Part shown: in pieces, positions 1 to 64,000 of the stretch | How the letters are laid out: each line of letters opens with the position of its first letter | Position numbering within the stretch: the stretch's first letter is position 1 | Assembly: GCA_965230955.1 (NCBI GenBank) | Contig: OZ246404.1 | Coordinates: forward strand, 988,291 to 1,052,290 | Direction of reading: 5' to 3' | Origin: an uncultured Candidatus Saccharibacteria bacterium | Lineage (GTDB): Bacteria > Patescibacteriota > CALEFQ01 | Length of the DNA stretch: 64,000 nucleotides | Notes under the pieces: generated by a model | Told to the model about the DNA's origin: nothing | Database searches by the model: none | The model's input: the letters and a program-made list of their open reading frames with translations, nothing else | Program-made: the position numbers and the translations under genes

Positions 1-366
1 CATAATCACCTGGCCGGATGAATCCAACAAGGAAACCTTGAAAACCTCCGGCGTGGTTTGCACTATCTGCTTCAAGCGCTGATTGGCTCGATTATAATAA
101 TTCGTGTAATCAGGTGAATCTTTGACCGCGCCCAAAAGATCGGTAAAGGCAAAACCATTACTCGCGGTCGACTTAATCAGATCGCGATAACTGTTTAAAT
201 AAAGATTGACTTGCCCAGCACGTGATTCGGTAGCGGTTTCCAAATGCGACAAAATCAGCCGATCCAAAACTGTTTGGGTCTGACGAACTACGACAAAACC
301 GATCGCAACCGTCAAGCAAGCGAAGAAAACAAGGAAAGACCACAAAATTTTAGATCGGATTTTCAT
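1..366 (-). CDS. membrane sensor-like protein, N-terminal fragment (gene continues past window start)
   Basis: rc ATG at 364-366; translation MKIRSKILWSFLVFFACLTVAIGFVVVRQTQ... gives a signal-anchor TM helix followed by an extracytoplasmic domain; open to the window edge; same strand, 9 nt after the 376..564 ORF. Confidence 0.3.
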   Translation of the reverse strand, partial: MKIRSKILWSFLVFFACLTVAIGFVVVRQTQTVLDRLILSHLETATESRAGQVNLYLNSYRDLIKSTASNGFAFTDLLGAVKDSPDYTNYYNRANQRLKQIVQTTPEVFKVSLLDSSGQVIM

Positions 367-375
367 TAAATTTGA

Positions 376-564
376 TTATTCCAGTAAATCTAGCAACTTT
401 TGGGCGACACGCATATGACGGTCTTCATCATCACGAATAGCCGTAACTATAGCTCGAGTCTTCTCATCTTTGAGATCACGCAAGTAATCGCTATATAAAT
501 CGCGTGCCTGTTTTTCTAGCCAATAGAGGTCTTCGAACATTTTTGATAAAATTTTGTCAGCCAT
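376..564 (-). CDS. small hypothetical helical protein (62 aa)
   Basis: ORF in operon context, 8-nt overlap with the upstream sensor gene; DEDRHMR segment faintly ferritin/rubrerythrin-like; no confident family. Confidence 0.35.
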   Translation of the reverse strand: MADKILSKMFEDLYWLEKQARDLYSDYLRDLKDEKTRAIVTAIRDDEDRHMRVAQKLLDLLE

Positions 565-1945
565 TGTTGTTTTGCTTCAATTGTTCAAATTTTCCTTTAT
601 GCCCCTCACTTTCCGACACTAATTTCTGCAATAATTCACGAGCGATCGTTTTTTTCTCGGGCTTCAAAGAAGAGCGATCTATTTCAGTCAGGTAAGTACT
701 CCTGAACTTAGCAATCATTGATTCCTCCAGATCAACCGCTTGCTGAAATTTTTGTGACCAATCAGAACCATCATCCACGGGAGATCCGGCTGAGAGAGCT
801 TCTTGTTTTGAACCTCGTTGACGCTCTAATTCAGCCTTCAATTCCACCATCCGCAACTCCCGGCCGACCATCAGCTGATTGAATTTTTCCAAATTTTGGC
901 TTTTTTGCTCGATCAATTGATTAAGTTTGGCTGTCCGCTCTTCGTTTTGCCGCATAAGCGAAAGACTTTCCCGCAATTTATTTTCCTGCTCAAAAGAACG
1001 GGAAATTAATTGAGCCAATTCACCAAACTCGGTTCGGCTGCGCAACAGCGATTCCAGCGGATCGGCCCGATTTTTCTGGAGACTGGCAGAAATTTTACGC
1101 AAGGGACGATTGATCACGATAAACCAAGAAAATATCACTAAAAATAATATTAGGCCGGTGATGGTCGCAAAAAAATAGAGTTGCCGATCTTTAGCCTGAC
1201 TGACAATACTTAAAAAAGGATAAGTAATAGTCATCTCCAACTGCCGGACCACCGACTGATTAATTCCCAGCAGATCAATGCGAAAAGTCGCCTGGCCGGC
1301 ATTAATATCAAAAACAGGGGTGAAAAATATGCCAGGAGCTGGATCTACCAGATCGGCGGTTCCGCCACTCAAATCAGCAATACTACTAAGATATGAATCA
1401 TCCCACTGACGAGCCACGATCCAAAAACCTCTGGGTGCCGAAACCCGGTCAATATCGTCAGACGGCTGAATCGGCGCAGTCCTAACTTCCAAGAAGCCAC
1501 CGGCGGTATTTACATAGAAATGGTTAAAAAATTTACCCGCCACCAATTTTTCCTCCAGCGCGTTTTTTTCCGGGAACTGAGCCAAACCGGCCGCTTGTGA
1601 GTTTTCTGAGGAATAAACCAAATCCAATCCCGGCCGATAAACCCACGCGTAATCAATTTGATAAGTATCAAGCCCCGGCTCCAGATTATCACGCGCCCAA
1701 ACCGGATCGGCGCTAGATGCGAAACTGACCATCTCGTCCCAGCGGGAATAATCATCTCCCAACTGCCTTAACGCATCACCTTTCAAACTGATCGTCCGCT
1801 CGGCCAGCTTAATTTCTTCTTTGGTTTTGGCAATCAGCTGTTCGTTGACGGTAAGATCTTCTTGATATTCAAAAGAAATAATAGCGGCCGCGCTTAAAAC
1901 GATCACCGAAAATATTATGATAGGAATGAGAATATATAGCTTCAT
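557..1945 (-). CDS. membrane sensor protein (TM, extracytoplasmic Cache/CHASE-like domain, TM, cytoplasmic coiled coil) with no kinase or other output domain
   Basis: N-terminal TM helix, ~250-aa periplasmic domain, second TM (LILFLVIFSWFIVI), then a coiled coil ending KFNQLMVGRELRMVELKAELERQ; no H-box or ATPase motifs. Confidence 0.5.
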   Translation of the reverse strand: MKLYILIPIIIFSVIVLSAAAIISFEYQEDLTVNEQLIAKTKEEIKLAERTISLKGDALRQLGDDYSRWDEMVSFASSADPVWARDNLEPGLDTYQIDYAWVYRPGLDLVYSSENSQAAGLAQFPEKNALEEKLVAGKFFNHFYVNTAGGFLEVRTAPIQPSDDIDRVSAPRGFWIVARQWDDSYLSSIADLSGGTADLVDPAPGIFFTPVFDINAGQATFRIDLLGINQSVVRQLEMTITYPFLSIVSQAKDRQLYFFATITGLILFLVIFSWFIVINRPLRKISASLQKNRADPLESLLRSRTEFGELAQLISRSFEQENKLRESLSLMRQNEERTAKLNQLIEQKSQNLEKFNQLMVGRELRMVELKAELERQRGSKQEALSAGSPVDDGSDWSQKFQQAVDLEESMIAKFRSTYLTEIDRSSLKPEKKTIARELLQKLVSESEGHKGKFEQLKQNNNG

Positions 1946-1957
1946 AAATGACTAATG

Positions 1958-4222
1958 TTATTTTTGTTTAAGCCGCTCTATTTCTTTTTTTAGTTGCACC
2001 ATTCTTAATTCACGGTCAACCATCAGCCGATTGAATTTTTCCAGTTCAATCAATTGCTTTTTCATCTTTTCCTGAGTCGTTTTTAATTCGGTAATATCCA
2101 GCGATATACCGATAATTCCCTTCACCCGCCCCCGGTCGTCACGATAAGGAAGTTTGTCGGTATGAAACCATTTTAGGCCATCTGGTGTCGGCATCGATTC
2201 CAAAATATTGAGCTGTGGCCGGCCCGACTTGATCACTTGCTGATCGGCCAGCCAGTATTTCCCAGCCACTTCTTCGCCGTAAATCGACTTCAAATCCTTT
2301 CCTTCAAGCTGTTCACGCGATTTTTTTAGACTATCCGCCAGAGCTCGATTGACCCTGATGAAGCGATTATTAGAATCCTTATAAAAAACCAAGGCGGGAA
2401 TGGCGTCCAGGATCATACTGAGTTCTTGGCCCTGCTGATCCAGCAGCCGCCGGTTCAGAATCAAATCGGTGATATCTTGAAAAATTCCGGTCAATTTGAT
2501 TATTTTTCCGTTTTGTCTTTTGGCCTTGCCGATCGCCCGAACAAAAATTTTACGTCCTTTAGCGGTAATTAAGGACAACTCTAAATCAAAAGGCGTACCG
2601 TCTTTTATGGCGAGCTCAACCGCCCGGGTAATAATCGGCTTAGCTTCCGGCGCGTAAAAATTAATCCCATTCTCCGCCGTCGGTTTAAAGCTTTTGTCCA
2701 GTTCATGGATCTCATAAACTTCATCGGTCCAGTTTTGTCGGCCAGTCGCGACATCCAATTCCCAACCGCCAACCCGGGCAATCCGGCCGGCTTCGGCCAA
2801 TCTTTCTTTGGCCAACTTGATTTCTTCCTCCATTTTTTGCCGCTCGGTAATATCGCGGGCAACCGAGAGGATAACCGGCTGTCCTTCCCAATCGATAATT
2901 TTGCTGCTAAGCTCGGTCGGAATTTTATGGCCGTTTTTAGCGATATGAACCGTCCGAAAAATCGATGACCCCGTCTTTTTGAGCTCCGCTATTTTGCCCG
3001 GGACATTCTTGGCATATTCCGGAGAATCAATATCCTGCGGCTTCATTTTCATCAATTCATCTCGAGAGTAACCCAGCCGATGGCAAGCCGACTGATTCAC
3101 TTCGATGAAATTTCCTTCCGGACTATGGATAAACATCGCGTCTTGCGCCAAATTGAAAACATTCTGGAATTTTTTCCCCTCTTCGGCGCGTGAAATTTCC
3201 GCTTTCCGTTGCGCCGATATGTCACGCAGGGTGATAATTCGTCCCGCCAATTGATCGCCCAGCCGCAAGAACGGATTGACGGTGATCTGCAAATAGTAAT
3301 TCTGATATTGGATTTTGGCCTGATCGGTTTTTTCTTGCTGGTAAAAAGCCGGCGACAAGCCCAAGCGCCGGAGCCAAGTCTCGCCGTCACTGCCGAGCGG
3401 AATGAAATTCACTCCCAGAATCTTTTTGGCCGATTGGTTGATGGCGCTGATTCGATTTTGGGAATCCAGAATAATTTCACCGTCCGCCATCTGGGCAAAC
3501 AAAGTTTTTTCGGCAACCGGGATGATATCCAGCAATTGCCAGCGAAAAATCGCCCAACTGACCATAATGCCGGTAATCACAAACATGACCGGACCGAGAT
3601 CATAGGGGGGCCAGGGATTTAATTTGAAAACATAGAGCGCGTTGCCAATCAAAGGCACGCAACCCGCCACAATCAGTAACTGAGTCTGCCGATGTAACAG
3701 ACCCTTCGAGCGCTGACTGGTCCGGATCAGCCAGACCAGGCCGAGCAAAGTCAAAATATAACTGTAGCCGATATGGATCCAAATCCACCAGCCGTAAGTG
3801 TAAATAACCGGAGAACCGGCGACCGAGCTAATCGGAGTGATCTCAGACCACAGCCAGTGATGCCACTGATTGGTCGCCACCACCAGCAAAGTTACGGCGG
3901 GAATCAACCAGAAAAGCCACAAATTACTAGGCTTTAACCACTTATCGCGTCCGCTGAATCTCACGGCAAAAAAGAACCAGGCAACCGGCAGACTGACTAT
4001 CCCCAAATAACTGAATTGTGACCAGATGATCTTGGTATCAAGCCCGGCGACAAGCGATTCCCCTATCCCGGTAATTGACCACACGGCGCAAGCCAGCATC
4101 ATCACGGCAAACCAGCCGGCGCCAGCCACGGCTCGGCGACGGACGGCATAAATCGCCAGAAAAAACGAGATGGCTCCGGCCGCCCCCAACAAGCTGGCAT
4201 AAATCAAGTTCCCTAGTAGCAT
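1958..4222 (-). CDS. polytopic membrane PAS-domain sensor protein lacking a transmitter domain
   Basis: ~7 N-terminal TM helices, then at least 3 PAS/PAC-like modules; C-terminus KFNRLMVDRELRMVQLKKEIERLKQK matches the C-terminus of the 557..1945 protein; no HisKA/HATPase motifs. Confidence 0.6.
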   Translation of the reverse strand: MLLGNLIYASLLGAAGAISFFLAIYAVRRRAVAGAGWFAVMMLACAVWSITGIGESLVAGLDTKIIWSQFSYLGIVSLPVAWFFFAVRFSGRDKWLKPSNLWLFWLIPAVTLLVVATNQWHHWLWSEITPISSVAGSPVIYTYGWWIWIHIGYSYILTLLGLVWLIRTSQRSKGLLHRQTQLLIVAGCVPLIGNALYVFKLNPWPPYDLGPVMFVITGIMVSWAIFRWQLLDIIPVAEKTLFAQMADGEIILDSQNRISAINQSAKKILGVNFIPLGSDGETWLRRLGLSPAFYQQEKTDQAKIQYQNYYLQITVNPFLRLGDQLAGRIITLRDISAQRKAEISRAEEGKKFQNVFNLAQDAMFIHSPEGNFIEVNQSACHRLGYSRDELMKMKPQDIDSPEYAKNVPGKIAELKKTGSSIFRTVHIAKNGHKIPTELSSKIIDWEGQPVILSVARDITERQKMEEEIKLAKERLAEAGRIARVGGWELDVATGRQNWTDEVYEIHELDKSFKPTAENGINFYAPEAKPIITRAVELAIKDGTPFDLELSLITAKGRKIFVRAIGKAKRQNGKIIKLTGIFQDITDLILNRRLLDQQGQELSMILDAIPALVFYKDSNNRFIRVNRALADSLKKSREQLEGKDLKSIYGEEVAGKYWLADQQVIKSGRPQLNILESMPTPDGLKWFHTDKLPYRDDRGRVKGIIGISLDITELKTTQEKMKKQLIELEKFNRLMVDRELRMVQLKKEIERLKQK

Positions 4223-4299
4223 ATTTTATTTCTTTGGTTTCGGTTTTAACCTTATCGACAAAAACTCAGTAAAAACACTCAAGGAAAACATCACAAAAA

Positions 4300-4707
4300 T
4301 CAATTGGACAGCTTTTTATGAGCCAAAGTGATCAGATCCTTGAGCTGCCAATTGGATTTTATCAGAAAATCATAAACACCTTCGCGTGCGGCCTCGTCGG
4401 CTCGATCGGCGTCCGCCAAATTAGTCAGGACAACAACTTTTATTTTCCGACCCCAATCTTGCGCGCGCATTTGCCTGAGCATTGTCATACCATCCATTTC
4501 CGGCATCACAATATCCAGCAAAACCAAATCGGGCAGGTGCTGTTGCGCCAGAGTCAGTCCTTCACGGCCATTGTGAGCCAGCCAAACTTGAAAACCTTCT
4601 TTGGTGAATCTGTCTCCTAAAATACTCGAGATCGGGATTTCATCTTCGACGATCAGGATTTTTTTACCGGCAGAAACAGGTGTCAACAATTTATTAGTTT
4701 CGGTCAT
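4300..4707 (-). CDS. single-domain response regulator (CheY-like receiver)
   Basis: KKILIVEDE...LLDIVMPEMDG...VVLTN receiver motifs including the phospho-acceptor Asp; 135 aa with no output domain. Confidence 0.85.
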   Translation of the reverse strand: MTETNKLLTPVSAGKKILIVEDEIPISSILGDRFTKEGFQVWLAHNGREGLTLAQQHLPDLVLLDIVMPEMDGMTMLRQMRAQDWGRKIKVVVLTNLADADRADEAAREGVYDFLIKSNWQLKDLITLAHKKLSN

Positions 4708-4722
4708 ATGTGAAAATCCAGT

Positions 4723-7023
4723 TTAAAGACGCTTTTGACCAGACTGGCTCGGCACCGATGCTTGGCCGCGGAGCGGCCAAGAGACAAAAAACGTTGAACC
4801 TTGATTCTCTTTTGAGGTAAACCAAATTTTGCCACCGGTTCGATCTACCATTTTTTTGGTGATATACAAACCCAAACCCTGTCCGGCCGGATCCATTTTA
4901 ATGGCATTATGGCCTCGAAAAAGTTTCACAAACATATCATCTTGATCAGATATGGAAATTCCGCAGCCGGTATCCGAAACGCTCAGCACAATCCGGTGAT
5001 TGGCCGGAGACAAACGAACGGTTATTTTCCCGCGGGGAGAAGTGTATTTGACGGCATTGGATATCAAATTTTGCAATACATGATTGTAAACACTGGCATC
5101 GATCTTGATCTCGGGCAAAGCCGGATCATAAATTTTATTCACGCTTAGCGACTTTGCCGATAATGCTGGCTGAAACTGACGAATGATCTCATCTGTCAGT
5201 GCCGGCAATCGAACATTTTCCGGCTTGATCGCCATAGTGCCTAATTCCAAGCGAGAAACTTCCAGCAAAGAATTTATCAGTTTGGCCATGCGCTGGCTCC
5301 CCAGTACTATTTCTTTGAGGTAATTTTTCTGATCGGGGGAAAAATTTGATACATCCGCCGACAACATTTCACCGTACCAATTGAGTGCAGTCAGCGGTCC
5401 ACGCAACTGGTGTGAAGCCAATGAGACAAATTCCGTTTTGGCCAGGTCGATTTCCCTGTCCCGGGTCACATCTCGAAAGACGCCCACGCAACCCCAGACC
5501 TTTCCCGACTCGGAAAAAATAGGAGAAGCACCGCCGGCAATAGGCAGTCTCGTTCCGTCCCTTCTGATAATTATCAAATGATTCGCCAATGGCGTCGTCT
5601 TGTCACGCTTGATCGCCTGGATCATGAAATCTTCGGCCGAGCGATTGGAATTTTCACGGACAAACACCAAAACCTTTCGGTGCGGCTGGCCGATGGCTTC
5701 GGCGGCTGACCATCCCGTCAGTTCCGACATGACACGATTAAACAAAATTATCTTCCCTTTGGCGTCACAGGCCACCACTCCGTCGCTGATCGCGCCGATG
5801 ATCGCTTTTTCTTTGGCGTTTCTGATAGACTCCAGCGCTTGTTCCAGATTTCGGCGGTCGGTGGTGTCATGGAAAAAACCCATTAGATATGAATGCCCGG
5901 CAATTTCGATCTTGGTGGAATTTATATCCGCGTAAAAAACACTGCCGTTTTTTCGCCGGACCGGTAAATCCGGCGCCAGGTGAATTATTCCCTTCATCTG
6001 CCTTTTGAATGCAGATATCACCCGAGGCAGATCTTTTTTGGGATGAATATCATCAACAGTTAGATGGCTGATTTCTTTTGTAGTATAGCCCAGCATTCGG
6101 GATATGGTCTTGTTCCCCAGGTAGAATTTCCGGCTTCCGGGATCGACGACGATAATTCCATCTTGCGCCTTATCAAAAATGGTTCGAAAACGTTCCTCGG
6201 ATGCTTTCAAAGCGCTCTCGGCTAATTTTTGCTTGGTAATGTCGCGGACAGTGGCCAGCAGAAAAGTTTCTTTCTCGATTTTGACCCTGGACAACAAAAC
6301 ATCGGCCGGGAATTCCTGGCCATCGATTCTTTTATGCACCCACTCGAAAAAATTGGAGCCTTGACGCATCGCCTTGTTTATCATGGCCTTGGCCTTATCG
6401 GGCGAAGATTTACCATCCGGCTGAAACCGAGGGGACAATTTCCAGGGAGCATAAGACAAAAACTCGGCTTCGCTTTTTGCTTTGAATATTTTGAGAGTGG
6501 CAGGATTTCCCGCAGTAAAATTCCAACTGGGCGGTTCCAATGTCATGATGGCATCATGAGAAGCAAAATACAGACTTTGATACTTGTGCACACTGGATTG
6601 TTCTTCACGTTCGGCTTTCCTCAGATTGGTAATGTCTTCGATCGCCAGCAGAAGAATCCGCGGTTTGGCCGGCAGACGGGGAATGCGTCGAGCATTTAAT
6701 AACATGGTTTTAGTCCCAATCTCCTCAAAATCATGCTCAATCTCGTAATTATTGAAGACACTGCTCTTGGTAATGATGTTTTTCAGCAATTGCCGCAGTT
6801 TGGGAATGTCCCATTGCCGATTGCCCAAATCATAAATAAAACGTCCGACTGTCTCCCGCGGCTTAACCCGGAAGGTTTGATAGAAAGACTTGTTGGCTGA
6901 AATTACTTTTAGCTTGTCATCCAGTACGATCAAGGGTTCGCGCACCGTTTCCACAATACCCGAAGCATATTCAAGAGCTTCTACTATCGATCCTGCTATC
7001 TCTTTTTTATAATTAAATTTCAT
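4723..7023 (-). CDS. multi-PAS sensor histidine kinase
   Basis: PAS repeats; H-box EFVSLASHQLRGPLTALNWYGEMLS; HATPase_c N/G boxes (NLISNAVKYT, DTGCGI, GLGLYITKKMV). Confidence 0.85.
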   Translation of the reverse strand: MKFNYKKEIAGSIVEALEYASGIVETVREPLIVLDDKLKVISANKSFYQTFRVKPRETVGRFIYDLGNRQWDIPKLRQLLKNIITKSSVFNNYEIEHDFEEIGTKTMLLNARRIPRLPAKPRILLLAIEDITNLRKAEREEQSSVHKYQSLYFASHDAIMTLEPPSWNFTAGNPATLKIFKAKSEAEFLSYAPWKLSPRFQPDGKSSPDKAKAMINKAMRQGSNFFEWVHKRIDGQEFPADVLLSRVKIEKETFLLATVRDITKQKLAESALKASEERFRTIFDKAQDGIIVVDPGSRKFYLGNKTISRMLGYTTKEISHLTVDDIHPKKDLPRVISAFKRQMKGIIHLAPDLPVRRKNGSVFYADINSTKIEIAGHSYLMGFFHDTTDRRNLEQALESIRNAKEKAIIGAISDGVVACDAKGKIILFNRVMSELTGWSAAEAIGQPHRKVLVFVRENSNRSAEDFMIQAIKRDKTTPLANHLIIIRRDGTRLPIAGGASPIFSESGKVWGCVGVFRDVTRDREIDLAKTEFVSLASHQLRGPLTALNWYGEMLSADVSNFSPDQKNYLKEIVLGSQRMAKLINSLLEVSRLELGTMAIKPENVRLPALTDEIIRQFQPALSAKSLSVNKIYDPALPEIKIDASVYNHVLQNLISNAVKYTSPRGKITVRLSPANHRIVLSVSDTGCGISISDQDDMFVKLFRGHNAIKMDPAGQGLGLYITKKMVDRTGGKIWFTSKENQGSTFFVSWPLRGQASVPSQSGQKRL

Positions 7024-7062
7024 TTATAAAAAGTAAGCCGGTTAAACTACTGCCGTTGAAAA

Positions 7063-7446
7063 TTATTTATCGACTTTGTTATGGACTAGTTTCACCAAGT
7101 CCTTGAGCTGCCAATTAGCTTTGACGAGAAAATCATAAACTCCGCTAGCAGCGGCTTCCTGAACCGATTCCGCGTCGCTCAAATTGGTCAGAATCACCAC
7201 CGGAACGCGCCGGCCGAATTCTCCGCTGGCCCGAAGTTTTTGGAGCATCGTCAGGCCGTCCATTCGAGGCATGATAATATCAAGCAAAATCAAATCCGGC
7301 TGGATCTCCAAAGCCTTTTTTAATCCGAGCAAACCATCGGCGGCCTCGTGAATCCGAAAACCATCTGCCTCGAATTTTGTTTTCAGCGGGCCGATAATGG
7401 TTGCATCGTCCTCAATGATTAGAATCTGCTTTTGGTTTTTAGACAT
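7063..7446 (-). CDS. single-domain response regulator (receiver)
   Basis: ILIIEDD...LLDIIMPRMDG...ILTN; C-terminal ANWQLKDL shared with the two sibling receivers. Confidence 0.85.
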   Translation of the reverse strand: MSKNQKQILIIEDDATIIGPLKTKFEADGFRIHEAADGLLGLKKALEIQPDLILLDIIMPRMDGLTMLQKLRASGEFGRRVPVVILTNLSDAESVQEAAASGVYDFLVKANWQLKDLVKLVHNKVDK

Positions 7447-7576
7447 ATTTTTTTGATTAATACGCCTTTCTTTTGTTTGGATGCCGAGATTATTATAACA
7501 TAAACCAATTTATTGTAAAAGCGGTCCGCCGGCAGCGGATCGCTGATTGATTCCTGATTTTAGAACCTACTCCAGC

Positions 7577-7987
7577 TCATCTGCCTTTTAGTTTCTTTTT
7601 TACCAGAGCCACTATTTGCCACAACTGCCAATTGGACTTGATCAGAAAATCGTACACTCCTTCGCGGCCAGCTTCATCGGCCCGGTCCGCGTCAGCCAAA
7701 TTGGTCAGCATAATGACCGGGATTTTCTTACCCCAGGATTGCGAGCGCATCTTCCGCAACATAGTCATCCCATCCATTTCAGGCATCACAATGTCCAGCA
7801 AGATCAAATCGGGCTTTTTCTGCTCGGCCAAAGACAAACCTTCTTGGCCATTGCGAGCCGTCCAGACCGTAAAACCCTCTTTGGTCAAACGCTCCTGTAA
7901 AATATTACGCACCGGGATTTCGTCTTCTACCACTAAAATTGATTTTCGCGAGACTGAGGTTGCGGCAGCTGGTGTTGTTTGCAACAT
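7577..7987 (-). CDS. single-domain response regulator (receiver)
   Basis: ILVVEDE...LLDIVMPEMDG...MLTN; paralogous to 4300..4707. Confidence 0.85.
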   Translation of the reverse strand: MLQTTPAAATSVSRKSILVVEDEIPVRNILQERLTKEGFTVWTARNGQEGLSLAEQKKPDLILLDIVMPEMDGMTMLRKMRSQSWGKKIPVIMLTNLADADRADEAGREGVYDFLIKSNWQLWQIVALVKKKLKGR

Positions 7988-7991
7988 AAAT

Positions 7992-10900
7992 TTAATATTT
8001 TTTATTTCGTAGTGAATTTAGAGGTTTGCCCTCTTCCGCCTTCATTCCACTCAGCGGCCAAGTGACAAAAAACGTCGATCCTTGATTTTCTTTGGACCGG
8101 AACCAGATCCGTCCGCCGGTACTTTCCATAATTTGCTTGACTATATATAGGCCCAAACCCTGTCCGCTGGGATCAATTTTTGCCGCGTTGTCGGCCCGCC
8201 AGAGTTTATTGAAAACATCAGACTGCTGATCGGCCGGGATTCCGCAACCGGTATCGGCAACACTGAGCAAAAACTCACTGCCCTGTTTACTCAAACTGAG
8301 AGTTATTTTACCCCGTGCCGGTGTATATTTTATGGCGTTGGAAAGCAAGTTTTGCAAAATATGACGATAAATATCTGGATCCAGCTGAATCAATTCCAGC
8401 TTCGGATCGTAGTTTGTAGCCAGTTGGAGTGATTTATCCTTCAAGGACGGCCAGAAATCTTTGATGATTTCTTTCGTCAGTTCGGCCGGACTTATTCTTT
8501 TTGGTTTCACCGACACAGAACGCAGCTCCAAACGCGAAACATCCAACAATGAATCGATCAAACCCACCATCTGTTGGCTCCCCCTGATAATTTCGTTTAA
8601 CTGCGCCTTTTGGGCCGCGGTCAAATTGCTGGTGTCCTCCGACAGCATTTCACTATACCAGTTGAGAGCGGTCAGAGGCGTGCGCAATTGGTGCGAAGCC
8701 AGAGAGATAAACTCAGTTTTGGCTCTATCCGCCCGCGCCCGCTCCGTGATATCGCGCACATTGCATTGGATCACTTTCCGGGTATGATTCTCGGTGTAGA
8801 CATTGCAGACAAATTCGGTATTTATCTGCCGGCCATCCCTGGTCAGTAAGGGCAAATTATCGTAGCGGACATAGCCCTTTTTTTGCAGAATCTGGAAAGT
8901 CTTTTGCGCCAACTTTTTATCCTGGAAAAATCCCAGTTCCCAAAGCCTTTTCCCGACAAAATGTTTCTGGGGGTAACCCAGGATTGATTCTAGGTAAGGA
9001 TTGGCCTCCGTGATCAGTCCGGTATCGGCATTGAGCAATAAAACCCCGTCCTGCGCCGTTTCAAATAGCCGGCGATAGCGATTTTCGGTGATTTCGAGAT
9101 TTGTCAGGGTCTCTTTGATTTTGGTGATATCTCGAACGATCGCCCAAAACCCGACGATTTTCCCGCGAGCATCGCGCAGGACCCAAGTTCGCAGAGAAAC
9201 CGGCACCCGCGTTTTGTCCCGGCGAATATATTCCTTTTCGTAATAATCTGAAAATCCGCGACGCGCCACTTGCTCGCGCAAGATACGGCTCTCAATTTGA
9301 TGCCATTTGGGCGGAGTTAAATCATTGTAAGTCAGGCGGCGCAGTTCCGAGAGAGAATAACCGGTCAAGTCGCAAAAAGCCTGATTGGCTTCCGTAATTC
9401 GACCGGTCAGATCCACTGAAGCGATGCCATCCGCGCTCGATTGGTAGAGACTGCGATATTTCTCTTCCGATTTTTTCAGGATTTCGGTCATCTGCCTCAA
9501 AGAAGTAATATCGCGCGCCACTACCGTCGCCCCGACGATCTTTCCCGTTTGATCAAGCTGGGCGCAAATTGAAGTGGAAAAAGATTTTTTGGTTGAACCA
9601 AAAGGGATCTCGTATTCAACATTTCGGCTTCCGCCCCGGCGCAAAACGTTTTGCAGAACCGGATTGATAATCCTCCGTAAAGCCGGCGGGAAAACCTGTC
9701 TGATGGTTTTGCCCAAAAACTTGTCGGGCGGGGCAAATAAGCTTTTGGGATCTTGGGCGTAATATTTTACAAATCGCCCACGGCGATCCAGCACGAAGAT
9801 CAAATCCGGTATCGACTTAATCAACGCCTGTAATTCTCTCTCCGAACGAGCCACGGAACGCTGATCTTCTTCGTGACGATCAGTTTCAATCCGCAAAGAG
9901 ATGTGATCGGCCACCGAGCCGGAAAAAGCCTGCTCCTCCGGCGTCCAGTAATGAGACGCCCCGACAGACTCACAACAGATGATTCCGATCACCCGACCGT
10001 GCAAACGGATCGGAACATCCATCATGGAAATAATTTTCAGCGGCTTGAGATATCCCGAGGTAAATTCTTTGGTCCGCCGGTCATTTTGGGCGTCATCGGC
10101 CGCAATTACTCGGTTGGCCGCCAAGTGACGAAAATAAACCGGGTAATGACTGGCCAGCAGCCGAGTCCCGTGTTCATGCTTTTTCCGGCTGGAGACATAC
10201 TGATCGGCGCAATAGATGGCCTTGTTGTATTCGGTATAAAACCAAAGGCCAACTCGCTCCACGCCCAGCGCAACGGAAAATTTTTCCAGAATCCGAGCCA
10301 GATCTTCATCAAGGTGAGCAGTAAAAAATATCCGACCGATTTCCAACAATGATTTTTGAAAAAAAATTATTTTTCGCTGGCGCGCACGTTCTTTTTCAGC
10401 CAACGAATGACTAGCTGTGATATTATGCATCGTCACCTGATGTCCGACCAATTTCCCGGCATCAATCACCGGTCGAGCCAGTAAACGATAATATTGCCGC
10501 GTCCCGCGCTTGGAAATGGTTTCTATTTCTACTCCCTGATTTTTTCGCAACGACAAATATGTCCGCAGATAATTAGTGGCCTTAGCCTTGGAATCAGGCG
10601 GTAAATTAGAACCCCGAGTGATATTATGGCCGATCAATTCTTGGCGCTGATAACCGCTCTCACGCACGGCCACCTGGTTCACATCCACAACATTGCCTTT
10701 TAGATCTAAAATCACCACTGAATCAACCAAACCCTCAAATAATTTACGGTATTTATTTTCGCTAATTTTCAACTTTCGGGTGATCTCCAATTGCGAAGTG
10801 ACATCCGTCCCGGAACTGATAATAGCGTATATATTCCCCCGCGCGTCAATCAAGGGAGTATTGTACCAGCGAATAATTTTTTCCCGCTTCTGCTTGGTCA

Positions 10901-11213
10901 ATATAGCATTTTCATAATGGCGGACTGATTTTATTCTGCCGGACATAATCTGTCTAAATACTCGCTTGACGGCGGGAATATTTTGCCGCAGCAAAAAATG
11001 ATCGAACCAATTTTTCCCGATCATCTCCGCCCGGGTATAACCGATCATTTTTCTCCCGGCTCGATTGACCAAGACAACCCGTCCGAAACGATCCAAGATT
11101 AAAATAAAAACAGCTGTCAGGTCGAAGCTGTTTTGCATACGTTTTAACTCGGCCGGAGAAAAAAATAACTGGGCATCAGCGGAAGACTTTGATTTTGATT
11201 TTACTTTTGGCAT
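7992..11213 (-). CDS. large multi-PAS/GAF sensor histidine kinase
   Basis: Several PAS modules plus a GAF-like segment; H-box [25 protein letters not shown]; HATPase_c ([27 protein letters not shown]). Confidence 0.85.
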   Translation of the reverse strand: [1073 protein letters not shown]

Positions 11214-11246
11214 ATATATTTACACCCTATAGCTAAATATTAAAGC

Positions 11247-11278
11247 AAAAAACAGCCCCTGGCAAGGGGCTGTTTTTA
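11247..11278. terminator. bidirectional intrinsic terminator hairpin
   Basis: ACAGCCCCTGGCAAGGGGCTGT flanked by an A-run and a T-run, between rnc and the histidine-kinase gene. Confidence 0.6.
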
Positions 11279-11370
11279 TCGCAGAGATAGTGATGTTACG
11301 AGGCGCCAAAATAAATCAGAAATTTGAATCTCAAAATTCGAAACAAGTTCCAAACCATAAACCTAAATAT

Positions 11371-12216
11371 TTAAAAGTTTGTTTTTGAGATTTTGGGCTT
11401 AGGTATTGTTTCGGGTTTCGGATTTTGTGCTGCGGATTTTTTGTTGTCACCAGAAAGTGAAACCTCATCGGGACTCAGCCGAGATTCGATCTTTCCCCCG
11501 CCCAACAAATACAACAACGCCTGTTCCGCCGCGCGCTCGCTGGCTTCTTTTTTATTTTCTCCCTCGGCTTGAGCCAGCGGCTGGCTCAAAACGGTGACTT
11601 CCACGGTACATTTATAAGTATCGTGCTCCCCGCTCTCCGCCAGTTTGGTATAAACGGGATTCTCATTGTAACGTTGGTGCACCAGTTTTTGCAGGGCGCT
11701 TTTCGGATTGTCCTGACCGGCTCGGCGCATCGCTTCGTCCAAGCGAGATAAAATATGGCGTTCGATAAATTTCCGAGCCGCTCGCTCCCCGCGATCAACA
11801 AAGACCGCTCCGACAATCGCCTCTAAACTATCGGCGTAAATCTGGTCGCGCGAACGGACGGTGAAATGATAGGAAAAAGGATAATCAGAGTAACGCACGT
11901 ATTTGTCCAGACCGAGCTGACGAGCGATATCGGCTAAAACTTTGTTACTGGTCAGCTCACTGCGCAGGACGGTCAGATCTTCTTCCGAGGCATCCGGATA
12001 GAGCTTGAAAATGTTTTTACTGATATGGGCGCTGAGCAGTGAATCCCCCAAGAATTCCAAACGCTCATAGTGGCAATCGCCACTATGCTTCTTGGCACCG
12101 AAACAGGAGTAATGAGTCAGGGCCTGAGCCAATAGGTCTTTGTGCCGAAAGCGCAAGCGAAGCTTGCGCTCGAGATCTTTATAAACACTAGGCATATCTG
12201 AAAAATAAAAATTCAA
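11371..12216 (-). CDS. rnc: ribonuclease III
   Basis: RNase III signature ERLEFLGDSLL; C-terminal dsRBD followed by a Lys-rich tail. Confidence 0.85.
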   Translation of the reverse strand: MNFYFSDMPSVYKDLERKLRLRFRHKDLLAQALTHYSCFGAKKHSGDCHYERLEFLGDSLLSAHISKNIFKLYPDASEEDLTVLRSELTSNKVLADIARQLGLDKYVRYSDYPFSYHFTVRSRDQIYADSLEAIVGAVFVDRGERAARKFIERHILSRLDEAMRRAGQDNPKSALQKLVHQRYNENPVYTKLAESGEHDTYKCTVEVTVLSQPLAQAEGENKKEASERAAEQALLYLLGGGKIESRLSPDEVSLSGDNKKSAAQNPKPETIPKPKISKTNF

Positions 12217-12326
12217 AGCTTAAAATCTAAAAGAAATTTAAAGGCAAAAGTCAAAACAATATTTTAAACTTTAAGCTTTTAATTTCCTTTGAATTTTAAG
12301 CTTTAGATTTTAAATTTTGATCGCTA

Positions 12327-13085
12327 TCACAGCTTTACCTCCAGTAAGTCCTCCGCCACCGTGATTTCGCCGCTGAATTCTCCGGCTTCTTCTTTCAGAT
12401 TCCGGCCTGCGCAACTCGGTCCGATATGCGTCAGGATAACTTCTTTGGCCTCCGCTCCCTGGGCGATCGAAGCGATTTGCGCCGGAGTGAGGTGTCCGTC
12501 CGTCGGCCGGTCGCTGGGATTGTTGCATTCCATAATGTACAAGTCTACGCCCTTTCCTAATTCTGACAAGGCGGGACAGACTCCGCTGTCGCCCGTAAAA
12601 GCAAACGATTGGTTTTTGGCCGAGAAGCGATAGCCGAGGCACTTTAGATGATCGGAATGCGTCACCAAGCGAGCCATCACGCTTATTTTACCGAATTCAA
12701 TCAAACTATTGCCGATCTCATGTAACTCCACTTTGAAAGGCAGATTTTCCGCCGCTCCGGGAAACATAAGTCGCACCAATTCCCAAAAAGTGCGCGTGAG
12801 CCCTGCTGGGCCGAAAATATGGAGTGTCCGAGTGCGCGGCTGAGGGAAATTATACTTATACATCTGAATCAGAGGTATCAGATCGGCCAAGTGATCGGGA
12901 TGGAAATGAGTGAGAAACACCGCCTCAATCGTATCGAGGTTTGTTTCCACCTCGCGCGCTCGGCGCAAAGTGCCGCTGCCGGCATCAATCAAAAAATGAG
13001 TTCCCCAACCATCGCAGTCGATGGCAGTCGTGGAACGATCTGGTTGTTGGTGGCAGGTGCCGGTACCTAAGAATGTAATTTTCAT
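12327..13085 (-). CDS. MBL-fold metallo-hydrolase (RNase Z/ElaC-like)
   Basis: THFHPDHLADL HxHxDH motif in the usual N-terminal position; the tracked start at 13106 is a TTG inside a (GTCAAAA)n repeat, so the ATG at 13085 (MKITFLGTG) is preferred. Confidence 0.6.
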   Translation of the reverse strand: MKITFLGTGTCHQQPDRSTTAIDCDGWGTHFLIDAGSGTLRRAREVETNLDTIEAVFLTHFHPDHLADLIPLIQMYKYNFPQPRTRTLHIFGPAGLTRTFWELVRLMFPGAAENLPFKVELHEIGNSLIEFGKISVMARLVTHSDHLKCLGYRFSAKNQSFAFTGDSGVCPALSELGKGVDLYIMECNNPSDRPTDGHLTPAQIASIAQGAEAKEVILTHIGPSCAGRNLKEEAGEFSGEITVAEDLLEVKL

Positions 13086-13116
13086 AAGTAAAAAGTCAAA
13101 GGTCAAAAGTCAAAAG

Positions 13117-13752
13117 TTACTTTTTAAGGGTAATATTTGGGGCATTAACATACAACGGGACTATTGGCTCGGTAAAATCATGCGACTCTTTCAGTCTACC
13201 CTGTCCGATCCAGCTGATTAATTCAGCTCGCTGTTCACCTGACAAGGGACTAGCCAAAAAGTTTTTATTTTTAGCACCTAAGATAATTTTCTTTTCTTTG
13301 GAAATATACCCAAAAAATTCTTCACTTTTGACTTTTGACTTTTGATCTTTGACTTGTTCAACCGCGAACCGTACTTTCCCTTCACTTACCCGCTTCACAT
13401 ACACCAAATCTTTAATATTATCCAACACTACCGTATAAGGCGGCTTGAGATTTTTTTGATTGGCCTCGTAAATTTCAAAGGCCTCAATCGGCACGACGGG
13501 AATTTGCCACGCATAAGCCAGAGCATTGGCGGTGGCCGCTGCGATCCGCATGCCAGTGAAAGAACCCGGTCCGGTAACGCAAAAAATCGCGTCGGGTTGC
13601 CCGCGTCGCGCCAGGACTTTTTCAATCGCCGGCAGTAATTCTTTCGAAAGCTTAAAACCGGCCGCCCATTCGCGAGTAAAAATTATTTTAGAGTTATCGC
13701 CGTAAGCCACCAAGGTTTTTGAGGGCGAGGCGTCGATGATTAGATAAGGCAT
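13117..13752 (-). CDS. tsaB: tRNA threonylcarbamoyladenosine biosynthesis protein TsaB
   Basis: YeaZ/TsaB motif GPGSFTGMRIAAATANALA; size ~210 aa; contains a repeat-encoded KDQKSKVKSEE insertion. Confidence 0.75.
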   Translation of the reverse strand: MPYLIIDASPSKTLVAYGDNSKIIFTREWAAGFKLSKELLPAIEKVLARRGQPDAIFCVTGPGSFTGMRIAAATANALAYAWQIPVVPIEAFEIYEANQKNLKPPYTVVLDNIKDLVYVKRVSEGKVRFAVEQVKDQKSKVKSEEFFGYISKEKKIILGAKNKNFLASPLSGEQRAELISWIGQGRLKESHDFTEPIVPLYVNAPNITLKK

Positions 13753-13759
13753 GAAATTT

Positions 13760-13860
13760 TGTCTTTAGTCTTTGGTCTTTGGTCTTTAGTCGTTAGCCTC
13801 CGCAATTTTAACTGATGTTCTGGCGTCTAGCCAAAGACTAGAGACTAAAGACTAAAGACC
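13760..13860. repeat. (CAAAGAC)n inverted-repeat element
   Basis: GTCTTTAGTCTTTGGTCTTTGGTCTTTAGTC ... CTAGCCAAAGACTAGAGACTAAAGACTAAAGACC. Confidence 0.75.
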
Positions 13861-13934
13861 TCTATTTCCCTTCCCAAACTCCGTTTTTTATCTTATCATT
13901 AAGAAGCTAGGTTTTAAAGCATTTTCTGAATCTA

Positions 13935-14972
13935 ATGAAGAAACGTAACTGGTTTTTTTTGATTTTGACCCTGGTCGGTATCGGCCTATTTTATTTAATT
14001 GCGGAGCGAATCGGCTGGGATAAAATCCGCGAGGTGTTTTCGGTTTTTCATTGGTGGCAATTTGCCCTGCTGATCGGACTATATTTTGTCTCGATTTTTT
14101 TTATGTCTCTCTCCATGCGAATAATCTTGAAATCGCTGGGCTATCACCTACCGTTTGCCAGTCTCTTCGCCCTGACTAATATAAATCTGTCGGTCGGATA
14201 CCTGACTCCTTTCGCCTATCTCGGCGGGGAACCGGTCCAGGTTTATCTAATGTACAAACGTCACCAGATACCAATCGCCGCCGGCACCGCCAACGTCGTC
14301 CTGGAAAAAATCGGGCGACAGGTAGTTATGATGATTTTTATTTTAGTCGGCATGGCCTGGCTGGTTTTTAATCAAGCCTTGCATATTTATTATCGCATCG
14401 GTTTGCTGGCTCTGGTTGCCTTTATGGTTTTTGTACTCTGGGCCTACTTCGCCAAATCGATTTCCGGCGAAGGATTTTTTCGCTACATGCTCCGGCTGTT
14501 TCATCTGAATAAATGGAAACTACTGACTAGCCCCAAAGTCGCGCCGGTCATCGCCAATATCGACGAAAGGACATCCGATTTTCTCATCCACCACCAGAAG
14601 ACTTTTTGGATTTCACTAATTTTCGCCACCGCGGCTGAACTAATACCGCTTTTTCAAATGGCTTTCGCTCTCTGGTTTATGGGTCTGACCCCCAGCTTTG
14701 TCAGCATCTTGCTTTTGTTTATGTTCACGAATCTACTCACTCTGATTCCCACACCGGCTCAGTTGGGAACCTTTGAGATCAGCGGAGTTTCGGCTTTCGC
14801 CATCAAGGGCGCCACCGCCGGAGCCGGTTTGATTTTCAGCGTTTTTCTCCATGTCGTCAACATCATCAGTGTCCTGCCGGGGCTGTTTTTGGTCCCCCTT
14901 TATGGCATGACCATCAAAGAAGCGGTGTTTAATGGAGAGGATGTACAGAAAAAATTAAAAGCTAAAAGTTAA
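13935..14972 (+). CDS. polytopic membrane protein (UPF0104/flippase-like family candidate)
   Basis: ~8 predicted TM helices; architecture resembles the lysylphosphatidylglycerol-synthase-region/flippase-like family; weak. Confidence 0.35.
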   Translation: MKKRNWFFLILTLVGIGLFYLIAERIGWDKIREVFSVFHWWQFALLIGLYFVSIFFMSLSMRIILKSLGYHLPFASLFALTNINLSVGYLTPFAYLGGEPVQVYLMYKRHQIPIAAGTANVVLEKIGRQVVMMIFILVGMAWLVFNQALHIYYRIGLLALVAFMVFVLWAYFAKSISGEGFFRYMLRLFHLNKWKLLTSPKVAPVIANIDERTSDFLIHHQKTFWISLIFATAAELIPLFQMAFALWFMGLTPSFVSILLLFMFTNLLTLIPTPAQLGTFEISGVSAFAIKGATAGAGLIFSVFLHVVNIISVLPGLFLVPLYGMTIKEAVFNGEDVQKKLKAKS

Positions 14973-15039
14973 AAACAAAAAACAGTCTTAAAGGCAAAAA
15001 TTAAAATTTTTGATTTCAAGACTGTTTTTTTGAACTCTT

Positions 15040-16077
15040 TTAAACCCTCCTCAGTACCCAAATCCTGGCTTCTTCACCCAACAGATTGATATCTGTTTTT
15101 TGTTTTAGTTCAAAAGAGGAAGTGAATTTTTTCAGAGCAGATTCGAAACCGATAATGTCGCCGTTGAGCACAACCAAGCGCCCGCCTGTTTTTAAGACTC
15201 GGACGGCTTCGGCTAGAAAATCGGTGAAAAGATTTGGATCCTTCGCGAAAGTTTTGCCAAACGGCGGATTGGTGGCGATAACATCGACTGATTTATCGGG
15301 CAGTGACAATTTTTGAGCTTCACCCACCGCCAGTTCGATGTTTTTTCTGTCAGCGGAATTGGCCTGAGCGGTCTCGACCACATTGGCATCGCGATCGAAG
15401 CCGAGAATTTTTTGCGCCGGCCCGGTCAACGAACGTTCCATCAAAATAGTCCCGGAGCCGCAAAAAGGATCAACGAAGACATCGGTCTCGCGCGGTGACG
15501 ACAGCTGGACCAGAGCGTAGGCAACCGTCGGCTTGAGCGCGCCGGGCAACTCGATTTCTTTATACTGGCGATTACTGAAAGATTTGTTGGACAAACGCAG
15601 GCTCAAAATCAACTCACCGCTTTTGAATAAACGGACATCAAATTCTATTTTGGCCCGGCCGTGAGTTGCTTTCCATTTGTTGAACTTCAAGGCGATCGTA
15701 CGCGAAACTACTTTGTCCAAATCAATGCGCCTAAAATTGAAACGGCCATAAACATGGGTAAAAACCTGAAAAGTCGTATGCTTGGGCTTGCTGTAAAGCT
15801 GGGCGTGGTATTTTAAGCCGTACTCAAATGAGGCATACTGCATTTTTTCCTCCAAAGTACTGAGCGTCGAGCGGCTCCGAGTAAAACCGGTTTCATTTAT
15901 CAGTACATAGAAAATGTCTTCGATCGAACGCAGGTCCAAAAGCCGGCGAGGATGGCCGTTATAATCAATGAAAATAAAGCCGCGCTCCTGACGCAAAATG
16001 ACAAAATCCTTAAGTTTTTCCTTAATCTCGGCTTCGGCGATACTGTTTAAGCCTTTGATACAAGTGAGCATTAACAT
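15040..16077 (-). CDS. THUMP-domain class I SAM-dependent RNA (m2G-type) methyltransferase
   Basis: N-terminal THUMP-like region; SAM motif I DPFCGSGTIL and motif IV ATNPPFG. Confidence 0.7.
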   Translation of the reverse strand: MLMLTCIKGLNSIAEAEIKEKLKDFVILRQERGFIFIDYNGHPRRLLDLRSIEDIFYVLINETGFTRSRSTLSTLEEKMQYASFEYGLKYHAQLYSKPKHTTFQVFTHVYGRFNFRRIDLDKVVSRTIALKFNKWKATHGRAKIEFDVRLFKSGELILSLRLSNKSFSNRQYKEIELPGALKPTVAYALVQLSSPRETDVFVDPFCGSGTILMERSLTGPAQKILGFDRDANVVETAQANSADRKNIELAVGEAQKLSLPDKSVDVIATNPPFGKTFAKDPNLFTDFLAEAVRVLKTGGRLVVLNGDIIGFESALKKFTSSFELKQKTDINLLGEEARIWVLRRV

Positions 16078-16238
16078 ATGAAGCTCCGCGGGTCAAAGCC
16101 CGCATTATTCGTCAACAGAATTTCGCGGAGCGAAATCCTGCCGAAGCCCCGCCCTAAACGGGGCGAAGGAGGATAGCTGAACTTTACACTAAGGAAAGAA
16201 GCTGGTAAAGTAAAAACGTTATTAATCAATCAAAACAT

Positions 16239-16667
16239 ATGAAAAAGATCCTTGGATTATCCTTAGCTTTAGTCCTGCTCCTGAGCTCTTTTTGTCTAAT
16301 TTCCTGCACAAAAACCGAGCCCCTGGCCACTGTCAGCGAGCCCTTGCAAGAAATCCTCGGCGCCGAGGATCAAATAACCGTGGAACTCAACTACGGCGAT
16401 CAAAAAGAAACCGGACTTTACCCGGCCGAATATACTTCCGGCTTAACCGCTTTTGACGCTTTGACCCAAGTGGCGGAAGACGCAGGTTTCGCTGTCGTTG
16501 CCTCTGATTCCGAATACGGGAAATACATTCAGGCGATCAATGACGTCAAGGAAGACGGAAAAAATTTCTGGCTTTTCTCGGTGAACGGCGAAATGGCCCA
16601 GCAGTCGGCCGATACCACCATACTCAATCCCGGCGACAGCGTGACTTTTAACTTTGGCTCAATGTAA
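16239..16667 (+). CDS. DUF4430-like lipoprotein (transcobalamin-beta-domain-like ligand binding)
   Basis: Lipoprotein signal peptide with lipobox LISC; ~110-aa domain ending DSVTFNF typical of DUF4430. Confidence 0.55.
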   Translation: MKKILGLSLALVLLLSSFCLISCTKTEPLATVSEPLQEILGAEDQITVELNYGDQKETGLYPAEYTSGLTAFDALTQVAEDAGFAVVASDSEYGKYIQAINDVKEDGKNFWLFSVNGEMAQQSADTTILNPGDSVTFNFGSM

Positions 16668-16698
16668 TCAAATCGGCTCGGAAAAATAATCAACAATT

Positions 16699-17268
16699 AT
16701 GACTCAGACTACTCTCATAAAACTTATCCTGGCCGGATCCTTGATCGCTTTTGGCATTGTCGGGCGCCTTTTACTCCAAGACTGGCCAAACATCGAAACC
16801 ATCACGGCCACCGCGCTGATTGCCGGAGCCTTACTCGGCTGGCGCTGGGGCGCGGCGATCGCGCTAATCGTGATCGCGGCCAGCGATATCTTCATCGGCA
16901 ATAATTCCATCATGATTTTTACCTGGTCCGCTTTTGCCTTGATCGGCGCCGGTGGCTGGTTGCTCCATAAAAAAGCTGCTTTTTCCCCGAAATTTACCCT
17001 CCAAATGACCGGGCTGGGACTTGGCGCGGCGGTTTTCTTCTATCTTTTTACCAATTTCGGCGTCTGGCTTCTTTTCCCGATGTATCCGCACACTTGGGCC
17101 GGCCTAGTCGCGTGTTATGTGGCCGCTATCCCCTTCTTCCGATTTTCGATCGCCAGCGCGCTGATTACCGTCCCGATCGCGACGATTGGTTTTACCTTTT
17201 TGCAAAAAACTTTGACAGAGCGATTGAACGTGTCGGCGAAAAAACATTCGGCGGTAATAACGAAATAA
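16699..17268 (+). CDS. small polytopic membrane protein (ECF-transporter S-component-like)
   Basis: 5-6 TM helices, ~190 aa, immediately downstream of the DUF4430 gene, a pairing often seen with ECF S components. Confidence 0.4.
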   Translation: MTQTTLIKLILAGSLIAFGIVGRLLLQDWPNIETITATALIAGALLGWRWGAAIALIVIAASDIFIGNNSIMIFTWSAFALIGAGGWLLHKKAAFSPKFTLQMTGLGLGAAVFFYLFTNFGVWLLFPMYPHTWAGLVACYVAAIPFFRFSIASALITVPIATIGFTFLQKTLTERLNVSAKKHSAVITK

Positions 17269-17352
17269 AATCATAAACAGGGCGAGCGCCGCTCGCCCCT
17301 ACAAACTTGTTCTTAAATCTTAATATCTTAATATTCTTAATATCTTTTTAAG

Positions 17353-17787
17353 ATGTTTCCCTTCATCATTCCCGTCATCCCCTTGATCGTTTTCGTCATC
17401 GCGCAGGGGACAAAATTTTTGACCAAATCATTTAGCGGCTTCAGCTGGCGAAATGTTTCCGCCTATGGCGGAATGCCATCTTCCCATACGGCGATTACCG
17501 TCTCGATGGCTACACTGGCCGGACTGGTGGCCGGATTCAACTCCATTCCTTTTATGATCAGTGTCGTGCTGGCGGTCATTATCATCCGCGACGCCATGGG
17601 ATTTCGCATGAACTTGAGCGAGCAAGGCAAGGTTTTGAACATGCTGGTGAAAGAAGTGGACGGCCTGGATCGAAAAAAATACCCCAACCTGGGAGAACGG
17701 CTGGGACACACCGGCTGGGAAGTTTTTGTCGGCGCCCTGGTCGGCATCGGCGCAACATATTTGCTGTATTTGTGGCTGGTGGTTTGA
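17353..17787 (+). CDS. divergent PAP2 family membrane protein (DUF212)
   Basis: GGMPSSHTA motif diagnostic of the acid phosphatase/vanadium haloperoxidase-related DUF212 family. Confidence 0.7.
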   Translation: MFPFIIPVIPLIVFVIAQGTKFLTKSFSGFSWRNVSAYGGMPSSHTAITVSMATLAGLVAGFNSIPFMISVVLAVIIIRDAMGFRMNLSEQGKVLNMLVKEVDGLDRKKYPNLGERLGHTGWEVFVGALVGIGATYLLYLWLVV

Positions 17788-17805
17788 TGATAATCCCCAA
17801 CCAAT

Positions 17806-17838
17806 AAGAGCGGCGGCCTTAAGACCGCCGCTCTTTTA
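17806..17838 (+). terminator. hairpin with GGCCTTAAGACC core (PAP2 terminator and IS-associated palindrome)
   Basis: AAGAGCGGCGGCCTTAAGACCGCCGCTCTTTTAT; same loop core as the hairpins at 17929 and 18390. Confidence 0.5.
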
Positions 17839-17839
17839 T

Positions 17840-17928
17840 CGATGACGTTTCCGTTGCCGTTCAATATAGTTCCGCACCCGATCGATATGTTTTTCGGAAA
17901 TAGAAAATGCTGAAACTAATCCAAAACC
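17840..17928 (-). repeat. solo partial copy of the IS right end (tnpA 3' fragment plus hairpin)
   Basis: rc translation ...VSAFSISEKHIDRVRNYIERQRKRHR* is homologous to the tnpA C-terminus ...FTVSESQVNKVKNYINRQKNHHKK; followed by hairpin 17806-17838. Confidence 0.5.
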
Positions 17929-18419
17929 CAAAACAGGGGTGGCCTTAAGACCACCCCTGTTTTTTGTGATGATTTTTTTGTCGATTAATATAGTTTTTTA
18001 CTTTATTCACCTGCGATTCTGAAACCGTGAAGGCACTATATCCTCGTTGCCAATATAAAGAACATTTGGGATATAAAATCTTAACTTGATATGAAGCGTA
18101 ACCTTTGATTGCACTGACCGCGGCAGTTACACTAATTACTGACGGTATTATAAGTAACAGGTGGATATGATCTTCGGTATTGTTACAAGCGATAACTACA
18201 ATGCCTAATTATTTGGCTTTTTCCTCAACCAGCTTTTTTATCCCTCTCTCAATTTCCAGGTTCATCAACGGGAGACGATATTTCACTGTCCATACCAAAT
18301 GGTAATATAGCCGACAAATAGATCTAGACATAAAAAACCTCCATTTGGAGGGTTTTTTGATTATGATAAAATTATGATTATTCGTCATTGTGAGATGCGG
18401 CCTTAAGGCCGCATCTCAC
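17929..18419 (-). mobile_element. IS200/IS605-like element (tnpA only) bounded by GGCCTTAAGRCC subterminal hairpins
   Basis: Hairpins at 17929-17964 and 18390-18419 flank tnpA; a terminator-like hairpin at 18333-18358 abuts the tnpA start, as in IS200. Confidence 0.5.
17945..18331 (-). pseudogene. tnpA: IS200/IS605-family Y1 (HuH) transposase TnpA interrupted by one in-frame TAA (18209-18211)
   Basis: Conceptual translation MSRSICRLYYHLVWTVKYRLPLMNLEIERGIKKLVEEKAK*LGIVVIACNNTEDHIHLLLIIPSVISVTAAVSAIKGYASYQVKILYPKCSLYWQRGYSAFTVSESQVNKVKNYINRQKNHHKKQGWS; family hallmarks YHxVWxxKYR, HIHLL, KGxSS and RGY. Confidence 0.65.
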
Positions 18420-19738
18420 AGACGCATCTGCATGTGGGATCGCACCGCCGCCCGATCATCCCACGGAATCCGTTTCCCCGCCGGCCCCATGATCACGGTC
18501 TCACAGCCTTTGCCGGTAATCAAAACAATATCGCCTGCTTGCGCTTCGCTGAGAGCTTTTTTTATCGCCTGTTCCCGGTCGAGGATCCGCCAGGCGTTTT
18601 TGTTTTCTTCTTTGCCCGCCTGAAGCGCGCCGGCAAAAACGTCGTCGATGATTTTCTGGGGCGATTCGTCATACGGATCTTCATTGGTCACAATCACCAG
18701 GTCGGCCAGTCGGCCGGCAGTCATTCCCAGTTTGGGGCGTTTTTGTTTGTCGCGTCCACCGCCTTGCGAGCCGAGAATGGACCAGAGTTTCCCTTTGACA
18801 AAAGGTTTGACCGCTTTTAAAGCATTGTCCAAGCCGTTGGGTGTATGGGCATAGTCAACGATCACCGTGAAAGGTTTCTTGATATCGATAATTTCCATCC
18901 GACCGGCCGGCGGTACAACCCGGGCCAGCGCGGTGGATATTGTTTCCAGATCAATCTTTTGGGTGTAGGCAACCGCAATAGCGGCCAGCGTGTTATAGAC
19001 ATTGAATCGGCCAACCAGCGGAGTGCGAATCTCTATCTTGTTCCTGGTATCGCCAGACAATGTCTGAAGTAAAAAAGTTGTTCCGTCGGGAGTGAGCCTG
19101 ATATCCGTCGCCCATAATTGCTGTTTCCCTTTTCCGGCCGGTTTATCTAGGGTATAGACCAAGTCATTATCCACCCGGAAAGACAAAAAATAATCCGCCG
19201 CCGGGTCATCCCCATTGATCACGGAAAATTTTTCATGGCCAATTTTGGCTGAGCCGGCGACGCTTTTAAATAATTTTCCTTTGGCTTTTTTGTAATTCTC
19301 AAATGAGCCATGCGATTCGATATGTTCCGGCGTCAGATTGGTGAAAACCGCCACGTCATAATTGATGCCTACCTGTCGGTGCTGTTTTATTCCTTCCGAA
19401 GTGGTTTCGATGATCGCGTAATCACACTTCGCCCGCACCAGCCGGCGCAAAAATTTCTGCAGTTTGAATCGACCCTGCATCCCCTGTTTGGTCGTGTTGG
19501 GCCATTCTTTTTCGCCAATTTTAAAATTAATCGTGGTCGACATGCCGACTTTGTGTCCGGCTTGCTCCAAAATTTTGGCCAGCAAGTTGCAAGTGGTCGT
19601 CTTGCCATCAGTGCCGGTGACACCAATCACCGTCAGCTGTTCCGAGGGGAAACCATAAACTAGCGTAGCCAAAGAAGCCAAGCACCAGTGGTAGGCGGAG
19701 AGCAGCCAGGGAGGGATAGATTTTTTGATGGAGGACAT
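18416..19738 (-). CDS. Mur ligase family protein (MurE-like UDP-N-acetylmuramoyl-tripeptide ligase)
   Basis: Mur ligase ATP-binding motif GVTGTDGKTTT; central and C-terminal Mur ligase domains; exact substrate is not determinable. Confidence 0.7.
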   Translation of the reverse strand: MSSIKKSIPPWLLSAYHWCLASLATLVYGFPSEQLTVIGVTGTDGKTTTCNLLAKILEQAGHKVGMSTTINFKIGEKEWPNTTKQGMQGRFKLQKFLRRLVRAKCDYAIIETTSEGIKQHRQVGINYDVAVFTNLTPEHIESHGSFENYKKAKGKLFKSVAGSAKIGHEKFSVINGDDPAADYFLSFRVDNDLVYTLDKPAGKGKQQLWATDIRLTPDGTTFLLQTLSGDTRNKIEIRTPLVGRFNVYNTLAAIAVAYTQKIDLETISTALARVVPPAGRMEIIDIKKPFTVIVDYAHTPNGLDNALKAVKPFVKGKLWSILGSQGGGRDKQKRPKLGMTAGRLADLVIVTNEDPYDESPQKIIDDVFAGALQAGKEENKNAWRILDREQAIKKALSEAQAGDIVLITGKGCETVIMGPAGKRIPWDDRAAVRSHMQMRL

Positions 19739-19746
19739 AGAGAAAT

Positions 19747-19823
19747 AAGTAACAGGTAACAGATAACAGGTAACAAATTGGAAGAAATATATTTATTAAC
19801 TGTTACTTGTTCCTTGTTACTTT
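19747..19823. repeat. (GTAACAR)n inverted-repeat element
   Basis: Arms of 7-bp tandem units GTAACAG/GTAACAA in inverted orientation around an AT-rich spacer; supplies the last codons (KVTRNK) and stop of the FemAB gene. Confidence 0.8.
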
Positions 19824-20807
19824 CATCGCCATCTTCATCGCCTGATACCAAAACAGCCGGTAAACAATATCATAAGCACCAATGTAATCGACTCTTTGGC
19901 CGCCAAAACCTTCCTTATACCTAGTAATTCCCGACCAGGGATGATCAACGACTCCCGCGGGCGCTACGCCGTACAAATCATATTTGCGGCAACCGTTATG
20001 CTTCGCCGCTTGCATCGCCCGCCACTGGAGCAAGTGCGGCGCCATAAGATTGCGCTCTTCATTGCCGGAAACTCCGTGCATATAAGTAGCGGTCTCGCGA
20101 TAAAATGAAACCAGAATGGCCGCCAAAACTTTCTGCCGGTACTCGGCGATAAAAAGTTTGGCATATCCGGCCGGGCCGAGAATCTTCAGCAGCGACTGAT
20201 AATAACCTTTTTCGTGAATGTGAAATTTATCCCGCCGGGCGGTAATTTCTGCCAAGCGATAAAATTCATCCAGATCATCGGCGGCAATCGATTCACGCAC
20301 CGTCACGCCTTTCTTTTCCGCCAATCTTATATTATAGCGCCACTTGGACTTCATCTGGGCCAACACATTGTCCTCGGCCGGCGCCAAATCAACCATAATG
20401 GTATTACGCGGCTGGATTTCTTTCGGCGCTTTAACCGCACCCAATTCTTTGAGCCAACTCTTGTCTGCGCTGTCCGCTATCAACGAATCAAACCGGAAAA
20501 ATAAACAGTTTTCTTTCCGTCCTATCTCTTTGATATTTTCCAGTAATTTTGCGTTTTGCGTTTTGCGTTTTACGTTTTGTATGAACCTCGGCGCATACAA
20601 GTACCATCTATTCCCAGGCATGTCATATTTCAACACCGTCGCCGCCGCCGTCAGCTCTTCTCCCTCAATTATACCCAGCCGCCAGATTTTGAATCCGGCC
20701 GCTTGCTGAAATTCGCCCCATTCCCAAGTTTGAAACAAAGAACCGTCTGGCTGACGGCTGATAAAATTATTTAGCAGTTGCCGATCTTTTATCTCGATTA
20801 CAGGCAT
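19803..20807 (-). CDS. FemAB-family peptidoglycan interpeptide-bridge aminoacyltransferase
   Basis: ~330 aa; N-terminus FQTWEWGEFQQAAGF and overall length typical of FemX/FemAB; adjacent to the Mur ligase gene. Confidence 0.5.
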   Translation of the reverse strand: MPVIEIKDRQLLNNFISRQPDGSLFQTWEWGEFQQAAGFKIWRLGIIEGEELTAAATVLKYDMPGNRWYLYAPRFIQNVKRKTQNAKLLENIKEIGRKENCLFFRFDSLIADSADKSWLKELGAVKAPKEIQPRNTIMVDLAPAEDNVLAQMKSKWRYNIRLAEKKGVTVRESIAADDLDEFYRLAEITARRDKFHIHEKGYYQSLLKILGPAGYAKLFIAEYRQKVLAAILVSFYRETATYMHGVSGNEERNLMAPHLLQWRAMQAAKHNGCRKYDLYGVAPAGVVDHPWSGITRYKEGFGGQRVDYIGAYDIVYRLFWYQAMKMAMKVTRNK

Positions 20808-20808
20808 A

Positions 20809-21369
20809 TTAATTCTTTAAAGCCGCTTTGATCTGTTCGGCGGTGGTCAAGGATGCTTTGACGGAGCTTAGCTTCTCCCGCGCCTCGCTATCAGAATAAC
20901 CGAGATTGCGGAGCGCCGCCACGGCTTCTTCGGAGGTTTTGATGCGGGCGATATTTCCTTTTCCGGAGACCGGACCGACCTTGCTTTGCAGTTCCAGAAT
21001 CAAGCGATCGGCGGTTTTGGAGCCGATGCCGGAAATTTTGGTGAAGAAATGTTTTTCGCCGCGGGCAATGGCCGCTCGGACATCTTCCGGTCCGCCGGCA
21101 TCGAGAATCCCCAATCCGGCCTTGGGACCGATTCCGCTGACCGAGATCAGCATCTCAAACATCTCCAGCTCGGCCATAGTTTTGAAACCGTAAAGCTCCT
21201 GGGCATCTTCCCGCAGATGAGTATGTATAAACAATTCCACCGGATCACCCTCATTTAAACCCAGCTGAAAATTTTTGGCGACAAATACTTTGTAGCCGAT
21301 ATTGCCGGTATTAACCACCAAAAATTTATCATTGGCGGCTTTAATTGTGCCCTTTAGGTATGCGATCAT
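20809..21369 (-). CDS. ruvA: Holliday junction DNA helicase RuvA
   Basis: MIAYLKG N-terminus with OB domain; HhH motifs GIGPKAGLGIL and GIGSKTADRLI; C-terminal domain III. Confidence 0.85.
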   Translation of the reverse strand: MIAYLKGTIKAANDKFLVVNTGNIGYKVFVAKNFQLGLNEGDPVELFIHTHLREDAQELYGFKTMAELEMFEMLISVSGIGPKAGLGILDAGGPEDVRAAIARGEKHFFTKISGIGSKTADRLILELQSKVGPVSGKGNIARIKTSEEAVAALRNLGYSDSEAREKLSSVKASLTTAEQIKAALKN

Positions 21370-21404
21370 ATATTTTCATTATAATGAAAAAAGCCGCCTT
21401 TGGC

Positions 21405-21434
21405 AATAAAAAAGGCACCTGCAAATAGGTGCCT
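21405..21434 (-). terminator. intrinsic terminator
   Basis: GGCACCTGCAAATAGGTGCC hairpin with a U-run on the minus strand, downstream of the 21450..21848 gene. Confidence 0.5.
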
Positions 21435-21449
21435 CGCGCGGCGAATAAA

Positions 21450-21848
21450 TCAATCGCCGGAGTCGACCGAGACGAAGATGAAATCTTGGGGATCATGAAC
21501 ATTTTGCCCCAGGATTCTGTGGTTACCCTCAAGGTACTGCAAACGAAATCTCTTTTTTGCCTGATCGAGCACGTGGAATGGATAAAAGTTTATGCCCGCC
21601 GGCAAAAGCACCAGCTCAAAATCGAGTTGCGGATTGACCTCGGCGGCGGTACAATGCCCGAAACCATAGGGACGAATCCACTCGGAAATCAGGCGAATCA
21701 TTACACGCAGACTGGCCTGCCTGGTCAATCTCTGATAATTTTCCACAGCTTCTAACTGCGATACAAAAAGGAACGGCGGGGTACTTTCGATCATAAACAT
21801 GCCCCCCTTTTTCACGGCAAACCAGCGATATCTTTTTTTTGCCATACC
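21450..21848 (-). CDS. hypothetical protein (~132 aa)
   Basis: AAGGAGG RBS 6 nt before ATG GGT ATG at 21848; the longer tracked ORF up to 21962 has no RBS and overlaps the uvrB promoter. Confidence 0.35.
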   Translation of the reverse strand, partial: GMAKKRYRWFAVKKGGMFMIESTPPFLFVSQLEAVENYQRLTRQASLRVMIRLISEWIRPYGFGHCTAAEVNPQLDFELVLLPAGINFYPFHVLDQAKKRFRLQYLEGNHRILGQNVHDPQDFIFVSVDSGD

Positions 21849-21981
21849 CATTTCCTCCTTTCGGTATAGCGCCCTGTGTTTGAACCAGATTAGCAGATTG
21901 TGAAAATTTGTCAACCGGATACCGGCGTAAATCAGAGCCGCTCTTGAGTCTGATTGAAGCACACGCTATACTGAGAACACC

Positions 21982-23952
21982 ATGAAATTCAAACTCGTCT
22001 CCAATTTCTCCCCCACCGGCGACCAACCCCAGGCGATCAAGCAGTTGACCGCCGGTTTTGAACAAGGAAAAAAATTCCAAACATTGCTCGGCGTTACCGG
22101 CTCCGGCAAGACTTTTACTATGGCCAATATCATCGCTACTCTGCAGAAGCCGACTTTGATCCTGGCGCACAACAAAACCCTGGCGGCGCAACTGGCCGGC
22201 GAATTCCGAGAGTTTTTCCCAAAAAACTCGGTCAACTATTTCGTCAGCTATTATGATTATTATCAGCCGGAATCCTACGTCCCTCAGCGCGATTTATATA
22301 TCGCCAAAGAAGCGACGATCAATGACGAAATCGATCGTCTGCGCCATCAGGCCACCGCTTCCCTGCTCACCCGCAACGACGTGATCATCGTCGCTTCGGT
22401 CAGCTGTATTTACGGCTTGGGCCGGCGAGAGGAATACGAGAAGGAAAAATTAGTTCTGCAGGCGGGACAAAAGATCGAGCGCCAGAAATTACTGAAAAAC
22501 TTGGTTGAGATTCGCTATACCCGCAACGATATTGATTTTCACCGCGGGACATTTCGCGTCAAAGGAGATGTGATCGATATTTTCCCGAGCTATGAAAATG
22601 AAAATATCGTTAAGCTGGAGATGTTCGGACCGGAAATCGAGAAAATAACGATCGTTGATTTTCTGACCGGGAAAAAGAAAGAGGTCGCGCCGTCAATCAC
22701 CATTTTCCCCAATACCCACTACGTCATGCCGCCGGCACAGCTCCCCGGCGTCATCACGGCCATTCGCCAAGACCTGAAAGAACGCCTGGCGGAATTAAAA
22801 GCAAAAAATAAGCTGGTGGAAGCGCAACGGCTCGAACAGCGCACCCGATATGATTTGGAATTGCTCGAGCACACCGGGTTTGTTTCCGGTATCGAAAATT
22901 ATTCCCGTTATCTGGACGGACGGAGTCCCGGCCAGCCGCCGGAAGTTTTACTGGATTATTTTCCCAATGATTTTTTTCTGATCGTGGACGAATCGCACAT
23001 TACTGTCCCTCAGATAGAAGGCATGTACTGGGGCGATAAATCACGTAAAGAAACGCTGGTTGATTTCGGTTTCCGCTTGCCTTCGGCCAAGGATAACCGG
23101 CCGCTAAAATTCAGTGAATTCGAACAACATTATAATCAAGTGCTTTTCACTTCCGCGACCCCTAAAACCTACGAACTGCAGAAATCAAAAGGCGCCGTCG
23201 TCGAACAACTGGTTCGCCCGACGGGATTACTTGATCCGACCATCGAGATCAAACCGACTAAAAATCAAGTCGATGACCTGATCGGACAGATCAAACAAAG
23301 GGTGGCGGAAAAACAGCGGGTACTCGTGACCACGCTGACAAAAAGGATGGCGGAAGACCTGACAAAATACTTGCAAGATTCAAATATCAAAGTCCAATAC
23401 ATCCACGCCGACGTCGATACCATGGAACGGCTGGAAATTTTGCGCGATCTGCGTACCGGCGCCTATGACGTCCTGGTCGGAATCAATTTGTTACGTGAAG
23501 GGCTGGACTTGCCCGAAGTGTCATTGGTTGCTATCCTGGACGCAGACAAAGAAGGATTCTTGCGCTCCGATACCGCTTTGATCCAGGTCATGGGCCGGGC
23601 CGCCCGACATCTCGACGGACACGTGATTATGTATGCCGACCAGCAGACCGGCTCGATGAAACGCGCGATCAACGAGACTCTGCGCCGGCGGAAAATCCAG
23701 GAAGCTTACAACAAAAAACACGGCATTACTCCGCGCAGTATTCAGAAAGCGATCCGCGACGACCGTCTGGCCGGTCAGAAACGTCCGGAAGAAAAGAAAT
23801 TCGCTGTGGCCGATATCCCGGCCGACGAGATCGACCGCGCGATCAAGATGCTGGAGCAGAAAATGGAACTGTCGGCGAAGAATCTGGAATTTGAGCAGGC
23901 GGCGTATTTTCGCGACCAGGTTGCGGACTTGCGCCAAGAACGAAAGAAATAA
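21982..23952 (+). CDS. uvrB: excinuclease ABC subunit B
   Basis: Walker A GVTGSGKT; UvrB helicase motifs; C-terminal UVR domain ([14 protein letters not shown]). Confidence 0.95.
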
Positions 23953-23954
23953 AA

Positions 23955-24009
23955 CCGTCTTTAGTCATTAGTCTTTGGTCTTTGGCTAAAGACTAATGAC
24001 CAAAGACCC
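23955..24009. repeat. (CAAAGAC)n palindromic element
   Basis: Between uvrB and truB. Confidence 0.7.
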
Positions 24010-24018
24010 TTATATAAT

Positions 24019-24954
24019 ATGCTCGGCTTCATCAATCTCAACAAGCCCGCCGGCATCACCTCGCACGGCGCGGCAGAAAAAGTGAAAAAAATCACCGGCA
24101 TGCACCGCGTCGGCCACGCCGGCACGCTCGATCCTTTCGCGACCGGAGTGTTGGTCGTGGCCCTCGGCAAAGCCACCAAACTGGTGGAGTATTTACGCAA
24201 AGATGATAAAGAATACGAAGCCGTGATCTGCCTGGGCGCCACCAGCGATACTTACGACGGCACCGGCCAGATGACGGAAACTCCCCCGCCGGTCCCGGTC
24301 CCCAGCGGCGCCCAGATCAATTCTCTGCTCCAGCAATTTACCGGCGAGATCACGCAACAGCCGCCGAAATTTTCAGCGATAAAAATTCACGGCACGCCGG
24401 CGTATAAACTGGCTCGGGCGGGTGAAGAAGTGGAGTTGGCGCCCCGACAGATCACCATCCATTCGATCAAACTGACCGAATACCGCTCGCCGTTGGTGAC
24501 AATAAAAGTTCATTGCTCCGCCGGAACCTATATTCGTTCCCTGGCTTATGATATCGGACAGCGCTTGAAAACCGGTGCCTATCTCGCCGCCCTGCATCGC
24601 ACCCAAGCCGGCATATTTTCGATCAAAGATTCGGTGGATCTGGCGGCGCTAACCACCGACAACTGGAAAAACTATCTTCTCCCCCCTATGACCGGTATCG
24701 CTCATTTCGCCAGTTACGAAACAACCGACGAAGAGGCCGACCGCCTGAAACGCGGACTGAAAGTCAAACCGCCAATACCGCTCGGCCCAGGCAACATCGC
24801 CCTGATGTCGCCGACCAAGGAACTGCTCGGCATCGGCGAATATGATTCCGCGGAAGGACTGCTCCGCCCCACCAAAGTAATCGCCGAATCAGAGGTCAAA
24901 AAATCCGAAATCCAAAATCAGAAATCCGAAACAAATCCAAAATCAGAAATCTAA
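24019..24954 (+). CDS. truB: tRNA pseudouridine(55) synthase TruB
   Basis: HAGTLDPFATGVLVVALGKATKL catalytic-Asp motif; PUA-like C-terminus plus a repeat-derived KSE-rich tail. Confidence 0.85.
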   Translation: MLGFINLNKPAGITSHGAAEKVKKITGMHRVGHAGTLDPFATGVLVVALGKATKLVEYLRKDDKEYEAVICLGATSDTYDGTGQMTETPPPVPVPSGAQINSLLQQFTGEITQQPPKFSAIKIHGTPAYKLARAGEEVELAPRQITIHSIKLTEYRSPLVTIKVHCSAGTYIRSLAYDIGQRLKTGAYLAALHRTQAGIFSIKDSVDLAALTTDNWKNYLLPPMTGIAHFASYETTDEEADRLKRGLKVKPPIPLGPGNIALMSPTKELLGIGEYDSAEGLLRPTKVIAESEVKKSEIQNQKSETNPKSEI

Positions 24955-25112
24955 ATATCAAAAAAACGTGTCTCAATATTTGGAATTTTGACTTGTTTCG
25001 TGATTCGAATTTATGGTTGTTCTGTTGACTTCTCTCCTCTTTATGCTAAACTCTTAATATTCTTAATATCTTAGTATTCTTAATATCTTAATCCTCTTAA
25101 TATCTTACCCAG

Positions 25113-25382
25113 ATGCCTATCAAGAAGTCCCCTCGTAAATTTGTCCGCAAGACCGAACGCCGCACGGCCTATAATTTACGCGTCAAAAAACAGATCAAAA
25201 AACTGGTCAAAGACGCGCGCCAACTGATTGCCGACGGTAAAGCCAAGGAAGCCGAAACCGCTATCGCTAAGGCGTCCCAGGGCTTGGACAAGGCGACCCA
25301 GAAAAACGTGATTCACCGCAACAAAGCCGCTCGACTCAAGCACCGTTTACACGAAGCCAAGAAGAAAATAGTAAAAAAATAG
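25113..25382 (+). CDS. rpsT: 30S ribosomal protein S20
   Basis: 89-aa basic helical protein; RKxERRxxxNxxxK pattern typical of bS20. Confidence 0.85.
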   Translation: MPIKKSPRKFVRKTERRTAYNLRVKKQIKKLVKDARQLIADGKAKEAETAIAKASQGLDKATQKNVIHRNKAARLKHRLHEAKKKIVKK

Positions 25383-25392
25383 TTCAACGATA

Positions 25393-25420
25393 AAAAAACG
25401 CGCTCAATGGCGCGTTTTTT
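25393..25420 (+). terminator. intrinsic terminator of rpsT
   Basis: AAAAAACGCGCTCAATGGCGCGTTTTTT. Confidence 0.7.
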
Positions 25421-25757
25421 AGTGCGGTAATTTTATCTATCCCGATACTATTTTAATATTTTTTCAAAAATAAAACCCCTTTTCTCCGGCAAAAAGGGGT
25501 TTAACACACCAGGTAGCTCCAGGAGAGTCGGCTGGTCAGTGCTACCCAATACGACAAGTTGTTACCTACGCTGCACTCCTCACAGCATCAGTAGACAGAA
25601 CAACTTGGAAAAACCTGCTTCAAATACCTTAGGGATGGCCCTTTCTGAATCGCTGTCTTCGATTCAGGCGGCATTCGCAGAACGCTCTATCGACACCAGG
25701 GTGGCTCCATGTAGAAGACCTACCCTAGATTCCTTAACGCGTCATTATACACTACCA

Positions 25758-25824
25758 GTCAAATTTGTCAAGTCAAACAAAATAAGTCAAAAGTGAATTA
25801 TGGAAACTTTTGACTTTTGACTTA
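25758..25824. repeat. (GTCAAAA)n inverted-repeat hairpin downstream of holA
   Basis: AGTCAAAAGTGAATTATGGAAACTTTTGACTTTTGACT. Confidence 0.7.
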
Positions 25825-25825
25825 G

Positions 25826-26776
25826 TTATCTACTCACCCCCACCACCAGCAAATCCAGAGCCGTGCGCGGATCGATTTTGCCCGTTTTCATCGCCAAATC
25901 AGCGTTGACTAATTTGTCATAGACTTGGGTGACTTTTTTCATGGTGAAATGGCGCGCTTGATTCAGTGTCTTGCCAATGACATATGGATGCAGTCCTAGC
26001 TCACGCTTCATCTCTTCCGCCGACATTCCCCGCTCGCGCAAAGGCACCACTTGAGCCAGATTGCGAAACTGGTAAGCAATCATTGTCAGCAAGTATTGCT
26101 CGTTTTTGCCCAACGCCAAATTTTCATGCAACAGCTTCAGCGCTCCCCGACAATCTCCCTGGCCAATAGCATCCACCAGATGAAAAATATTTTCGTCAAA
26201 ATTGGATTTGACCAGCAATTCAACATCGCCGACACTGATCTCGCGACCCCGGCAGTAAGCCAACAATTTATCCAGTTCACAGCTGACCCGCCACAAATCC
26301 GTGCCGGTAAAAGCGGCCAGCTTCTCCGCCGCACCGGGATCTATTTTTCCGCCGCGACGCTTGATTTCCGATTTGATCCAACCGGCCAGCTCGTAGGGAG
26401 ACAAAGCGGCAAATTCTTTAGTCTGCGCTAACTTTTTCAGACTTTTAAATGATTTCAGTCTCTTGTCGACCGGCTGGTATTCAAAGAAAACTATATCGGT
26501 CGAAGATGGAACTTTCTTTTGCGTGATGGCGGTCAAAACCGATTCTTGGGTTTTCGCGTCGCTTTCGGCCAGTAAATTCTTGACGACAATCAAACGGGTC
26601 GGCGCCAGGAAAGGCATCGCTCCGATAACCTTATTGAAGTCCGCCAGTTTTTTTTCACTCATATCTAAATTCACCAGATTTAAACCGGCTTTATCCGCCG
26701 ATTTGAATTTGGTAACAATCTCATTAAGTTTTTGGCGCGAACTAAAGGTGTCCGCGCCAAATAGAAATTGAATCAT
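25826..26776 (-). CDS. holA: DNA polymerase III delta subunit
   Basis: ~316 aa; N-terminal MIQFLFGADTF...RLIVVKN clamp-loader delta-like pattern. Confidence 0.6.
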   Translation of the reverse strand: MIQFLFGADTFSSRQKLNEIVTKFKSADKAGLNLVNLDMSEKKLADFNKVIGAMPFLAPTRLIVVKNLLAESDAKTQESVLTAITQKKVPSSTDIVFFEYQPVDKRLKSFKSLKKLAQTKEFAALSPYELAGWIKSEIKRRGGKIDPGAAEKLAAFTGTDLWRVSCELDKLLAYCRGREISVGDVELLVKSNFDENIFHLVDAIGQGDCRGALKLLHENLALGKNEQYLLTMIAYQFRNLAQVVPLRERGMSAEEMKRELGLHPYVIGKTLNQARHFTMKKVTQVYDKLVNADLAMKTGKIDPRTALDLLVVGVSR

Positions 26777-27153
26777 GTAGTTTCCTCTGCCCGACCATAA
26801 TCGTCGGCCAGTCTTTGGATATCAGCTTCGTCGTAAACTCCGAAATGGAGTTCCAGGATTTGCACCGGGGTCTCGATCGCTTCGAGGCGATGAGTGTCTT
26901 CAACTCCGATCCAAATCATTTCACCGGGAATCAAACGCCGCGCGTGGCCATCGAGAGTCACCATAGGATTCCCGGTCAGTACCACCCAGAGCTCCGCGCG
27001 ATGTAAATGCCGCTGTAAACTGAGTTTTTGACCGGCCTTGATCTGGAGTGTCTTGAGACAAACCGGATCAGCGTATCTGACCCAGCTTCCCCAGGGTCGC
27101 TTCTCTGATGACTTGATTCCGAACTGACCCAACAAAGCTTTTAAGGCTGACAT
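26773..27153 (-). CDS. cupin-domain protein (mannose-6-phosphate isomerase-like cupin)
   Basis: Cupin motifs G(x)5HxH-like (LQRHLHRAELWVVLTG) and PGEMIWIGVEDTHRLE. Confidence 0.55.
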   Translation of the reverse strand: MSALKALLGQFGIKSSEKRPWGSWVRYADPVCLKTLQIKAGQKLSLQRHLHRAELWVVLTGNPMVTLDGHARRLIPGEMIWIGVEDTHRLEAIETPVQILELHFGVYDEADIQRLADDYGRAEETT

Positions 27154-27225
27154 AACATCCCTCCTTGTTCTTGATTCCTCCCGGAATCGCTTCGAAAGTT
27201 CTTCTCTCGGTTGTTTTCTTTACTG

Positions 27226-27362
27226 TTCTCTTAATATCTTAAGTCTTACATCTTATACCTTAATATCTTTACATCGCCAGCAAAAACATCTCAAGTCTTA
27301 TATCTTACTTCTTATATCTTACATCTTATAATCTTAATACTCTTAATATCTTAATCTCTTAT
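27226..27362. repeat. (TCTTAATA)n-type tandem array
   Basis: Largest of four such arrays (also at 17309-17351, 25051-25107 and 45236-45292); overlaps the polA stop. Confidence 0.75.
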
Positions 27363-30175
27363 TTCATTGCTCCCCAATTCTCCCCGATCTGCGCATTTAC
27401 CTTCAGAGGAACCGACAATTTCGCCGCCTGCTCCATGGCGTTAGTACATTTTTTCACCACTTCAGTTACTTTGTCTTCTTTCACTTCCAACAATAATTCG
27501 TCATGGACTTGCAATAGCATCCGCGCCTGCCGGCCGTATTCGGTCAAACATTTCGCCACCGCGATCATCGCCAACTTGACAATATCCGAAGCCGTGCCCT
27601 GGATCGGCATATTTATCGCCATACGCTCGGCACTCCCCCGCACGGCGAACTGGGAAGAATTTATTTCCGGCAAATTGCGCCGCCGGCCGAAAAGTGTTTC
27701 CACATAACCGTGCTGTTTGGCGAAAGCCGCCATTTCTTTCATATATTCCTGAACCAGCGGATGTTTGGCGAAATAACGCTCAATGTATTCCTTGGCCTGA
27801 TTCCGCTCCACTTTCAGCGTCTGCGACAGACCGTGGGCGCTCATTCCATACACGATACCAAAATTGACTACTTTGGCAATACGGCGGTCGTTTTTCTCCA
27901 CTTGCGCGAGCGGCTTATTAAAAATCCGGGCCGCCACGGCCGAATGAATATCTTCCCCTTTTCGGAAAGCTTCCTGCAAACCGGGATCGCGGGTGAAATG
28001 AGCTAGCACTCGCAAATCGATCTGGGAGTAATCGAGCGAAATCAATCGGTAGCCAGGCGCGGCGATGAAGGCCCGGCGGATTTTTTGTCCTTCCTCGGAC
28101 TTAATCGGGATGTTTTGAAGATTGGGATTGGATGAAGATAGTCGACCGGTGGCGGTGACGGTCTGATTAAAACTGGTATGCAGACGTCCGGTTTTTTTGT
28201 TGACCAAGCGCGGCAAGGCGTCGAGATAAGTATTTTTTAATTTGGATAATTCCCGATGAATAAAAATCTTATCGACAATTTCGTGCCGACTGCGCAATTT
28301 TTCCAATTCCGAAGCGGCGGTGGAATAGCCGGTTTTCGTTTTCTTGATATCGGCCGTGCCGAGATTCAGCTTGTCGAAAATAATCTTCCGGAGCTGGAGC
28401 GGCGAACCGATGTTGAATTCCTCGCCGGCCAATTTATATATGCTCTGTTCGGCCGTTTTAATGCGATCTTCGAATTCATGGGCCGTCTTAATCAAAATAT
28501 CGCTGTCCAGGCGCACGCCGGCCCGCTCCATTTCGACCAGAATTTCAACCAGCGGCAATTCTATTTTTCGGTAAAGATCGGCTACATTCCACAGCCGGCC
28601 ATCAGCCTGCCGATAGGCGCAAAAAGTTTTGGCTTTCAGCTGGAGCTCGGCCAGCGCCTGTAATTTATTTTTCAAAATTTTGATCAAACGTCCGGTCACT
28701 TCCGCGTCCGCACCGGAATATTCGGCGGCTTTTTGAAGCGGAACTTGGCCAAAACCCAATTGCGTTTTACCTTTGCCGATCAAGGTTTCGATCGGTATCA
28801 TCTCCACGCCCAGCTCGGCAAAAGCCAGCTGGCTTAAATTATGGGCGCGGGTGCCCGGATCAAGCAGATAGGAAATAATCATCGAATCGTCCGCCAAACC
28901 CCGGACCGCCAGGCCGATATTGGCCAGCACCGAGATATCGTATTTGGTATTGTGTCCGCCCTTCGCGATTCGCCCATCGGCCAGAATAGGCTTCAGCCGG
29001 GACCAAACCGTATCGTCGAATGGGACGACATAGTACGCCTGGCCCTCTTCCCAGGAAAAAGAAATCCCGCACAATATTCCGGTCACTTGATCTAGCCGAT
29101 CGGTCTCCGTGTCAAAGACAAAACTTTTCTGTTGCTTCAGCTTCGCTAAAAACTCCGCGAAAGTTTTGGCGTCATTTACCAAAATACATTCCCGTTTGAT
29201 CACCTGTTTTTTTTCGGCAGGTATTTTCAGAACCGGAGGACGCTGTCCCCCCATAGCTCCCGATGCCGCATCGGGAGCGGCGGGGGGCAAATTTTTCAGC
29301 AGGCTCTGAAATTGCAATTGCTGAAATAAATCCACCACTTTCGCCCGATCGTAATTGCGCAAATAGCAATCATCTAATTTCAATTTTATTTCCGGCACAT
29401 CCCGCACCACTCGCGCCAGTTTCTGACTCTGATATGAATCCTGTTCATGATCTATAAGTTTTTGTTTTAATGTACTTTTGACTTTTGATTTTTGACTTTT
29501 GGCTTCTGTATATATTTTCTCCAACGTCCCATATTTCTGCAAAAGCTCGGTCGCCGTCTTCGGCCCAATCCCTTTTACTCCCGGAATATTATCCGAAGCA
29601 TCGCCGGCCAGCGCTTTGTAATCGACCAGCTGCTCCGGTTTTAGCCCATAGCGCTCTTTCACTCCGGCCGTATCATACAGCACGGTGTCGGTCATTCCTT
29701 TTCGGAGCGTAAAAACTTTGGTCTGGCGATCAACCAATTGCAGAGTGTCCATATCACCGGTGACGATTATCGTAGCGGCGCCATCGTCGTATTTTTCATG
29801 CTGGTCGCTCAAGGTCGCCAAAACATCATCGGCTTCAAAGCCGGTTTTTTCATAAATCGGGATATTTAGCGCGCGGACAACTTCCTTAACGCGCGGAATC
29901 TGCCGGTATAGTTCATCCGGGGCCTTTACGCGCTGAGCTTTGTATTCCTTATATATTTTGTCGCGCCAGGTCCCGCCGGGTAGATCAAACGTGACGGCCG
30001 CGTATTCGGGGTGGATTTTGGCCAAGGCTTTGAGCAAAATCATGGTAAAGCCAAAAACCGCGTTGACCACTTCCCCGTCCTTGGTGCGTAAGGTCGGCGG
30101 CAAAGCGTGAAAAGCGCGATGGATCAAAGCATGGCCGTCGACGATCATCAAAATTTTACCGGATTTTTTGGGCAT
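27359..30175 (-). CDS. polA: DNA polymerase I
   Basis: 5'-3' exonuclease N-terminus, 3'-5' exo region and polymerase motifs (DYSQIDLRVLAH, QVHDELLLE). Confidence 0.95.
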   Translation of the reverse strand: MPKKSGKILMIVDGHALIHRAFHALPPTLRTKDGEVVNAVFGFTMILLKALAKIHPEYAAVTFDLPGGTWRDKIYKEYKAQRVKAPDELYRQIPRVKEVVRALNIPIYEKTGFEADDVLATLSDQHEKYDDGAATIIVTGDMDTLQLVDRQTKVFTLRKGMTDTVLYDTAGVKERYGLKPEQLVDYKALAGDASDNIPGVKGIGPKTATELLQKYGTLEKIYTEAKSQKSKVKSTLKQKLIDHEQDSYQSQKLARVVRDVPEIKLKLDDCYLRNYDRAKVVDLFQQLQFQSLLKNLPPAAPDAASGAMGGQRPPVLKIPAEKKQVIKRECILVNDAKTFAEFLAKLKQQKSFVFDTETDRLDQVTGILCGISFSWEEGQAYYVVPFDDTVWSRLKPILADGRIAKGGHNTKYDISVLANIGLAVRGLADDSMIISYLLDPGTRAHNLSQLAFAELGVEMIPIETLIGKGKTQLGFGQVPLQKAAEYSGADAEVTGRLIKILKNKLQALAELQLKAKTFCAYRQADGRLWNVADLYRKIELPLVEILVEMERAGVRLDSDILIKTAHEFEDRIKTAEQSIYKLAGEEFNIGSPLQLRKIIFDKLNLGTADIKKTKTGYSTAASELEKLRSRHEIVDKIFIHRELSKLKNTYLDALPRLVNKKTGRLHTSFNQTVTATGRLSSSNPNLQNIPIKSEEGQKIRRAFIAAPGYRLISLDYSQIDLRVLAHFTRDPGLQEAFRKGEDIHSAVAARIFNKPLAQVEKNDRRIAKVVNFGIVYGMSAHGLSQTLKVERNQAKEYIERYFAKHPLVQEYMKEMAAFAKQHGYVETLFGRRRNLPEINSSQFAVRGSAERMAINMPIQGTASDIVKLAMIAVAKCLTEYGRQARMLLQVHDELLLEVKEDKVTEVVKKCTNAMEQAAKLSVPLKVNAQIGENWGAMK

Positions 30176-30455
30176 ATATGCATTTTAACACGAACACCCG
30201 AATTGTAAAAAACATATCACACTTGATTAATTTCAGCTGGGGGTCTGGGGGGCATTCAGGAGCCATAATAGAAATTACCGAGTAAACTTCAATGATGGCG
30301 ACTTTATACCCCCGAGCCTTTTTGCCTGCCTGCCGGCAGGCAGGGTGACTTTTTGGTTACAAAAAGTAACTACGCCCTAGCGTAACTCTTATAAACTAAA
30401 GCAGCGAGGCTAAAAAGTCCTCACTGCTTAGAAATATCAGATACTAGCGATATTT

Positions 30456-33248
30456 TTACGGAGTCGTATTGGCTTTTTTCGGAGTCGCGGTGGCCGTCGG
30501 GGTCGGGATCGGCGTCACTCTGGGAGTGGCGGACGGAACCGGCGTCTCGGGCTGATCCAACTCGGTCCCGGTCGGGACCGGACGCCCGGACTCTACCGGC
30601 TCGGTCTGTTTGGGAATCTCTTGTTCCACGGTGGTCGGCTTTTTGCCTTCCAGTTCATCTATCTTGCTTTGGATACTCTTATTACCCGGATTTAGCTCCA
30701 GGACTTTCTTGAACATTTCCAAGGCTTTGTCTTTTTCGTTGCGTTGCAGGTATATCAGCCCCATGCTATAGAGCGCATTGGAATATTTATCGTTGTTTTC
30801 CAGAATTCTTTGGAAGATCTTTTCGGCCTCATCGTATTTTTTGTCGTTGTAGAGAATCCGGCCCATCTCGTAGGCGGCGTCGATATTATCTGGCGCCAGC
30901 AACAGCGCAATCTGCATTTCTTTGAGCGCGCCGGCGCGGTCGCCTTTTTTGTCCAAGGTCTGCGCCAACGAGAGATGAGCATCGAAATAATTTTGTTTCA
31001 ATTCAATGCCGCGATTGAATTTTTCGATCGCCAAATTGAGCAATTGCTCCGCTTCACCGGTCTTTTCCGGAGAGATGGTCGCATTTTTGTCCGCTTCACC
31101 TTTTTCTTGGGCCTGTTTCAGGGCTTGCTCCGCTTCGAGGATTACATGATCGCTCTTGATGACATAGGCTTTGCCCTGCATCACGACCGGAATGGGATTA
31201 TTCGGATCCAGTTCAATCGCCTTGTTGTATGAATCGATGATCCATTCATCCGCCCCGCGCACATAGAGGCCAGCGTTTTGGTAAATCGAAGCCAGGAATT
31301 CCCAACTGGCGACATTGCTGGGCTCGACCGTCTGGGCGGTTCGAGCGGCATCGATACCGAGTTTGACGGCGTTGCTGACATAGTTGATGTCAGGAGTTTC
31401 TTTGACGGCTTCCTTGTTCGCCTGGGCCATGAAAGTCTGAGCGGCGCCGCGGTGGTAAACCGCGCGGGATTTATTCAGAGTGGCGGCGGCGACAAAATCA
31501 TTCAGTGCGCCTTCCAAATCTTCGCCTTTGGCCAGTTTTTCCTGGCCGCTACGGTAATTAATATCCGCCAAATACATCTTGCCGACAAAATAGAAAGCGA
31601 CAATACCACCGATCAGTACGACCAGGAAGATGAAAGAAGTGATCAAAGCGACTTGCGGCGAATTGGCGAAGGACCAGCGTTTTTCCTTGGCGGCAGATTC
31701 CGAAGTTTTCAGATTAAGGATGGCCGCGATCGTGAACGCCATCAAAATCCACCAGAGAAAACTGAGCGTGGTATTGAAAAAGTAGAAAAAGCTGATGACG
31801 GTCAGACCCACCCAGGCGGAAAAAGGAGCCAGGAGCAGCGCCCATTTGTTTTCATCTTTTTCCCGCATCAATTGTTTGATCGCTTCCCAGACAGTCAGCA
31901 CCATGATCAAAGCCAGCAAGCCGGTGCCAATGACACCGATAGTGGCCAGGGAGTTGAAAAATTGGGTGCCGGCTTTGTCGAATCTCATACTCCAGAGAAT
32001 GGTGTCGTTGAATTGAACCGGGCGGTATTGGGTGAAATCCTGGAAAAATGTTTCCGGACCACTACCGAGCAGAGGTTTTTGCCCTATCGTGGCTCGATCG
32101 ATATCCCAAGAAATCGGACGGCCGAGAGAAAGCTCAGTCGGTAAATTGAGCTTGAAGAGGCCGGCGGTCGGGATCAGCAGAAAAGCGACGCCGAGCGCCA
32201 AGAAAACCAGCGGTAGCCAAGCCACGGCTTTCTTTTCTTTCATTTGCGGCATCCGCGTCACCACGATCGCGAAAATCATGATCATGGACGCAATCAGAGT
32301 AATCCAGCCGATCGAAATGGAAAGCAAGAAAAGAATGACGACGCCGAGAATCGAGGCAACGACACAGATAATTTTCCAAATTTTGTTTTCCCGCAAAGCC
32401 AGAACCACAATCGCGCCCGCACCCGCCGCCAGGAAAATCGACAGCATGGTGATCGACCCGCCCACTAAATTGAAAGCCGGGGTTTTGGCGAATTCCCAGG
32501 GCCAGATAAATACGCCCAGGATCTGAAGCAGGCTGGTCACCGCGACAATCAGGTAGCCGACAACGAAAGTGCGCAGGTATTCCTGCAGAGCCGTGAGCGA
32601 TTTGACGTTATTGAGCGCCACAAAAAACAAAATAACCAGCGCGGCAATTTCCACGAAACCGCCGTTGAAACGACCGTAAAAACCGAAGAAACTGGAAAAC
32701 ATATCCAGTGAAAAAAGCGTCGACGCCAAATAAAGAGCGAGGTAAACCAAAATAGGAATGGTCACCAGTGTTTTGGCCAGCGTCACTTGCTTGGCAATGA
32801 TAATTTTTACCAGCCAGAGCAGGAAAGCCACCACCGCCAGAATATAGAGCGCCGTCTGCTTGCTCAATTCAAAAGCTTCAAAGGTCAGCGGCGTGAAAAG
32901 CAGAGGGATGATCAGAAGAGCGAGATGCAAACAGACTTTGATTCCGCGATCGCACCAATTGGTTTTGGGAGAATCAGCGGGATCTGGCGGGTTTGCTTTT
33001 TCCGAGCGAATGACCTTTGGCGCTTCCGGTCTCGGACTTGATTCCTGATTATCTTTCTTTTTGAACCAGGCGAAAAAATCCGCCTTGTTTTTATCTTTTT
33101 TGTTTTCGGCAGAAGGCGCGACCGGGGTATCGACCACCGGTGATTTGTCGGCCACCATATCCATGGAACCTTTGGGTCGATTGGAAACCGTCGCATCGCC
33201 GACGCGAACTTTGACCGATTCGCCTTCGGAATTGAGTCTTTTGGCCAT
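30456..33248 (-). CDS. Wzy_C/O-antigen-ligase-like (PglL/WaaL-type) polytopic membrane protein with C-terminal TPR repeats
   Basis: Low-complexity N-terminus, ~12 TM helices with an LLGSGPETFFQDF periplasmic loop (GxGxxxF, Wzy_C-like), then at least 6 TPR repeats and a Pro/Thr-rich tail. Confidence 0.5.
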   Translation of the reverse strand: MAKRLNSEGESVKVRVGDATVSNRPKGSMDMVADKSPVVDTPVAPSAENKKDKNKADFFAWFKKKDNQESSPRPEAPKVIRSEKANPPDPADSPKTNWCDRGIKVCLHLALLIIPLLFTPLTFEAFELSKQTALYILAVVAFLLWLVKIIIAKQVTLAKTLVTIPILVYLALYLASTLFSLDMFSSFFGFYGRFNGGFVEIAALVILFFVALNNVKSLTALQEYLRTFVVGYLIVAVTSLLQILGVFIWPWEFAKTPAFNLVGGSITMLSIFLAAGAGAIVVLALRENKIWKIICVVASILGVVILFLLSISIGWITLIASMIMIFAIVVTRMPQMKEKKAVAWLPLVFLALGVAFLLIPTAGLFKLNLPTELSLGRPISWDIDRATIGQKPLLGSGPETFFQDFTQYRPVQFNDTILWSMRFDKAGTQFFNSLATIGVIGTGLLALIMVLTVWEAIKQLMREKDENKWALLLAPFSAWVGLTVISFFYFFNTTLSFLWWILMAFTIAAILNLKTSESAAKEKRWSFANSPQVALITSFIFLVVLIGGIVAFYFVGKMYLADINYRSGQEKLAKGEDLEGALNDFVAAATLNKSRAVYHRGAAQTFMAQANKEAVKETPDINYVSNAVKLGIDAARTAQTVEPSNVASWEFLASIYQNAGLYVRGADEWIIDSYNKAIELDPNNPIPVVMQGKAYVIKSDHVILEAEQALKQAQEKGEADKNATISPEKTGEAEQLLNLAIEKFNRGIELKQNYFDAHLSLAQTLDKKGDRAGALKEMQIALLLAPDNIDAAYEMGRILYNDKKYDEAEKIFQRILENNDKYSNALYSMGLIYLQRNEKDKALEMFKKVLELNPGNKSIQSKIDELEGKKPTTVEQEIPKQTEPVESGRPVPTGTELDQPETPVPSATPRVTPIPTPTATATPKKANTTP

Positions 33249-33434
33249 ATTTGTGTGTTATTTTTAGACAAACATAAAACTTGGTCTTTGAATATAATAG
33301 CACATTATTGCAGTAAAGAACAAATCGATGCTTCCTATCTCGAAATATTCGCTCTTGACAATATTGTAAAAATAAGGTAATACTGCGCTATAACGTGCTC
33401 TTTGAAAAAATTCCATCATGATAGGAGGTCATTG

Positions 33435-35117
33435 ATGAAAAAGGAAAATATAGGGATAATTCTTAGTTTGATGTTTCTGATTGTAGCAATCTTGGCCCCT
33501 CCCTACATATGCGTCGATGATGCTATAATCACCGCTCGTTACGCCCTTAACTGGGTAAACGGGCACGGTCTTGTTTCTCGGCCGGGAGACCCTCGAGTGG
33601 AAGGGTTCTCCAATCCAACTTTGATATTAGCTACTGCCCTGTTCGCCAAAATTATGGGAGTGCAAACAATCTGGAACTGTATGAAAAGCATGCTGGTGAT
33701 CAACTTGATAGCCGCCGGACTAACACTTTGGTTGATTAGTCGGTGGGGACTGCGCGAAAAGCGTTCCTATTGGTGGCTTCCCGCGCTGGCGCTGATAATT
33801 TTTCCACCCTTCTTTCTGGAAACCAAAAACGGCATGGAAACAGCTCTGTACATGTTCTTCCTCACAGCGCTGGTGATGTGCCTGACCCGGCGTTTCTACC
33901 GCACAGCCGTCATCTGCGCCATCGCTCTGTCGTGGTCACGACCGGAAGGTGTAATCATTTCCGGACTGATCTGGCTGAGCGCCCTGGTTCCGATTGTGCG
34001 TCAATCCGGCTGGGCCTGTTATCGGCGCTGGAGCCTCATGATCCTACTGGGTATATTGTCTCTGTTTGCCTGGCGGGTCATGTACTTTCATCAGGGCATC
34101 ATAACAAGCATTTATGATCTCTTTCCGATCACCGTTCAAGCCAAAAGTCATACCGGCAATATCTGGAACACCGCTACTTTTGGGCTGGCCTACTTGTGGC
34201 AAGGCTTGATTCTATCCCCGATCTTGGGCCTATTGCTCTTGTTTACCGGGAGAAGAATCATCCGAGAAAAATCCTGGATTGAAGCGGTAGCGATATCAGC
34301 CCAACTGGCTTTTATCACCGGTGTCGGCGGAGACCTCCACTACTTCGGCCCATATCGTTTTCTGATGCCGATCTTCCCCTTTCTCTTCCGCTCTATTTCC
34401 CTGGACTGGATAGAGCTGAAAAAGCCCGCTCTCCGACGCGCTGTCTGTGGCTTGTGCTTGCTGACTGCCTTCACCCCATTTAGGCACAATGACCAACCGG
34501 AAATAAAAATTGGTTGGTGCGATCAAATAGAGTGGCTCCTCTATGAACCGGTGGAAACAATAGTTTGGTTTTTGTACTACCCCTTGGGGACACAGCAACA
34601 TCCGGAATTATTCATCGGCGAGGCACTGACCGAACTGGTCAAGCCGGAATACCGAGCGACCGTTACCGTGACTTGCAATCAAGCCGGCGCGTTTGCCACG
34701 ACCTGCCCCGGGAAATTTATCGATATTTTCGGGCTAGTATCACCGGAATACTCCTCTCTCCCATTCGGGCCGGAAAAAGAAGCCTACTGGCTCAAACATC
34801 CGACCGACATATTGGTGAATTTCGCCAGGAAAGACAAACAAGGCAATACTAGCGACTACCACTTTGTTAGAACCGAGGGACTAACAAAATTGGGATACTT
34901 CCCCGTCTGCCAAATCCAAATTCGATACTGCGACATAAACATAAGAAAAAAATTTATTGGAAGCGACATCGTCTATTTCCTGTGCTTCATCCGCGATCCG
35001 GCCATCATTGATTTTGACAAACTTCGGGAAAAAACAAAGTACCAAGTCTGGACAAATCACGATGACGAAACCGGAGTCATCAAGAAGGTTGTTCCGGTGA
35101 TTGAATTTCTGGAATAG
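33435..35117 (+). CDS. GT-C fold membrane glycosyltransferase (PMT/ArnT-like)
   Basis: AGGAGG RBS 5 nt before the ATG at 33435; first extracytoplasmic loop VDDAIITARYALNWV resembles the GT39/GT83 DD/DE...RYA catalytic loop; ~11 TM helices plus a C-terminal soluble domain. Confidence 0.45.
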   Translation: MKKENIGIILSLMFLIVAILAPPYICVDDAIITARYALNWVNGHGLVSRPGDPRVEGFSNPTLILATALFAKIMGVQTIWNCMKSMLVINLIAAGLTLWLISRWGLREKRSYWWLPALALIIFPPFFLETKNGMETALYMFFLTALVMCLTRRFYRTAVICAIALSWSRPEGVIISGLIWLSALVPIVRQSGWACYRRWSLMILLGILSLFAWRVMYFHQGIITSIYDLFPITVQAKSHTGNIWNTATFGLAYLWQGLILSPILGLLLLFTGRRIIREKSWIEAVAISAQLAFITGVGGDLHYFGPYRFLMPIFPFLFRSISLDWIELKKPALRRAVCGLCLLTAFTPFRHNDQPEIKIGWCDQIEWLLYEPVETIVWFLYYPLGTQQHPELFIGEALTELVKPEYRATVTVTCNQAGAFATTCPGKFIDIFGLVSPEYSSLPFGPEKEAYWLKHPTDILVNFARKDKQGNTSDYHFVRTEGLTKLGYFPVCQIQIRYCDINIRKKFIGSDIVYFLCFIRDPAIIDFDKLREKTKYQVWTNHDDETGVIKKVVPVIEFLE

Positions 35118-35150
35118 CCTGTGACTACAGCCTCTCTCCTAAACCGTTTC

Positions 35151-35185
35151 CCCGCGATTGAAAATTATCAATCGCGGGTTTTTAT
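35151..35185 (+). terminator. intrinsic terminator
   Basis: CCCGCGATTGAAAATTATCAATCGCGGG followed by a T-run. Confidence 0.6.
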
Positions 35186-35189
35186 TTTT

Positions 35190-35330
35190 CAAGTAACAGG
35201 TATCAGGTAACAAGTATCAGGGAACAAGTAACAAAAAACAACCATTACTCTTAATTTTGCTCATATGTAATGGCTGTTATTCCAATTTGTTCCCTGTTAC
35301 CTGATACCTGTTACTTGTTAATTGATCACC
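35190..35330. repeat. (GTAACAR)n/(GTATCAG)n inverted-repeat element
   Basis: ~45-bp arms around a 50-bp spacer carrying its own CCATTAC/GTAATGG hairpin; lies between convergent gene ends. Confidence 0.8.
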
Positions 35331-38300
35331 AGCCAGTTCACCGGCAAATCGACCGGAGCCGGTTTCCCGTCGTTAGTCGAAATCACAAATCCCTGCCCCG
35401 CCCGTTTCTCTTTTACTTTTACGCCGGTATTGGCGTCATTGGAACTTTCGATCGTCAGGAAAATTCGGCTCGCCGCCGTCACGGAATTATTCGGGACGAA
35501 AATTTCCGACTTGTTGCCGGGGAGTGTCACACTACCAATCGCTTTATTTTCGCCTTCTTGGATTTCGATATCGCCGGCCGTGACTTTCTGGAAGACGGCT
35601 TCACCGAGACTGTCGATATGCCAAGTGGCGTTATTCGACCAAAGTGAAGAAGCTTTGAGCGTGCCGGCGATATCAATATCTCCGCCAATGGTAACTTTAC
35701 CGGTAATACCCAGATCGCCGACGACTTGTCCGGCCTGGAGCGCACCACTTTGACCGGTGCCGGCAGTCAGAGTTTCCAATTGTTTTTTGATATTGGTAAT
35801 CTCTTCGTTCATATCCACGATGGCCGCTTCTTGTTCCTTGGCCGATTGAATCAGCGGAGTGACCAAATTTCCATAAGAAACCGTTTCGGGCCGGCCCTGG
35901 GCGTCATAGCTGACATACGCCGGATTGACTTGTTGGACTTCTTCGGCGATCAGACCTTCCTGCTTGGCGCCGGGATATTTTTTGTATTCAAATGATACCG
36001 GGCGTAATTGATACAGCCAGGCGATATTATTTATATTTTTCACATTGTTCTTGTAGCGCAGGGAAGAAGAAACATAACCGATTGTACCGGCATTATCGAC
36101 ATACAGATCGCGATTGGTCACGCCTACCGTATCGCTGTAAGTCCCGACGGAATTAATAGAATCTACCGTCGCCCCGGCATCGATGTATAGGCCGTATTCG
36201 ATATAGTCTTCCGGATCGAGCCAAGCGACATAATCCGTCCCGCTATTACTGGCTTCATCCACCGCGATCGAAAGTCCCATATCATTACCGGCCGCCGCCG
36301 CATTCACGTCAATCGAGACTCCGTAATCCGCTGCGGCTCCGCCGGTAGTGACCAAGAAAGTACCGCCCGTATTCCCCAACGCCGCGCCGGTCGCCAATCC
36401 CACAACGCCGATATTGTAGCCAAGGCTGGTTTGGTCTACCAACCCGCCGATACCATTGAAATGAACGGTGCTATTGTAAGTGATATTGCCCCCCTGTGTT
36501 CCCACAACGCCATAGAGATCACTATTGCTATAGGAATCCCCGGCGGTTCCCCCCACCCAGCCGTTAACACCGGCGATAAAATTCGTCCCGGAATCTGTCG
36601 TCACCGTCCCTTGATTATAGAAACCAACATTGAGGACATCCATCCCGGCAGTGACATCTTTTAGTGTATAGCCATCTTTGTTGCCCAAAATAAATTTACC
36701 GGCATGATTTTCGGCATAGACGCCATTATAATCAAGTGACGCATCTAATCCGAGATAACCGGACATACCCAAAGCTTCATCAGTATCATACGTAGTATGC
36801 ACTGAAGCCGTCAGCATAGCAGCTTTAACCCCGATAGTTGATTTACCATCATTAGCAGTCCCGGGATTTCCTTGTACGCCTATTTTGTTACCGGTCACTG
36901 CCGACAATACGTCGAAATAACCACCCCAATTTGATCCTGACCCACTTTCAGCTGATCCATAGATAGCAACATTTTGGTTAGTATTATTACTGGCCCGGCC
37001 ATACACACCGGTATTATATCCCGCCGCCCCGGCACCGTTGGAATTTCCGGTTATGCCGGCGATAGTATCGGCAGTCGCCAGAGTACTGGAATTGACCGCG
37101 TAAAGAGCGGACTGATAATCACCGGCATTATAAGTAGATAGAAAATCAAATTGTGCGCCGTATTGTAAATTACTCGCATGGTCATACAAATCCAGCTTAT
37201 AAGAAGGCGTCGTATCACCGATTCCAACATAGCCACCATCAAAGATACCGGCATAATTAGCCGTGCCACCCGAGGCTGTAGCATAAACAGCCGTATTACT
37301 GGTTCCGGCACCAGTAACTGAACTGTAAACACCATATTTGGTACCAGAAGCCCCCGTTTCAGAAATATTGATTCCCCGACCACTCGCACTGGCATCAGCA
37401 ATATTCATGCCATAGGCAGCATTGGCAGCAACACCAAATCCGCCGCGAGTAGCTCGTAAGTAGCCATCAGTGGTCTCGGCTGTGCCCACCCCTAGTCCAC
37501 CGGTCACATACGCATCACCCGAAACATATAATGGATAAGTGGCGTTATGAGCAATATTGACTCCAATATATCTAAAATCAGCGTCGCGGTCAGTATATAT
37601 AGTCGCCACGCCCCCCATGAACAAAGTATTAACGATATTCACATTACCACTGTCGAAATACCCGGCCCAGTTGGTCGTCCCGCCGGAAGCGGTGCCGTAG
37701 ATTCCATAATTTGTGGCATTCCCCGTGCCCGAACCATATACACCATAACTGGCGACAGAAGAGCGACTGGTCGCTCCATAAACACCATACTGGGTCGCCG
37801 CCCGATCAATTGAGGCATAAAGGCCATAATTAACTGTCGCCGAGCCCGGAACCGAAAGATAAATACCATAATTAGTCCCGGTCGCGCCGGTTTGTTCGAT
37901 ATTGATTCCGCGCCCGTCGGCACTGGCCTCGGCCACATTTATACCATAAGCGGCATTAGCGGCCACGCCAATCCCGGCTCGGCTCGCCCGCAAGTAACCA
38001 TCAGTAGCTTCAGCGGTGCCGACACCAAGCCCGCCGACAATAAAAGCATCGCCATCGGCATAAATTGATTGGGTCGTCCCGCCGATCACATATAGGCCGT
38101 ATTCGGCATTGGCTCCCGCCTGGAAAAATCCGGCATAATCGGTACCGGCGGCACCCGTGACATTAAAACGCCCGCCGTAATTGCTCCCCGTGGCGCCGGA
38201 AGACACACCGTAAACACCGTAGTTTTCCGTGCCGGTATTCGATGCTGTTCCGTAGACTCCATAATTATCCGTCGCAGCGGCTCCGGCGACGGAGAAATAT

Positions 38301-41300
38301 CCGCCGTAATTTGTACCGGCCGCTCCGGTGATCACTGACGCCAGGATGCCGTAATCATCTCCGCTACCGCCGGCATTGAGCTCGAAATATCCGCCGTAGT
38401 TGGCGTCAGTATTGCCGGCATTATCGATGTAGCCAAAAACACCGTAGTCGCTACTGTCGCCGGCCACCCCGATGATACTGAAATACCCGCCATAGTTACC
38501 TGAAACTGACGTGCCGGGATCGTTCAATAACGCATAGACGCCATAATCATTCAATGTTCCTCCGCCATCGACAGTAAATCGACCGCCCGAATTTGAATTC
38601 GCTCCTTGCGCCGCCCCCGCCACTCCGACCGATTCATCCCCGCCGTTTGGCAAAGCCACGTTTCCATAAATACCATAGGCGGTGAGACTTTGTCCGTTGG
38701 CGTTAAAAGTATTCGTCGCGTAGATCGAGTAATTGATAGAGGCTTCAAAAGCACCGGTACCACTGAAAGAATTATAGAAACCGTATTGACTGACTTCATG
38801 TGATCCGGAAACCGTTGTCGCCATATACATACCGCGCGCGCCATTGACCGTCGCTCCCAAGGTCGCTTCTCCGTGAAAAGCTTCGTTGTAATTGGTCGCC
38901 CCGCTCGCCGAAGCGTAAATAGCATAATTATTATAAGTATTGGTCGATCCGTCCGCCACGGAATAAATCCCATACGCCGTCGGGACAGCAGTGCCATCGG
39001 CACCGGTAGTTCTATTTCGAACATACAAACCAGTCGTCGTCGCCGTGGCTCCACTCGCGACACTTCCGCCGAAAGAATCGTAAATTCCGTATTGAGTCAA
39101 TCCGTTATTAATTCCATCGTTGGAAGTGGTACTGAAATAATAGCCTTGGACATCACCCAATGTCGCCGACAGCGCGGCGCTTCCGTGGAAAGCTTCATTA
39201 ATTCCGGCGGTACTCCCGGAAACAGTCGTGTGAATCCCGTAATTAGCCGTACCGTTGCCGCTGACTGTAAATTGCCCGCCATAATTATATACGGCATTCG
39301 CCACCACGGCGTTAACACCGTAATTAGTCGACTCACCGGCAACTGCGTTTGAAATATTTAAATACACGCCATTGTTCACCGTCGATGCGCCGGTCAAACT
39401 GATATAATTACCGTAAATTGTACCCGTCGCCCCGGTCATCGCCGTGTAGACGCCGTAACCGTTGTTCGACGCGTTGGCGATATTGAGCGAGCGTCCCGCC
39501 GTCGGCGTCGTGCCGATACTCATGATCCCGGAAGCGACCGAAACATTGTTAGAGTAAGTAGAATTTGGATAGAGGTAATCGCTCCCGACATCGTCCAGCC
39601 ACAAACCGGTTCCGCCGGAAGCCAGCGAGATCAAAGCGTCTATCACGCCTCGATCCGCCGCTCCAAACGCCGCTTCAAACGCCGCGGTGTTGTCGGTCAG
39701 GGCAAACGGAATCGCGGTCGTGATTAGCGCGTCTTGGAAATATATTTTGTCGGTGGAAAGTAATGTTATGTCATTCGTCGCTCCGGTGGAGCCGATAGTC
39801 AGTCCCGCCGTGGCGGTGATATTTGTCCCGACGCCGGTGATATTTTGTGAACCCATGGTCAAGGCGGCGTTGGTAATATCGAGACCGTTTTCCGCGTCAA
39901 CATTGCCGGTGAAATTCGCCGTGCCGTCAACGTACAATTCATCGCTCGTCGCTCCGCTGGCGATATAGACGCCGTATGTCGTACCGGAGAAATATCCGCC
40001 GTAATTTGTCGTCGCGCCGCTCGCCGTCGAATACAAACCGTAGTTCGTCGTCGACGCGCCCGTCGCTTCCAGGTACCCGCCATAATTGGCGTCACCTGTT
40101 CCGGTCACGCTCAGCACTCCGCCGTAATTAGTACCGGTGCCGGCATTATTGTTTCGAACTCTTATGCCCCAATCCACTCCCGCTGTACCGGTTCCAATAC
40201 TGACATCTAATCCGGTATTTGTATCACTTCCACTTCCGTCAGTCAGAAAAACAGTGGCTCCGTAATTATTACCACCGCCGGCTGTAGAAATACCCAAGAT
40301 AGCTCCATAATCATCGCCAGCATTACCGACCTGGACGCGTCCGTAAATTCCGACATCACTGCCGGCGCCGCCCGTCCCAACATCAAAGTAACCGGCATAA
40401 TTAGACGTAGCTCCAGTGGCCACTATATATGATCCGTAATTAGTGGTAGCTGCGCCGGACACGCTCACTTCCATGCCATAATTTGTCGTCGACGCGCCGG
40501 TGGCTGAAATATATTGACCATGAATTGTACCAGTCGCTCCGGTCATTGCCGTGTAGACGCCGTAACCGTTGTTCGACGCGTTGGCGATATTGAGCGAGCG
40601 TCCCGCCGTCGGCGTCGTGCCGATACTCATGATCCCGGAAGCGACCGAAACATTGTTAGAGTAAGTAGAATTTGGATAGAGGTAATCGCTCCCGACATCG
40701 TCCAGCCACAAACCGGTTCCGCCGGAAGCCAGCGAGATCAAAGCGTCTATCACGCCTCGATCCGCCGCTCCAAACGCCGCTTCAAACGCCGCGGTGTTGT
40801 CGGTCAGGGCAAACGGAATCGCGGTCGTGATTAGCGCGTCTTGGAAATATATTTTGTCGGTGGAAAGTAATGTTATGTCATTCGTCGCTCCGGTGGAGCC
40901 GATAGTCAGTCCCGCCGTGGCGGTGATATTTGTCCCGACGCCGGTGATATTTTGTGAACCCATGGTCAAGGCGGCGTTGGTAATATCGAGACCGTTTTCC
41001 GCGTCAACATTGCCGGTGAAATTCGCCGTGCCGTCAACGTACAATTCATCGCTCGTCGCTCCGCTGGCGATATAGACGCCGTATGTCGTACCGGAGAAAT
41101 ATCCGCCGTAATTTGTCGTCGCGCCGCTCGCCGTCGAATACAAACCGTAGTTCGTCGTCGACGCGCCACTGACTGAAATATAATTTCCATAAATAGTTCC
41201 GACCGTCCCGGTCATCGCCGTATAGACACCGTAACCGTTGTCGGCCGCGTTGGCGATATTGAGAGAGCGAGCACTGCTCGGCGCCACGCCGATTCCCACC

Positions 41301-42619
41301 ACCCCGCCGTTGGCATAAATATTTCCGCCGGTAAATTCCCAGCGGTCATCGGTGGTATAAGTGACTGATCCGGTCGCATCATTGGAGGCATACATATTGA
41401 GGATCGCATTGGTCGCCGCGCCGGCCGAGCCCTCACCGATCCGCACCGTGTTTAAATTTTCATCAACGGAAAAAGGCGCGACCAAACTATTCGCGCCGAT
41501 AGCAAAATCATCGGTCAGGGTATAGGGATGAATAATTATCCCCGTTTGCTCCCAGAGAAAAGGCTGATAAGAAATATCCGTGCCGTCGGACATCAAAACG
41601 GTATTGGCTAATCCGGCGCCGAGCCGGGTCGTGGTATTGGCGGCATTGCGGTAAATAATATCGCCGCGGGTTGTCATCGGATCCAGGAAACCGGAACTTT
41701 GGTTTTGCCAAGTGACATTGCCGCTGCCGTCGGTAATCAAAATCTGATTATTCGATCCCCGGGTGGTGGGAAAAGTATACGACGTCACACCAGTGCCAAA
41801 AGTGACTGCCCCAATCAAGTTTGTCGTATTGGAAACCGAAAGCGTGCTGGATAAATCAGTCGCGCCGGTCACGCCCAGGGTTGAAGACAAGGTAGCCGCT
41901 CCGGTCACGATGAGAGTGGAAGATAACGTGGTCGCGCCGGTAACGCCCAAAGTGGAGTCGAATGAAACCGCCCCGCTGACATGTAATCTCCCGTTCGGGA
42001 TCGAGACATCTTGCGATACCCCGGCTTTGGGATGTAAATTTCCGCTGCTATCTTCCCACATCCCGGCCGCCGGTATCGCCGTAGTATTTAAATAATTTAG
42101 CGCGTCGAGAATACCTCTTTCCGCCACCGGGAAAGAATCAATATTCGTATCAGTCAACGAGCCCGGCACGCCATAGACTCTTTCGGTATTCAGCGAATAA
42201 CCAACTCCGCCGATCCGACGCCGAGGCGACATTTCACCGTCGCCATTTACTTCGATCCCCAGATAATATACTCCGCTGTTGAAATCCAGATTGATCGCAT
42301 TGAGTGAGCCGAGATTAACATTGAAAACTCCGTCTTCCACCGTCACTTTGTTTCCGCCGATGTGATTCTCCGACCACATGGCTACCCCGCCTGAAGAAAC
42401 GTTGTAAATCCGAAAATTCATGTCATATACCCCATCGGTAACATTGGTACCGTCGGGATTGGTCAGCCGCCCCTGGAAATTAAACTCTTTAACATAGCCG
42501 GCGCGGACGTTTACCGGGGTATCAAAAAAGCCTACCAGTGAAAAAATCACCGCCAGAATAGCTAAAACTAGGGCTATAACGCCAAAAACTTGGCTTTTTG
42601 CCTTTTTTGTTTGAGCCAT
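35318..42619 (-). CDS. giant (2433 aa) membrane-anchored Thr/Ser/Gly/Asn/Tyr-rich surface protein with C-terminal tail-fibre-type intramolecular chaperone (peptidase S74) domain
   Basis: N-terminal signal-anchor helix; long NYGGYF/GATGT-type low-complexity beta repeats; C-terminus SSSLRYKNNVKNI...WLYQLRPVSFEYK...GLIAEEVQQVNPAYV matches the endosialidase/tail-fibre auto-cleaving chaperone domain. Confidence 0.7.
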   Translation of the reverse strand: MAQTKKAKSQVFGVIALVLAILAVIFSLVGFFDTPVNVRAGYVKEFNFQGRLTNPDGTNVTDGVYDMNFRIYNVSSGGVAMWSENHIGGNKVTVEDGVFNVNLGSLNAINLDFNSGVYYLGIEVNGDGEMSPRRRIGGVGYSLNTERVYGVPGSLTDTNIDSFPVAERGILDALNYLNTTAIPAAGMWEDSSGNLHPKAGVSQDVSIPNGRLHVSGAVSFDSTLGVTGATTLSSTLIVTGAATLSSTLGVTGATDLSSTLSVSNTTNLIGAVTFGTGVTSYTFPTTRGSNNQILITDGSGNVTWQNQSSGFLDPMTTRGDIIYRNAANTTTRLGAGLANTVLMSDGTDISYQPFLWEQTGIIIHPYTLTDDFAIGANSLVAPFSVDENLNTVRIGEGSAGAATNAILNMYASNDATGSVTYTTDDRWEFTGGNIYANGGVVGIGVAPSSARSLNIANAADNGYGVYTAMTGTVGTIYGNYISVSGASTTNYGLYSTASGATTNYGGYFSGTTYGVYIASGATSDELYVDGTANFTGNVDAENGLDITNAALTMGSQNITGVGTNITATAGLTIGSTGATNDITLLSTDKIYFQDALITTAIPFALTDNTAAFEAAFGAADRGVIDALISLASGGTGLWLDDVGSDYLYPNSTYSNNVSVASGIMSIGTTPTAGRSLNIANASNNGYGVYTAMTGATGTIHGQYISATGASTTNYGMEVSVSGAATTNYGSYIVATGATSNYAGYFDVGTGGAGSDVGIYGRVQVGNAGDDYGAILGISTAGGGNNYGATVFLTDGSGSDTNTGLDVSIGTGTAGVDWGIRVRNNNAGTGTNYGGVLSVTGTGDANYGGYLEATGASTTNYGLYSTASGATTNYGGYFSGTTYGVYIASGATSDELYVDGTANFTGNVDAENGLDITNAALTMGSQNITGVGTNITATAGLTIGSTGATNDITLLSTDKIYFQDALITTAIPFALTDNTAAFEAAFGAADRGVIDALISLASGGTGLWLDDVGSDYLYPNSTYSNNVSVASGIMSIGTTPTAGRSLNIANASNNGYGVYTAMTGATGTIYGNYISLTGASTVNNGVYLNISNAVAGESTNYGVNAVVANAVYNYGGQFTVSGNGTANYGIHTTVSGSTAGINEAFHGSAALSATLGDVQGYYFSTTSNDGINNGLTQYGIYDSFGGSVASGATATTTGLYVRNRTTGADGTAVPTAYGIYSVADGSTNTYNNYAIYASASGATNYNEAFHGEATLGATVNGARGMYMATTVSGSHEVSQYGFYNSFSGTGAFEASINYSIYATNTFNANGQSLTAYGIYGNVALPNGGDESVGVAGAAQGANSNSGGRFTVDGGGTLNDYGVYALLNDPGTSVSGNYGGYFSIIGVAGDSSDYGVFGYIDNAGNTDANYGGYFELNAGGSGDDYGILASVITGAAGTNYGGYFSVAGAAATDNYGVYGTASNTGTENYGVYGVSSGATGSNYGGRFNVTGAAGTDYAGFFQAGANAEYGLYVIGGTTQSIYADGDAFIVGGLGVGTAEATDGYLRASRAGIGVAANAAYGINVAEASADGRGINIEQTGATGTNYGIYLSVPGSATVNYGLYASIDRAATQYGVYGATSRSSVASYGVYGSGTGNATNYGIYGTASGGTTNWAGYFDSGNVNIVNTLFMGGVATIYTDRDADFRYIGVNIAHNATYPLYVSGDAYVTGGLGVGTAETTDGYLRATRGGFGVAANAAYGMNIADASASGRGINISETGASGTKYGVYSSVTGAGTSNTAVYATASGGTANYAGIFDGGYVGIGDTTPSYKLDLYDHASNLQYGAQFDFLSTYNAGDYQSALYAVNSSTLATADTIAGITGNSNGAGAAGYNTGVYGRASNNTNQNVAIYGSAESGSGSNWGGYFDVLSAVTGNKIGVQGNPGTANDGKSTIGVKAAMLTASVHTTYDTDEALGMSGYLGLDASLDYNGVYAENHAGKFILGNKDGYTLKDVTAGMDVLNVGFYNQGTVTTDSGTNFIAGVNGWVGGTAGDSYSNSDLYGVVGTQGGNITYNSTVHFNGIGGLVDQTSLGYNIGVVGLATGAALGNTGGTFLVTTGGAAADYGVSIDVNAAAAGNDMGLSIAVDEASNSGTDYVAWLDPEDYIEYGLYIDAGATVDSINSVGTYSDTVGVTNRDLYVDNAGTIGYVSSSLRYKNNVKNINNIAWLYQLRPVSFEYKKYPGAKQEGLIAEEVQQVNPAYVSYDAQGRPETVSYGNLVTPLIQSAKEQEAAIVDMNEEITNIKKQLETLTAGTGQSGALQAGQVVGDLGITGKVTIGGDIDIAGTLKASSLWSNNATWHIDSLGEAVFQKVTAGDIEIQEGENKAIGSVTLPGNKSEIFVPNNSVTAASRIFLTIESSNDANTGVKVKEKRAGQGFVISTNDGKPAPVDLPVNWLVIN
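39441..40060. repeat. perfect 620-bp direct repeat, copy 1 (inside the giant gene)
   Basis: Identical to 40548..41167 (offset 1107 bp); the tracked ORFs 39687..39968 and 40794..41075 are identical 93-aa products. Confidence 0.9.
40548..41167. repeat. perfect 620-bp direct repeat, copy 2
   Basis: See copy 1; flanks diverge at 39434/40541 and 40061/41168. Confidence 0.9.
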
Positions 42620-42679
42620 AATCTAAATATAGGCATATTACCAGGGCTCTTGCACCCGATAATCCACTTAATATTATAT

Positions 42680-42711
42680 CAAAAAACCGCCCAGATGAAA
42701 AGGGGGGCGGA
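42680..42711 (-). terminator. intrinsic terminator after the 774-aa gene
   Basis: CCGCCCAGATGAAAAGGGGGGCGG with a U-run on the minus strand. Confidence 0.5.
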
Positions 42712-42724
42712 GGTGTGGACAACA

Positions 42725-42800
42725 ATCAAGTAACAAGTATCAGGTAACAAATTGGAAAAACAACAATTTTGTTACTTGTTCCCTGTTACTTGTTACCTGG
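42725..42800. repeat. (GTAACAR)n inverted-repeat element
   Basis: Between the 774-aa gene and the giant gene. Confidence 0.8.
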
Positions 42801-42801
42801 T

Positions 42802-45126
42802 TTAAGAATCCGGGCCGCTTAAATCCTCTAAATTACGGTCTTTCTTCTCCTCCACTTTTTTGATCGTTTCCTGCATACCGGGAGTTTCAGGAGGAGGCGG
42901 CGGCGCAGCGTTTGGGGATGTCGGGGCATAGGGTAGCCCGGTGGCAGGATCCAGCGGAACATTGAAACGCACTACCCCATCGCGCTTAACGTTGAAATCT
43001 TCACCGCGATAGCGATTGAATCCTTTTTCAATTTTGGAAGGGAAAGCATACTGCTCGCGATCAACCGTCAGACGATAAGTTTCCGGCCCGACCAAGAAAC
43101 CAAATCGTCCGTGGCGATCGGTCACTTGCGTTTCCAGTAAATCATTGTACCGTCGATTAAATAATCTGACGACCGCCAGTCCCACCGGTTTCCCGGTCTT
43201 GGCATCATAAACCATGCCCCAGGGCTTGCTCTTTTGACCCTGAACGACCCGTCCGAAAAATATAAATAAAACGATATGAAGAATAAGGAAGATCATAGTA
43301 TAAATTGACGGGCTGATCCAAAGACACACCGCCGCGATAACCGGGCCGAGTATGGCCAAGATCAAATTGACCCGACGATGCAAGTAACGCAAGACCACAT
43401 TGCGATTGGTCATCGCCATATCTTGCTTGAGCATCGGATCTAAAGGCACGCTGACGGTAATAACAGTTTTACCGGAAGCGATTTCAATCGGCTCGCCGAA
43501 ATAAAGATCGTCATAGCCGGCATCGTGAGTTTTGCCCCGCATTTTTAGCGAGGGGAAGGCGAAGTTCGGCTTGGTGACCGTGATGCGGAATTTTCCTTCC
43601 TTGGTCAAAAAGGTAAATCGTCCCTGGCGATCAGTCACGCGAGTGCTGACCAATTTTCCCGTCTGCGCATCAAGCAAGCGTACCAGCGCCAGATCAACCG
43701 GAACTTTGGAAAGCGCATTATACACCACGCCCCAACAACGGCGGCGCCGTCCGGCAAAGAAGAGAAAAGGCTCGGTAAAAAGATACCAGAAAGACAGCAG
43801 GGCGGTACCGACATTGGCCATACCAGCCGCGGTCAGCAAGTTGGCGATCGCCAAAGCGGTCAGACCGGGAACGACAACCGACTGATTGATCAATTGAGTA
43901 ACCGGATTTTCTCTGAATAATTCGATATCCCGGAGCAAATCTCGCAGGGCGGTAATTATCAGTTCCGGAATCGTCAGGGGCGGATTCACCGGCGGGACAT
44001 CAATTCCCGGAATGGTGATCGTGGCCGGCAACGATAAATCGGTCGAAATATTATTACAGTTTCGCGCCATCACGTTATAAACATAAGTCTGGCCGGCCAC
44101 CAAACCATAGTGCGCCCGGCTTAACGCCGTCGACCAGTAAGAAGCGCCGCTGACCGATCCGTCGGGCTGTAAAAAAGCGCCGTTGACCAAAACCGCAAAT
44201 TCCGTCCCGGCCGGATTGCCGTTGGCCGCGATGGAAATTGTCGCCGTATATGTTCCGTCATCGGCGGCGACATAAGAGACACCGGGCTGACCCGGGACGT
44301 TCGCCAACGTACACCGCGTCAAGGTCGCCTCGGCGTTTTCTACGCCGCAAATATTTCGCTGTTTGGAATGCCAGGTATAAGCGGTGTTAAAATTTAATCC
44401 CGTGTCGCGCCAGCTGTTATCCCCGCTCTGCCAACCGGATTCGTTTACAACGCCGCGCCGGAAAAAATATCCGCTCAGCTCTATGCTATGCCGCGGAAAA
44501 ATCGGGACGGAGAGATCCATGTAATCCACTCCCGGACTGGCAAAAAGTCCCCGCGTTCCGACCAGAGTACAGCCGGAAGCAAAGCCGGAAGGGATACTGT
44601 TTCCGAAAGGATTAAAAGCCAAAACTTGTTCGGTGTATTTTTGGTTTTCATCCAGTCCGGTTTGGGTAATGGAGCTGATATTGGCTTGATTGACCACCTC
44701 AACGACGGTAGCCGAATCATCTTCCAGCAGGAAACCTTCTTCATCGGCCGACCGATCGGTAAAATTCCATTTTATAGCAGACGCGGACAAGCCTTCCGGT
44801 ATCCCGATTTCCGGCTTATTCGGCGGTTTGAAATAGAGATAACCGGCTTTGACGATATAATTGGGCGAGGTAAATTTTCCCGTGACAAAATAATTCAGCG
44901 CCTCATCGACCGAAAAATCTCCGGAATCAAGCTGACCGCCCGATTCATCGATATCTTCAACTTTCATCCGGTAATTCGGACTGGAATAACCGACGGCACC
45001 GGCTCGATCATTACTCCAAACAAAACCCAGGCTGACCGAAAGCAGGCAAATTAAAAAACCAATGCGCCACCAGCGGGCGAATGGATTTTTAATTCGCACC
45101 AGATTGTTTTTTTTATTTACCAACAC
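42802..45126 (-). CDS. membrane protein with two carboxypeptidase-regulatory-like (prealbumin-fold) domains and a Pro-rich C-terminus
   Basis: GTG start; N-terminal signal/TM; large extracytoplasmic domain; two repeats of GxVYxAxTGKPVxLAxVRL...TQVTDRxGRFxFL...YxxTVxKxxYAFPS, each following TM helices; PPPPPETP tail. Confidence 0.5.
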   Translation of the reverse strand: MLVNKKNNLVRIKNPFARWWRIGFLICLLSVSLGFVWSNDRAGAVGYSSPNYRMKVEDIDESGGQLDSGDFSVDEALNYFVTGKFTSPNYIVKAGYLYFKPPNKPEIGIPEGLSASAIKWNFTDRSADEEGFLLEDDSATVVEVVNQANISSITQTGLDENQKYTEQVLAFNPFGNSIPSGFASGCTLVGTRGLFASPGVDYMDLSVPIFPRHSIELSGYFFRRGVVNESGWQSGDNSWRDTGLNFNTAYTWHSKQRNICGVENAEATLTRCTLANVPGQPGVSYVAADDGTYTATISIAANGNPAGTEFAVLVNGAFLQPDGSVSGASYWSTALSRAHYGLVAGQTYVYNVMARNCNNISTDLSLPATITIPGIDVPPVNPPLTIPELIITALRDLLRDIELFRENPVTQLINQSVVVPGLTALAIANLLTAAGMANVGTALLSFWYLFTEPFLFFAGRRRRCWGVVYNALSKVPVDLALVRLLDAQTGKLVSTRVTDRQGRFTFLTKEGKFRITVTKPNFAFPSLKMRGKTHDAGYDDLYFGEPIEIASGKTVITVSVPLDPMLKQDMAMTNRNVVLRYLHRRVNLILAILGPVIAAVCLWISPSIYTMIFLILHIVLFIFFGRVVQGQKSKPWGMVYDAKTGKPVGLAVVRLFNRRYNDLLETQVTDRHGRFGFLVGPETYRLTVDREQYAFPSKIEKGFNRYRGEDFNVKRDGVVRFNVPLDPATGLPYAPTSPNAAPPPPPETPGMQETIKKVEEKKDRNLEDLSGPDS

Positions 45127-45272
45127 AAGAAAACGGATTTTATTCTCCGAACTCTAGCCTATTCATTATAACACGATTTTTGAAACTTGGCGATAAAACA
45201 GGGCGGCCACGCGGGGCCGCCCCTACTTCTATCTATTATCTTAAATCTTAATATCTTAACGTCTTAATTTTC

Positions 45273-45710
45273 TTAATATCTTATCTCTATCTCTCTCGTA
45301 TCGGCGTCGATAAACTTGAATCGCACCCAAATGCATTTTTCCGGCAAAATATCCGCGACCCGCTCGGCCCACTCAATGAACACGACCCCGGACGGATCCG
45401 CCAGCACTTCTTCCCACCCCAGCGCCAATATTTCGGCCGAACTTTTCACGCGATAAACATCAAGATGATAAATATTTTTGACTTTTGACTTTTGACTTTT
45501 GACTTTATATACCGCTTCCACCAAAAATGTCGGACTGGTTATTGCCTGCTCCACTCCCAATCCTCGCGCCAAACCTTTGATAAAAGTTGTTTTGCCGCCG
45601 CCCAAATCACCGCTCAAACACACGACTTCTCCGCCTTTTAGCCGCCGGGACAGCCATTCCCCCGCGGCTTCGGTTTCTCCGGCATTTTTAGTAATCAGCT
45701 TTTTGATCAT
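45273..45710 (-). CDS. tsaE: tRNA threonylcarbamoyladenosine biosynthesis ATPase TsaE
   Basis: P-loop GDLGGGKTTFIKGLARGLG; YHLDVYR motif; contains a repeat-encoded KVKSQKSKVKN insertion. Confidence 0.8.
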   Translation of the reverse strand: MIKKLITKNAGETEAAGEWLSRRLKGGEVVCLSGDLGGGKTTFIKGLARGLGVEQAITSPTFLVEAVYKVKSQKSKVKNIYHLDVYRVKSSAEILALGWEEVLADPSGVVFIEWAERVADILPEKCIWVRFKFIDADTREIEIRY

Positions 45711-45713
45711 AGT

Positions 45714-46562
45714 CTAAAATTTTCCCAGCCAGATAATTACCAGACTGAGCACAATCAAATAAATCGAAAAAACGTATAGCTTTTGTCGGCGCAAAAATTT
45801 TAACAGCCAGTAAATAGCCAGCCAGCCGGAAAAAGCCGCGACGAGAAAACCGACGATCAAAGACAGCAAATCATTGTTCGTGATTGAACTGCTTTGCAGT
45901 TCAATCAGTCCCAATCCTCCGGCCGCCAGTATCACGGGCGCCGAAAGCAGGAAGGAAAACCGAGCCGCGCCTTCACGGCTCAAGCCGGAGAAAACTCCCC
46001 CACTGATCGTCAGGCCGGATCGCGACAAACCCGGCAGTATCGCCAGGGCCTGCAAAACGCCGATTCCAAACGCTCCCATCCAGCCCGGTAAAATCGGACG
46101 CTCGCCCCGGGAACCGCGAGCGGCACGCCAGCGCAAAAACAATTCCACCGCGGCGAGCAAAACCGCCGTGATAAGGAAAAACATAGTGACGAACAACAGA
46201 CTATCGAAAACTTTGGCCAGCTGTTCCTGGAAAAGATAGCCGATCACCAGAGCCGGAACTGTGCCCAGCGCCAGCAGGCCGAATAATTTGGCGTCTCGGC
46301 GATCGATTTTTTCCCGTTGGGCCGGAGAAAAAACCCCGGCGATCGCTCGTCCGATAACGATCAAAATCCGCCGCCACTCGTTCCAGAAATAAATCAACAC
46401 CGCCAGCAAGGTCCCCAGATGCAAAATCGTATCAAAAGCAATCGAAGGCGAATCCCAGCCCAAAAGCTTTGGTACCGCCACCAAATGGCCGGAACTGGAT
46501 ACGGGAATGAATTCAGTCAGGCCCTGGACCAGACCGAGAATGATAGCTTGGAATAGAAGCAT
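45714..46562 (-). CDS. uppP: undecaprenyl-diphosphatase
   Basis: BacA/UppP N-terminal motif LGLVQGLTEFIPVSSSGHL; 8 TM helices. Confidence 0.85.
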   Translation of the reverse strand: MLLFQAIILGLVQGLTEFIPVSSSGHLVAVPKLLGWDSPSIAFDTILHLGTLLAVLIYFWNEWRRILIVIGRAIAGVFSPAQREKIDRRDAKLFGLLALGTVPALVIGYLFQEQLAKVFDSLLFVTMFFLITAVLLAAVELFLRWRAARGSRGERPILPGWMGAFGIGVLQALAILPGLSRSGLTISGGVFSGLSREGAARFSFLLSAPVILAAGGLGLIELQSSSITNNDLLSLIVGFLVAAFSGWLAIYWLLKFLRRQKLYVFSIYLIVLSLVIIWLGKF

Positions 46563-46571
46563 AAATAAAAA

Positions 46572-46646
46572 TTAACAGGTAACAAGTAACAGGTAACAAA
46601 TTTGGAAGTATCCTTTTTGTTACCTGTTACCTGTTCCTTGTAACTT
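46572..46646. repeat. (GTAACAR)n inverted-repeat element
   Basis: In the divergent uppP / DHH-gene intergenic region. Confidence 0.8.
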
Positions 46647-46720
46647 ATTCTATCATATCTTTTCCCCATTGACACCATTTTTGCCATTGCGTATGATGAG
46701 GGGACGTTTAAATTTCCTCC

Positions 46721-47860
46721 ATGGTACTGAGCGAAGAACAACAAATAAAAGATCTGGTGGCGCGGGCAAAAAATATTTTAGTTATAACCAAACGCGATCC
46801 CTCGGGTGATTCCGTCGGCAGTATGTTGGCGCTGTATTTGATTTTGAAAAAACTGGATAAAAACGCCACGGTCGTGGCCCACGGCACTCCCAATATACTC
46901 TATAATTTTTTGCCGAATTTCCAACACATTACTTCCGAATTATCCAGCACGCGCGACTTTGTTATTTCTCTGAATATTTCCAATACCCAGGTCGGCGAAT
47001 TCAGTTATCGCATCGAGGGCGAGCAATTGAAAATTTACATTCAGCCCCAACAAGGCTCTTTTGATCCCAAAGATGTCACTTCCGCTCTCGCCAAACCCAA
47101 ATACGATTTGGTACTGGCGCTTAATTGTCCGGATTTCGCCTATATGGGCAAGCTCTACGAAGAAAACTCCGATTTTTTCTACGAAACTCCGGTGATCAAT
47201 ATTGACCACCGCGCCAACAATGAAAACTACGGCAATATCAATTTAATCGACCTGACCGCAACTTCCACCGCCGAGATTTTGTATCGCCTGGCGCGGGAAT
47301 GGGGCGACAATCTGATCGACGCCGATATCGCCACCTGCTTACTGACCGGAATTATCGCCGATACCAATAGTTTCCAAAATGAGCGCACCACTCCCCAGGC
47401 TTTTCAAGTCGCCTCGGAACTGATTGCCGCCGGCGCCGATCAGCAGACAATCGTTCAGCGGCTCTATCGCACCAAGACTCTGGCCACTTTGAAATTATGG
47501 GGAAGGCTATTGGCTCGGATCCAATACGACGCCGACCACCGCCTGGTTTGGACCCTGGCCGATGTCCCGGATTTCACCAAGACCGGCGCCAAACCGGCCG
47601 ACCTGGAAGGCATTGCGGAAGAATTGATCGCCAATTCGCCCGATGCGGAAGTTATTTTGATTTTGGCTCGTCTCGCCCCAAAAAAAATCCGCGGAATAAT
47701 CTATACGACCAACAGCGTGAGCGCCGCTAAACTGGCCGGTCTATTTAACGGTAGCGGACACGAACGGCTGGCGTCATTCGACCTCGAGCGCGATGATCTG
47801 CTGACCGCGGAAAAAGAAGTCATCGAGACAATCAAGAAAAACCAGACCAAGAAACCCTGA
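46721..47860 (+). CDS. DHH-family phosphoesterase (NrnA-like nanoRNase/pAp phosphatase)
   Basis: DHH-domain motifs (RDPSGDSVGS, NIDHR); DHHA1-like C-terminus with GSGHERLASF (GGGH-type). Confidence 0.6.
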   Translation: MVLSEEQQIKDLVARAKNILVITKRDPSGDSVGSMLALYLILKKLDKNATVVAHGTPNILYNFLPNFQHITSELSSTRDFVISLNISNTQVGEFSYRIEGEQLKIYIQPQQGSFDPKDVTSALAKPKYDLVLALNCPDFAYMGKLYEENSDFFYETPVINIDHRANNENYGNINLIDLTATSTAEILYRLAREWGDNLIDADIATCLLTGIIADTNSFQNERTTPQAFQVASELIAAGADQQTIVQRLYRTKTLATLKLWGRLLARIQYDADHRLVWTLADVPDFTKTGAKPADLEGIAEELIANSPDAEVILILARLAPKKIRGIIYTTNSVSAAKLAGLFNGSGHERLASFDLERDDLLTAEKEVIETIKKNQTKKP

Positions 47861-47930
47861 AGCCGTTTGGCTCTGCCAATCGGGGCCGGGATATGCTATA
47901 ATATTAGCGTTAAACGCTAATTTTTATTTT

Positions 47931-49613
47931 ATGGCCAATACCGACGTAAACTTAGAAAAGGCTTTGAAACAAGCCTCCAAATCAAAATCCGTCCAGCATT
48001 CTTTGCAATCGATCAATCGCGACATGGAAGAACGGGCGGTGGAACGCAAGGCTCAAAACAGCCAGATGCACTATTTTAATCTGCACCAATTTCCGCTCAA
48101 TCCGGAAGTGGTCAGTTTAATCCCAAAAGAAACTGCGGCGGCCACCAAGGCCGTGATTTTCAGCAAGCAAAATCGAAAATTGAAAATCGGAACCACCGAC
48201 CCGACCAGTAAAGAATTACCCTCACTGCTCCAAGCGCTCCACGACCAAGAATACTCGGCGGAAATTTATTTGGTTTCCGACAGCAGTCTCAAAGACGGAC
48301 TGGACGCCTACCAGCGCGCCCGGACGCCGCAAGCGCGCGAAAAGAAAATAAAAATCGAACTGACCAAAGAAGAGCTTTCGTCTTTCAGAAAAGATATTAA
48401 AAACCTGGAAGAGCTGGAAACGAAAATCCAAAAGATGCCGATGACCAAAGTGCTCGATGTCATCGTAGCCGGCGCGGTGCAAAGCGACGCCTCGGATATC
48501 CACCTGGAGCCGGAGGAAAAACAAACCAAACTCCGTTACCGCATTGACGGCGTGCTCCAGGATGTCGCTTACCTGCCGAAAGAAGCCCATAAGCCGATTG
48601 TCAGCCGCATCAAGCTCCTCTCGGAATTAAAACTGAATGTGGTTGAAGTCCCGCAAGACGGACGGTTTACCGTCACTATCGGCGAACGGAAAATAGACGT
48701 TCGTACTTCGATTCTTCCTTCCGGCTACGGCGAAACTGTTGTCTTACGCTTGCTGGGCATCGGAGCCATGAGCCTGAATATAAATGACTTGGGGTTTGCC
48801 CCGCGCGATTACGATAAAATCAAAACCGAGCTCGATAAACCGAACGGTATGATTCTGACCACCGGTCCCACCGGCTCCGGAAAAACAACTTCGCTCTATG
48901 CTTTTCTCAATCACGTCAACAATCAAAAAATAAAAATCATCACCCTGGAAAATCCGATCGAGTATCGACTCTCGGGCATATCACAGACTCAAGTGGAAAA
49001 AGATAAGGGTTATGATTTCGCCACCGGCTTGAAATCGATTTTACGCCAAGATCCCGATGTCGTCATGGTGGGAGAAATCCGGGATTTGGAAACCGCCGAA
49101 ACGGCGCTCAACGCCGCGCTGACCGGACATTTGGTTTTCTCCACTTTGCACACCAATGATGCCGCCGGCGTCATCCCCCGCTTGATTGATATGGGAGTCC
49201 GGCCATTCATTATCGCGCCGGCCATCAATGCCGTGATCGCCCAGCGCTTAGTCCGGAAATTATGCACCGCCTGCCGCGAAGAGTACAAACCGGACGAAAA
49301 GACCATGCAACAATTGCATCGGATGTTCGACCTGCCCGGCACCACTGTCACTCTGCCGGTCATCGATAAATTGTTCCGACCCCATCAAGGCGGCTGTGAT
49401 GCCTGTCACGGCACTGGCTACAAGGGACGAATCGGCATTTATGAATTGTTTAAAATTGACCGCGAGATGGAAAAACTGGTTATGTCCGCCGCCACCACCG
49501 CCGAGATCTTCGAAGAAGCGGTCAAGACCGGCATGACTACGATGGCTCAAGACGGAATCTATAAATCAATCGAAGGTATCACTGATATTGACGAGGTGGA
49601 TCGGGTAACCTAG
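47931..49613 (+). CDS. pilB: type IV pilus/type II secretion assembly ATPase (PilB/GspE family)
   Basis: N-terminal GspII_E_N-like domain; Walker A TGPTGSGKTTSLYAF; Asp and His boxes (VGEIRDLETAETALNAALTGHLVFSTLHTND); C-terminal CxxC...CxGxG zinc motif. Confidence 0.85.
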   Translation: MANTDVNLEKALKQASKSKSVQHSLQSINRDMEERAVERKAQNSQMHYFNLHQFPLNPEVVSLIPKETAAATKAVIFSKQNRKLKIGTTDPTSKELPSLLQALHDQEYSAEIYLVSDSSLKDGLDAYQRARTPQAREKKIKIELTKEELSSFRKDIKNLEELETKIQKMPMTKVLDVIVAGAVQSDASDIHLEPEEKQTKLRYRIDGVLQDVAYLPKEAHKPIVSRIKLLSELKLNVVEVPQDGRFTVTIGERKIDVRTSILPSGYGETVVLRLLGIGAMSLNINDLGFAPRDYDKIKTELDKPNGMILTTGPTGSGKTTSLYAFLNHVNNQKIKIITLENPIEYRLSGISQTQVEKDKGYDFATGLKSILRQDPDVVMVGEIRDLETAETALNAALTGHLVFSTLHTNDAAGVIPRLIDMGVRPFIIAPAINAVIAQRLVRKLCTACREEYKPDEKTMQQLHRMFDLPGTTVTLPVIDKLFRPHQGGCDACHGTGYKGRIGIYELFKIDREMEKLVMSAATTAEIFEEAVKTGMTTMAQDGIYKSIEGITDIDEVDRVT

Positions 49614-49722
49614 GAGCAAGTAACAGGTAATAGCTAACAGGTAACAAATAAGGAAATAAATAAGAACAAGCTCGAAAAGGGCTTGTTTTTGTTACTTGTT
49701 CCCTGTTACTTGTTATTTGTCA
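49614..49722. repeat. (GTAACAR)n inverted-repeat element with nested terminator
   Basis: Between convergent pilB and the TPR gene; supplies the C-terminal codons (NNK) and stop of the TPR gene. Confidence 0.8.
49664..49691 (+). terminator. intrinsic terminator of pilB, nested in the spacer of a GTAACAR inverted-repeat element
   Basis: AACAAGCTCGAAAAGGGCTTGTT followed by TTTT. Confidence 0.6.
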
Positions 49723-51166
49723 TTTGCTCTCTCGCCCACTCGGCAATCTGTCCTTCAAAATCCCGGTCAATCGCTTTTTCGAAATCGGCTTGATCATCAT
49801 TGATCAAACCGCGGACAAAATACGCCAGCGGTTCCAGGCTGTCACGGCTGATAACCTGGTCGATCAAATTCTGAGCGGCCTCGGTCTCCCCCGCCAAATA
49901 ATAGCCCAGAGCGGCCAAGGCGTGAGTATGATTGGTCTGCCAGGAACGATCGATGGCCAAGGCGATTTCAGAAGCAGAACGAGCCTGATCCGATTTTTTC
50001 CCCAGTAAATAAACCAATGCTTCCCCGCCGGAAATGTCCCGCGGATCAATTTTATAAGCCGCCCGCAATTGTTTCTCGGCTTCGGAATAATTTTTCTGTT
50101 GAATCAAAAGACGAGCATAGTCCAAATAAACTTGGTGTTGGCGGTAGCCGAGATCAAGCGCTTTGCGATAAAGCTCGATGGCTTTTTCGGTTTGCCCCAG
50201 CCCTTGCTCCGCTTTGGCTTGAAGATAAGCGATCTGGCCGTAAGTCGGATCGGTTTTTGCCGCTTGAGTCAAAGATTCCTTGGCTGCGGAAAAATCATTC
50301 AGTTCGATTTCGGAAAATCCCTGGAGCACCCAGGCATCGCGATAATCCGGCACAATTAACAACGCCGCTTGCGCCAGTTGTCGAGCCACTTCGTTTTCTC
50401 CGACTTCGGCCAGGATCCAGCCGCGGATAATTTTCTGATAAGCCTCGACAGCGATCGTCCCTTCGGTTTGGCCGGTTTTATCCAATAACTCATTGATTCG
50501 GGCCTGCAACTGTTTCGCGCCGGCGCTAAAAGCGCCGTCATGACGCAAACTTTCCTCGACCCACTCCATCGCTGCTGCGGGATCTTTCTCTAGAGTAATT
50601 AAAGCTAAATAATAATATCCGGCTTGATTGGTAGGATCAGCGGCAATCGCTTGCCGTAAGATTTCTTCGGCCGGCGCTGATTTTCCCTGTCGGAAATAGC
50701 CTAGACCAAGCAGGCGCAACCCGCTGGGATCTTGGCGATCGCGGTCCCGGGCTTTTTCCAGGGCGCCGACCGCCAGATCGGTCCGTCGAGCCGAAAGCGC
50801 CACTTGCCCCAGCATCAACCAGGCTTCTTTATTACGCGACCGCAATTTCGTAGCCGACGTCAGCTCTTCAATCGCTTGATCATAATTGCGTTTGCGCTGT
50901 AGAATTTCCGCTCTCTTCAAATAGGCGCTATAGGCAATATTGCCGTCCAGATCTTTCAAAGACAAGGCGTAGGCGTATTCCTGCATGGCCGCCGAGTAAG
51001 CTCCCTCGCCCACCAATTTATCCCCGCGATCGACATAAATAGAGGCGATATCGTCAAAAACCCCGCTCAATTTCAAAACCAAAAAAGCGACCAAGAGAAT
51101 CGCCACTATCACGCCGACAAACACCAGCCAGCGGGGCAATTTGATTTTTTTAGGTAGCAGACTCAT
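49706..51166 (-). CDS. TPR-repeat protein with N-terminal membrane anchor
   Basis: One TM helix followed by at least 8 TPR-like repeats. Confidence 0.65.
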   Translation of the reverse strand: MSLLPKKIKLPRWLVFVGVIVAILLVAFLVLKLSGVFDDIASIYVDRGDKLVGEGAYSAAMQEYAYALSLKDLDGNIAYSAYLKRAEILQRKRNYDQAIEELTSATKLRSRNKEAWLMLGQVALSARRTDLAVGALEKARDRDRQDPSGLRLLGLGYFRQGKSAPAEEILRQAIAADPTNQAGYYYLALITLEKDPAAAMEWVEESLRHDGAFSAGAKQLQARINELLDKTGQTEGTIAVEAYQKIIRGWILAEVGENEVARQLAQAALLIVPDYRDAWVLQGFSEIELNDFSAAKESLTQAAKTDPTYGQIAYLQAKAEQGLGQTEKAIELYRKALDLGYRQHQVYLDYARLLIQQKNYSEAEKQLRAAYKIDPRDISGGEALVYLLGKKSDQARSASEIALAIDRSWQTNHTHALAALGYYLAGETEAAQNLIDQVISRDSLEPLAYFVRGLINDDQADFEKAIDRDFEGQIAEWAREQMTNNK

Positions 51167-51269
51167 ACCAGATCATCTTAGCGAACTGGAAAATAAATAC
51201 AATAGTTCCGCGCTTGACGATTATTTTTTATCCTGCTAAGACAATAGCGGAAGCAAGGAGGAAAACACT

Positions 51270-51659
51270 ATGCCCGCTAAAACCGACCGGATCAGTAATC
51301 AAGTATTAAATGAATTCCAAAGCTCGGTTGATACTTATCTGGACACATTACAAGACCCTCCCACTAAACAAGAAGTGGAGACAGTCTGGAACGAGCTGCA
51401 ACGCCTGATCAAAGAGTTTCCGCCAGAAGAATTCGGCCCAGATGCTGAATACCTGGAGTACCTGAAAAAAAGCGCTAAAAGTCTTTTTCGTTTTCCCCGC
51501 GGCCGAAGTTCGGCGCCAGCTTTCTATCAGATGCTGGCGGGAATTCTGAAAAGCATTTCCTACAACAGCACGATGATCATGCCCCGGGAGGAAGCGGACG
51601 ACCTCCCTTTACTTTGCTATCTGGTGATGGCCTCTCGGCTCTGTGTGATATTGCTTTAA
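51270..51659 (+). CDS. hypothetical protein (129 aa)
   Basis: AAGGAGG RBS 7 nt upstream; own terminator at 51673-51704; no recognisable family. Confidence 0.4.
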   Translation: MPAKTDRISNQVLNEFQSSVDTYLDTLQDPPTKQEVETVWNELQRLIKEFPPEEFGPDAEYLEYLKKSAKSLFRFPRGRSSAPAFYQMLAGILKSISYNSTMIMPREEADDLPLLCYLVMASRLCVILL

Positions 51660-51672
51660 AGAAGAATCTTAA

Positions 51673-51704
51673 CCGCCGAATGCTTCCTCGGCGGTCTTTT
51701 TTTT
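51673..51704 (+). terminator. intrinsic terminator (CCGCCGAAT...CGGCGG family)
   Basis: CCGCCGAATGCTTCCTCGGCGG followed by TCTTTTTTTT. Confidence 0.6.
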
Positions 51705-51776
51705 AAAAAAACTGGGGCACTTTAGTTTCTTAATTTAAATTTGTTTTGGATTTTGATTTTTAAGCTTTAGATTTTC

Positions 51777-52814
51777 CTACACATGAAGCCCGGGCAAAGC
51801 TTCGAGATGTTTCCATTCCCATTTACTATTTTTATGCTTTCTTTGCATGAAATACGCCGCGGCGCCGATCATGGCCGCGTTATCGACGCAATATTCAAAT
51901 TTTGGCTGATAGTATTTTACCGACGGAAACCGCCGGCCGATGTCATTTTGTAATGTCTCCCGCAATAATCTATTGGCGGCGACGCCGCCGGCCAAAACAA
52001 ACGATTTGATTTTATACTGCGCGATCGCCCGTAAGCTCTTGGACACCAAAACATCGACGGCTGCTTGTTGAAAAGAAGCGCAGAGATCATTGACTTGCTT
52101 GGCGCTCAAATTTTTCTTCTTTTCCAAATCGCGCACCTGATAAATTACGGAAGTTTTCAATCCGGAAAAACTGAAATCGTAGCCGGGCCGATCGATTAAC
52201 GCTCTGGGAAAATTAAAAGCCTCGGCCTTTCCCGTCTCGGCTCGTCGCGAAACTATCGGCCCGCCGGGATAGCCAAGTTTTAATAAATTGGCAACCTTAT
52301 CAAACGCTTCCCCCGCCGCGTCATCCAAGGTGCCGCCCAAGCGAGTGAAATGCAAATGATCTTTCATTAGCAATAATTCCGAATGCCCGCCGGAAACCAC
52401 CAGCGCGATCAAGGGAAATTTTATCGTCTCGGCCGGCAGGCCCAGCCAGTTGGCGTAGATATGCCCGACAATGTGGTTGACCGGGATCAGAGGTTTTTTG
52501 AGCGCGAGACTGAGAGACTTGGCGGTAGTCACCCCCACCAGTAAGGCCGGTAACAAACCGGCGCCTTCGACCACAGCCAGCGAGTCGATTTTTGACCAAG
52601 GCATCCGCGCTTTCTCCCGCGCCGCTTCCACTACCGGAATAATCTTTTCGATATGCGCCCGCGCCGCCACTTCCGGCACCACTCCCCCATAACGAGAATG
52701 CAGATCGATTTGCGACGCCACCACATTGGACAAAACAATACCGCCGTCGCGCACGACGGCCACTGAAGTTTCGTCACAAGATGTTTCGATAGCCAAGATG
52801 TTCATCAGTAGCAT
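51777..52814 (-). CDS. tsaD: tRNA N6-adenosine threonylcarbamoyltransferase TsaD
   Basis: MNILAIETSCDETSVAVV N-terminus; Kae1/YgjD HxxGH region (IVGHIYANWL) and GGVAANxxLR C-terminal motif. Confidence 0.9.
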   Translation of the reverse strand: MLLMNILAIETSCDETSVAVVRDGGIVLSNVVASQIDLHSRYGGVVPEVAARAHIEKIIPVVEAAREKARMPWSKIDSLAVVEGAGLLPALLVGVTTAKSLSLALKKPLIPVNHIVGHIYANWLGLPAETIKFPLIALVVSGGHSELLLMKDHLHFTRLGGTLDDAAGEAFDKVANLLKLGYPGGPIVSRRAETGKAEAFNFPRALIDRPGYDFSFSGLKTSVIYQVRDLEKKKNLSAKQVNDLCASFQQAAVDVLVSKSLRAIAQYKIKSFVLAGGVAANRLLRETLQNDIGRRFPSVKYYQPKFEYCVDNAAMIGAAAYFMQRKHKNSKWEWKHLEALPGLHV

Positions 52815-52867
52815 TTTAAGCGTTGTAAATCTCTCTGTCCACTAATCTTAATAAACCCTCAAGATAA

Positions 52868-52895
52868 TTGACGGGGAAGAATTGTGTGATAAGAT
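52868..52895 (+). promoter_or_regulatory. sigma70-type promoter with extended -10 (TTGACG-16-TGaTAAGAT) for the intergenic small RNA
   Basis: Read directly from the sequence; no + strand CDS lies downstream. Confidence 0.35.
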
Positions 52896-52901
52896 GACTC
52901 T

Positions 52902-53146
52902 ATCATTGCTTGTTCTGGCCAAGCCAGCAGGAGATGTATCGGTGTGTACAACCGGTACATTGCTCAGATCACGGCTAACCTCCAACTGATCGGAATTTCT
53001 AGGAGTCACTATGTGGGTCAACGACTGCAGGGGTCGCACCCACTCAAAGACTAACTATGTCCAGCGTCCTGCCGCCGGATCAAATTACTCCTAGACAACT
53101 TTAAGCCCAATGCCAAACTTTAGACCGATCAGCTGGAGGTTTTTTC
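52902..53146 (+). ncRNA. candidate structured small RNA (unclassified)
   Basis: A ~17-bp long-range helix (52977-52993 with 53125-53142) encloses nested helices (52999-53006 with 53087-53094; 53013-18 with 53038-43) and ends in a U-run; promoter upstream; no ORF. Confidence 0.35.
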
Positions 53147-53151
53147 ATACC

Positions 53152-53186
53152 AAAAATGCCCGCGATTGGCTGGGCATTTTATTTTT
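53152..53186. terminator. bidirectional intrinsic terminator
   Basis: AAAATGCCCGCGATTGGCTGGGCATTTT flanked by A/T runs; terminates the minus-strand gene 53194..54123. Confidence 0.55.
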
Positions 53187-53193
53187 GGCGTTA

Positions 53194-54123
53194 CTATTTC
53201 TGAGAAACCATGGGCGTTTGCTTCGGAGGCGGTGTCGGCGACTGATTTTGGGCGCGCCTTTTTTTGACCACGAAGTAAATTTTCCCGCCCGCCGCGGCGA
53301 TCATCAAACTCAGACCAATATAGAAAAAAGTGGTGTGAAAAGCCGAAATTTCTCCGATATTTCTCTCGACCGTCTGGATCACGGCAACAATAAAGATGTC
53401 CATGAACAAATTCGCCCCCTCCGTCACAATGCTCGGTAAAAACTCGGTCACAAACTGATGAGCGATATTATATGAGGCAAAACCGGGGAAACTGGCTATG
53501 AGCAGAACCAATCCCGGACTGAACAATTTTCCCCAGCCGCAACTGAAATAAATCAACCCCAAGAGAACAACCAAAGAAACAGTCAAGCTGATACCGAACC
53601 AGGTTTGCATCTGCTGATGAGTCTCGTCGGAATAAATCTGAAAAGATTGAAGTCCCTCATCCAAATATTTGGTGTAATCAACTCCGCGCAACATGGTAAA
53701 AATGGCGCTGGTTCCCCCTTCATAAAAGGGAACGGCGATATCCTGCAGCATTTTAGTTTTCAGTTGTTCGGGCGAGGATGTCAGAATTTCGCTTTCCGGA
53801 AAAAAAGATTTTAAAATTTTGGCAATGGGCCGCTCTTCCGTCGGCTCGGCCGGAGATTCCTGCTCCGCTTTCGCGGCCAATTCATTTTTGTACTCGGCAA
53901 TCAGATTCTGAATATTCCCCTCGGCCTTGGAAAGAGATTTTTCGATGGCCACGGTAATAACTTCGACCGCCCGCTCGCGATCGGTCAATTGCATGACATT
54001 GTAAAGCGCCAGGGTGGATGAAAAAACCAGCACGAACAAAATGCCCACAACCCACTTGGCATCGATAAACCACAGCGGCCGATCTTTCCGGCCGGCTGAG
54101 AAATATTTCCAGAATTTGCTCAT
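53194..54123 (-). CDS. hypothetical membrane protein (309 aa)
   Basis: N-terminal TM helix, soluble coiled segment, ~5 C-terminal TM helices, Pro-rich tail; no recognisable family. Confidence 0.4.
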   Translation of the reverse strand: MSKFWKYFSAGRKDRPLWFIDAKWVVGILFVLVFSSTLALYNVMQLTDRERAVEVITVAIEKSLSKAEGNIQNLIAEYKNELAAKAEQESPAEPTEERPIAKILKSFFPESEILTSSPEQLKTKMLQDIAVPFYEGGTSAIFTMLRGVDYTKYLDEGLQSFQIYSDETHQQMQTWFGISLTVSLVVLLGLIYFSCGWGKLFSPGLVLLIASFPGFASYNIAHQFVTEFLPSIVTEGANLFMDIFIVAVIQTVERNIGEISAFHTTFFYIGLSLMIAAAGGKIYFVVKKRRAQNQSPTPPPKQTPMVSQK

Positions 54124-54272
54124 AGTTTTTTGTTTAAATAATATTTATATTAATTATAGCAATTTCTATCTCCGGGTGCAAAACCGACAAAAGACGTTCC
54201 GGGATCATTTATTTGGATCTTTATTTCCCACGCCGAAATGATATACTTAAATAAAACGTTAACACAAAAAAT

Positions 54273-56306
54273 ATGCCCATAAGCAATCGAGCCTTATCGA
54301 TCGCGGGAATCGTATGTTTTTTGATATTTTTTTTCCTCTTTCCCTTAGTACGAGCCGACGAGGAGCCGGTTACCCAGCCCCATGTTGTCCGAGTGGGTAT
54401 TTATGACAATAAACCTAAAATCTATCGCGATGATGACGGTCAAGTAAAAGGATTTTTCGCCGACATCTTGAATTATACCGCCGCCCAAGAAGGTTGGAAA
54501 ATAGACTATATCGACGGCACTTGGGATGAAGGCTTGGAGCGTCTGAAAAATAATGAAATCGATATCATGGTCGATGTCGCCTTGTCGGAAGAACGACAGC
54601 AAGTCTATGATTTTAACAATGAAACAGCTCTCTTTGCTTGGGGAGTCATCTATACCCGCCCGGGAGTGAAAATCGAAAAAATCAACGACCTGGAAGGAAA
54701 AAACATTGCTGTGATGAAAAGCGGCATTCTTTTTACCGGACCCTGGGGTATCGAAAATCTTTTGAATTCTTTTCAGATCAAATCCAATTACACGGATGTC
54801 AAAGTCTATGGTGATGTTTTTAAATTATTAGACCAAGGCGAGGCGGATGCGGGAGTAGTCAATACCTTTTACGGATTCGCCAATCAAAAAGATTATAAAG
54901 TAGTTCGAACCAATATCGTCTTTAATCCCAGCGAACTGCGCTTCGCCTTAACTAAAAACGCCCCGGCTAACCCGTACTTGATAGAAAAATTGGATGCTAA
55001 TCTTCAAAAGCAGAAAGCGGACAACAACAGCGCCTACCAAAAGAATATGCAAGCTTTCCTGACTGAAATGGAAGCATCGCAAGAAGTGGAAGTCTTTCCG
55101 GTCTGGGCTCAAATGACGCTAATCATCAGCGGAATCGGTATCGCGGCATTGCTGGTGATTTATTTTATCGCATTGCGCTATCGAGTAAAACTGGAAAAAA
55201 CAGTCCGAGCCAGAACGGCGGAATTGAAAAGATCGGAAGAAAAATATCGCACGACAATCGAGCGCGCCAATGACGGCGTGGCTATTATCCAAGATCAAAT
55301 AATAAAATACGGCAACGCGGCTCTGGCCAGTATCAGAGGCGAACCGCTGGAAAAAATCATCGGGCAAAACTTCACAAAATTTGTGGATAAAGAATCCTTG
55401 CCGAAAGTGGTTGATTTCTATAAACGACGCCTGCGCAATGAAAAAATACCGACTGAGTATGAAACGGTTTTAAGAAACGTGGCCGGCGACAAAATCTATG
55501 TCGAAGTGAATACCGGCCTGGCCGATTATGAGGGCCGGCTGGCTGATGTCGTTATGGTCCACGATATCACCGAGCGTAAAAAATCAGAGGCCAAAGTCAA
55601 AGAACTTAACGAGCTCCGCAAAAAATTCGTCCAAATCGTTTCGCATCAGCTTCGAACCCCCCTAACCTCCATTCGTTGGAATACCGAAGCCTTGCTCAGC
55701 GGCGATATGGGAAAAATGGAGCCGGCCCAGGAACAAATATTGCGCTCGACCAACCGCGCCGAAGCGACTGTTATAAATCGCCTGGGAGATCTCCTGACGG
55801 TGATGGAAATCGAAGAAGGCCGGGAGAATCTGTCCAAAGAAACGGCCTCGATTGAAAGCCTGTGGGGTTCGGTGATCAAAGACGTGAAAAAGAAATGCCA
55901 GGCCAAAAACCTTCGGTTTATCTATCATTCACCGGATAAATTATTACCCAAAGTATCAATCGACTTGGAAAAAATGAGAGTGGTTTTCTGGCAGTTGATG
56001 AGTAATGCCCTGGATTATACTCGGCCGGGAGGAAAAATAGAGACAAGATTTATCAACCGGCGCGGCCGAATACGCTTTGAAGTCTCGGATAACGGTATCG
56101 GTATTCCGGAAGTGGAACAACCGCGAATTTTTGAGAAATTTTTCCGAGCCAGCAACGCAGCCGCGATGGAGACAGATCGTTCGGGCATCGGATTGTCAAT
56201 TGCAAAATTCTACATCGAAGAACACGGCGGAAAAATTGGCTTCTCGAGCGAAGAAAGCAAAGGCAGTACTTTTTGGTTTGAAATTCCCGCAAGTTCCGGA
56301 GATTAA
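54273..56306 (+). CDS. sensor histidine kinase with periplasmic solute-binding (SBP_bac_3-like) domain and PAS domain
   Basis: Signal peptide/TM; family-3 SBP-like domain; TM; PAS; H-box KFVQIVSHQLRTPLTSIRW; HATPase_c (DNGIGI, GIGLSIAKFYIEEHGG). Confidence 0.8.
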   Translation: MPISNRALSIAGIVCFLIFFFLFPLVRADEEPVTQPHVVRVGIYDNKPKIYRDDDGQVKGFFADILNYTAAQEGWKIDYIDGTWDEGLERLKNNEIDIMVDVALSEERQQVYDFNNETALFAWGVIYTRPGVKIEKINDLEGKNIAVMKSGILFTGPWGIENLLNSFQIKSNYTDVKVYGDVFKLLDQGEADAGVVNTFYGFANQKDYKVVRTNIVFNPSELRFALTKNAPANPYLIEKLDANLQKQKADNNSAYQKNMQAFLTEMEASQEVEVFPVWAQMTLIISGIGIAALLVIYFIALRYRVKLEKTVRARTAELKRSEEKYRTTIERANDGVAIIQDQIIKYGNAALASIRGEPLEKIIGQNFTKFVDKESLPKVVDFYKRRLRNEKIPTEYETVLRNVAGDKIYVEVNTGLADYEGRLADVVMVHDITERKKSEAKVKELNELRKKFVQIVSHQLRTPLTSIRWNTEALLSGDMGKMEPAQEQILRSTNRAEATVINRLGDLLTVMEIEEGRENLSKETASIESLWGSVIKDVKKKCQAKNLRFIYHSPDKLLPKVSIDLEKMRVVFWQLMSNALDYTRPGGKIETRFINRRGRIRFEVSDNGIGIPEVEQPRIFEKFFRASNAAAMETDRSGIGLSIAKFYIEEHGGKIGFSSEESKGSTFWFEIPASSGD

Positions 56307-56388
56307 AATTTATTTTTTGCCCAAACGCCGGCGATGCTTACCGGCGTTTTTTTGCCCAAAAGCCCGAAAATTATGGTAAAATAAAGAT

Positions 56389-59325
56389 ATGATTCAAATT
56401 TTAGAATTATTGCTATTTATCGGCCTTTTTTATTTTTACGGCTCGGTTCCCTTTGCCTTGATTTTTACATATTTCACCAGACGAAGAGATCTCAGGGAAT
56501 TCGGGACAGGAAATATCGGCGTGGCGAACGCCTTCGCGGCCGGCGGAATGATCGCCGGAATCGGCGCCGTGATAGGCGAAATTTCCAAAGCGGCTCTGCC
56601 AATCGCCGCCAGTTATCTGTTTTTTCAGGATAATCCCTGGGTAACAGTAATCCTGGTTTTGGCCGCTATCTTTGGCACCACCTTTTCCCTTTTCCTAAAA
56701 GGAAAAGGTGGACTCGGCAACACCATTTTCATGTGGTGTATTTTAATTTTGGTGCCGATTCCGGCGATTTTGGCCGGCACCTTGAGTTTTTTGGTTTCTA
56801 TTTTGATTCGGAAAAGTTATCCGGCCACTATTTTTACCAGGATGGTCATACTGCCGACGGCGTTATATTTTTTGACTTTTGACTGGCCCGTGACCGGACT
56901 CGCTCTCGCTTCCGGACTTGTTTTCACCCTGCGCTACAAAAAGGAAAAAGACGATTTTACCGCCCAGAATATGGGAAAAAAGATAAAGGCCTTCTTTTCC
57001 CGGAATAAATACCTGCTCCCGCTTCAAAAAGTCAGAAATTCTAATCTGTTGGGCGGTAAAGCCGGCAACCTGCGGTGGCTCAGCAAGTTCGGCTGGCGCA
57101 TACCGACCACTTACATCGTGCCGGCCCAAGTCCTGGCCAACGCCCTGGCCGATGAAAAAATTTCCGTCGCGCTAAAAGAAGAAATCATCAAAACGCTTGC
57201 CAATGGAAAAAAATACGCTGTGCGCTCTTCCGCCAATGTCGAAGATTTTTCGGAGCATTCTTTCGCCGGACAATTTCAAACCGATTTGAACGTGAAAAAG
57301 GAAAACATCTACTCCAGCCTGCTGGCGGTCCGGCAATCCGCCCGGCAAGAAAACGTCAAAATGTACCAGCAACAAGTTGCGCGGGAAACACCGGAAATAA
57401 AAATGAACGTCATCATCCAAGAAATGATCACGCCGATTTATTCGGGAGTGATTTTCACTCGGAGCCCCATAACCGGCCTGGATGAAGTATTGATTGAAAC
57501 CGTCCCGGGAACAGCCGCCAAGCTGGTGCAGGGACAAGCCACGCCCCAGAGCTGGATATATAAATGGGGACAATTCACGGAAAAGCCGGCACATCCGGAA
57601 TTCGACAACCAGGAAAAAATCATCGCCCGTCTGGCGCAGGATTGTAAAGTGATTGAAAGACAATATCGCGCCCCGGTTGATATCGAATGGGCTTATGACG
57701 GTCGGGATCTATATTGGATTCAATTACGGCCGATCACCGCCATCAAAGGAATAAATATTTATTCCAATAAGATATCGCGGGAATTCTTGCCCGGTTTAAT
57801 CAAGCCCTTGGTCTGGTCAATCAATATTCCGTTGGTCAACGGCGGATGGAAAAATCTGTTTATGGAAATACTCGGCGCCGATGCCAAAAATATTGAAGTG
57901 GCGGATTTGGCCAAATCATTTTACCACCGGGCTTATTTCAATATGGGTATTGTCGGCGATCTGCTGGAACTTTTCGGCATGCGCCGCGAGACCCTCGAAT
58001 TGCTGCTGGGTTTGGAAAAAACCGGCCGCCAAAAACCGAAATTTATCCCGGGTTTTCGAATTGTCAGATATTTGCCGAGCGGCCTGCGGTTTTTCATATC
58101 TACTTTCAGCGGCTATCGCCGAAAAATCGATCGATTAATCCAGTTCGCTCAAAACAAATATACCGAATATCGATTTACCGCGCCGGGAAGATTATCGGAA
58201 ACCGAGATCGTGGCCAAGATAGAAGAGGCCCTGGCTCTCAATGAAAAACTGGTTTATTTCAATATTTTGACTCCCCTGCTCATGTCTTTTCGCATGAACA
58301 GTTTGCGAAATTATTTGGCCGACCAAAATGTTTCGGAAGACGATCTGGCCGATTATTTCCGGAAAGACCCGGATACCGATCCGGCATGGCATTTGGCGGT
58401 ATTGCACCAGGAATACCAAAGGTGGCGAAAAACCAATCCCCAAACCTCGCCCCCGATGCTGGAAGCTTTTTTAGCGAACTCGCCGGAACAAGCGACCTTT
58501 CGCCGGTTATTTGGAAACTTTATCGAAAAATTCGGACATATCGGCCAAAGTAATAATGATTTTTCTCTACCGACTTGGAAAGAAAATCCCGAAATTGTTT
58601 GGGATATGATCAGAAACTATCGCCCGCCGCGGGCGAAAAAAAATTCGGCGGAAAATAAAATCGAAAAAATTTCCGAGAAATATCTTTTTCGCAACGCGGA
58701 TCTGGGCCGAATCATGAAACAACGGGTAAGTTTTTACTACACCAAGTGTTATTTCCTTTTCCGCCCGTATTTTTTGGAACTGGGACGCTTACTCGGCGAA
58801 CGACAAGCCCTGGAGAAGCCCGATGATATTTTTTTCCTGACTTATCCGGAAATAAAAGAAATAGTCTCGGGCAGAAAAAGCGATCTGGCAAAAATCGCGA
58901 CCCGACGCAGTAACTATCAAACCGATTCCGAAATTACCGCCCAAATACCGGAAACTATTTTCGGCGATAACCCGCCGGTTTTGACCAAACCAGTCAGTCA
59001 AAAGACTTATTCCGGCTTACCGGCTTCCAAAGGATACTATGAGGGGCGGATCAGAAAAGTCGCTTCTTGGGCTGATCAAAAGAAAATCCAGCCCGGTGAA
59101 GTTGTCGTTCTGGGTCACACCGACGTCGGCCTGAACATGATCTGCACTCGAGGCAAAGCCTTGGTCACTTCCAGCGGCGGCATCCTTTCTCACTGCGCGA
59201 TCATCGCCCGAGAGTATCGCATCCCGGCGGTGGTCTCCGTCAAAGAGGCCGATCAGCTCGCCGATGGTCAAATGGTGGCCGTTGACGGAAATTTGGGGAA
59301 AATAGAAGTATTGACCCAAAAGTAA
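56389..59325 (+). CDS. fusion protein: PlsY-like acyl-phosphate:glycerol-3-phosphate acyltransferase membrane domain plus PEP-synthase-like dikinase module (PPDK_N ATP-grasp plus phosphohistidine swivel domain)
   Basis: N-terminal ~200 aa with PlsY motifs (RRRDLREFGTGNIGVANAF resembling GSGNPGATNV; FLKGKGGLGNT); middle LLGGKAGNLRWLSKFGWRIPTTYIV resembles the PPDK_N start; C-terminal GGILSHCAIIAREYRIPAVV is a PEP-utilising mobile domain with catalytic His; no TIM-barrel PEP-binding domain. Confidence 0.6.
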   Translation: MIQILELLLFIGLFYFYGSVPFALIFTYFTRRRDLREFGTGNIGVANAFAAGGMIAGIGAVIGEISKAALPIAASYLFFQDNPWVTVILVLAAIFGTTFSLFLKGKGGLGNTIFMWCILILVPIPAILAGTLSFLVSILIRKSYPATIFTRMVILPTALYFLTFDWPVTGLALASGLVFTLRYKKEKDDFTAQNMGKKIKAFFSRNKYLLPLQKVRNSNLLGGKAGNLRWLSKFGWRIPTTYIVPAQVLANALADEKISVALKEEIIKTLANGKKYAVRSSANVEDFSEHSFAGQFQTDLNVKKENIYSSLLAVRQSARQENVKMYQQQVARETPEIKMNVIIQEMITPIYSGVIFTRSPITGLDEVLIETVPGTAAKLVQGQATPQSWIYKWGQFTEKPAHPEFDNQEKIIARLAQDCKVIERQYRAPVDIEWAYDGRDLYWIQLRPITAIKGINIYSNKISREFLPGLIKPLVWSINIPLVNGGWKNLFMEILGADAKNIEVADLAKSFYHRAYFNMGIVGDLLELFGMRRETLELLLGLEKTGRQKPKFIPGFRIVRYLPSGLRFFISTFSGYRRKIDRLIQFAQNKYTEYRFTAPGRLSETEIVAKIEEALALNEKLVYFNILTPLLMSFRMNSLRNYLADQNVSEDDLADYFRKDPDTDPAWHLAVLHQEYQRWRKTNPQTSPPMLEAFLANSPEQATFRRLFGNFIEKFGHIGQSNNDFSLPTWKENPEIVWDMIRNYRPPRAKKNSAENKIEKISEKYLFRNADLGRIMKQRVSFYYTKCYFLFRPYFLELGRLLGERQALEKPDDIFFLTYPEIKEIVSGRKSDLAKIATRRSNYQTDSEITAQIPETIFGDNPPVLTKPVSQKTYSGLPASKGYYEGRIRKVASWADQKKIQPGEVVVLGHTDVGLNMICTRGKALVTSSGGILSHCAIIAREYRIPAVVSVKEADQLADGQMVAVDGNLGKIEVLTQK

Positions 59326-59335
59326 TATTGGCCAA

Positions 59336-59380
59336 AGAAAAACCGCCCGCCCGCCGAATCGGCGGGTGGGCGGTTTTTTT
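59336..59380. terminator. bidirectional intrinsic terminator (CCGCCGAATCGGCGG family)
   Basis: AAAAACCGCCCGCCCGCCGAATCGGCGGGTGGGCGGTTTTTTT between convergent genes. Confidence 0.7.
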
Positions 59381-59389
59381 GACAATAAA

Positions 59390-60619
59390 TTATTCGGCCG
59401 AGGGAGACGCTTCGATCCGTTCTTTTATGGCCCGAATGACAATCGGATCATCCCCCCAGGCACCGAGATTGATAACCTCCACGCCGGCAGGAATGTTCGC
59501 TTCATGAACCAAGGTGGGTATATCGTACTGGCTGTGCATGGAATCGGCGCTGATCGCCGAGGCAAAGAAGAAGATTTTTTTCACTCCCTGGTTGATTAAT
59601 TGCTCAACTTTTTCTTTAGGTTTCGGCTCTTTGAAATCCATCCAAGCCTGGCTCAGATTTTCCGGCAAATACCCATCCGCTTCAAAGAGCTTAATAATCT
59701 CTTCGCGAAAACTGGTTTCCTGCTCGGTTTCCGTCGGCCATTCAACATCCCATTCGTCCGGTTGTCCGTGACCGACCAACAAGACCGCGATTTTATCCTT
59801 GGGCGTATCGCCTCGATTGGCATTTACCCGAGAAACAAACATACTGCGCAAAGTTTCCGAGTTCCAGAGCGGCTGAACATAGACTATTTCAACTTGATAT
59901 TTATCAAGCTCCAGCTCTTTTATCTGTTTGACTCCTTCGGCCGTGTGATTGGAATTGGTCAAGAATACTTCGCTCACGATAATCTTACTGGCCCCTTCAT
60001 TGAGAGCTTGAATAACCGCCGCGTCCGGCCGAGGCTCATCATCAAGAAAACTCAAATAAAATTTCGTCGTTTGATCACCGTCGGCTCGATAAGCTTCTTC
60101 CAGACTTTTAATCATATTTTTGTGACCCTGCCGGTGATTACTCTGCCCCACTTTTACATAATGGTCCCGCAACTGGTAGAAAAATATCGGCCGAACCAAG
60201 AATGGTATAAAAGATATTTTTTGCTCATCAAATTCATTGAATTGGTTTATCCAGCCGATCGGATTATAGTTTTCCGGCTCGCCGTGAGTAAAATAAACAA
60301 CCGCCGTATGCCCGTCACCGGGATCGCTGGGAGACCGGGTCAAAGTCGGGACGGCTCGATTATCAACGGTGTTCAAAATAATCTGCGTCATCGTAGCGTA
60401 CCCGCCGATGAAAAAGACCGCAACCAGAATAATAACCAAAGCCAGCCATTTACCCCGAAACCCGGTAACCACGAGAAAAACACAGGCCAGGGCGGAAATC
60501 AGAAAAAAAGACAGATAAACGGCCATTTGATTGATCGGGCAAGACATGTATCTGACCAGTAAATATCCGGCGACAAATGCCAGGGCGATGACTGACAGCC
60601 AAAGAATGATTTTTTTCAT
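59390..60619 (-). CDS. membrane-anchored class II chelatase-like protein (ferrochelatase/CbiX-like fold)
   Basis: Three N-terminal TM helices, then a two-lobed ~330-aa domain with VVYFTHGEP and LLVGHGQPDEWD resembling ferrochelatase N- and C-lobe motifs, including a conserved His. Confidence 0.45.
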   Translation of the reverse strand: MKKIILWLSVIALAFVAGYLLVRYMSCPINQMAVYLSFFLISALACVFLVVTGFRGKWLALVIILVAVFFIGGYATMTQIILNTVDNRAVPTLTRSPSDPGDGHTAVVYFTHGEPENYNPIGWINQFNEFDEQKISFIPFLVRPIFFYQLRDHYVKVGQSNHRQGHKNMIKSLEEAYRADGDQTTKFYLSFLDDEPRPDAAVIQALNEGASKIIVSEVFLTNSNHTAEGVKQIKELELDKYQVEIVYVQPLWNSETLRSMFVSRVNANRGDTPKDKIAVLLVGHGQPDEWDVEWPTETEQETSFREEIIKLFEADGYLPENLSQAWMDFKEPKPKEKVEQLINQGVKKIFFFASAISADSMHSQYDIPTLVHEANIPAGVEVINLGAWGDDPIVIRAIKERIEASPSAE

Positions 60620-60768
60620 TTGTTTTTGTTAATTTATATCTGTCTATTGTAGCAAATACAATCTTTTTTATCTAATTCGAACAAAAAAAGAAACCGACAA
60701 AAAATATTACTTGACCGGAACCGACCCCGCTTGTATGTTATGTTCATAGATAAGAACCGCTAAAATAT

Positions 60769-62109
60769 ATGAAATACCCTTACTACGCGCTAGATTTTGG
60801 CACGACCAACTCATCGATCGCCCTCTGCGAAAGCAAAACCAGGCATCGTCTCCTGGAAATCGACCCCGGAACCAAAATACCTCACACCGTGAGGTCTCTT
60901 TTTTGTATAGAAAAGAGCGGCGCCACGTCAATCGGTGAAGAGGCGATCAAGCGCTATACCCACGCCGTCGCCACTATCCCACTGGACGTTAAGCAAAAGA
61001 TGAAATTGGCGCTCAGTGTCGACGACGGCGGTTTTGTCAAAACGGCTAATTTCCGCGACGCCCTGGCCGAATACAAAGGCTTTGATGTGCCGGCGCGACT
61101 TTTCCAATCGCCCAAAATGCTGCTCCGCTACATCGGAGCGGCCACGGCGGTCTTCGGACAAAAATATACGGTGCAGGATGTGGCCTATGGTTTTTTAAAG
61201 GAAGTAAAAAATAAAGCCGATGCCATCGCGGGTAAAAAAATTGACCGACTGTTTTGTAGCCGACCGATTCGGTTTGCCGAGGAAGATTTCCAGGAAAAAT
61301 ACGCCACCAAAAACCTGGCCGATGTTCTGCGCCGGCTCGGTTTTAGCGAAGTCAAATATGCGTTCGAACCGGTCGCCGCGGCGGAAGGTTTTATTCGGGG
61401 ACTGACAAAAAGCGAGCGCATCCTGGTCTTCGACTGCGGAGGCGGCACGACCGATATCTCCGTCATCGAAGCCGGCGCCGGGCAAAAGAAAATTTTGGCT
61501 AATATCGGCGTGCCGAAGGCCGGAAATAATTTCAACGAAGATATTTTCTATAACCGATTTGCGCGAGAGCTCGGACAAGGCACCACCTACGGCCGTAAAG
61601 AGCTGCTTATTTCCGACTCTTTCTTCCAGTCGGTCAGTCACTGGCTGCCGCAGTTTGAGACCTCGCGTGAAAAAGTGCTGGAAATTCTTTATGATATTCT
61701 CAAAACCGCCCAATCTCCGGAAAAAATACAGAAGCTGATCATCACCATCGAAAAAAGTCTCAACTGGGAAATGTTTGAGGAAATCGAAACAAAAAAGAAA
61801 ATTTTGTCACGCATCGATGAAGTAACACTGGATTACAACAATTGGGGCGTAGATATCCATTCGTCTCTGACGCGCCCGGCCCTTGAAGCCTATATCCGCT
61901 CAACCGTCCGAGAACTCCTGGCCGGCATCGATACCGCCTTGCGTTCGGCCAAACTGAACGCCTCGGATATCGACCACGTGCTTCGCGTCGGCGGGTCCTC
62001 TCTCGTTCCTCTGGTTTCTCACTCGCTGGAAAAAAAATTCGGCAAAAATAAGATCGTCTCCCAAGCCATATTCACTGACGTCATTAACGGCTTGATGCTG
62101 CAAGATTGA
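60769..62109 (+). CDS. Hsp70-family ATPase, nucleotide-binding domain only (no substrate-binding domain)
   Basis: Hsp70 phosphate-1 motif YALDFGTTNSSIAL, connect-1/phosphate-2 LVFDCGGGTTDISVIEAG, adenosine motif LRVGGSSLVPLV; 446 aa total. Confidence 0.6.
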   Translation: MKYPYYALDFGTTNSSIALCESKTRHRLLEIDPGTKIPHTVRSLFCIEKSGATSIGEEAIKRYTHAVATIPLDVKQKMKLALSVDDGGFVKTANFRDALAEYKGFDVPARLFQSPKMLLRYIGAATAVFGQKYTVQDVAYGFLKEVKNKADAIAGKKIDRLFCSRPIRFAEEDFQEKYATKNLADVLRRLGFSEVKYAFEPVAAAEGFIRGLTKSERILVFDCGGGTTDISVIEAGAGQKKILANIGVPKAGNNFNEDIFYNRFARELGQGTTYGRKELLISDSFFQSVSHWLPQFETSREKVLEILYDILKTAQSPEKIQKLIITIEKSLNWEMFEEIETKKKILSRIDEVTLDYNNWGVDIHSSLTRPALEAYIRSTVRELLAGIDTALRSAKLNASDIDHVLRVGGSSLVPLVSHSLEKKFGKNKIVSQAIFTDVINGLMLQD

Positions 62110-62119
62110 TCTCGGGAAT

Positions 62120-62146
62120 AAAAAAACCCGCCGAATCGGCGGGACG
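62120..62146 (-). terminator. intrinsic terminator downstream of tRNA-Glu (CCGCCGAATCGGCGG family)
   Basis: CCCGCCGAATCGGCGGG preceded by AAAAAAA on the + strand, giving a U-run on the minus strand. Confidence 0.55.
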
Positions 62147-62264
62147 GTTGTCTATTTCCAATTTAGATTTGGAAATTTATTTGATATTTGAGCTTTAAAA
62201 TTTTTAGCTTTCCCCACACTCAAGACGATTTCGAATTATGAACACGGCTTGAGTGTGGGGGTCT

Positions 62265-62341
62265 GGTACCGCTACCGGGATTTGAACCCGGGTTTTCAGG
62301 ATGAAAACCTGATGTCCTGGACCAGGCTAGACGATAGCGGC
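62265..62341 (-). tRNA. tRNA-Glu (anticodon UUC), CCA-encoded
   Basis: rc GCCGCUAUCGUCUAGCCUGGUCCAGGACAUCAGGUUUUCAUCCUGAAAACCCGGGUUCAAAUCCCGGUAGCGGUACCA; cloverleaf folds; D-arm UCGUCUAG..AGGACA typical of tRNA-Glu; anticodon loop UUUUCAU. Confidence 0.85.
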
Positions 62342-62443
62342 AGGAAAATCATTGCCGATTGTAACATGGCCTCCGCCAGGAGTCAATTATCGACAAGTAT
62401 TCTGGAAATGCTATAATTAAATCAATAATCTTAACCTAGATTT

Positions 62444-62734
62444 ATGGACAATTCATCTCTCCAAAACAACCCCCGCTATGCCGACGCTAAAAAACGCGTC
62501 AATGAAATTAGGGAATTTTATCAACACCTCTGGACCTATATCGGGATCAATGTGGTGCTGTTTCTGATCAACCTAATCACCTCCCCTGGTGCCTGGTGGT
62601 TTTACTGGGTCACTGTTTTCTGGGGTATTGGCGTTATTATGCACGCTGTCACTACTTTCGGCACAAATCGCTTCATGAGCAAAGACTGGGAAGAACGAAA
62701 AATCAAAGAAATGCTCGATAAAGAAAAAAAGTAG
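62444..62734 (+). CDS. small 2TM-domain membrane protein
   Basis: 96 aa; two adjacent TM helices (WTYIGINVVLFLINLI / WWFYWVTVFWGIGVIMH) resembling the 2TM family. Confidence 0.45.
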   Translation: MDNSSLQNNPRYADAKKRVNEIREFYQHLWTYIGINVVLFLINLITSPGAWWFYWVTVFWGIGVIMHAVTTFGTNRFMSKDWEERKIKEMLDKEKK

Positions 62735-62743
62735 ATCAAATCC

Positions 62744-62775
62744 AATCCCCTGGCCTCCGGCCGGGGGATTTTGTT
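62744..62775 (+). terminator. intrinsic terminator
   Basis: AATCCCCTGGCCTCCGGCCGGGGGATTTTGTTT. Confidence 0.6.
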
Positions 62776-63010
62776 TAGGCACGAATTAATAATCATTCCA
62801 ACCATAAAATATTACTGTTTTTGATATATTCACCCGACAATCAGGCCAGTGCGACCCTACCATCACAGCCACAATAAAGGCTCTATTAAGCACCACCAAC
62901 CTTGAAGCGCAAATGTGTTAGTTTTTTTTGACAAAAACTGGTGTTTTTACTTGCATTAGTAATAATTTTTTGCTAATTTGGGCTAAAATTCACTAAATTT
63001 ATATCCTGCC

Positions 63011-63472
63011 ATGACTAATTTTATTACTAAAGATGGCTTCACCAAATTACAGGCCCAACTGGAATACTTAAAGAAAGTTAAGCGTTATGCCGTAGCCGAA
63101 GCGATCGAAGACGCCCGGGAAGTTTCCGGTGAGCTTAATGATAATCCCGAAATGGAAATAGCTCGGCGCGCCCAAGACGAAGTCGAGCAAGAAATTGCCG
63201 AGCTGGAATCATCCCTAGACAACGCTCAGGTAATCACCAAAGCCCCGGGATCAATGAAGGCGGTTCGGGTCGGCTCAGTCGTCAAGGTACGCTCCCCCGA
63301 TGGCGAATGGCAGTTTACCATTGTTGGCTCACGCGAAGCCGATCCAAAACTGGGCAGAATTTCTCATATTTCCCCCATCGGACAGGCTTTACTTAATCGC
63401 CAGATCGGAGAAAAAGTAAAAGTGAAATTGCCAGACGGCCAGGCCGAATACGAAATCTGCGCCGTCCAGTAA
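63011..63472 (+). CDS. greA: transcription elongation factor GreA
   Basis: N-terminal coiled coil (MTNFITKDGFTKLQAQLEYLK...) plus C-terminal FKBP-like domain (ISPIGQALLNRQIGEKVKVKLPDG). Confidence 0.85.
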   Translation: MTNFITKDGFTKLQAQLEYLKKVKRYAVAEAIEDAREVSGELNDNPEMEIARRAQDEVEQEIAELESSLDNAQVITKAPGSMKAVRVGSVVKVRSPDGEWQFTIVGSREADPKLGRISHISPIGQALLNRQIGEKVKVKLPDGQAEYEICAVQ

Positions 63473-63741
63473 ATATAAATCGAGCCGCGGCGGCTTCATG
63501 CCGCGCGGCGAGAACTAAGGAAAGGGGAGGCAGCCCCGCCTAGCGGGGCGTCGGAAGGGGAAAACCCTTCTGGGGTTTTCCCCTCCGAGTAATTTGAGTT
63601 TAGACGGATCTTCACAATCCGTTTTTAAACCCCGCCGTCCTCGGCCGTAAAACGCCGGGCGAGGCGGGGTTTTTGAGTTGATGATCTATATAAAAAGAGC
63701 TTGTGGAAACACAAGCTCTTGTCTTATTTCTTGATTTTCTT

Positions 63742-64000
63742 TCAGAGCGTGAAGGCGATTGATCCGGCCAGCCCCCATTCCCTGGCTCCAATGGCAGCAA
63801 TGTTACCCGGTCCGGAATAACCATACCAGTAATTCAGTTTGAATTTGAGGTATTGGTTAGGCAGAATTAAGCATCCTGCCGTCCAGCGATCTCGGCTCTG
63901 GAGGGAAATATCTTGGCCAAAATCGGTTTCCAGCATATCGTACTGCACAAGCAGTTTCAATTTCTTTCCAACTTGCTGGGACATGATACAGTAAGCCGAC
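63742..64000 (-). CDS. hypothetical protein, C-terminal fragment (ORF open to window end)
   Basis: Reading frame continues upstream of the Met at 63984 to the window edge; ends ...GSIAFTL*. Confidence 0.2.
   Translation of the reverse strand, partial: SAYCIMSQQVGKKLKLLVQYDMLETDFGQDISLQSRDRWTAGCLILPNQYLKFKLNYWYGYSGPGNIAAIGAREWGLAGSIAFTL

Follow-up and report, generated by a model that had tools for sequence, protein, structure and literature searches.

Arrays of the STRR type were reportedly described from cyanobacteria by Mazel et al. in 1990, and small dispersed repeats (SDR) embedded in the heptameric tandem repeats of Nostoc punctiforme are said to have been reported by Elhai et al. in 2008. 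In the study of Borg elements, repeat units inside open reading frames (ORFs) are reportedly divisible by three and often long. Heptanucleotides are the commonest class of long simple-sequence repeats (LSSR), for which slippage has been proposed (Mrazek, Guo & Shah 2007, as cited in PMC4679880). Direct repeats of the heptamer TAACTGA occur in marine Beggiatoaceae, cyanobacteria and Bacteroidetes (MacGregor 2015, PMC4679880), and the stop-codon logic that governs the orientation of heptamer repeats in ORFs was already described there.

Here we analyse a window (the whole stretch of DNA studied, 64 kb long) of a ~1.1-Mb Patescibacteria (CPR) genome, with genes taken from a simple ORF map. The arrays of the window resemble LSSR/STRR arrays in their head-to-tail 7-nt units in a few to about ten copies, their period-7-specific excess, their mainly intergenic location, the several unit families per genome, the changes by whole units and the slippage proposed for their origin; they differ in host and units, in the many inverted pairs that form hairpins at syntenic sites, and in the in-frame three-unit blocks within essential housekeeping genes. 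Like the TAACTGA repeats, they are arrays of 2-6 heptamers that lie for the most part between genes, frequently close before a start codon, and in some cases within ORFs or at their termini, and the stop-bearing orientation is kept out of ORFs while the opposite one gives a repeated heptapeptide (PMC4679880). The unit differs, however, and the BOGUAY genome has one array-forming unit, in sets that are almost all direct (169 direct, one indirect), whereas the window has several families and common inverted pairs; the BOGUAY in-ORF cases are mostly in hypothetical proteins or at protein ends, and those of the window extend to loops within TsaB, TsaE and PolA (PMC4679880).

Other systems share single traits with these arrays. 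Rickettsia palindromic elements (RPE; Ogata et al. 2000, as cited in PMC10969869) are, in that account, likewise in-frame repeats of a non-coding type, tolerated at fold-compatible sites of unrelated housekeeping genes and giving one peptide in unrelated proteins; they are palindromic mobile elements of ~100-150 bp with conserved sequence, whereas the window's arrays are tandem, 20-30 nt long and without element ends. Borg elements (PMC9879509) also have nucleotide-level tandem repeats that add low-complexity, probably disordered segments to ORFs. REP/REPIN-RAYT systems share intergenic inverted-doublet hairpins and a single Y1 transposase-like gene at a syntenic position, but the arms in the window are tandem heptamers rather than 20-40-nt REPs with a conserved head, and its Y1 gene is interrupted and flanked by another hairpin family (PMC3116915). 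The window's unit, unlike those reported for Borg ORFs, is 7 nt long, and frame is kept by three-unit blocks only.

Results

Period 7 is the sole enriched tandem-repeat class in the window, with 25 arrays against ~1.4 expected (mean of 40 first-order Markov simulations; maximum 4); at the other periods from 4 to 12 the tandem-repeat scan gave 0-9 arrays. This specificity is repeated in the DNA of relatives, and 740 kb of metagenome contigs hold 319 period-7 arrays of highly varied units against at most 36 at any other period. GTCAAAA arrays were located by a two-unit pattern search (13 matches with no more than one mismatch, against 0.06 expected from shuffles), by TRF and by our own scan. Besides GTCAAAA, the window has the heptamer families AGACTAA, GTAACAG, CGCAAAA and AAATCCG, and arrays of the 8-mer TCTTAATA also occur. 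Metagenome contigs bearing GTCAAAA carry ~190 additional period-7 arrays with very diverse units, and on many metagenome contigs (GTCAAAA)4 is found in frame in GyrB, RecG, AlaRS, PheT, QueA and PolX. The original prediction had called for a genome-wide count of the heptamer in coding and intergenic DNA; in the 64-kb window, arrays cover 6.6% of intergenic and 0.53% of coding bases, and are thus 12 times denser between genes. The arrays are mainly an intergenic hairpin phenomenon, period-7-wide and made of several unit families, a nature that the original prediction had missed although the arrays it saw are real.

Table 1. Heptamer arrays in the window and the genes that carry three of them
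Feature	Position	Strand	Basis or context
AAATCCG/AAACCCG units, rnc C-terminal tail	11408..11425	-	scan, translation
Two GTCAAAA-family units (GGCAAAAGTCAAAA)	12243..12256	+	spacer between rnc and MBL-fold gene; pattern search
(GTCAAAA)~4.5 array (+ strand AAGTAAAAAGTCAAAGGTCAAAAGTCAAAAG)	13086..13116	.	pattern search, TRF, scan
tsaB (TsaB/YeaZ, 211 aa)	13117..13752	-	NCBIfam TIGR03725, 98 bits
In-frame GTCAAAA array in tsaB, 4 units; VKDQKSKVKS (aa 134-143)	13324..13352	-	scan, translation
AGACTAA-family inverted pair (TTTAGTC x5.7, AGACTAA x3.9), 27-bp-stem hairpin	13757..13859	.	dG -46.9, z -8.4
GTAACAG-family inverted pair	19749..19822	.	TRF, scan, folding
In-frame (CGCAAAA)4 array, FemAB-like gene (QNVKRKTQNAK)	20547..20578	-	TRF, scan, translation
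AGACTAA-family inverted pair, hairpin, uvrB/truB spacer	23957..24007	.	TRF, folding z -9.2
truB C-terminal tail of AAATCCG-family units (KSEIQNQKSETNPKSEI, then stop)	24901..24951	+	TRF, scan, translation
Degenerate GTCAAAn units, then short hairpin (AAGTCAAAAGT ... ACTTTTGACTTTTGACTT)	25758..25823	.	pattern search, TRF, scan
polA (DNA polymerase I, 938 aa)	27359..30175	-	NCBIfam NF004397, 1064 bits
In-frame polA array GCCAAAA GTCAAAA ATCAAAA GTCAAAA GT; EAKSQKSKVKS (aa 224-234)	29474..29505	-	scan, translation
GTAACAG-family inverted pair, hairpin	35189..35324	.	TRF, scan, folding z -10.4
GTAACAG-family inverted pair, hairpin	42727..42799	.	TRF, folding
tsaE (TsaE/YjeE, 145 aa)	45273..45710	-	NCBIfam TIGR00150, 104 bits
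Perfect in-frame (GTCAAAA)4.4 array in tsaE; KVKSQKSKVKN (aa 69-79)	45476..45506	-	pattern search, TRF, translation
GTAACAG-family inverted pair, divergent uppP(bacA)/DHH spacer	46573..46635	.	TRF, folding
GTAACAG-family arms around intrinsic-terminator-like hairpin, convergent genes (T2SSE/TPR site)	49620..49726	.	TRF, folding
2.1 units, TTTTGAC orientation, read FLTFDW	56870..56884	+	inside PEP-utilising-enzyme-like gene

GTCAAAA tandem units lie at 13086-13116, 13324-13352, 25806-25823, 29474-29505 and 45476-45506 (Table 1). The identities proposed for tsaB, tsaE and polA agree with NCBIfam, and translation returns the peptides quoted for all three; some extents have changed. The array placed at 13090-13117 exists and in full spans 13086-13116, filling the 31-nt spacer that separates the tsaB stop codon (13117-13119) from the MBL-fold gene, whose true ATG is at 13083-13085; in this spacer the relative L007 has 2.7 units against ~4.5 in the window, a 14-nt difference. 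Within the array called at 25758-25824, directly downstream of the holA 3' end (stop codon), 2.6 clean units are confined to 25806-25823; upstream of them, in the part that had been over-called, lie GTCAAAn units in degenerate form together with a short partner in inverted orientation (AAGTCAAAAGT ... ACTTTTGACTT). The array given as 29474-29510 is coding, as proposed, and being wholly inside polA is not also a separate plain occurrence. Two further copies, at 12243-12256 and 56870-56884, had not been listed.

Inverted array pairs fold strongly (z -4 to -10) and stand at syntenic sites, with units that differ among species. The hairpin in the divergent spacer of tsaB and an LPG-synthase-like gene is made of AGACTAA units also in L007 and of another family in L014; that of the uppP(bacA)/DHH spacer is built of GTCAAAA units in L001 and L013, and the architecture of the T2SSE/TPR site recurs in L001, again from GTCAAAA units. 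Variant units (GTATCAG) in the 35189-35324 hairpin are mirrored in both arms, and the right arm of the 19749-19822 pair supplies the last codons and stop of the FemAB-like gene (KVTRNK, stop). Relatives with 77-82% protein identity bring out a DNA-level element, both inside genes (below) and between them, where array lengths are 7 or 14 nt apart. The original prediction had asked whether unit number varies between strains, and it does at the uvrB/truB hairpin, where the near-identical L009 and L011 differ by one 7-nt unit, the sole indel across 4.9 kb that are 99% identical. Samples of a single population show stable arrays, with no indels over ~33 kb at 99.9% identity.

Within genes, the idea of surface-loop insertions is supported for TsaB and TsaE, whose segments lie in beta-hairpin loops, and fails for polA. 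Against its closest relative (L007/P0123) tsaB shows an indel of exactly 21 nt, or three units and 7 aa; the segment is absent there and the site keeps one unit. In the structure model strands 126-133 and 145-149 flank the segment, a low-confidence beta-hairpin loop whose residues 138-141 have pLDDT <50. The 31-nt tsaE array is perfect, free even of synonymous changes, and lengthens a beta-hairpin loop by 6 aa relative to T. maritima TsaE (6n9a_E), which shows a six-residue gap at the segment; in L001 the slot holds (GGCAAAA)3+GTCAAAA at unchanged length.

For polA an insertion is ruled out, as the slot has one length throughout the close relatives and also in the Pol I of Mycobacterium, and the array, judged by this alignment, overlies a pre-existing variable linker. 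Close relatives each have four units in the slot, of differing family (GTCAAAA, GTAAAAG or GTAACAG), which read VKGQKSKVKS, VKGKEEKVKS or VTGNREQVTK, and in 5/5 close relatives, though not in a relative at 64%, the strongest lag-7 signal of the entire polA gene falls in the slot. Recombination of a ~500-nt tract, rather than change in situ, accounts for how L009 and L011 differ in the slot. KSKVKS in unrelated orthologues had been named as evidence for a conserved protein sequence; orthologue comparison found none in Taq or Mycobacterium Pol I, and the T. maritima TsaE is gapped. The view of the arrays as nucleotide-level repeats is upheld by such orthologues without the segment and by relatives that carry other units and amino acids at the same sites.

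The FemAB-like gene keeps its (CGCAAAA)4 array in L007, L009 and L012 with unit variants. The truB and rnc tails, which had been listed as similar (truB) or K-rich (rnc), are built of a different heptamer, AAATCCG/AAACCCG; the truB tail of relatives is shorter and made of AACCAAT units, and the rnc product has 281 aa in the window against 252 aa in L007. The TTTTGAC orientation contains TGA and occurs in genes of the window as two units only (at 56870-56884 a third would put TGA in frame), and AGACTAA, with stops in both orientations, is found inside none of the window's genes. A perfect (GTAACAG)3 in polA would read VTGNR, stop, Q; L011 reads VTGNREQ, with GAG for TAA.

Mainly in relatives (L013, L014 and L136), arrays hold nested small GC-rich palindromes, 20, 36 or 54 nt long, including in frame in tsaE and tsaB; the tsaE site concerned carries in L137 an additional insertion, whose sequence differs. 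The 54-nt palindrome is present or absent between strains 96-97% identical. The window has one copy of the 20-nt palindrome (~30325-30345) and lacks the 36- and 54-nt ones of its relatives' tsaE and tsaB, which are the closer analogue of RPE. Very small structured elements nested in heptamer arrays recall the SDR of Nostoc punctiforme, in another phylum and with other sequences. A Y1 transposase (IS200/RAYT-like) remnant with an in-frame stop lies at 17963-18330, syntenic with L007, and the hairpin that flanks it (GGCCTTAAGRCC) is a different one from the heptamer arrays.

Discussion

We hypothesize, and hold it to be probable, that slippage drives these arrays, which would be lineage-wide heptanucleotide simple-sequence repeats of the STRR/LSSR type under a reading-frame filter. 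In favour of this are the period-7 specificity, the whole-unit indels, the concerted changes of unit at orthologous slots, the shortage of stop-bearing units in genes, the loop position of the TsaE and TsaB arrays, the intergenic density and the precedent of other heptamer repeats. They would arise and turn over by replication slippage or template switching, one 7-nt unit per step. Between genes all copy numbers would be tolerated, and inverted pairs are frequent there and fold into long hairpins; inside genes the reading frame acts as a filter, and surviving changes are of three units only (21 nt, 7 codons), in stop-free orientations or units, at surface loops, linkers and C-terminal tails. 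Repeated contraction and expansion may homogenise the units, so that the unit drifts between species (GTCAAAA, GGCAAAA, GTAAAAG, GTAACAG).

Some findings sit uneasily with slippage. A gain of three units from a single unit in one step is not simple slippage, single-unit intermediates would be frameshifts in essential genes, and the tsaB indel may be either a gain or a loss. The stability of arrays within one population and the recombined tract in polA likewise speak against it. The same handful of unit families turns up at many loci and in many genomes, and hairpins at syntenic sites switch among them; pure locus-by-locus drift does not predict this, which hints at inter-locus conversion, mobility or selection of units. 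Hairpin structure and position are kept while sequence changes, which could mean function. The arrays, chiefly the inverted pairs, would then be cis-elements under selection, and could act, in RNA or DNA hairpin form, as terminators, mRNA stabilisers, RNase III processing sites or A-rich leader/binding sites by start codons, with in-gene copies as spill-over of a periodicity-maintaining system. The syntenic folds, conserved in structure without sequence, the mirrored variants and the heptamer arms around a terminator-like hairpin in both species at the T2SSE/TPR site suit that account, as do several arrays that end 0-11 nt from a start codon without a visible Shine-Dalgarno sequence, the similar placement of TAACTGA repeats (MacGregor, PMC4679880) and the 7-nt periodicity held by the polA slot in five species. 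We nevertheless consider it unlikely: hairpins stand in spacers of all three gene arrangements (divergent, co-directional and convergent), a misfit with any one role, termination for instance; template switching lets palindromes persist without any function; in-gene arrays have no partner arm; and we found no conserved unit, no Rfam family (Rfam search) and no candidate binding protein.

The original prediction spoke of a mobile or expanding element. In favour of a miniature mobile element of the MITE or REPIN kind, which an enzyme like the Y1 transposase would have spread and which genes would carry in frame in the manner of the Rickettsia elements, are the few families at many loci, the swaps at syntenic sites, the syntenic Y1 remnant and the palindromes inserted into relatives' arrays; a loop-proximal core, GTAACAAATTGGAA, is matched by four GTAACAG hairpins, a weak excess (4 against 0.9 expected). 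Yet no element ends, terminal repeats or target-site duplications were found around the heptamer arrays, arrays in genes consist of one arm and lack the loop core, the interrupted Y1 gene is not flanked by heptamer arrays, and the ~190 diverse arrays of the metagenome contigs fit a period-specific process better. Indels of whole units that leave one unit behind are a signature of slippage, and we regard spread of the arrays by transposition as improbable. Mobility is better supported for the 20-, 36- and 54-nt palindromes, whose sequences are clearly inserted into relatives' arrays. As for selection on the protein, for instance of basic loops that aid nucleic-acid-binding enzymes, with the repeat arising from codon bias, each of TsaB, TsaE, PolA, TruB and RNase III acts on nucleic acids and the loops are lysine-rich in several relatives; the perfect tsaE repeat without synonymous changes, the identical DNA unit in non-coding spacers, VTGNREQVTK in the polA slot of relatives, the segment wholly missing from the closest TsaB and the same peptide at unrelated positions of unrelated metagenome proteins leave this very improbable reading largely refuted.

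DNA-level heptamer arrays such as these are of a kind known from cyanobacteria and other bacteria; our literature search found no description of such arrays in Patescibacteria/CPR genomes, where they appear to be undescribed. Three units make 21 nt and 7 codons, as had been calculated, and since 3 and 7 share no factor, any GTCAAAA array that survives in a gene yields VKSQKSK in one of its cyclic permutations. The peptide is set by the DNA repeat, and the K/S-rich segment shared by these proteins is therefore a by-product and not a selected protein motif.

Results

Period-7 arrays in the window

A pattern search of the window for two GTCAAAA units with at most one mismatch returned 13 matches where 0.06 were expected, and Tandem Repeats Finder (TRF) together with our own lag scan located seven sites of this family. 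The original prediction had placed the arrays essentially correctly, subject to the corrected coordinates in the table, and its claim that they lie both between genes and in frame within them holds. Period-7 arrays as a whole cover 6.6% of intergenic versus 0.53% of coding bases. TRF and our scan together yielded 25 arrays of period 7 (2.1-7.7 units each) against a mean of 1.4 and a maximum of 4 in first-order Markov simulations, and each other period from 4 to 12 gave 0-9 arrays; the excess is thus a property of period 7 and not of a single unit. Beside GTCAAAA, the unit families include AGACTAA/GTCTTTA, GTAACAG/CTGTTAC and CGCAAAA, the last in frame in a FemAB-like gene; 8-mer TCTTAATA arrays are also present. 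The KSE/KP-rich tail of truB, which had been called similar, and the K-rich tail of rnc are built of repeats, but their unit is AAATCCG.

At the gathering threshold Rfam returned one tRNA only across the whole window, and across 25350-25830 an E-value scan produced nothing beyond chance matches of terminator type below the threshold. The relatives of its PolA assign the window to a small Patescibacteria/CPR genome: the best named ones (50-53% identity) belong to Candidatus Buchananbacteria, Kerfeldbacteria, Falkowbacteria and 'Patescibacteria group', and a GTDB species scan with PolA found representatives at only 47% identity, all of them Patescibacteria.

Other repeats were noted in the same stretch. 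Three A/T-rich spacers of TTTNNNN-type units (TTTAAGC, TTTAGAT, TTTAAAT), one with a 25-nt direct repeat, may be decayed heptamer arrays. The rpsT-holA spacer, about 440 nt in the window versus 65 nt in the relative L009, includes a questionable ORF of 85 aa, and degenerate GTCAAAn units form the end of the spacer. A composite repeat, in which a GC hairpin (AAACAGGGCG...CGCCCCTAC) is followed by 8-mer (TCTTAATA)n arrays, occurs twice, and some other genes have TCTTAATA arrays upstream as well. A 2,433-aa ORF, whose L009 homologue has 2,454 aa and no recorded Pfam match, contains 12-nt and 36-nt tandem repeats.

Coordinates of arrays, genes, inserts and associated features (window positions unless a relative's locus is named)
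Feature	Locus	Coordinates	Strand	Source or remark
GTCAAAA-family array	window	13086-13116		TRF and lag scan; ends 0-11 nt from a start codon
GTCAAAA-family array in tsaB	window	13324-13352		TRF and lag scan
GTCAAAA-family array	window	25806-25823		TRF and lag scan
GTCAAAA-family array in polA	window	29474-29505		TRF and lag scan
GTCAAAA-family array in tsaE	window	45476-45506		TRF and lag scan
GTCAAAA-family array, short	window	12243-12256
GTCAAAA-family array, short	window	56870-56884
Other arrays ending 0-11 nt from a start codon	window	13757-13796; 19749-19775; 23986-24007; 46573-46599
tsaB	window	13117-13752	-	NCBIfam
tsaE	window	45273-45710	-	NCBIfam
polA	window	27359-30175	-	NCBIfam
truB	window	24019-24954	+	NCBIfam
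rnc	window	11371-12216	-	NCBIfam
holA	window	25826-26776	-	NCBIfam
A/T-rich spacers	window	12217-12326; 51727-51776; 62165-62215
25-nt direct repeat	window	12263-12310		within first A/T-rich spacer
rpsT-holA spacer	window	25383-25825
85-aa ORF	window	25539-25796		doubtful
Composite repeat	window	17275-17346; 45195-45283
Further TCTTAATA arrays	window	25052-25107; 27229-27358
2,433-aa ORF	window	35318-42619	-
12-nt and 36-nt tandem repeats in 2,433-aa ORF	window	39656-39685; 40763-40792; 41861-41956
Y1 transposase remnant	window	17839-18330	-	PF01797
Y1 gene	window	17963-18330	-	in-frame stop
Y1 C-terminal fragment	window	17839-17928	-
GGCCTTAAGRCC hairpin loops	window	17815-17826; 17941-17952; 18399-18410
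CCTGCCTGCCGGCAGGCAGG palindrome	window	~30325-30345
CCTGCCTGCCGGCAGGCAGG palindromes	L013	84-103; 1042-1061; 4140-4159		adjoining or inside TTTTGAC-type units
tsaE	L013	1141-1650		36-nt insert
tsaB	L014	130-822		36-nt insert
tsaE	L136	131-622		54-nt insert
tsaE	L137	507-992		further insertion
Recombinant polA tract	L009	10540-11080		polA nt ~540-1080; versus L011

Reading frame of the arrays

Three-unit readings were checked in both orientations for each unit. GTCAAAA reads VKSQKSK without stops, its complement TTTTGAC brings in TGA, AGACTAA is stopped in both orientations, and GTAACAG contains TAA, CTGTTAC being free of stops. Genes of the window contain GTCAAAA arrays of at least three units exclusively in the orientation free of stops; a single copy in the TTTTGAC sense has two units, and no AGACTAA arrays were found in genes. 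A perfect (GTAACAG)3 would translate as VTGNR*Q; VTGNREQ is observed in polA of relatives, TAA having been replaced by GAG in the single stop-making unit, which is direct evidence that the reading frame edits a DNA repeat. The frame is kept in the arrays of tsaB, tsaE and polA across all relatives. Tandem repeats in the ORFs of Borgs reportedly have unit lengths divisible by three, a pattern not matched by the 7-nt unit here, in which frame is kept only through blocks of three units.

Comparison of tsaB, tsaE and polA with relatives

The window was compared with DNA of relatives at 77-82% protein identity (loci L001-L015, L136 and L137). The period-7 excess recurs in all close relatives and is absent from the 47% relatives L005 and L006 and from the 64% relative L015. 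Translated in the GTCAAAA sense, the arrays of the window give VKDQKSKVKS in TsaB, KVKSQKSKVKN in TsaE and EAKSQKSKVKS in PolA.

In tsaB the window has four units versus one in its closest relative, L007 (81%), leaving an exact gap of 21 nt (7 aa) with perfectly aligned flanks; the difference may be a loss of three units rather than a gain. In other relatives this slot encodes GKRQKAKGK, as (GGCAAAA)n translates, or further peptides derived from heptamers. The segment forms a loop in an AlphaFold model (mean pLDDT 84), flanked by strands 126-133 and 145-149, and pLDDT drops below 50 at residues 138-141. The tsaE gene of L001 (77%) is of equal length and has (GGCAAAA)3+GTCAAAA versus (GTCAAAA)4 in the window, and therefore three units differ while the position is unchanged. 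TsaE of T. maritima (6n9a_E) shows a 6-residue gap exactly at the array, between two strands, and the loops of more distant CPR orthologues are shorter too.

The polA segment has the same length in all close relatives and in Mycobacterium Pol I (6vde), and that of Taq is 4 aa shorter; it is not an insertion. Its 28-nt slot is made up of four heptamer units in all close relatives, yet the unit differs: GTCAAAA in the window and L009 (peptide VKGQKSKVKS in L009), GTAAAAG in L010 (VKGKEEKVKS), and GTAACAG and GTAACAA in L011 and L012 (VTGNREQVTK and ITGNKEQVTK, respectively). The slot ranks first to third among about 930 lag-7 windows in each of five genes, and is unremarkable for lag 7 in the 64% relative. 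The polA genes of L009 and L011 are mostly 98-100% identical, except in a tract of about 500 nt where L009 is closer to the window and L011 to L012. Because a sliding identity profile places the slot within this tract, its difference between L009 and L011 was imported by homologous recombination, which indicates exchange between related Patescibacteria lineages; rapid switching of units in situ is thereby rejected, and the unit change is older than the exchange.

The tsaB gap and the other units in the tsaE and polA slots bear out the prediction of a repeat at the DNA level rather than a conserved protein segment, and comparison of the three proteins with orthologues rejects conservation of KSKVKS. 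The further claim that the segments are insertions in loops stands for tsaB and tsaE and fails for polA.

Intergenic arrays and hairpins

Inverted array pairs at seven intergenic sites form long hairpins (z-scores -4.1 to -10.4), some arms of which extend into gene 3' ends and provide the final codons together with the stop, as in KVTRNK* of the FemAB-like gene and the tails of truB and rnc. Syntenic hairpins adjoin conserved flanks, differ in unit and all fold strongly: those of uppP(bacA)/DHH and T2SSE/TPR consist of GTAACAG in the window versus GTCAAAA in L001 and L013, and that of tsaB/LPG-synthase of a CAGCTNT-type unit in L014 versus AGACTAA in the window and L007.

The tsaB/MBL-fold spacer differs by 14 nt in copy number between the window and L007. 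Variation of unit number between strains, which the original prediction had proposed to check, is seen in the uvrB/truB spacer, where the hairpin differs by 7 nt between L009 and L011, a single polymorphism; the 4.9 kb compared, at 99% identity, contain no other indel. The indels of 7, 14 and 21 nt all fall within arrays. Samples drawn from one population, at 99.9% identity, share about 33 kb free of any indel, which means that the arrays do not act as hypermutable switches; contingency loci (phase variation) were rejected, the arrays being identical across these samples and those in genes staying in frame.

Several arrays end 0-11 nt from a start codon; others are found at the ends of genes or roughly 100 nt away from start codons, the cases being few overall. 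As a side observation, arrays ending 0-11 nt from the start are found where there is no recognisable Shine-Dalgarno sequence (13083-13119, 13750-13760, 17346-17355, 25107-25115); a clear AAGGAGG is present at other genes, for example at 51270.

Nested palindromes and a transposase remnant

In some relatives, the heptamer arrays of tsaE and tsaB contain small GC-rich, palindromic or structured inserts that keep the frame. A 36-nt palindrome, CACCGCTYCAAGCGGGNNCCCGCCAAAGGCRGTGG, encoding CHR[FS]KR[GD]PAKG[SG]G, is found in tsaE of L013 and tsaB of L014 and is absent from the window; a 54-nt element splits the (GGCAAAA)n of tsaE in L136 but not in L001, two strains that share 96-97% identity elsewhere; and L137 carries an insertion of different sequence at the site of the tsaE inserts. 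A perfect 20-nt palindrome, CCTGCCTGCCGGCAGGCAGG, occurs three times in L013 and has a single copy in the window, in each case within or adjoining an array of TTTTGAC-type units; it looks like a tiny dispersed element targeting heptamer arrays. All these small palindromes look mobile, and they resemble the SDR elements of Nostoc, which have reportedly been found inside heptamer repeats.

The window also contains a Y1 transposase remnant (IS200/RAYT-like) with the motifs YHLVWTVKYR and DHIHLL, interrupted by an in-frame stop after ...EEKAK and followed by a second, C-terminal fragment; L007 and L009 have a 104-aa Y1_Tnp gene (47% identity) at the syntenic position. Three GC-rich hairpins with the common loop GGCCTTAAGRCC flank the remnant (6 strand-matches versus 0.6 expected, none elsewhere in the window) and look REP-like or IS200-end-like. 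The seven inverted array pairs recall REPIN-RAYT systems in that inverted doublets fold into hairpins, but no intact Y1 gene is flanked by a mobilised repeat; a RAYT/REPIN link for the heptamer arrays was rejected, since the Y1 gene is interrupted and its flanking hairpins are not heptamer arrays.

Distribution in metagenomes

Exact (GTCAAAA)4 occurs on at least 120 metagenome contigs with GC of 0.30-0.65. Among the matches listed, 70 of 126 arrays lie in open frames of at least 150 aa in the stop-free sense, and the seven array-bearing frames tested all proved to be bona fide housekeeping genes, in which segments of the KSQKSKV type sit at positions unrelated to one another: the 5'-nuclease domain of PolA (not the site seen in the window), GyrB, RecG, AlaRS, QueA, PheT and PolX. 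The listed contigs carry about 190 further period-7 arrays of very diverse units, for a total of 319 arrays of period 7 versus at most 36 of any other period. These data point to a process specific to period 7 rather than one spreading sequence.

Discussion

The arrays probably belong to the LSSR/STRR kind of heptanucleotide simple-sequence repeats (long simple-sequence repeats and cyanobacterial heptamer arrays), with slippage or template switching as the driving process and the reading frame as the filter. They are specific in period, change by whole units, differ in unit in a concerted way, avoid stops, lie in loops and tails when in proteins, and are depleted in coding sequence; the features tested for repeats of this kind, namely head-to-tail units in three or more copies, a period-specific excess, whole-unit copy change and a mainly non-coding location, were all found. 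With slippage as the likely engine, slippage or template switching would change arrays by whole units, contraction and expansion would homogenise the units, and the reading frame filters arrays in genes. The cyanobacterial STRR1-3 proper are not matched: the host, by its PolA relatives, belongs to Patescibacteria, and its units, GTCAAAA, AGACTAA, GTAACAG and others, differ from the reported STRR units. The TAACTGA system (MacGregor 2015) differs in its unit, for which no array appeared in the TRF output or our scan of the window.

A K/S-rich peptide selected at the protein level is essentially excluded. Like MITE- or RPE-like insertions, the arrays stand in frame in unrelated housekeeping genes, in the window tsaB, tsaE, polA and the FemAB-like gene, and the original prediction had seen in them a mobile or expanding element; neither terminal inverted repeats nor target-site duplications were found at any flank or at syntenic sites in relatives, and we consider it quite improbable that the arrays are themselves mobile. 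Functional hairpins or binding sites seem unlikely as an explanation; the hairpins stand in divergent, co-directional and convergent spacers alike. Both alternatives keep some weight because slippage does not by itself account for a gain of three units in an essential gene, whose intermediates would be lethal frameshifts, for the return of a few units at different loci and in different genomes, or for the conserved positions of the hairpins. A broader reading, to which we give only a slim chance, is that a dedicated period-7-specific process, common to many Patescibacteria-like genomes (a polymerase or repair property, or a factor recognising 7-nt periodic DNA or RNA), rather than passive slippage produces the arrays, keeps hairpins at fixed intergenic positions during sequence turnover, repeatedly seeds units like GTCAAAA into loops of essential proteins across distant organisms, and provides landing pads for tiny palindromic mobile elements.

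PMC4679880 describes heptanucleotides as the most abundant class of long simple-sequence repeats in many prokaryotes, with slippage as the proposed cause, and ORF repeats as constrained by frame and stop codons; in-frame repeat passengers are also described for Rickettsia RPEs (PMC10969869) and Borg tandem repeats (PMC9879509). Since heptanucleotide repeats, slippage and in-frame passengers have thus been described already, the arrays are a known kind of repeat in a new host and not a new kind of system. Our literature search found no paper linking Patescibacteria or CPR with heptamer repeats, and a recent tree-of-life survey of short tandem repeats mentions neither.

Our results extend heptanucleotide repeats, known so far mainly from cyanobacteria, Beggiatoaceae and a few pathogens, to Patescibacteria/CPR. 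The 21-nt indel, the stop-avoiding unit and the concerted unit change within an array show, in an unusually clean comparison, how a purely DNA-level repeat process adds peptide stretches to essential and otherwise conserved enzymes of a minimal genome. In alignments, trees and structure prediction, segments of the KSQKSKV type from CPR proteins are best regarded as derived from repeats. The heptamer hairpins between genes may serve as strain markers and are candidate sites of RNA processing or termination, and if the specificity for period 7 is a property of replication or repair, such genomes would offer a natural setting for its study.

What the first reader, a model, noticed from the sequence alone, without database searches (positions are those of the whole stretch)
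17806..18419. IS200/IS605-type element with a single-nonsense tnpA, GGCCTTAAGRCC hairpin ends, and an adjacent solo right-end remnant
The minus strand 18331-17945 encodes a full-length Y1 HuH transposase with one in-frame TAA at 18209-18211; the sequence is given in the features. The ATG abuts a terminator-like hairpin (18333-18358), matching the IS200 arrangement that blocks read-in transcription. Hairpins at 17929-17964 and 18390-18419 share the loop core GGCCTTAAG(A/G)CC and bracket the element. A third hairpin with the same core (17806-17838) follows an 89-bp segment that is a diverged duplicate of the tnpA 3' end (SISEKHIDRVRNYIERQRKRHR versus TVSESQVNKVKNYINRQKNHHKK). That arrangement is a solo right end, or else tandem insertion into a previous copy. 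The left hairpin provides the stop codon of the Mur-ligase gene, so the insertion reshaped a cell-wall gene's 3' end. The TAA could be a genuine inactivating mutation, a sequencing error or a regulatory recoding site.
Basis: partly seen in the sequence, partly recalled or inferred. Interest (0 to 1): 0.6.

Follow-up and report, generated by a model that had tools for sequence, protein, structure and literature searches.

The report
Overwritten, inactivated IS200-like transposase module
This is a small IS200-like transposase module wedged between two housekeeping genes of a tiny-genome (Patescibacteria-type) bacterium; here a second, diverged copy has overwritten most of the older one and was then killed by a stop codon, so it is an ordinary decaying mobile element with an unusually readable history.

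Summary
The minus strand 18331-17945 encodes a full-length Y1 HuH transposase (Pfam Y1_Tnp E 4.6e-25; NCBIfam IS200/IS605 81 bits, cut-off 55) with one in-frame TAA at 18209-18211. Three palindromic hairpins share GGCCTTAAGRCC. A 25-codon diverged copy of the gene's 3' end precedes the third hairpin. Five related metagenomic genomes carry a Y1 gene with the same hairpins, promoter-like spacer and ribosome-site hairpin at the same position, between the Mur-ligase and DUF212 genes. Three other relatives have an empty site. The remnant is about 95% identical to that resident gene. The full-length copy is only 45-49% identical to resident copies but 87% identical to a copy found next to lexA elsewhere. 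So a foreign family member overwrote the resident gene and later suffered a nonsense mutation, probably GAA to TAA. The same TAA appears in independent assemblies, and TAA is this genome's commonest stop. The protein's motifs (DHIH, WQ, YINRQKNHH) place it in TnpAY1 subclass 1.2, not classical IS200 or RAYT. No hairpin copies occur elsewhere in the 64 kb. Verdict: a new member of a known kind, of moderate-to-low interest.

The parts
17788..18442 (-). Whole composite module (resident module plus overwriting copy) between the DUF212 stop and the point where the Mur-ligase gene stops matching empty-site relatives.
   Evidence: Alignments of filled sites (window, L093, L088) with the empty site L095: homology ends after GTG at 18443 on the left and at the DUF212 stop (17785-17787) on the right.
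18421..18442 (-). Left linker of the module. It encodes the last seven Mur-ligase codons (SHMQMRL).
   Evidence: This stretch is absent from the empty site L095, whose Mur tail is KKIVKS*. It is homologous to the same stretch in L087 and L093.
18389..18420 (.). Left-end hairpin A, a perfect 16+16-nt palindrome TGTGAGATGCGGCCTT/AAGGCCGCATCTCACA. It contains the Mur-ligase TGA (18416-18418) and is of the resident type.
   Evidence: -17.8 kcal/mol, z -8.3. The 28-nt core TGAGATGCGGCCTTAAGGCCGCATCTCA is identical in L087 and L093. Covariation across 8 hairpins.
18360..18388 (-). Promoter-like spacer ATGACG-17 nt-CATAAT.
   Evidence: 9 of 12 matches, not above the shuffle expectation. The stretch AATTTYATYATAATC is conserved in L085, L087, L088 and L093.
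18332..18357 (-). 5'-leader hairpin AAAAAACC(C)TCC-AAAT-GGAGGTTTTTT. The Shine-Dalgarno GGAGG sits in the 3' arm, six nt before the ATG, and the hairpin is terminator-like on both strands.
   Evidence: The stem is kept and the loop varies in L085, L087, L088 and L093.
18212..18331 (-). tnpA' codons 1-40 (the overwriting allele).
   Evidence: Nucleotide identity to L087 drops from about 95% in the leader to 50-63% from the ATG onward.
18209..18211 (-). In-frame TAA at codon 41, a nonsense mutation.
   Evidence: Homologues have E, D, K, G or I at this position. Present in independent assemblies. TAA is the commonest stop in the window.
17945..18208 (-). tnpA' codons 42-128 plus stop. Carries HuH (DHIH), WQ and the Y motif YINRQKNHH. 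The stop TAA is supplied by the TTAA loop of hairpin B.
   Evidence: 87% identical in amino acids and nucleotides to L005; dN/dS 0.09.
17930..17963 (.). Right-end hairpin B of the overwriting copy (stem CAGGGGTGG).
   Evidence: The same stem base is found in L005 (GGGGTGGCC...GGCCACCCC).
17908..17929 (-). Tail after hairpin B (TTTTGGGTTTTGGATTA, possibly also GTTTCA) and the junction with the older gene.
   Evidence: The direct repeat D2 ends at 17917. Homology to the resident gene of L087 resumes at GCATTTTC (17907 downward).
17836..17907 (-). Remnant of the original resident tnpA (last ~23 codons, AFSISEKHIDRVRNYIERQRKRHR, plus TAA).
   Evidence: tblastn E 1.6e-5. 95% amino-acid identity to the L087 tail (20 of 21) and 38/41 and 50/60 nt identity.
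17806..17835 (.). Right-end hairpin C of the original resident copy (stem AGAGCGGCGG).
   Evidence: The same stem is in the right-end hairpin of L093.
17788..17805 (-). Tail after hairpin C, running up to the convergent DUF212 stop codon.

Best explanation
The locus is a compact IS200-like single-gene module. Read along the minus strand it consists of:
- a left linker and a subterminal hairpin;
- a weak promoter;
- a leader hairpin that both stops incoming transcription and hides the ribosome-binding site;
- a Y1 HuH transposase gene;
- a right subterminal hairpin and a short tail.

The transposase belongs to TnpAY1 subclass 1.2. Modules of this kind occupy one precise site, between the convergent Mur-ligase and DUF212 genes, in a clade of small-genome Patescibacteria-type bacteria. 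The site is filled in some lineages and empty in others.

In this genome the history has three steps.
1. A resident module of the L087/L093 type was present.
2. A diverged family member (87% identical to a copy that sits next to lexA in another metagenome) replaced the resident gene from about the start codon to about codon 99. It brought its own 3' end, hairpin and tail. The resident left end and the resident last ~23-25 codons plus hairpin were left in place.
3. Codon 41 of the incoming gene mutated to TAA, most simply from GAA, so no full-length transposase can now be made.

**Shown:** the anatomy, the synteny, the empty sites, the mosaic origin and the nonsense codon.

**Inferred:** the hairpins are the transposase's single-strand DNA recognition sites, as in IS608 and ISDra2. 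The replacement occurred either by transposase-mediated insertion into the resident copy followed by deletion between the two left ends, or by recombination anchored in the conserved leader with an illegitimate right-hand joint.
For: **Protein identity**
- Pfam Y1_Tnp full length and NCBIfam IS200/IS605 above cut-off.
- The best solved relatives are ISDra2 and IS608 TnpA, with HuH and the catalytic Tyr aligned.
- The motifs DHIH, WQ and Y---Q--HH match subclass 1.2 as tabulated in PMC6006769.

**IS200-like design**
- A terminal hairpin, a promoter-like box and a hairpin holding the Shine-Dalgarno sequence parallel the IS200 left end described in PMC4513863.

**Hairpins belong to the module**
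- They flank the Y1 gene in the related filled loci and are absent from the three empty sites. Both ends are seen in L085, L088 and L093; L087's right hairpin has lost four bases of its core; L005 shows only a right end, with an extended top in place of TTAA.
- The top GCGGCCTTAAGGCCGC is conserved while the lower stem covaries: 7 of 14 pairs have double changes, 94.5% of cells pair, and 0 of 500 shuffles reach this.

**One site, filled or empty**
- Filled: L085/L086, L087, L088, L093/L094.
- Empty: L095, L092 and L091.
- L095 is close to filled genomes (DUF212 91% identical to L087 and L093).

**Mosaic origin**
- Flanking proteins are 80-88% identical between the window and the filled genomes, whereas the full-length copy is 45-49% identical to resident copies. 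The remnant is 95% identical to L087.
- The nucleotide identity profile drops at the ATG and recovers at 17907.

**The incoming allele is found elsewhere**
- L005 shows it next to lexA and a dinB-like ORF.

**Recent inactivation**
- dN/dS against L005 is 0.09, so the gene was under selection until recently.
- The TAA is reproducible, and TAA is a normal stop here.

**Foreign composition**
- All alleles have 37-47% GC against 51-56% in the flanks.
Against: - No second copy of the gene or of the hairpin exists in the 64 kb, so multi-copy behaviour in this genome is unproven.
- Subclass 1.2 was described as lacking IS properties and hairpins (PMC6006769).
- The left end of the incoming allele was never seen, because L005 is truncated. 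Whether it arrived as a complete element is therefore unknown.
- Occupation of one exact site in several genomes could equally reflect vertical inheritance of a useful gene.
- The right-hand tails after hairpins B and C resemble each other (12 of 17 nt) and share a GGTC variant, yet differ from the tails in L093, L087 and L088. The simple three-step history does not explain this.
- Cleavage and guide sequences were not identified.
Confidence: 0.68

Rival explanations
1. A domesticated, vertically inherited Y1 gene, RAYT-like in logic. On this view the module is a fixed host gene kept for a host function, such as processing single-stranded DNA hairpins. The flanking hairpins are its cognate sites and also serve as terminators. 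This genome has simply lost the function.
For: - The same exact position is occupied in five related assemblies, four of which carry a complete ORF with intact HuH and Tyr motifs (L086 duplicates L085; the gene in L094 was not read).
- Pairwise dN/dS among resident copies is 0.09-0.17.
- Subclass 1.2 is described as low-copy and not IS-like.
- Another pair of relatives, L006 and L007, are both next to a Dtd gene.
- Relatives are commonly flanked by arrays of matching palindromes.
Against: - Resident copies are only 55-65% identical where flanking proteins are 80-87% identical, and their synonymous differences are saturated (pS 0.71-0.73 against 0.45-0.65 for the flanks).
- All alleles keep a foreign-looking GC content.
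- The close relative L095 has an empty site with an ordinary terminator.
- The incoming allele occurs in a different context in L005.
- In this genome the gene was overwritten and then inactivated, so it is dispensable.
- There is no hit to the RAYT model NF047646 and no Y---NP motif.
- No hairpin dispersal is seen in 64 kb.
Confidence: 0.2
2. The hairpins are ordinary intrinsic terminators or genome-wide REP elements of the host, unrelated to the transposase gene, which merely landed between them.
For: - Hairpins B and C have T-runs and sit at the ends of convergent genes.
- Hairpin A follows the Mur-ligase gene.
- Other gene ends in the window carry GC-rich hairpins.
Against: - The three empty sites L095, L092 and L091 lack this hairpin. 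L095 and L091 have an unrelated terminator and L092 has none.
- The 16-nt top is conserved on both sides of the gene and across genomes while the lower stem covaries.
- Hairpin A has no T-run.
- The stem of hairpin B travels with its allele, because the same stem base is in L005.
- There is no other copy in 64 kb.
Confidence: 0.05
3. The TAA is a sequencing or assembly error, or a programmed recoding site, and a full-length transposase is still made.
For: The two halves of the gene are in the same frame and every catalytic motif is intact. dN/dS against L005 is low.
Against: - The TAA is identical in the window and in two independently assembled runs.
- TAA ends 26 of 40 long ORFs in the window.
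- Both shifted frames hit stops within one to ten codons, as read directly from the sequence.
- No known bacterial code reads TAA as sense (general knowledge).
- No conserved structure or motif follows the stop.
Confidence: 0.04

Closest known systems
IS200 (Salmonella/Enterobacteriaceae), the single-gene founder of the IS200/IS605 family
   Same: - A single Y1 HuH transposase gene with no tnpB.
- A left end with a terminal hairpin that blocks incoming transcription, a weak promoter, and a leader stem-loop that hides the Shine-Dalgarno sequence (PMC4513863).
- Very small size: the un-nested module in L093 was judged by eye to be roughly 0.5 kb (not computed); IS200 is 707 bp.
- Long persistence at fixed chromosomal sites with little evidence of movement.
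   Different: - The transposase has subclass 1.2 motifs (WQ, Y---Q--HH) rather than subclass 1.1 motifs (W[TS], Y[IV]ENQ).
- The end hairpins are perfect palindromes with a conserved GCGGCCTTAAGGCCGC top.
- One leader hairpin does both jobs, terminator and ribosome-site mask.
- No antisense RNA was identified.
- The host is a Patescibacteria-type genome.
IS608 / ISDra2 TnpA (solved structures 2a6m, 2vhg, 2xm3)
   Same: They are the best sequence matches among solved structures (E 8e-14 to 5e-13), with HuH and the catalytic tyrosine aligned. The family rule is that subterminal hairpins at both ends are recognised as single-stranded DNA, with linkers running to the cleavage sites (PMC3597680).
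   Different: - Those elements also carry tnpB.
- Their hairpins are imperfect.
[quoted passage not shown] Here the upper bounds are about 22 nt on the left and about 18 nt on the right, and the cleavage and guide sequences are unknown.
TnpAY1 subclass 1.2 (Quentin, Siguier, Chandler, Fichant 2018, PMC6006769)
   Same: The HuH motif DH[IV]H, the W motif WQ and the Y motif Y---Q--HH all match (DHIH, YWQRGY, YINRQKNHH). The family is also low-copy. In the metagenome set, 76 of 80 relatives carry the same Y motif and 80 of 80 carry WQ.
   Different: - The subclass was described as lacking IS properties and hairpins and as mostly cyanobacterial or Bacteroidetes.
- Here the gene has IS200-like ends, presence/absence polymorphism and a nested replacement.
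- The ~30-residue C-terminal tail domain of the subclass is missing: the protein ends six residues after HH, in the hairpin.
RAYT / TnpA-REP with REP or REPIN sequences (REPtron)
   Same: A low-copy Y1 gene flanked on both sides by matching palindromic hairpins at a conserved chromosomal position. More distant relatives of this gene are flanked by arrays of such palindromes, which recur nearby.
   Different: - No match to the RAYT model NF047646, and Y---Q rather than Y---NP.
- No dispersal of the hairpin in 64 kb.
- The alleles turn over and the site can be empty.

Membership tests
IS200/IS605 family (ISfinder sense) | Encodes a Y1 HuH transposase (Pfam PF01797 / NCBIfam NF033573) with a HuH motif and a catalytic Tyr. 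| tested here: met
   PF01797 at 88.5 bits (cut-off 23) and NF033573 at 81.1 bits (cut-off 55). DHIH and the Tyr of YINRQ align to ISDra2 and IS608. The gene is broken by one TAA.
IS200/IS605 family (ISfinder sense) | Subterminal hairpins of similar sequence at both ends, with no terminal inverted repeats. | tested here: met
   Hairpins with the same 12-16-nt top lie upstream and downstream of the gene in the window, L085, L088 and L093; L087's downstream hairpin has a 4-nt deletion in the top. The stems covary.
IS200/IS605 family (ISfinder sense) | Mobility: several copies per genome, or the same element at different sites, plus empty sites. | tested here: inconclusive
   Only one locus in 64 kb. 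Empty sites exist in L095, L092 and L091. An 87% relative sits next to lexA in L005. A nested second copy is present here. The rest of the source genome could not be searched.
IS200/IS605 family (ISfinder sense) | Insertion 3' of a fixed tetra- or pentanucleotide; guide and cleavage-site complementarity; left linker longer than right. | not tested
   Boundaries are known only to within a few bases from the filled-versus-empty comparison. No cleavage data.
TnpAY1 subclass 1.1 (classical IS200 transposases) | W motif W[TS] and Y motif Y[IV]ENQ (PMC6006769, Table 1). | tested here: not met
   The protein has WQ and YINRQKNHH.
TnpAY1 subclass 1.2 | HuH DH[IV]H, W motif WQ, Y motif Y---Q--HH. | tested here: met
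   DHIH, YWQRGY and YINRQKNHH. Assignment is by motif only; the authors' own profiles were not available.
TnpAY1 subclass 1.2 | Conserved C-terminal tail domain of about 30 residues. | tested here: not met
   The ORF ends six residues after HH, at the TAA in the hairpin loop. The resident orthologues end equally early.
TnpAY1 subclass 1.2 | Low copy number, with no IS-type end hairpins and no REP. | tested here: not met
   Low copy is consistent with one locus in 64 kb. However, matching hairpins flank the gene here and in 49 of 63 relatives, against 12 of 70 control windows.
RAYT / TnpA-REP (class 2) | Y motif Y---NP; match to NCBIfam NF047646. | tested here: not met
   No hit for the window protein. 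Relatives score 25-51 bits against a cut-off of 80. The motif is Y---Q.
RAYT / TnpA-REP (class 2) | Cognate REP or REPIN sequences dispersed through the genome. | tested here: not met
   GGCCTTAAGRCC occurs only at this locus in 64 kb. The other ~1.07 Mb of the genome was not available.

The most novel reading that the evidence does not exclude
Subclass 1.2 Y1 modules may be a distinct class of site-locked single-strand DNA elements. They would stay at one chromosomal address, replace one another there by hairpin-guided exchange, and use their hairpins as docking points where other DNA can be captured.

Four observations are compatible with this:
- In L085 a PPDK_N gene sits between the Y1 right-end hairpin and a further family hairpin.
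- The left arm of the hairpin is tandemly duplicated in L085 and L088.
- The hairpin top swaps between TTAA and GCCGAATCGGC forms.
- Family-wide, these genes are flanked by matching palindrome arrays, although the literature lists the subclass as having none.
Probability: 0.1. Interest if true: 0.6.

Novelty: new member of a known kind. Interest (0 to 1): 0.33.

Why it matters
For genome annotation, this should be labelled a pseudogenised IS200-family (TnpAY1 subclass 1.2) module with a nested remnant. It is not an active insertion sequence and not a recoded gene. The Mur-ligase C-terminal tail should be recognised as element-derived.

For the biology of HuH transposases, the locus gives a clean natural series: empty site, intact resident module, then overwritten and inactivated module. 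That series shows a subclass described as 'not IS-like' carrying IS200-type ends and turning over at a single chromosomal address in very small genomes. It makes one question testable, namely whether subclass 1.2 proteins act on flanking hairpins. The intact L093 allele and the hairpin oligonucleotides are obvious substrates for that test.

The result does not change any major concept.

Tried and rejected
- **Viral contigs.** A search with the protein found 45 pattern hits but no relative.
- **Word-index protein search.** The joined protein found only one 31% hit. The exhaustive search was needed.
- **N-terminal fragment.** An exact look-up of the 40-aa fragment found nothing on record.
- **RAYT/REPtron membership.** Rejected: no NF047646 hit, no Y---NP motif, no dispersal.
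- **Stop-codon reassignment.** Rejected: TAA ends 26 of 40 ORFs.
- **Frameshift rescue.** Rejected by reading the sequence. The two halves are already in frame, and both shifted frames stop within one to ten codons.
- **Contig break as a sign of a repeat.** The Logan contig that ends exactly at hairpin A was considered as evidence for a multi-copy repeat. It was rejected because a 32-nt perfect palindrome breaks a k=31 assembly graph by itself.
- **Low GC as a sign of recency.** Rejected, because all alleles, including resident ones, are low-GC.
- **N-terminal extension.** The in-frame upstream ATG at 18386-18388 would add 19 residues. Rejected as the start because it is out of frame in L085 and absent in L088.
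- **Known RNA families.** Rfam gave nothing at gathering score for the leader or the hairpins.
- **Guide and cleavage sequences.** Picking them by eye was not convincing and is not claimed.
Full report
**1. What is in the sequence**

The minus strand from 18331 to 17945 reads as a 128-codon gene with a single internal TAA at 18209-18211 and a terminal TAA at 17945-17947. Joined across the internal stop, the protein matches Pfam Y1_Tnp over the full profile (E 4.6e-25, 88.5 bits, cut-off 23). It also matches the NCBIfam equivalog for IS200/IS605 transposases (81.1 bits, cut-off 55). The nearest solved structures are the ISDra2 and IS608 transposases, with the HuH motif (DHIH) and the tyrosine of YINRQ aligned.

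Three palindromic hairpins lie at 17806-17835 (C), 17930-17963 (B) and 18389-18420 (A). All three share GGCCTTAAGRCC. These are the only occurrences in 64 kb, where 0.58 are expected by chance. As single-stranded DNA they fold far better than shuffled sequence.

A fourth hairpin (stem 18338-18351) carries GGAGG six bases before the ATG and has T-runs on both strands. A promoter-like ATGACG-17-CATAAT lies between this hairpin and hairpin A.

Downstream of hairpin B, 17839-17913 encodes a diverged copy of the last 25 residues of the protein (tblastn E 1.6e-5). A 47-nt direct repeat covers hairpin plus tail in both places. The Mur-ligase TGA (18416-18418) lies in the stem of hairpin A.

Two independent Logan assemblies agree with the window base for base over the stretches they cover (L002 17320-18418, L003 to 18352), including the TAA.

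**2. The decisive context: the same module at the same address in relatives**

An exhaustive protein search found 4854 relatives, the closest single-domain one at 48% identity (P0003). Looking up where P0003 and its two nearest relatives are encoded gave a surprise. All three sit between a Mur-ligase gene and a convergent DUF212 gene, followed by DUF6580 and DUF4430, exactly as in the window (L085/L086, L087, L088). A further case lies on a 96-kb scaffold (L093/L094).

The related filled loci share these features:
- an upstream hairpin topped by GCGGCCTTAAGGCCGC;
- the conserved spacer AATTTYATYATAATC;
- a CCCTCC/GGAGG leader hairpin;
- the Y1 gene;
- a downstream hairpin with the same top, except that L087's downstream hairpin has lost four bases of it.

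L086 and L094 duplicate L085 and L093; L094's sequence was not read.

Across eight such hairpins, seven of 14 stem pairs show compensatory double changes and 94.5% of cells pair. No shuffle of 500 reaches this.

Three other relatives have the two housekeeping genes back to back without any of this:
- L092 has a 40-nt AT-rich spacer.
- L091 has an unrelated 355-aa gene.
- L095 has a 61-nt spacer containing an ordinary terminator.

L095 is not distant. Its DUF212 protein is 91% identical to those of the filled genomes L087 and L093.

Aligning filled sites with the empty one places the module's outer limits at window 18442 on the left and about 17788 on the right. The last seven Mur-ligase codons therefore lie in module-derived sequence. 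This is true of all the filled genomes, not just this one.

**3. The window carries two generations of the module**

| Comparison | Identity |
|---|---|
| Flanking proteins, window vs filled relatives | 80-88% (dN/dS about 0.1, dS 0.7-1.5) |
| Remnant 17836-17907 vs 3' end of the L087 gene | 95% amino acid; 38/41 and 50/60 nt |
| Hairpin A plus leader vs L087 | about 95% nt |
| Full-length gene vs resident genes | 45-49% amino acid; 50-63% nt, dropping at the ATG |
| Full-length gene vs L005 | 87% amino acid and nt |

The stem of hairpin C is that of the L093 right-end hairpin. In L005 the gene lies just upstream of lexA and a dinB-like ORF, and its hairpin has the same stem base as hairpin B.

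The order of events is therefore as follows. A resident module of the L087/L093 type was present first. The gene body was then overwritten by a foreign family member that brought its own 3' end, hairpin B and tail. The resident left end and the resident last ~23-25 codons plus hairpin C survived.

The upstream hairpin, however, belongs to the older copy.

**4. The TAA**

Homologues have E, D, K, G or I at codon 41. GAA to TAA is the simplest change. TAA is the commonest stop in the window, ending 26 of 40 long ORFs. The two halves are in frame and both shifted frames stop quickly, so only stop read-through could restore the protein, and nothing suggests that. Against L005 the gene shows dN/dS 0.09 over 79 codons. 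It was therefore under purifying selection for most of its history, and the inactivation is recent.

**5. How it most likely works**

The design parallels the IS200 left end. IS200 has a terminal hairpin that is also a terminator, a weak promoter, and a leader stem-loop that hides the Shine-Dalgarno sequence (PMC4513863). In the IS200/IS605 family the transposase dimer binds subterminal hairpins on single-stranded DNA. It cleaves at sites set by short guide sequences, and the linkers between hairpin and cleavage site have characteristic lengths (PMC3597680).

I infer the same for this module for three reasons:
- the hairpins come and go with the gene;
- their top is conserved on both sides of the gene;
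- hairpin B travels with its allele.

This step is inferred, not shown.

The replacement could have happened in two ways. The first is insertion of a complete incoming element into the resident gene, followed by deletion between the two left ends. The second is recombination anchored in the conserved leader with an illegitimate right-hand joint. The data do not decide between them.

**6. Which family**

The motifs DHIH, WQ and YINRQKNHH fit TnpAY1 subclass 1.2 of Quentin et al. (PMC6006769). They do not fit classical subclass 1.1 (W[TS], Y[IV]ENQ) or the RAYT class (Y---NP; no NF047646 hit). That subclass was described as low-copy, without IS properties or hairpins, and mainly cyanobacterial or Bacteroidetes.

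Here it has IS200-like ends, a filled/empty polymorphism and a nested replacement. It lacks the subclass's C-terminal tail domain.

All alleles keep 37-47% GC against 51-56% in the flanks. Resident alleles differ from each other more than the flanks do, at both amino-acid and synonymous sites. These points favour turnover of a mobile element over an anciently fixed host gene. The rival remains possible, and I give it 0.2.

**7. What remains unexplained**

The tails after hairpins B and C (TTTTGGGTTTTGGATTA and TTATTGGTTGGGGATTA) and a shared GGTC variant in the hairpin top resemble each other within this genome. They do not resemble the right-end tails of L093, L087 or L088. Local gene conversion between the two adjacent repeats is one possibility.

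The rest of the source genome, a 1.14-Mb contig, could not be searched. The copy number there is unknown.

**8. Verdict**

The locus is a pseudogenised, nested IS200-family module of TnpAY1 subclass 1.2 at a site that such modules occupy recurrently or persistently in a Patescibacteria-type clade. It is a new member of a known kind. Interest is moderate to low (0.33). The family-level side observations are recorded separately under things noticed in passing.

Noticed in passing
Proteins P0002, P0004-P0013 and others (not in the window): About 35 of the 150 best relatives are 250-315-aa proteins with two complete Y1_Tnp domains. In the four whose sequences were read (P0002, P0004, P0005, P0007) each domain has its own HuH and Tyr motif; Pfam and NCBIfam report two stretches. 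Y1 transposases act as dimers with shared active sites, so these look like single-chain dimers. I did not find them mentioned in PMC6006769, which discarded 'unexpectedly long' proteins.
   Followed up: partly
Loci L006-L084 (metagenome relatives): Subclass-1.2-like Y1 genes are usually flanked by short GC-containing palindromes. 49 of 63 loci have them on both sides, against 12 of 70 control windows (2.9 and 2.1 per 250 nt, against 0.41 in controls). 37 of 63 have an upstream/downstream pair at least 75% identical, against 0 of 70 controls. In 17 of 39 loci similar hairpins recur more than 400 nt away. The literature table lists this subclass as having no REP.
   Followed up: partly
window 13760-13860 and 23957-24007; L005 1041-1117: Inverted arrays of a 7-nt unit (GTCTTTA/GTCTTTG, with partner CAAAGAC/TAAAGAC) sit in intergenic regions. 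One array is upstream of a truB-like ORF (24019-24954). In L005 the same motif is upstream of a dinB-like ORF. This may be a regulatory or repeat element shared by these organisms.
   Followed up: no
window 59338-59378 and 62125-62145; L005 231-265; L085 1504-1536: The motif GCCGAATCGGC (top of a GC-rich hairpin) occurs twice exactly at gene ends in the window. A near-identical GCCGAWTCGGC block replaces the TTAA top of the Y1-associated hairpin in L005 and L085.
   Followed up: partly
L085 474-1536; L089 2632-5623: The space between the Y1 right-end hairpin and DUF212 is variable. L085 holds a PPDK_N gene followed by a further family hairpin. L089 holds two more genes there, one of 316 aa and one with a PEP-utilizers domain.
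   Followed up: partly
L088 1960-2000; L085 455-490: The hairpin's left arm is tandemly duplicated: GGTGCGGCCCTAGA-like units three times in L088, and GGGAGGTGCGGCC twice in L085. These repeats encode repeated 'VRP' in the Mur-ligase tail and in the Y1 tail respectively.
   Followed up: no
L001 end (5320-5348) and L002 end; window 18389-18420: Logan contigs end exactly at the 32-nt perfect palindrome of hairpin A. This is an assembly-graph effect that could be mistaken for a repeat boundary.
   Followed up: yes
L006 and L007: Two relatives at 44-47% identity both lie immediately downstream of a D-aminoacyl-tRNA deacylase-like gene. This is a second example of a Y1 gene of this subclass at a conserved address.
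   Followed up: no

What the first reader, a model, noticed from the sequence alone, without database searches (positions are those of the whole stretch)
30456..45126. Candidate O-linked surface-glycoprotein locus: Wzy_C/PglL-like protein, GT-C glycosyltransferase, giant tail-fibre-like protein and a CarbopepD membrane partner
Four consecutive genes form a coherent but non-canonical set. A polytopic Wzy_C (O-antigen ligase/PglL-type) protein carries a TPR C-terminus. A GT-C glycosyltransferase has a PMT/ArnT-like DD..RYA catalytic loop. A 2433-aa membrane-anchored protein of Thr/Ser/Gly/Asn/Tyr low-complexity repeats ends in a phage tail-fibre/endosialidase-type intramolecular chaperone (S74) domain. 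Directly upstream on the same strand is a 774-aa membrane protein with two carboxypeptidase-regulatory-like beta-sandwich domains. PglL/PilO-type Wzy_C enzymes and PMT-type GT-C enzymes are the two known routes to protein O-glycosylation on Ser/Thr, and the giant protein is an obvious Ser/Thr-rich substrate. A tail-fibre-like adhesin that is O-glycosylated, self-processed by its C-terminal chaperone and paired with a membrane partner would be an undescribed host- or surface-attachment apparatus. A PilB ATPase gene lies 2.8 kb further on.
Basis: partly seen in the sequence, partly recalled or inferred. Interest (0 to 1): 0.8.

Follow-up and report, generated by a model that had tools for sequence, protein, structure and literature searches.

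The report
Patescibacterial surface fibre and membrane partner
An ultrasmall (Patescibacteria) bacterium encodes a giant phage-tail-fibre-like surface fibre, related at its base to the prey-grabbing fibres of Bdellovibrio, next to a membrane protein that accompanies such fibres across the phylum; a dedicated sugar-attachment system is only partly supported.

Summary
All four ORFs exist at the stated coordinates, but several details are wrong. The "GT-C" gene lies on the opposite strand. It is AftB-like rather than PMT/ArnT-like, has its own promoter-like site and terminator, and is absent from a syntenic relative (L003) and from all 79 related loci, so it is a lineage-specific insertion. Wzy_C support for the first protein is sub-threshold (23 bits against a cut-off of 31.7), though 3 of 12 orthologues pass. 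The S74 domain is real but internal, with 197 residues following it.

The conserved core is the 774-aa membrane protein plus the giant. In 40 of 68 evaluable Patescibacteria loci, a homologue of the membrane protein is followed directly by a 1,100 to over 3,200-aa protein. That protein's N-terminal domain matches the N-domain of Bdellovibrio "mosaic adhesive trimer" (MAT) fibres (33 of 42 hit NF053851, all sub-threshold). The Wzy_C-TPR gene joins this pair in 13 loci, in three different gene orders.

Best reading: a Sec-exported, probably trimeric mosaic adhesin fibre with a membrane partner, likely used for host or surface recognition. O-glycosylation of the fibre by the Wzy_C-TPR protein is possible but unproven. 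No flippase, polyprenyl-phosphate-sugar synthase or glycan-assembly genes lie in the window. I rate it a new variant of a known kind, of moderate interest.

The parts
42802..45126 (-). P4: 774-aa membrane protein. It has an N-terminal signal/anchor (aa 20-38), three FN3 domains (aa ~100-375), a TM region (aa ~408-457), CarboxypepD_reg 1 (aa 466-564), a TM hairpin (aa 586-628), CarboxypepD_reg 2 (aa 637-727) and a Pro-rich tail. It is the conserved partner of the fibre gene.
   Evidence: Pfam. AF2 model (pLDDT 75). Foldseek hits to fibronectin FN3 tandems, E 1e-13. Hydropathy. The C-terminal module is conserved across Patescibacteria, with 4,183 50%-identity clusters at E<=1e-30. Promoter-like site at 45193-45165, after a terminator-like hairpin at 45223-45200.
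35318..42619 (-). P3: 2433-aa Gly/Ala/Thr/Ser/Asn/Tyr-rich, Cys-free fibre protein of the MAT (mosaic adhesive trimer) type.
   Evidence: MAT_N HMM built from 42 homologues hits only this ORF in the window. Promoter-like site at 42701-42673.
42050..42499 (-). MAT_N-like conserved N-terminal domain of P3 (aa ~41-190). It directly follows the signal peptide (aa 1-40, nt 42500-42619) and starts with the motif NFQGRL.
   Evidence: NCBIfam NF053851 Bdello_MAT_N at E 3.8e-6 for P3, and in 33 of 42 homologues, best 2.9e-13, all below the 60-bit cut-off. Alignment A3.
40523..41167 (-). First copy of an exact 215-aa internal duplication (aa 485-699).
   Evidence: 100% protein and 99.5% DNA identity to the second copy, offset 369 aa. 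repeat family D3.
39416..40060 (-). Second copy of the 215-aa duplication (aa 854-1068).
35912..36067 (-). Peptidase_S74 intramolecular-chaperone/autoprotease core (aa 2185-2236). The putative Ser2185/Lys2190 dyad lies in 'SSLRYK'.
   Evidence: Pfam E 1.2e-7, above gathering score. Motif position. PHROG tail-fibre C-terminal ends match aa 2043-2281.
35321..35764 (-). 148-aa C-terminal domain lying after S74 (aa 2286-2433, ending WLVIN). The closest relatives share it, although they lack S74.
   Evidence: phmmer (L009 E 5e-63, L003 E 2e-32). No family assignment.
30456..33248 (-). P1: 930-aa polytopic (about 13 TM) Wzy_C-superfamily protein with a predicted extracytoplasmic TPR domain and a Pro/Thr-rich tail. 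The Wzy_C-like region is aa 298-445 (nt 31914-32357); the TPR domain is aa ~560-870 (nt 30639-31571).
   Evidence: (3 of 12 orthologues hit Wzy_C, best 1.6e-10). Found on the same strand within 10 kb of P4 homologues in 13 loci, in three gene orders.
33435..35117 (+). P2: AftB-family GT-C glycosyltransferase. It is a lineage-specific insertion and an independent transcription unit (promoter-like site 33355-33384, terminator 35151-35178).
   Evidence: Profile against PDB 9dlf, E 2e-24, with AftB D62/R221/R372 aligned to invariant D17/R157/R296 (residue roles from PMC12041299). AF2 pTM 0.76. Foldseek hits AftB, ArnT and OST. Absent from L003 and from all P4 loci. Signals.
35197..35322 (.). Long inverted repeat between the convergent 3' ends of P2 and P3; its outer arm overlaps the last bases of P3. 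It is probably a bidirectional terminator.
   Evidence: Read directly from the sequence.

Best explanation
The locus encodes a cell-surface fibre system of a Patescibacteria (CPR) bacterium. Its conserved core is the P4-P3 gene pair.

P3 is exported by Sec (N-terminal signal peptide). By analogy with MAT and phage fibres it should assemble into a long trimeric fibre. Its architecture is mosaic: a conserved MAT-type N-terminal domain, a hypervariable repeat-rich shaft (including a very recent 215-aa duplication), an S74 chaperone/autoprotease module and a C-terminal domain.

The N-domain is inferred to hold the fibre at the cell surface. P4 is the best candidate for its dock or assembly partner. 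P4 has three FN3 domains outside, a conserved TM module, and two CarboxypepD_reg beta-sandwiches that the positive-inside rule places in the cytoplasm. The distal part of P3 is inferred to bind a host-cell or substrate surface, as Bdellovibrio MAT fibres bind prey glycans.

P1 (Wzy_C superfamily with an external TPR domain) is a frequent third member. It probably transfers an undecaprenyl-linked glycan onto a component of this surface assembly or onto the wall around it. P2 (AftB-like GT-C) is a recently inserted, separately transcribed passenger, not part of the conserved system.

Shown here: domain identities, gene conservation and gene orders. Inferred: trimerisation, S74 cleavage, docking to P4, the adhesive role, and any glycosylation.
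For: - P4 homologues are followed directly by a MAT_N-bearing protein of 1,096 to over 3,228 aa in 40 of 68 evaluable loci from several Patescibacteria lineages labelled Falkow-, Buchanan-, Magasanik-, Uhr- and Saccharibacteria; the median gap is 217 nt.
- The N-domain is homologous to Bdello_MAT_N in 33 of 42 sequences. The MAT family is defined by a conserved ~130-aa beta-rich domain right after the signal peptide, with S74 or alternative tips, and the surface partner of its N-domain is unknown (PMC10769870).
- S74 scores above the Pfam threshold and the Ser/Lys motif is present. Phage tail-fibre C-terminal ends match the region.
- Fibre ends are conserved and the middle is scrambled between close relatives, whose fibres are 1,637, 2,433 and 3,026 aa.
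- In L003 the arrangement is operon-like, P4-fibre-P1 with gaps of 93 and 3 nt.
- P1 clusters with P4 in 13 loci in three gene orders, always on the same strand.
- P2 is absent from L003 and from all P4 loci, and has its own promoter-like site and terminator.
- Flanking genes are housekeeping (PolA, HolA, TsaE, UppP), so this is not a prophage.
Against: - All MAT_N matches fall below NCBIfam's 60-bit cut-off.
- Trimerisation and surface display were not modelled or measured.
- The part of P4 conserved across the phylum is its TM/CarboxypepD_reg module. If that module is cytoplasmic, as the positive-inside rule suggests, it cannot itself contact an extracellular N-domain. Docking would then have to use the variable ectodomain or short loops.
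- About 40% of evaluable P4 loci lack a detectable MAT_N neighbour, and P4-like proteins are very numerous, so P4 may be a general surface-protein anchor.
- S74 is internal. Its cleavage would discard the C-terminal domain that the S74-less relatives retain.
- In the closest relative, L009, no P1 follows the fibre gene.
Confidence: 0.6

Rival explanations
1. One reading: a dedicated protein O-glycosylation apparatus. P1 acts as a PglL/PilO/WsaB-type O-oligosaccharyltransferase, and/or P2 as a protein-directed GT-C. They decorate Ser/Thr/Tyr of the giant fibre, which then self-processes and is held by P4.
For: - P1 belongs to the Wzy_C superfamily and has an external TPR domain, a typical protein-binding module (topology inferred).
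- P1 recurs next to the P4/fibre pair in shuffled orders. In L003 its start lies 3 nt after the fibre stop.
- P3 is 19.5% Ser+Thr and 6.7% Tyr.
- UppP, which recycles the lipid carrier, lies 0.6 kb beyond P4.
- A P2 homologue directly follows a MAT_N/H-lectin fibre gene in the distant locus L002.
- GT-C enzymes related to arabinosyltransferases can glycosylate proteins; TfpW acts on pilins (abstract of bioRxiv 10.1101/2020.04.19.049825).
Against: - No PglL_A, Wzy_C_2, PMT or PMT_2 hit was found.
- Wzy_C cannot distinguish a ligase, a polymerase or an O-OTase.
- P2 is AftB-like, and AftB's acceptor is a polysaccharide (PMC12041299).
- P2 is absent from all relatives' loci, and only 1 of 85 loci of its family has a fibre neighbour.
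- P2 is separately transcribed.
- No flippase, initiating transferase or polyprenyl-P-sugar synthase lies in the window.
- In four Magasanikbacteria loci P1 sits near P4 with no MAT fibre detected.
- L009 has a fibre without an adjacent P1.
Confidence: 0.2
2. P1 is a cell-envelope glycopolymer ligase or polymerase (WaaL/Wzy-like) acting on wall- or lipid-linked polysaccharide. P4-family proteins are generic anchored surface proteins. Their proximity to the fibre reflects a shared 'cell-surface island', not a specific complex.
For: - The P4 family is very large, and its ectodomains vary from about 500 to over 3,000 aa.
- P1 sits near P4 without a fibre in some loci, together with other small secreted proteins.
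- P2-family neighbours include sugar-nucleotide and Wzx-type genes elsewhere.
Against: - A MAT_N gene lies immediately downstream in 59% of evaluable loci, with short gaps and on the same strand. That is far more than a loose island would give.
- The L003 arrangement is operon-like.
Confidence: 0.15
3. The giant gene is a remnant of a prophage or tailocin tail fibre with no cellular role.
For: S74 and PHROG tail-fibre matches at aa 2043-2281.
Against: - There are no other phage genes. The flanks are housekeeping and syntenic in relatives.
- The protein has a Sec signal peptide and a MAT_N domain. The ORF is an intact 7.3 kb.
- The P4-fibre arrangement recurs across several Patescibacteria lineages.
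Confidence: 0.03

Closest known systems
Bdellovibrio bacteriovorus MAT (mosaic adhesive trimer) fibre proteins (Caulton et al. 2024, PMC10769870; NCBIfam NF053851 Bdello_MAT_N)
   Same: A signal peptide is followed at once by a conserved beta-rich N-domain of about 130-150 aa that is detectably homologous. Then comes a long fibre with a variable, swappable distal part. Some members carry an S74 chaperone/protease and others do not. The organism's lifestyle depends on contacting other cells.
   Different: - All scores fall below the family cut-off.
- The host is a monoderm Patescibacterium, not a diderm predator.
- The fibres are much longer (1.1 to over 3.2 kaa, against about 1 kaa).
- S74 is internal and followed by another domain.
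- The fibre gene is paired with a conserved polytopic membrane protein; I found no mention of such a partner in the parts of the MAT paper I searched.
- A Wzy_C-TPR gene is often adjacent.
Phage tailspike/tail-fibre proteins with a C-terminal intramolecular chaperone (Peptidase_S74: K1F endosialidase, T5 pb1)
   Same: S74 domain with a Ser/Lys motif, and PHROG matches to tail-fibre C-terminal ends.
   Different: There is no phage context. The protein has a Sec signal peptide. S74 is not terminal. Cleavage was not tested.
Mycobacterial AftB (GT-C, class GT-CA; PDB 9dlf/9dlh; PMC12041299)
   Same: For P2: shared N-terminal module, a DD motif with the catalytic Asp, two essential Arg residues, and the same fold.
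   Different: Identity is about 19-25%. The C-terminal soluble domain differs. The donor and acceptor are unknown. No decaprenyl-phospho-arabinose pathway genes were seen in the window.
Wzy_C-superfamily enzymes (WaaL O-antigen ligase; PglL/PilO and, from my own knowledge, the S-layer O-OTases WsaB/WsfB of monoderm Bacillales)
   Same: For P1: about 13 TM helices with a large external loop matching the Wzy_C profile end to end.
   Different: P1 itself scores below threshold. There was no PDB sequence-profile hit and no PglL-specific domains. P1 is fused to a large external TPR domain. Its substrate is unknown.

Membership tests
MAT (mosaic adhesive trimer) fibre family | A conserved beta-rich N-terminal domain of about 130 aa immediately after the signal peptide | tested here: inconclusive
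   P3 aa 43-105 matches NF053851 at E 3.8e-6 (26.8 bits, cut-off 60). 33 of 42 Patescibacterial homologues match, best 2.9e-13, all sub-threshold. Position after the signal peptide is confirmed. Homology is likely; subfamily membership is not met.
MAT (mosaic adhesive trimer) fibre family | Variable C-terminal tip, either S74 or another domain | tested here: met
   S74 occurs in P3, L019 and L084. It is absent from L003 and L009, which share the C-terminal 148-aa domain. Other fibres have other tails.
MAT (mosaic adhesive trimer) fibre family | Trimeric fibre displayed on the cell surface and binding prey or host ligands | not testable with these tools
   No multimer prediction and no experiment were possible. 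Only a Sec signal and the absence of further TM segments were shown.
Peptidase_S74 (intramolecular chaperone autoprotease) | Pfam PF13884 above the gathering score, with the Ser...Lys catalytic motif | tested here: met
   32.4 bits against 22. 'S2185-S-L-R-Y-K2190' fits the spacing of the SDxxxK motif, with Asp replaced by Ser (motif from PMC10769870).
Peptidase_S74 (intramolecular chaperone autoprotease) | Located at the extreme C-terminus and released by self-cleavage | tested here: not met
   197 residues, including a conserved 148-aa domain, follow the Pfam match. Cleavage itself is not testable here.
Wzy_C / O-antigen ligase superfamily (PF04932) | Profile match above the gathering score | tested here: inconclusive
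   P1 scores 23.3 bits against 31.7 (E 6e-5, full-length over the profile). 3 of 12 orthologues match at E<=0.01, best 1.6e-10. A PDB profile search found nothing.
PglL/PilO-type O-oligosaccharyltransferase | PglL-specific domains (PglL_A, Wzy_C_2) or demonstrated protein acceptor activity | tested here: not met
   No such Pfam hits at E<=10 for the membrane part. Activity is not testable.
GT-C glycosyltransferase (class GT-CA) | GT-C fold with the catalytic Asp at the tip of the first juxtamembrane helix | tested here: met
   AF2 pTM 0.76. Foldseek hits AftB (6e-7), ArnT (1e-4) and STT3/PglB. The DD motif aligns to AftB D61-D62.
AftB family | Sequence-profile homology plus conservation of D62, R221 and R372 | tested here: met
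   E 2.1e-24 over profile positions 8-330. The invariant residues D17, R157 and R296 align to them. Arabinofuranosyl specificity was not tested.
PMT / ArnT (PF02366, PF13231) protein O-mannosyl or lipid A transferases | Family HMM match; closest structural neighbour | tested here: not met
   No PMT or PMT_2 hit. The PMT structure Pmt4 ranks 45 in Foldseek with E 0.68. ArnT is second to AftB only at fold level, with 11% identity.
CarboxypepD_reg (PF13620) domain proteins | Profile match above the gathering score | tested here: met
   55.1 bits against 32.3, in two stretches. The AF2 model shows beta-sandwiches at aa 466-564 and 637-727.

The most novel reading that the evidence does not exclude
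The P4-family membrane protein is the unidentified cell-surface dock or assembly platform for MAT-type fibres. Together with a Wzy_C-TPR enzyme that glycosylates or covalently links the fibre, it forms a phylum-wide, hypervariable host-recognition organelle that sets host range in episymbiotic Patescibacteria. This would be evolutionarily tied to the prey-recognition fibres of predatory bacteria.
Probability: 0.15. Interest if true: 0.8.

Novelty: new variant of a known kind. Interest (0 to 1): 0.55.

Why it matters
How ultrasmall Patescibacteria recognise and hold on to their hosts is largely unknown beyond type IV pili. This locus points to a fibre gene that varies strongly between close relatives and recurs across several lineages of the phylum. 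The fibre shares its base domain with Bdellovibrio prey-binding fibres. It always sits with one membrane-protein family and often with a Wzy_C-TPR enzyme, which gives concrete candidates for host-range determinants. It also suggests a candidate for the unidentified surface anchor of MAT-type fibres. Finally, it shows that the apparent "two-route glycosylation" signature was partly an accident of a recent gene insertion.

Tried and rejected
- PDB sequence searches with single P1, P3 and P4 sequences, and with the P1 membrane profile, found nothing useful. The TPR domain swamped the full-length profile.
- Rfam on 26-47 kb gave no family.
- Viral-contig and first metagenome scans with alignments A3 and A1 failed because no stretch was conserved enough.
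- A profile search for MAT_N homologues in the 5.8-billion-protein set returned mostly short unnamed fragments. They were uninformative beyond showing the domain in Patescibacteria and in a few entries named as Anaerolineales, Polarisedimenticolia or Pyrinomonadaceae.
- I tested whether the P2 family is generally linked to fibres or beta-helix proteins. Early loci looked suggestive (L001, L002, L090), but 85 loci showed heterogeneous neighbours and only one MAT_N neighbour. Rejected.
- I checked the lead that the essential Southlakia genes SEML1_0890/0891 (FN3 plus VCBS) are the same module. Their sizes (195 and 565 aa) and folds (lysozyme-like, propeller) differ. Rejected.
- The Foldseek search with the P4 model returned only generic FN3 tandems and nothing for the membrane module.
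- The prophage reading was rejected on context.
Full report
**Observation**

The four ORFs are present at the given coordinates:
- P1: 30456-33248(-), 930 aa
- P2: 33402-35117(+), 571 aa
- P3: 35318-42619(-), 2433 aa
- P4: 42802-45126(-), 774 aa

P2 is on the opposite strand. It is divergent from P1 and convergent with P3.

Flanking genes are housekeeping. On one side lie HolA, a cupin and PolA. On the other lie TsaE, UppP/BacA, a DHH protein, PilB (47931-49613, + strand), a TPR protein and TsaD. Further out are Mur ligase, FemAB, RuvA, UvrB, TruB and several PAS histidine kinases.

All homologues of P4 come from Patescibacteria MAGs. Identical copies of P2 and P4 lie on a 1,136,458-bp NCBI contig. 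The window is therefore chromosomal DNA of a CPR bacterium, not a mobile element.

**Domain checks**

*P1.* The C-terminal TPR domain is strong. Wzy_C is seen only when the membrane part is scanned alone (E 6e-5, 23.3 bits against a gathering score of 31.7). That match covers the whole profile (2-148/149).
- Three of 12 orthologues from related loci match Wzy_C, best 1.6e-10.
- A profile of the membrane part finds no solved structure by sequence.
- Hydropathy gives about 13 TM helices, with a large loop at aa 360-434. From the alternation of Lys/Arg-rich loops I infer that the TPR domain and the Pro/Thr tail lie outside the cell.

*P2.* It has no Pfam or NCBIfam hit and very few homologues (9). 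Even so, the evidence for an AftB-family GT-C enzyme is good:
- A profile of those homologues matches mycobacterial AftB (PDB 9dlf) at E 2.1e-24.
- The alignment places AftB's catalytic D62 (DD motif) and the essential R221 and R372 on the invariant P2-family residues D17, R157 and R296. The roles of those AftB residues come from PMC12041299.
- An AF2 model (pTM 0.76) has AftB as its best Foldseek hit. ArnT, STT3/PglB/AglB, ALG9, Emb, AftD and AftA follow. A PMT structure appears only at rank 45 with E 0.68.

P2 is thus a GT-C enzyme of the AftB family, not the PMT/ArnT type.

*P3.* It has one N-terminal hydrophobic segment followed by V-R-A|G and no other TM segment. It contains no Cys. Its composition is Gly 15.7, Ala 11.5, Thr 11.1, Ser 8.4, Asn 8.3 and Tyr 6.7%.
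- Peptidase_S74 scores above threshold at aa 2185-2236.
- 'S2185-S-L-R-Y-K2190' fits the Ser...Lys spacing of the SDxxxK motif quoted for S74 proteins (PMC10769870).
- PHROG tail-fibre families match aa 2043-2281 with the C-terminal ends of their profiles.
- P3 nevertheless continues for about 150 further residues after that match.
- A 215-aa stretch (aa 485-699) is repeated exactly at aa 854-1068, with 99.5% DNA identity. That is either a very recent duplication or an assembly artefact.

*P4.* It has two CarboxypepD_reg domains. The AF2 model (pLDDT 75) shows:
- three tandem FN3 domains at aa 100-375 (Foldseek: fibronectin tandems, E 1e-13)
- helices at aa 386-457
- beta-sandwich 1
- a TM hairpin
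- beta-sandwich 2
- a disordered Pro-rich tail

Arg/Lys clusters flank every TM segment on the side of the beta-sandwiches (RRRR459-462, RYLHRR, GRVVQGQKSK). From this I infer that the CarboxypepD_reg domains are cytoplasmic and the FN3 domains external.

**Comparative genomics**

This changes the picture.

*Close relatives keep three genes, not four.* Relative L003 (P4 52% identical) has the order TsaD-TPR-PilB-DHH-BacA-TsaE-P4-giant (1,637 aa)-P1-PolA. The gaps are 93 and 3 nt, and there is no P2. Loci L004 to L007 show the same P4-giant pairing.

*The P4-fibre pair is widespread.* A scan of GTDB species representatives with a P4 alignment returned 79 loci.
- In 40 of 68 loci with enough downstream sequence, the next gene on the same strand carries a homologue of P3's first ~150 mature residues. 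The median gap is 217 nt.
- Complete fibres are 1,096-3,026 aa. Truncated ones exceed 3,228 aa.

*The N-domain resembles MAT fibres.* It starts with the motif (I/L)NYQG(K/R)L right after the signal peptide. It matches NCBIfam NF053851 'Bdello_MAT_N' in 33 of 42 sequences, best 2.9e-13, all below the 60-bit cut-off. MAT fibres of Bdellovibrio have these features (PMC10769870):
- They are surface-exposed trimeric adhesins.
- They have exactly this layout: signal peptide, invariant ~130-aa N-domain, and variable tips with or without S74.
- The surface partner of their N-domain is unknown.

*P1 is a frequent third member.* P1-like genes lie within 10 kb of P4 homologues in 13 loci, always on the same strand, in three orders:
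- P4-fibre-P1: L003, L011, L025, L065, L080
- P4-x-P1-fibre: L010, L015
- P1-x-P4(-fibre): L079, L082, and L036, L037, L063, L072 without a detected fibre

*P2 is not part of the conserved set.* P2-like genes occur in none of these loci.

*The fibre is mosaic.*
- N- and C-terminal ends are conserved between the window and L009 (79% and 78% DNA identity), while the middle is scrambled.
- S74 is found only in the fibres of the window, L019 and L084, and it is internal in all three.
- L003 and L009 lack S74 but keep the C-terminal 148-aa domain.
- In L009 the fibre gene is followed directly by a 148-nt element. In the window that element lies downstream of P1 (30236-30378). So neither P1 nor P2 sits there in L009.

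**The P2 family**

P2 has a promoter-like site (TTGACA-18-AATACT, 33355-33384), a GGAGG-ATG start at 33435 and a clean intrinsic terminator at 35151-35178.

The first few homologous loci hinted at a link with secreted beta-helix or fibre proteins:
- L002: a MAT_N + H-lectin fibre gene directly upstream
- L001: a 1,680-aa beta-helix protein plus a transposase fragment
- L090: a beta-helix/FN3 protein
- L087: two tandem GT-C paralogues

A metagenome scan added 80 loci. Across all 85, MAT_N appears only in L002, and P1 and P4 never appear. The neighbours are heterogeneous, with only a few sugar-nucleotide or Wzx-type genes.

I conclude that P2 is a recent insertion between the fibre gene and P1, with no demonstrated link to the fibre.

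**Mechanism**

*Best reading (confidence about 0.6).* A Sec-exported mosaic fibre is retained through its MAT-type N-domain. P4 is the candidate dock or assembly partner. The variable distal parts contact a host or other surface. P1 is a frequently associated Wzy_C-type transferase whose external TPR domain may select a protein partner.

The weak points are:
- The MAT_N scores are sub-threshold.
- The conserved half of P4 is probably cytoplasmic.
- The P4 family is very large: 4,183 50%-identity clusters at E<=1e-30.
- About 40% of evaluable P4 loci have no detectable fibre neighbour.
- S74 cleavage would remove a C-terminal domain that the S74-less relatives keep. I cannot explain this.

No glycan-assembly, flippase or lipid-sugar synthase genes lie in the 64 kb. 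No PglL- or PMT-specific signatures were found.

**Novelty and verdict**

My full-text searches found no paper that describes MAT-type fibres, or a P4-type partner, in Patescibacteria. The MAT paper itself states that other bacteria carry such fibres with other tips.

The finding is therefore a new variant of a known kind: MAT or tail-fibre-like adhesins, here giant, in monoderm episymbionts, with a conserved membrane partner and a frequent Wzy_C-TPR neighbour. It is not a categorically new apparatus, and it is not the four-gene glycosylation system proposed. Interest is 0.55.

Noticed in passing
window 35912-36067 (S74) and 35321-35764 (C-terminal domain); L003:9621-14573, L009:1258-10335: The S74 chaperone/protease is internal. 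The 148-aa domain behind it (ending WLVIN) is conserved in the two closest relatives, whose fibres have no S74 at all. If S74 cleaves, P3 would shed a domain that its relatives keep on the mature fibre. I have no explanation.
   Followed up: partly
window 39416-40060 and 40523-41167: A 645-nt segment inside the giant gene is duplicated at 99.5% DNA identity (215 aa identical), 1,107 nt apart. This is either a very recent in-frame duplication or a repeat-collapse/expansion artefact of assembly.
   Followed up: partly
window 30236-30378 (between P1 and polA); L009:10475-10619: A 148-nt intergenic element with a perfect GCCTGCCGGCAGGC-type palindrome is 83% identical to sequence lying directly after the fibre gene in relative L009. 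That is better conserved than the neighbouring coding DNA. There is no Rfam match, and its function is unknown.
   Followed up: partly
L036:5522-8003, L037:5894-8360, L063:5715-8189, L082:6718-8298, L079:5474-6127: In these loci (L036 is labelled only 'Patescibacteria group', L079 and L082 carry 'Gammaproteobacteria' MAG labels, and L037 and L063 are labelled Magasanikbacteria), two or three small secreted proteins lie between the Wzy_C-TPR gene and the P4 homologue. They are about 215 aa starting 'MSSxNY...', about 292 aa with 'FSISPLK...', and about 320 aa. The 215-aa protein weakly resembles the N-terminal aa 24-100 of P4 (E 2e-4), which hints at a larger surface-assembly cluster.
   Followed up: partly
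L082:11254-21111: Two MAT_N-bearing giant fibre genes (1,756 and over 1,500 aa) lie in tandem downstream of one P4 homologue.
   Followed up: no
L087:5071-10580; P0008: Distant P2-family GT-C genes occur as tandem paralogues. The upstream one has a weak PMT_2 hit plus TPR, and another member (P0008) is fused to TPR repeats. Some members of this AftB-like family may therefore be protein-directed, like the eukaryotic TMTC enzymes (that comparison is from my own knowledge).
   Followed up: no
L001:6648-7019: In the only close relative of P2 (77% identity), a 123-aa ORF with a weak, sub-threshold match to a transposase DNA-binding domain (Tnp_DNA_bind, E 3.7e-4, 20.6 bits against 24) sits immediately upstream of the GT-C gene. 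The locus context is entirely different, which is consistent with mobility of this gene.
   Followed up: no
window 557-11213 and 54273-56306: There is an unusually rich set of sensor histidine kinases for a genome whose P2/P4-bearing contig is about 1.1 Mb: a CHASE4 protein, HisKA_7TM with PAS, and two multi-PAS/GAF kinases of 766 and 1,073 aa, plus an SBP_bac_3-PAS kinase.
   Followed up: no
window 56389-59325: A 978-aa ORF combines a G3P_acyltransf (PlsY-like) N-terminal domain with PPDK_N and PEP-utilizers domains. This is an unusual fusion.
   Followed up: no
L012, L015, L017-L019 and about 25 other loci: Many contigs that carry typical Patescibacteria P4/fibre genes are titled 'uncultured Gammaproteobacteria bacterium' in their records. 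These are probably mislabelled MAG taxonomy.
   Followed up: no
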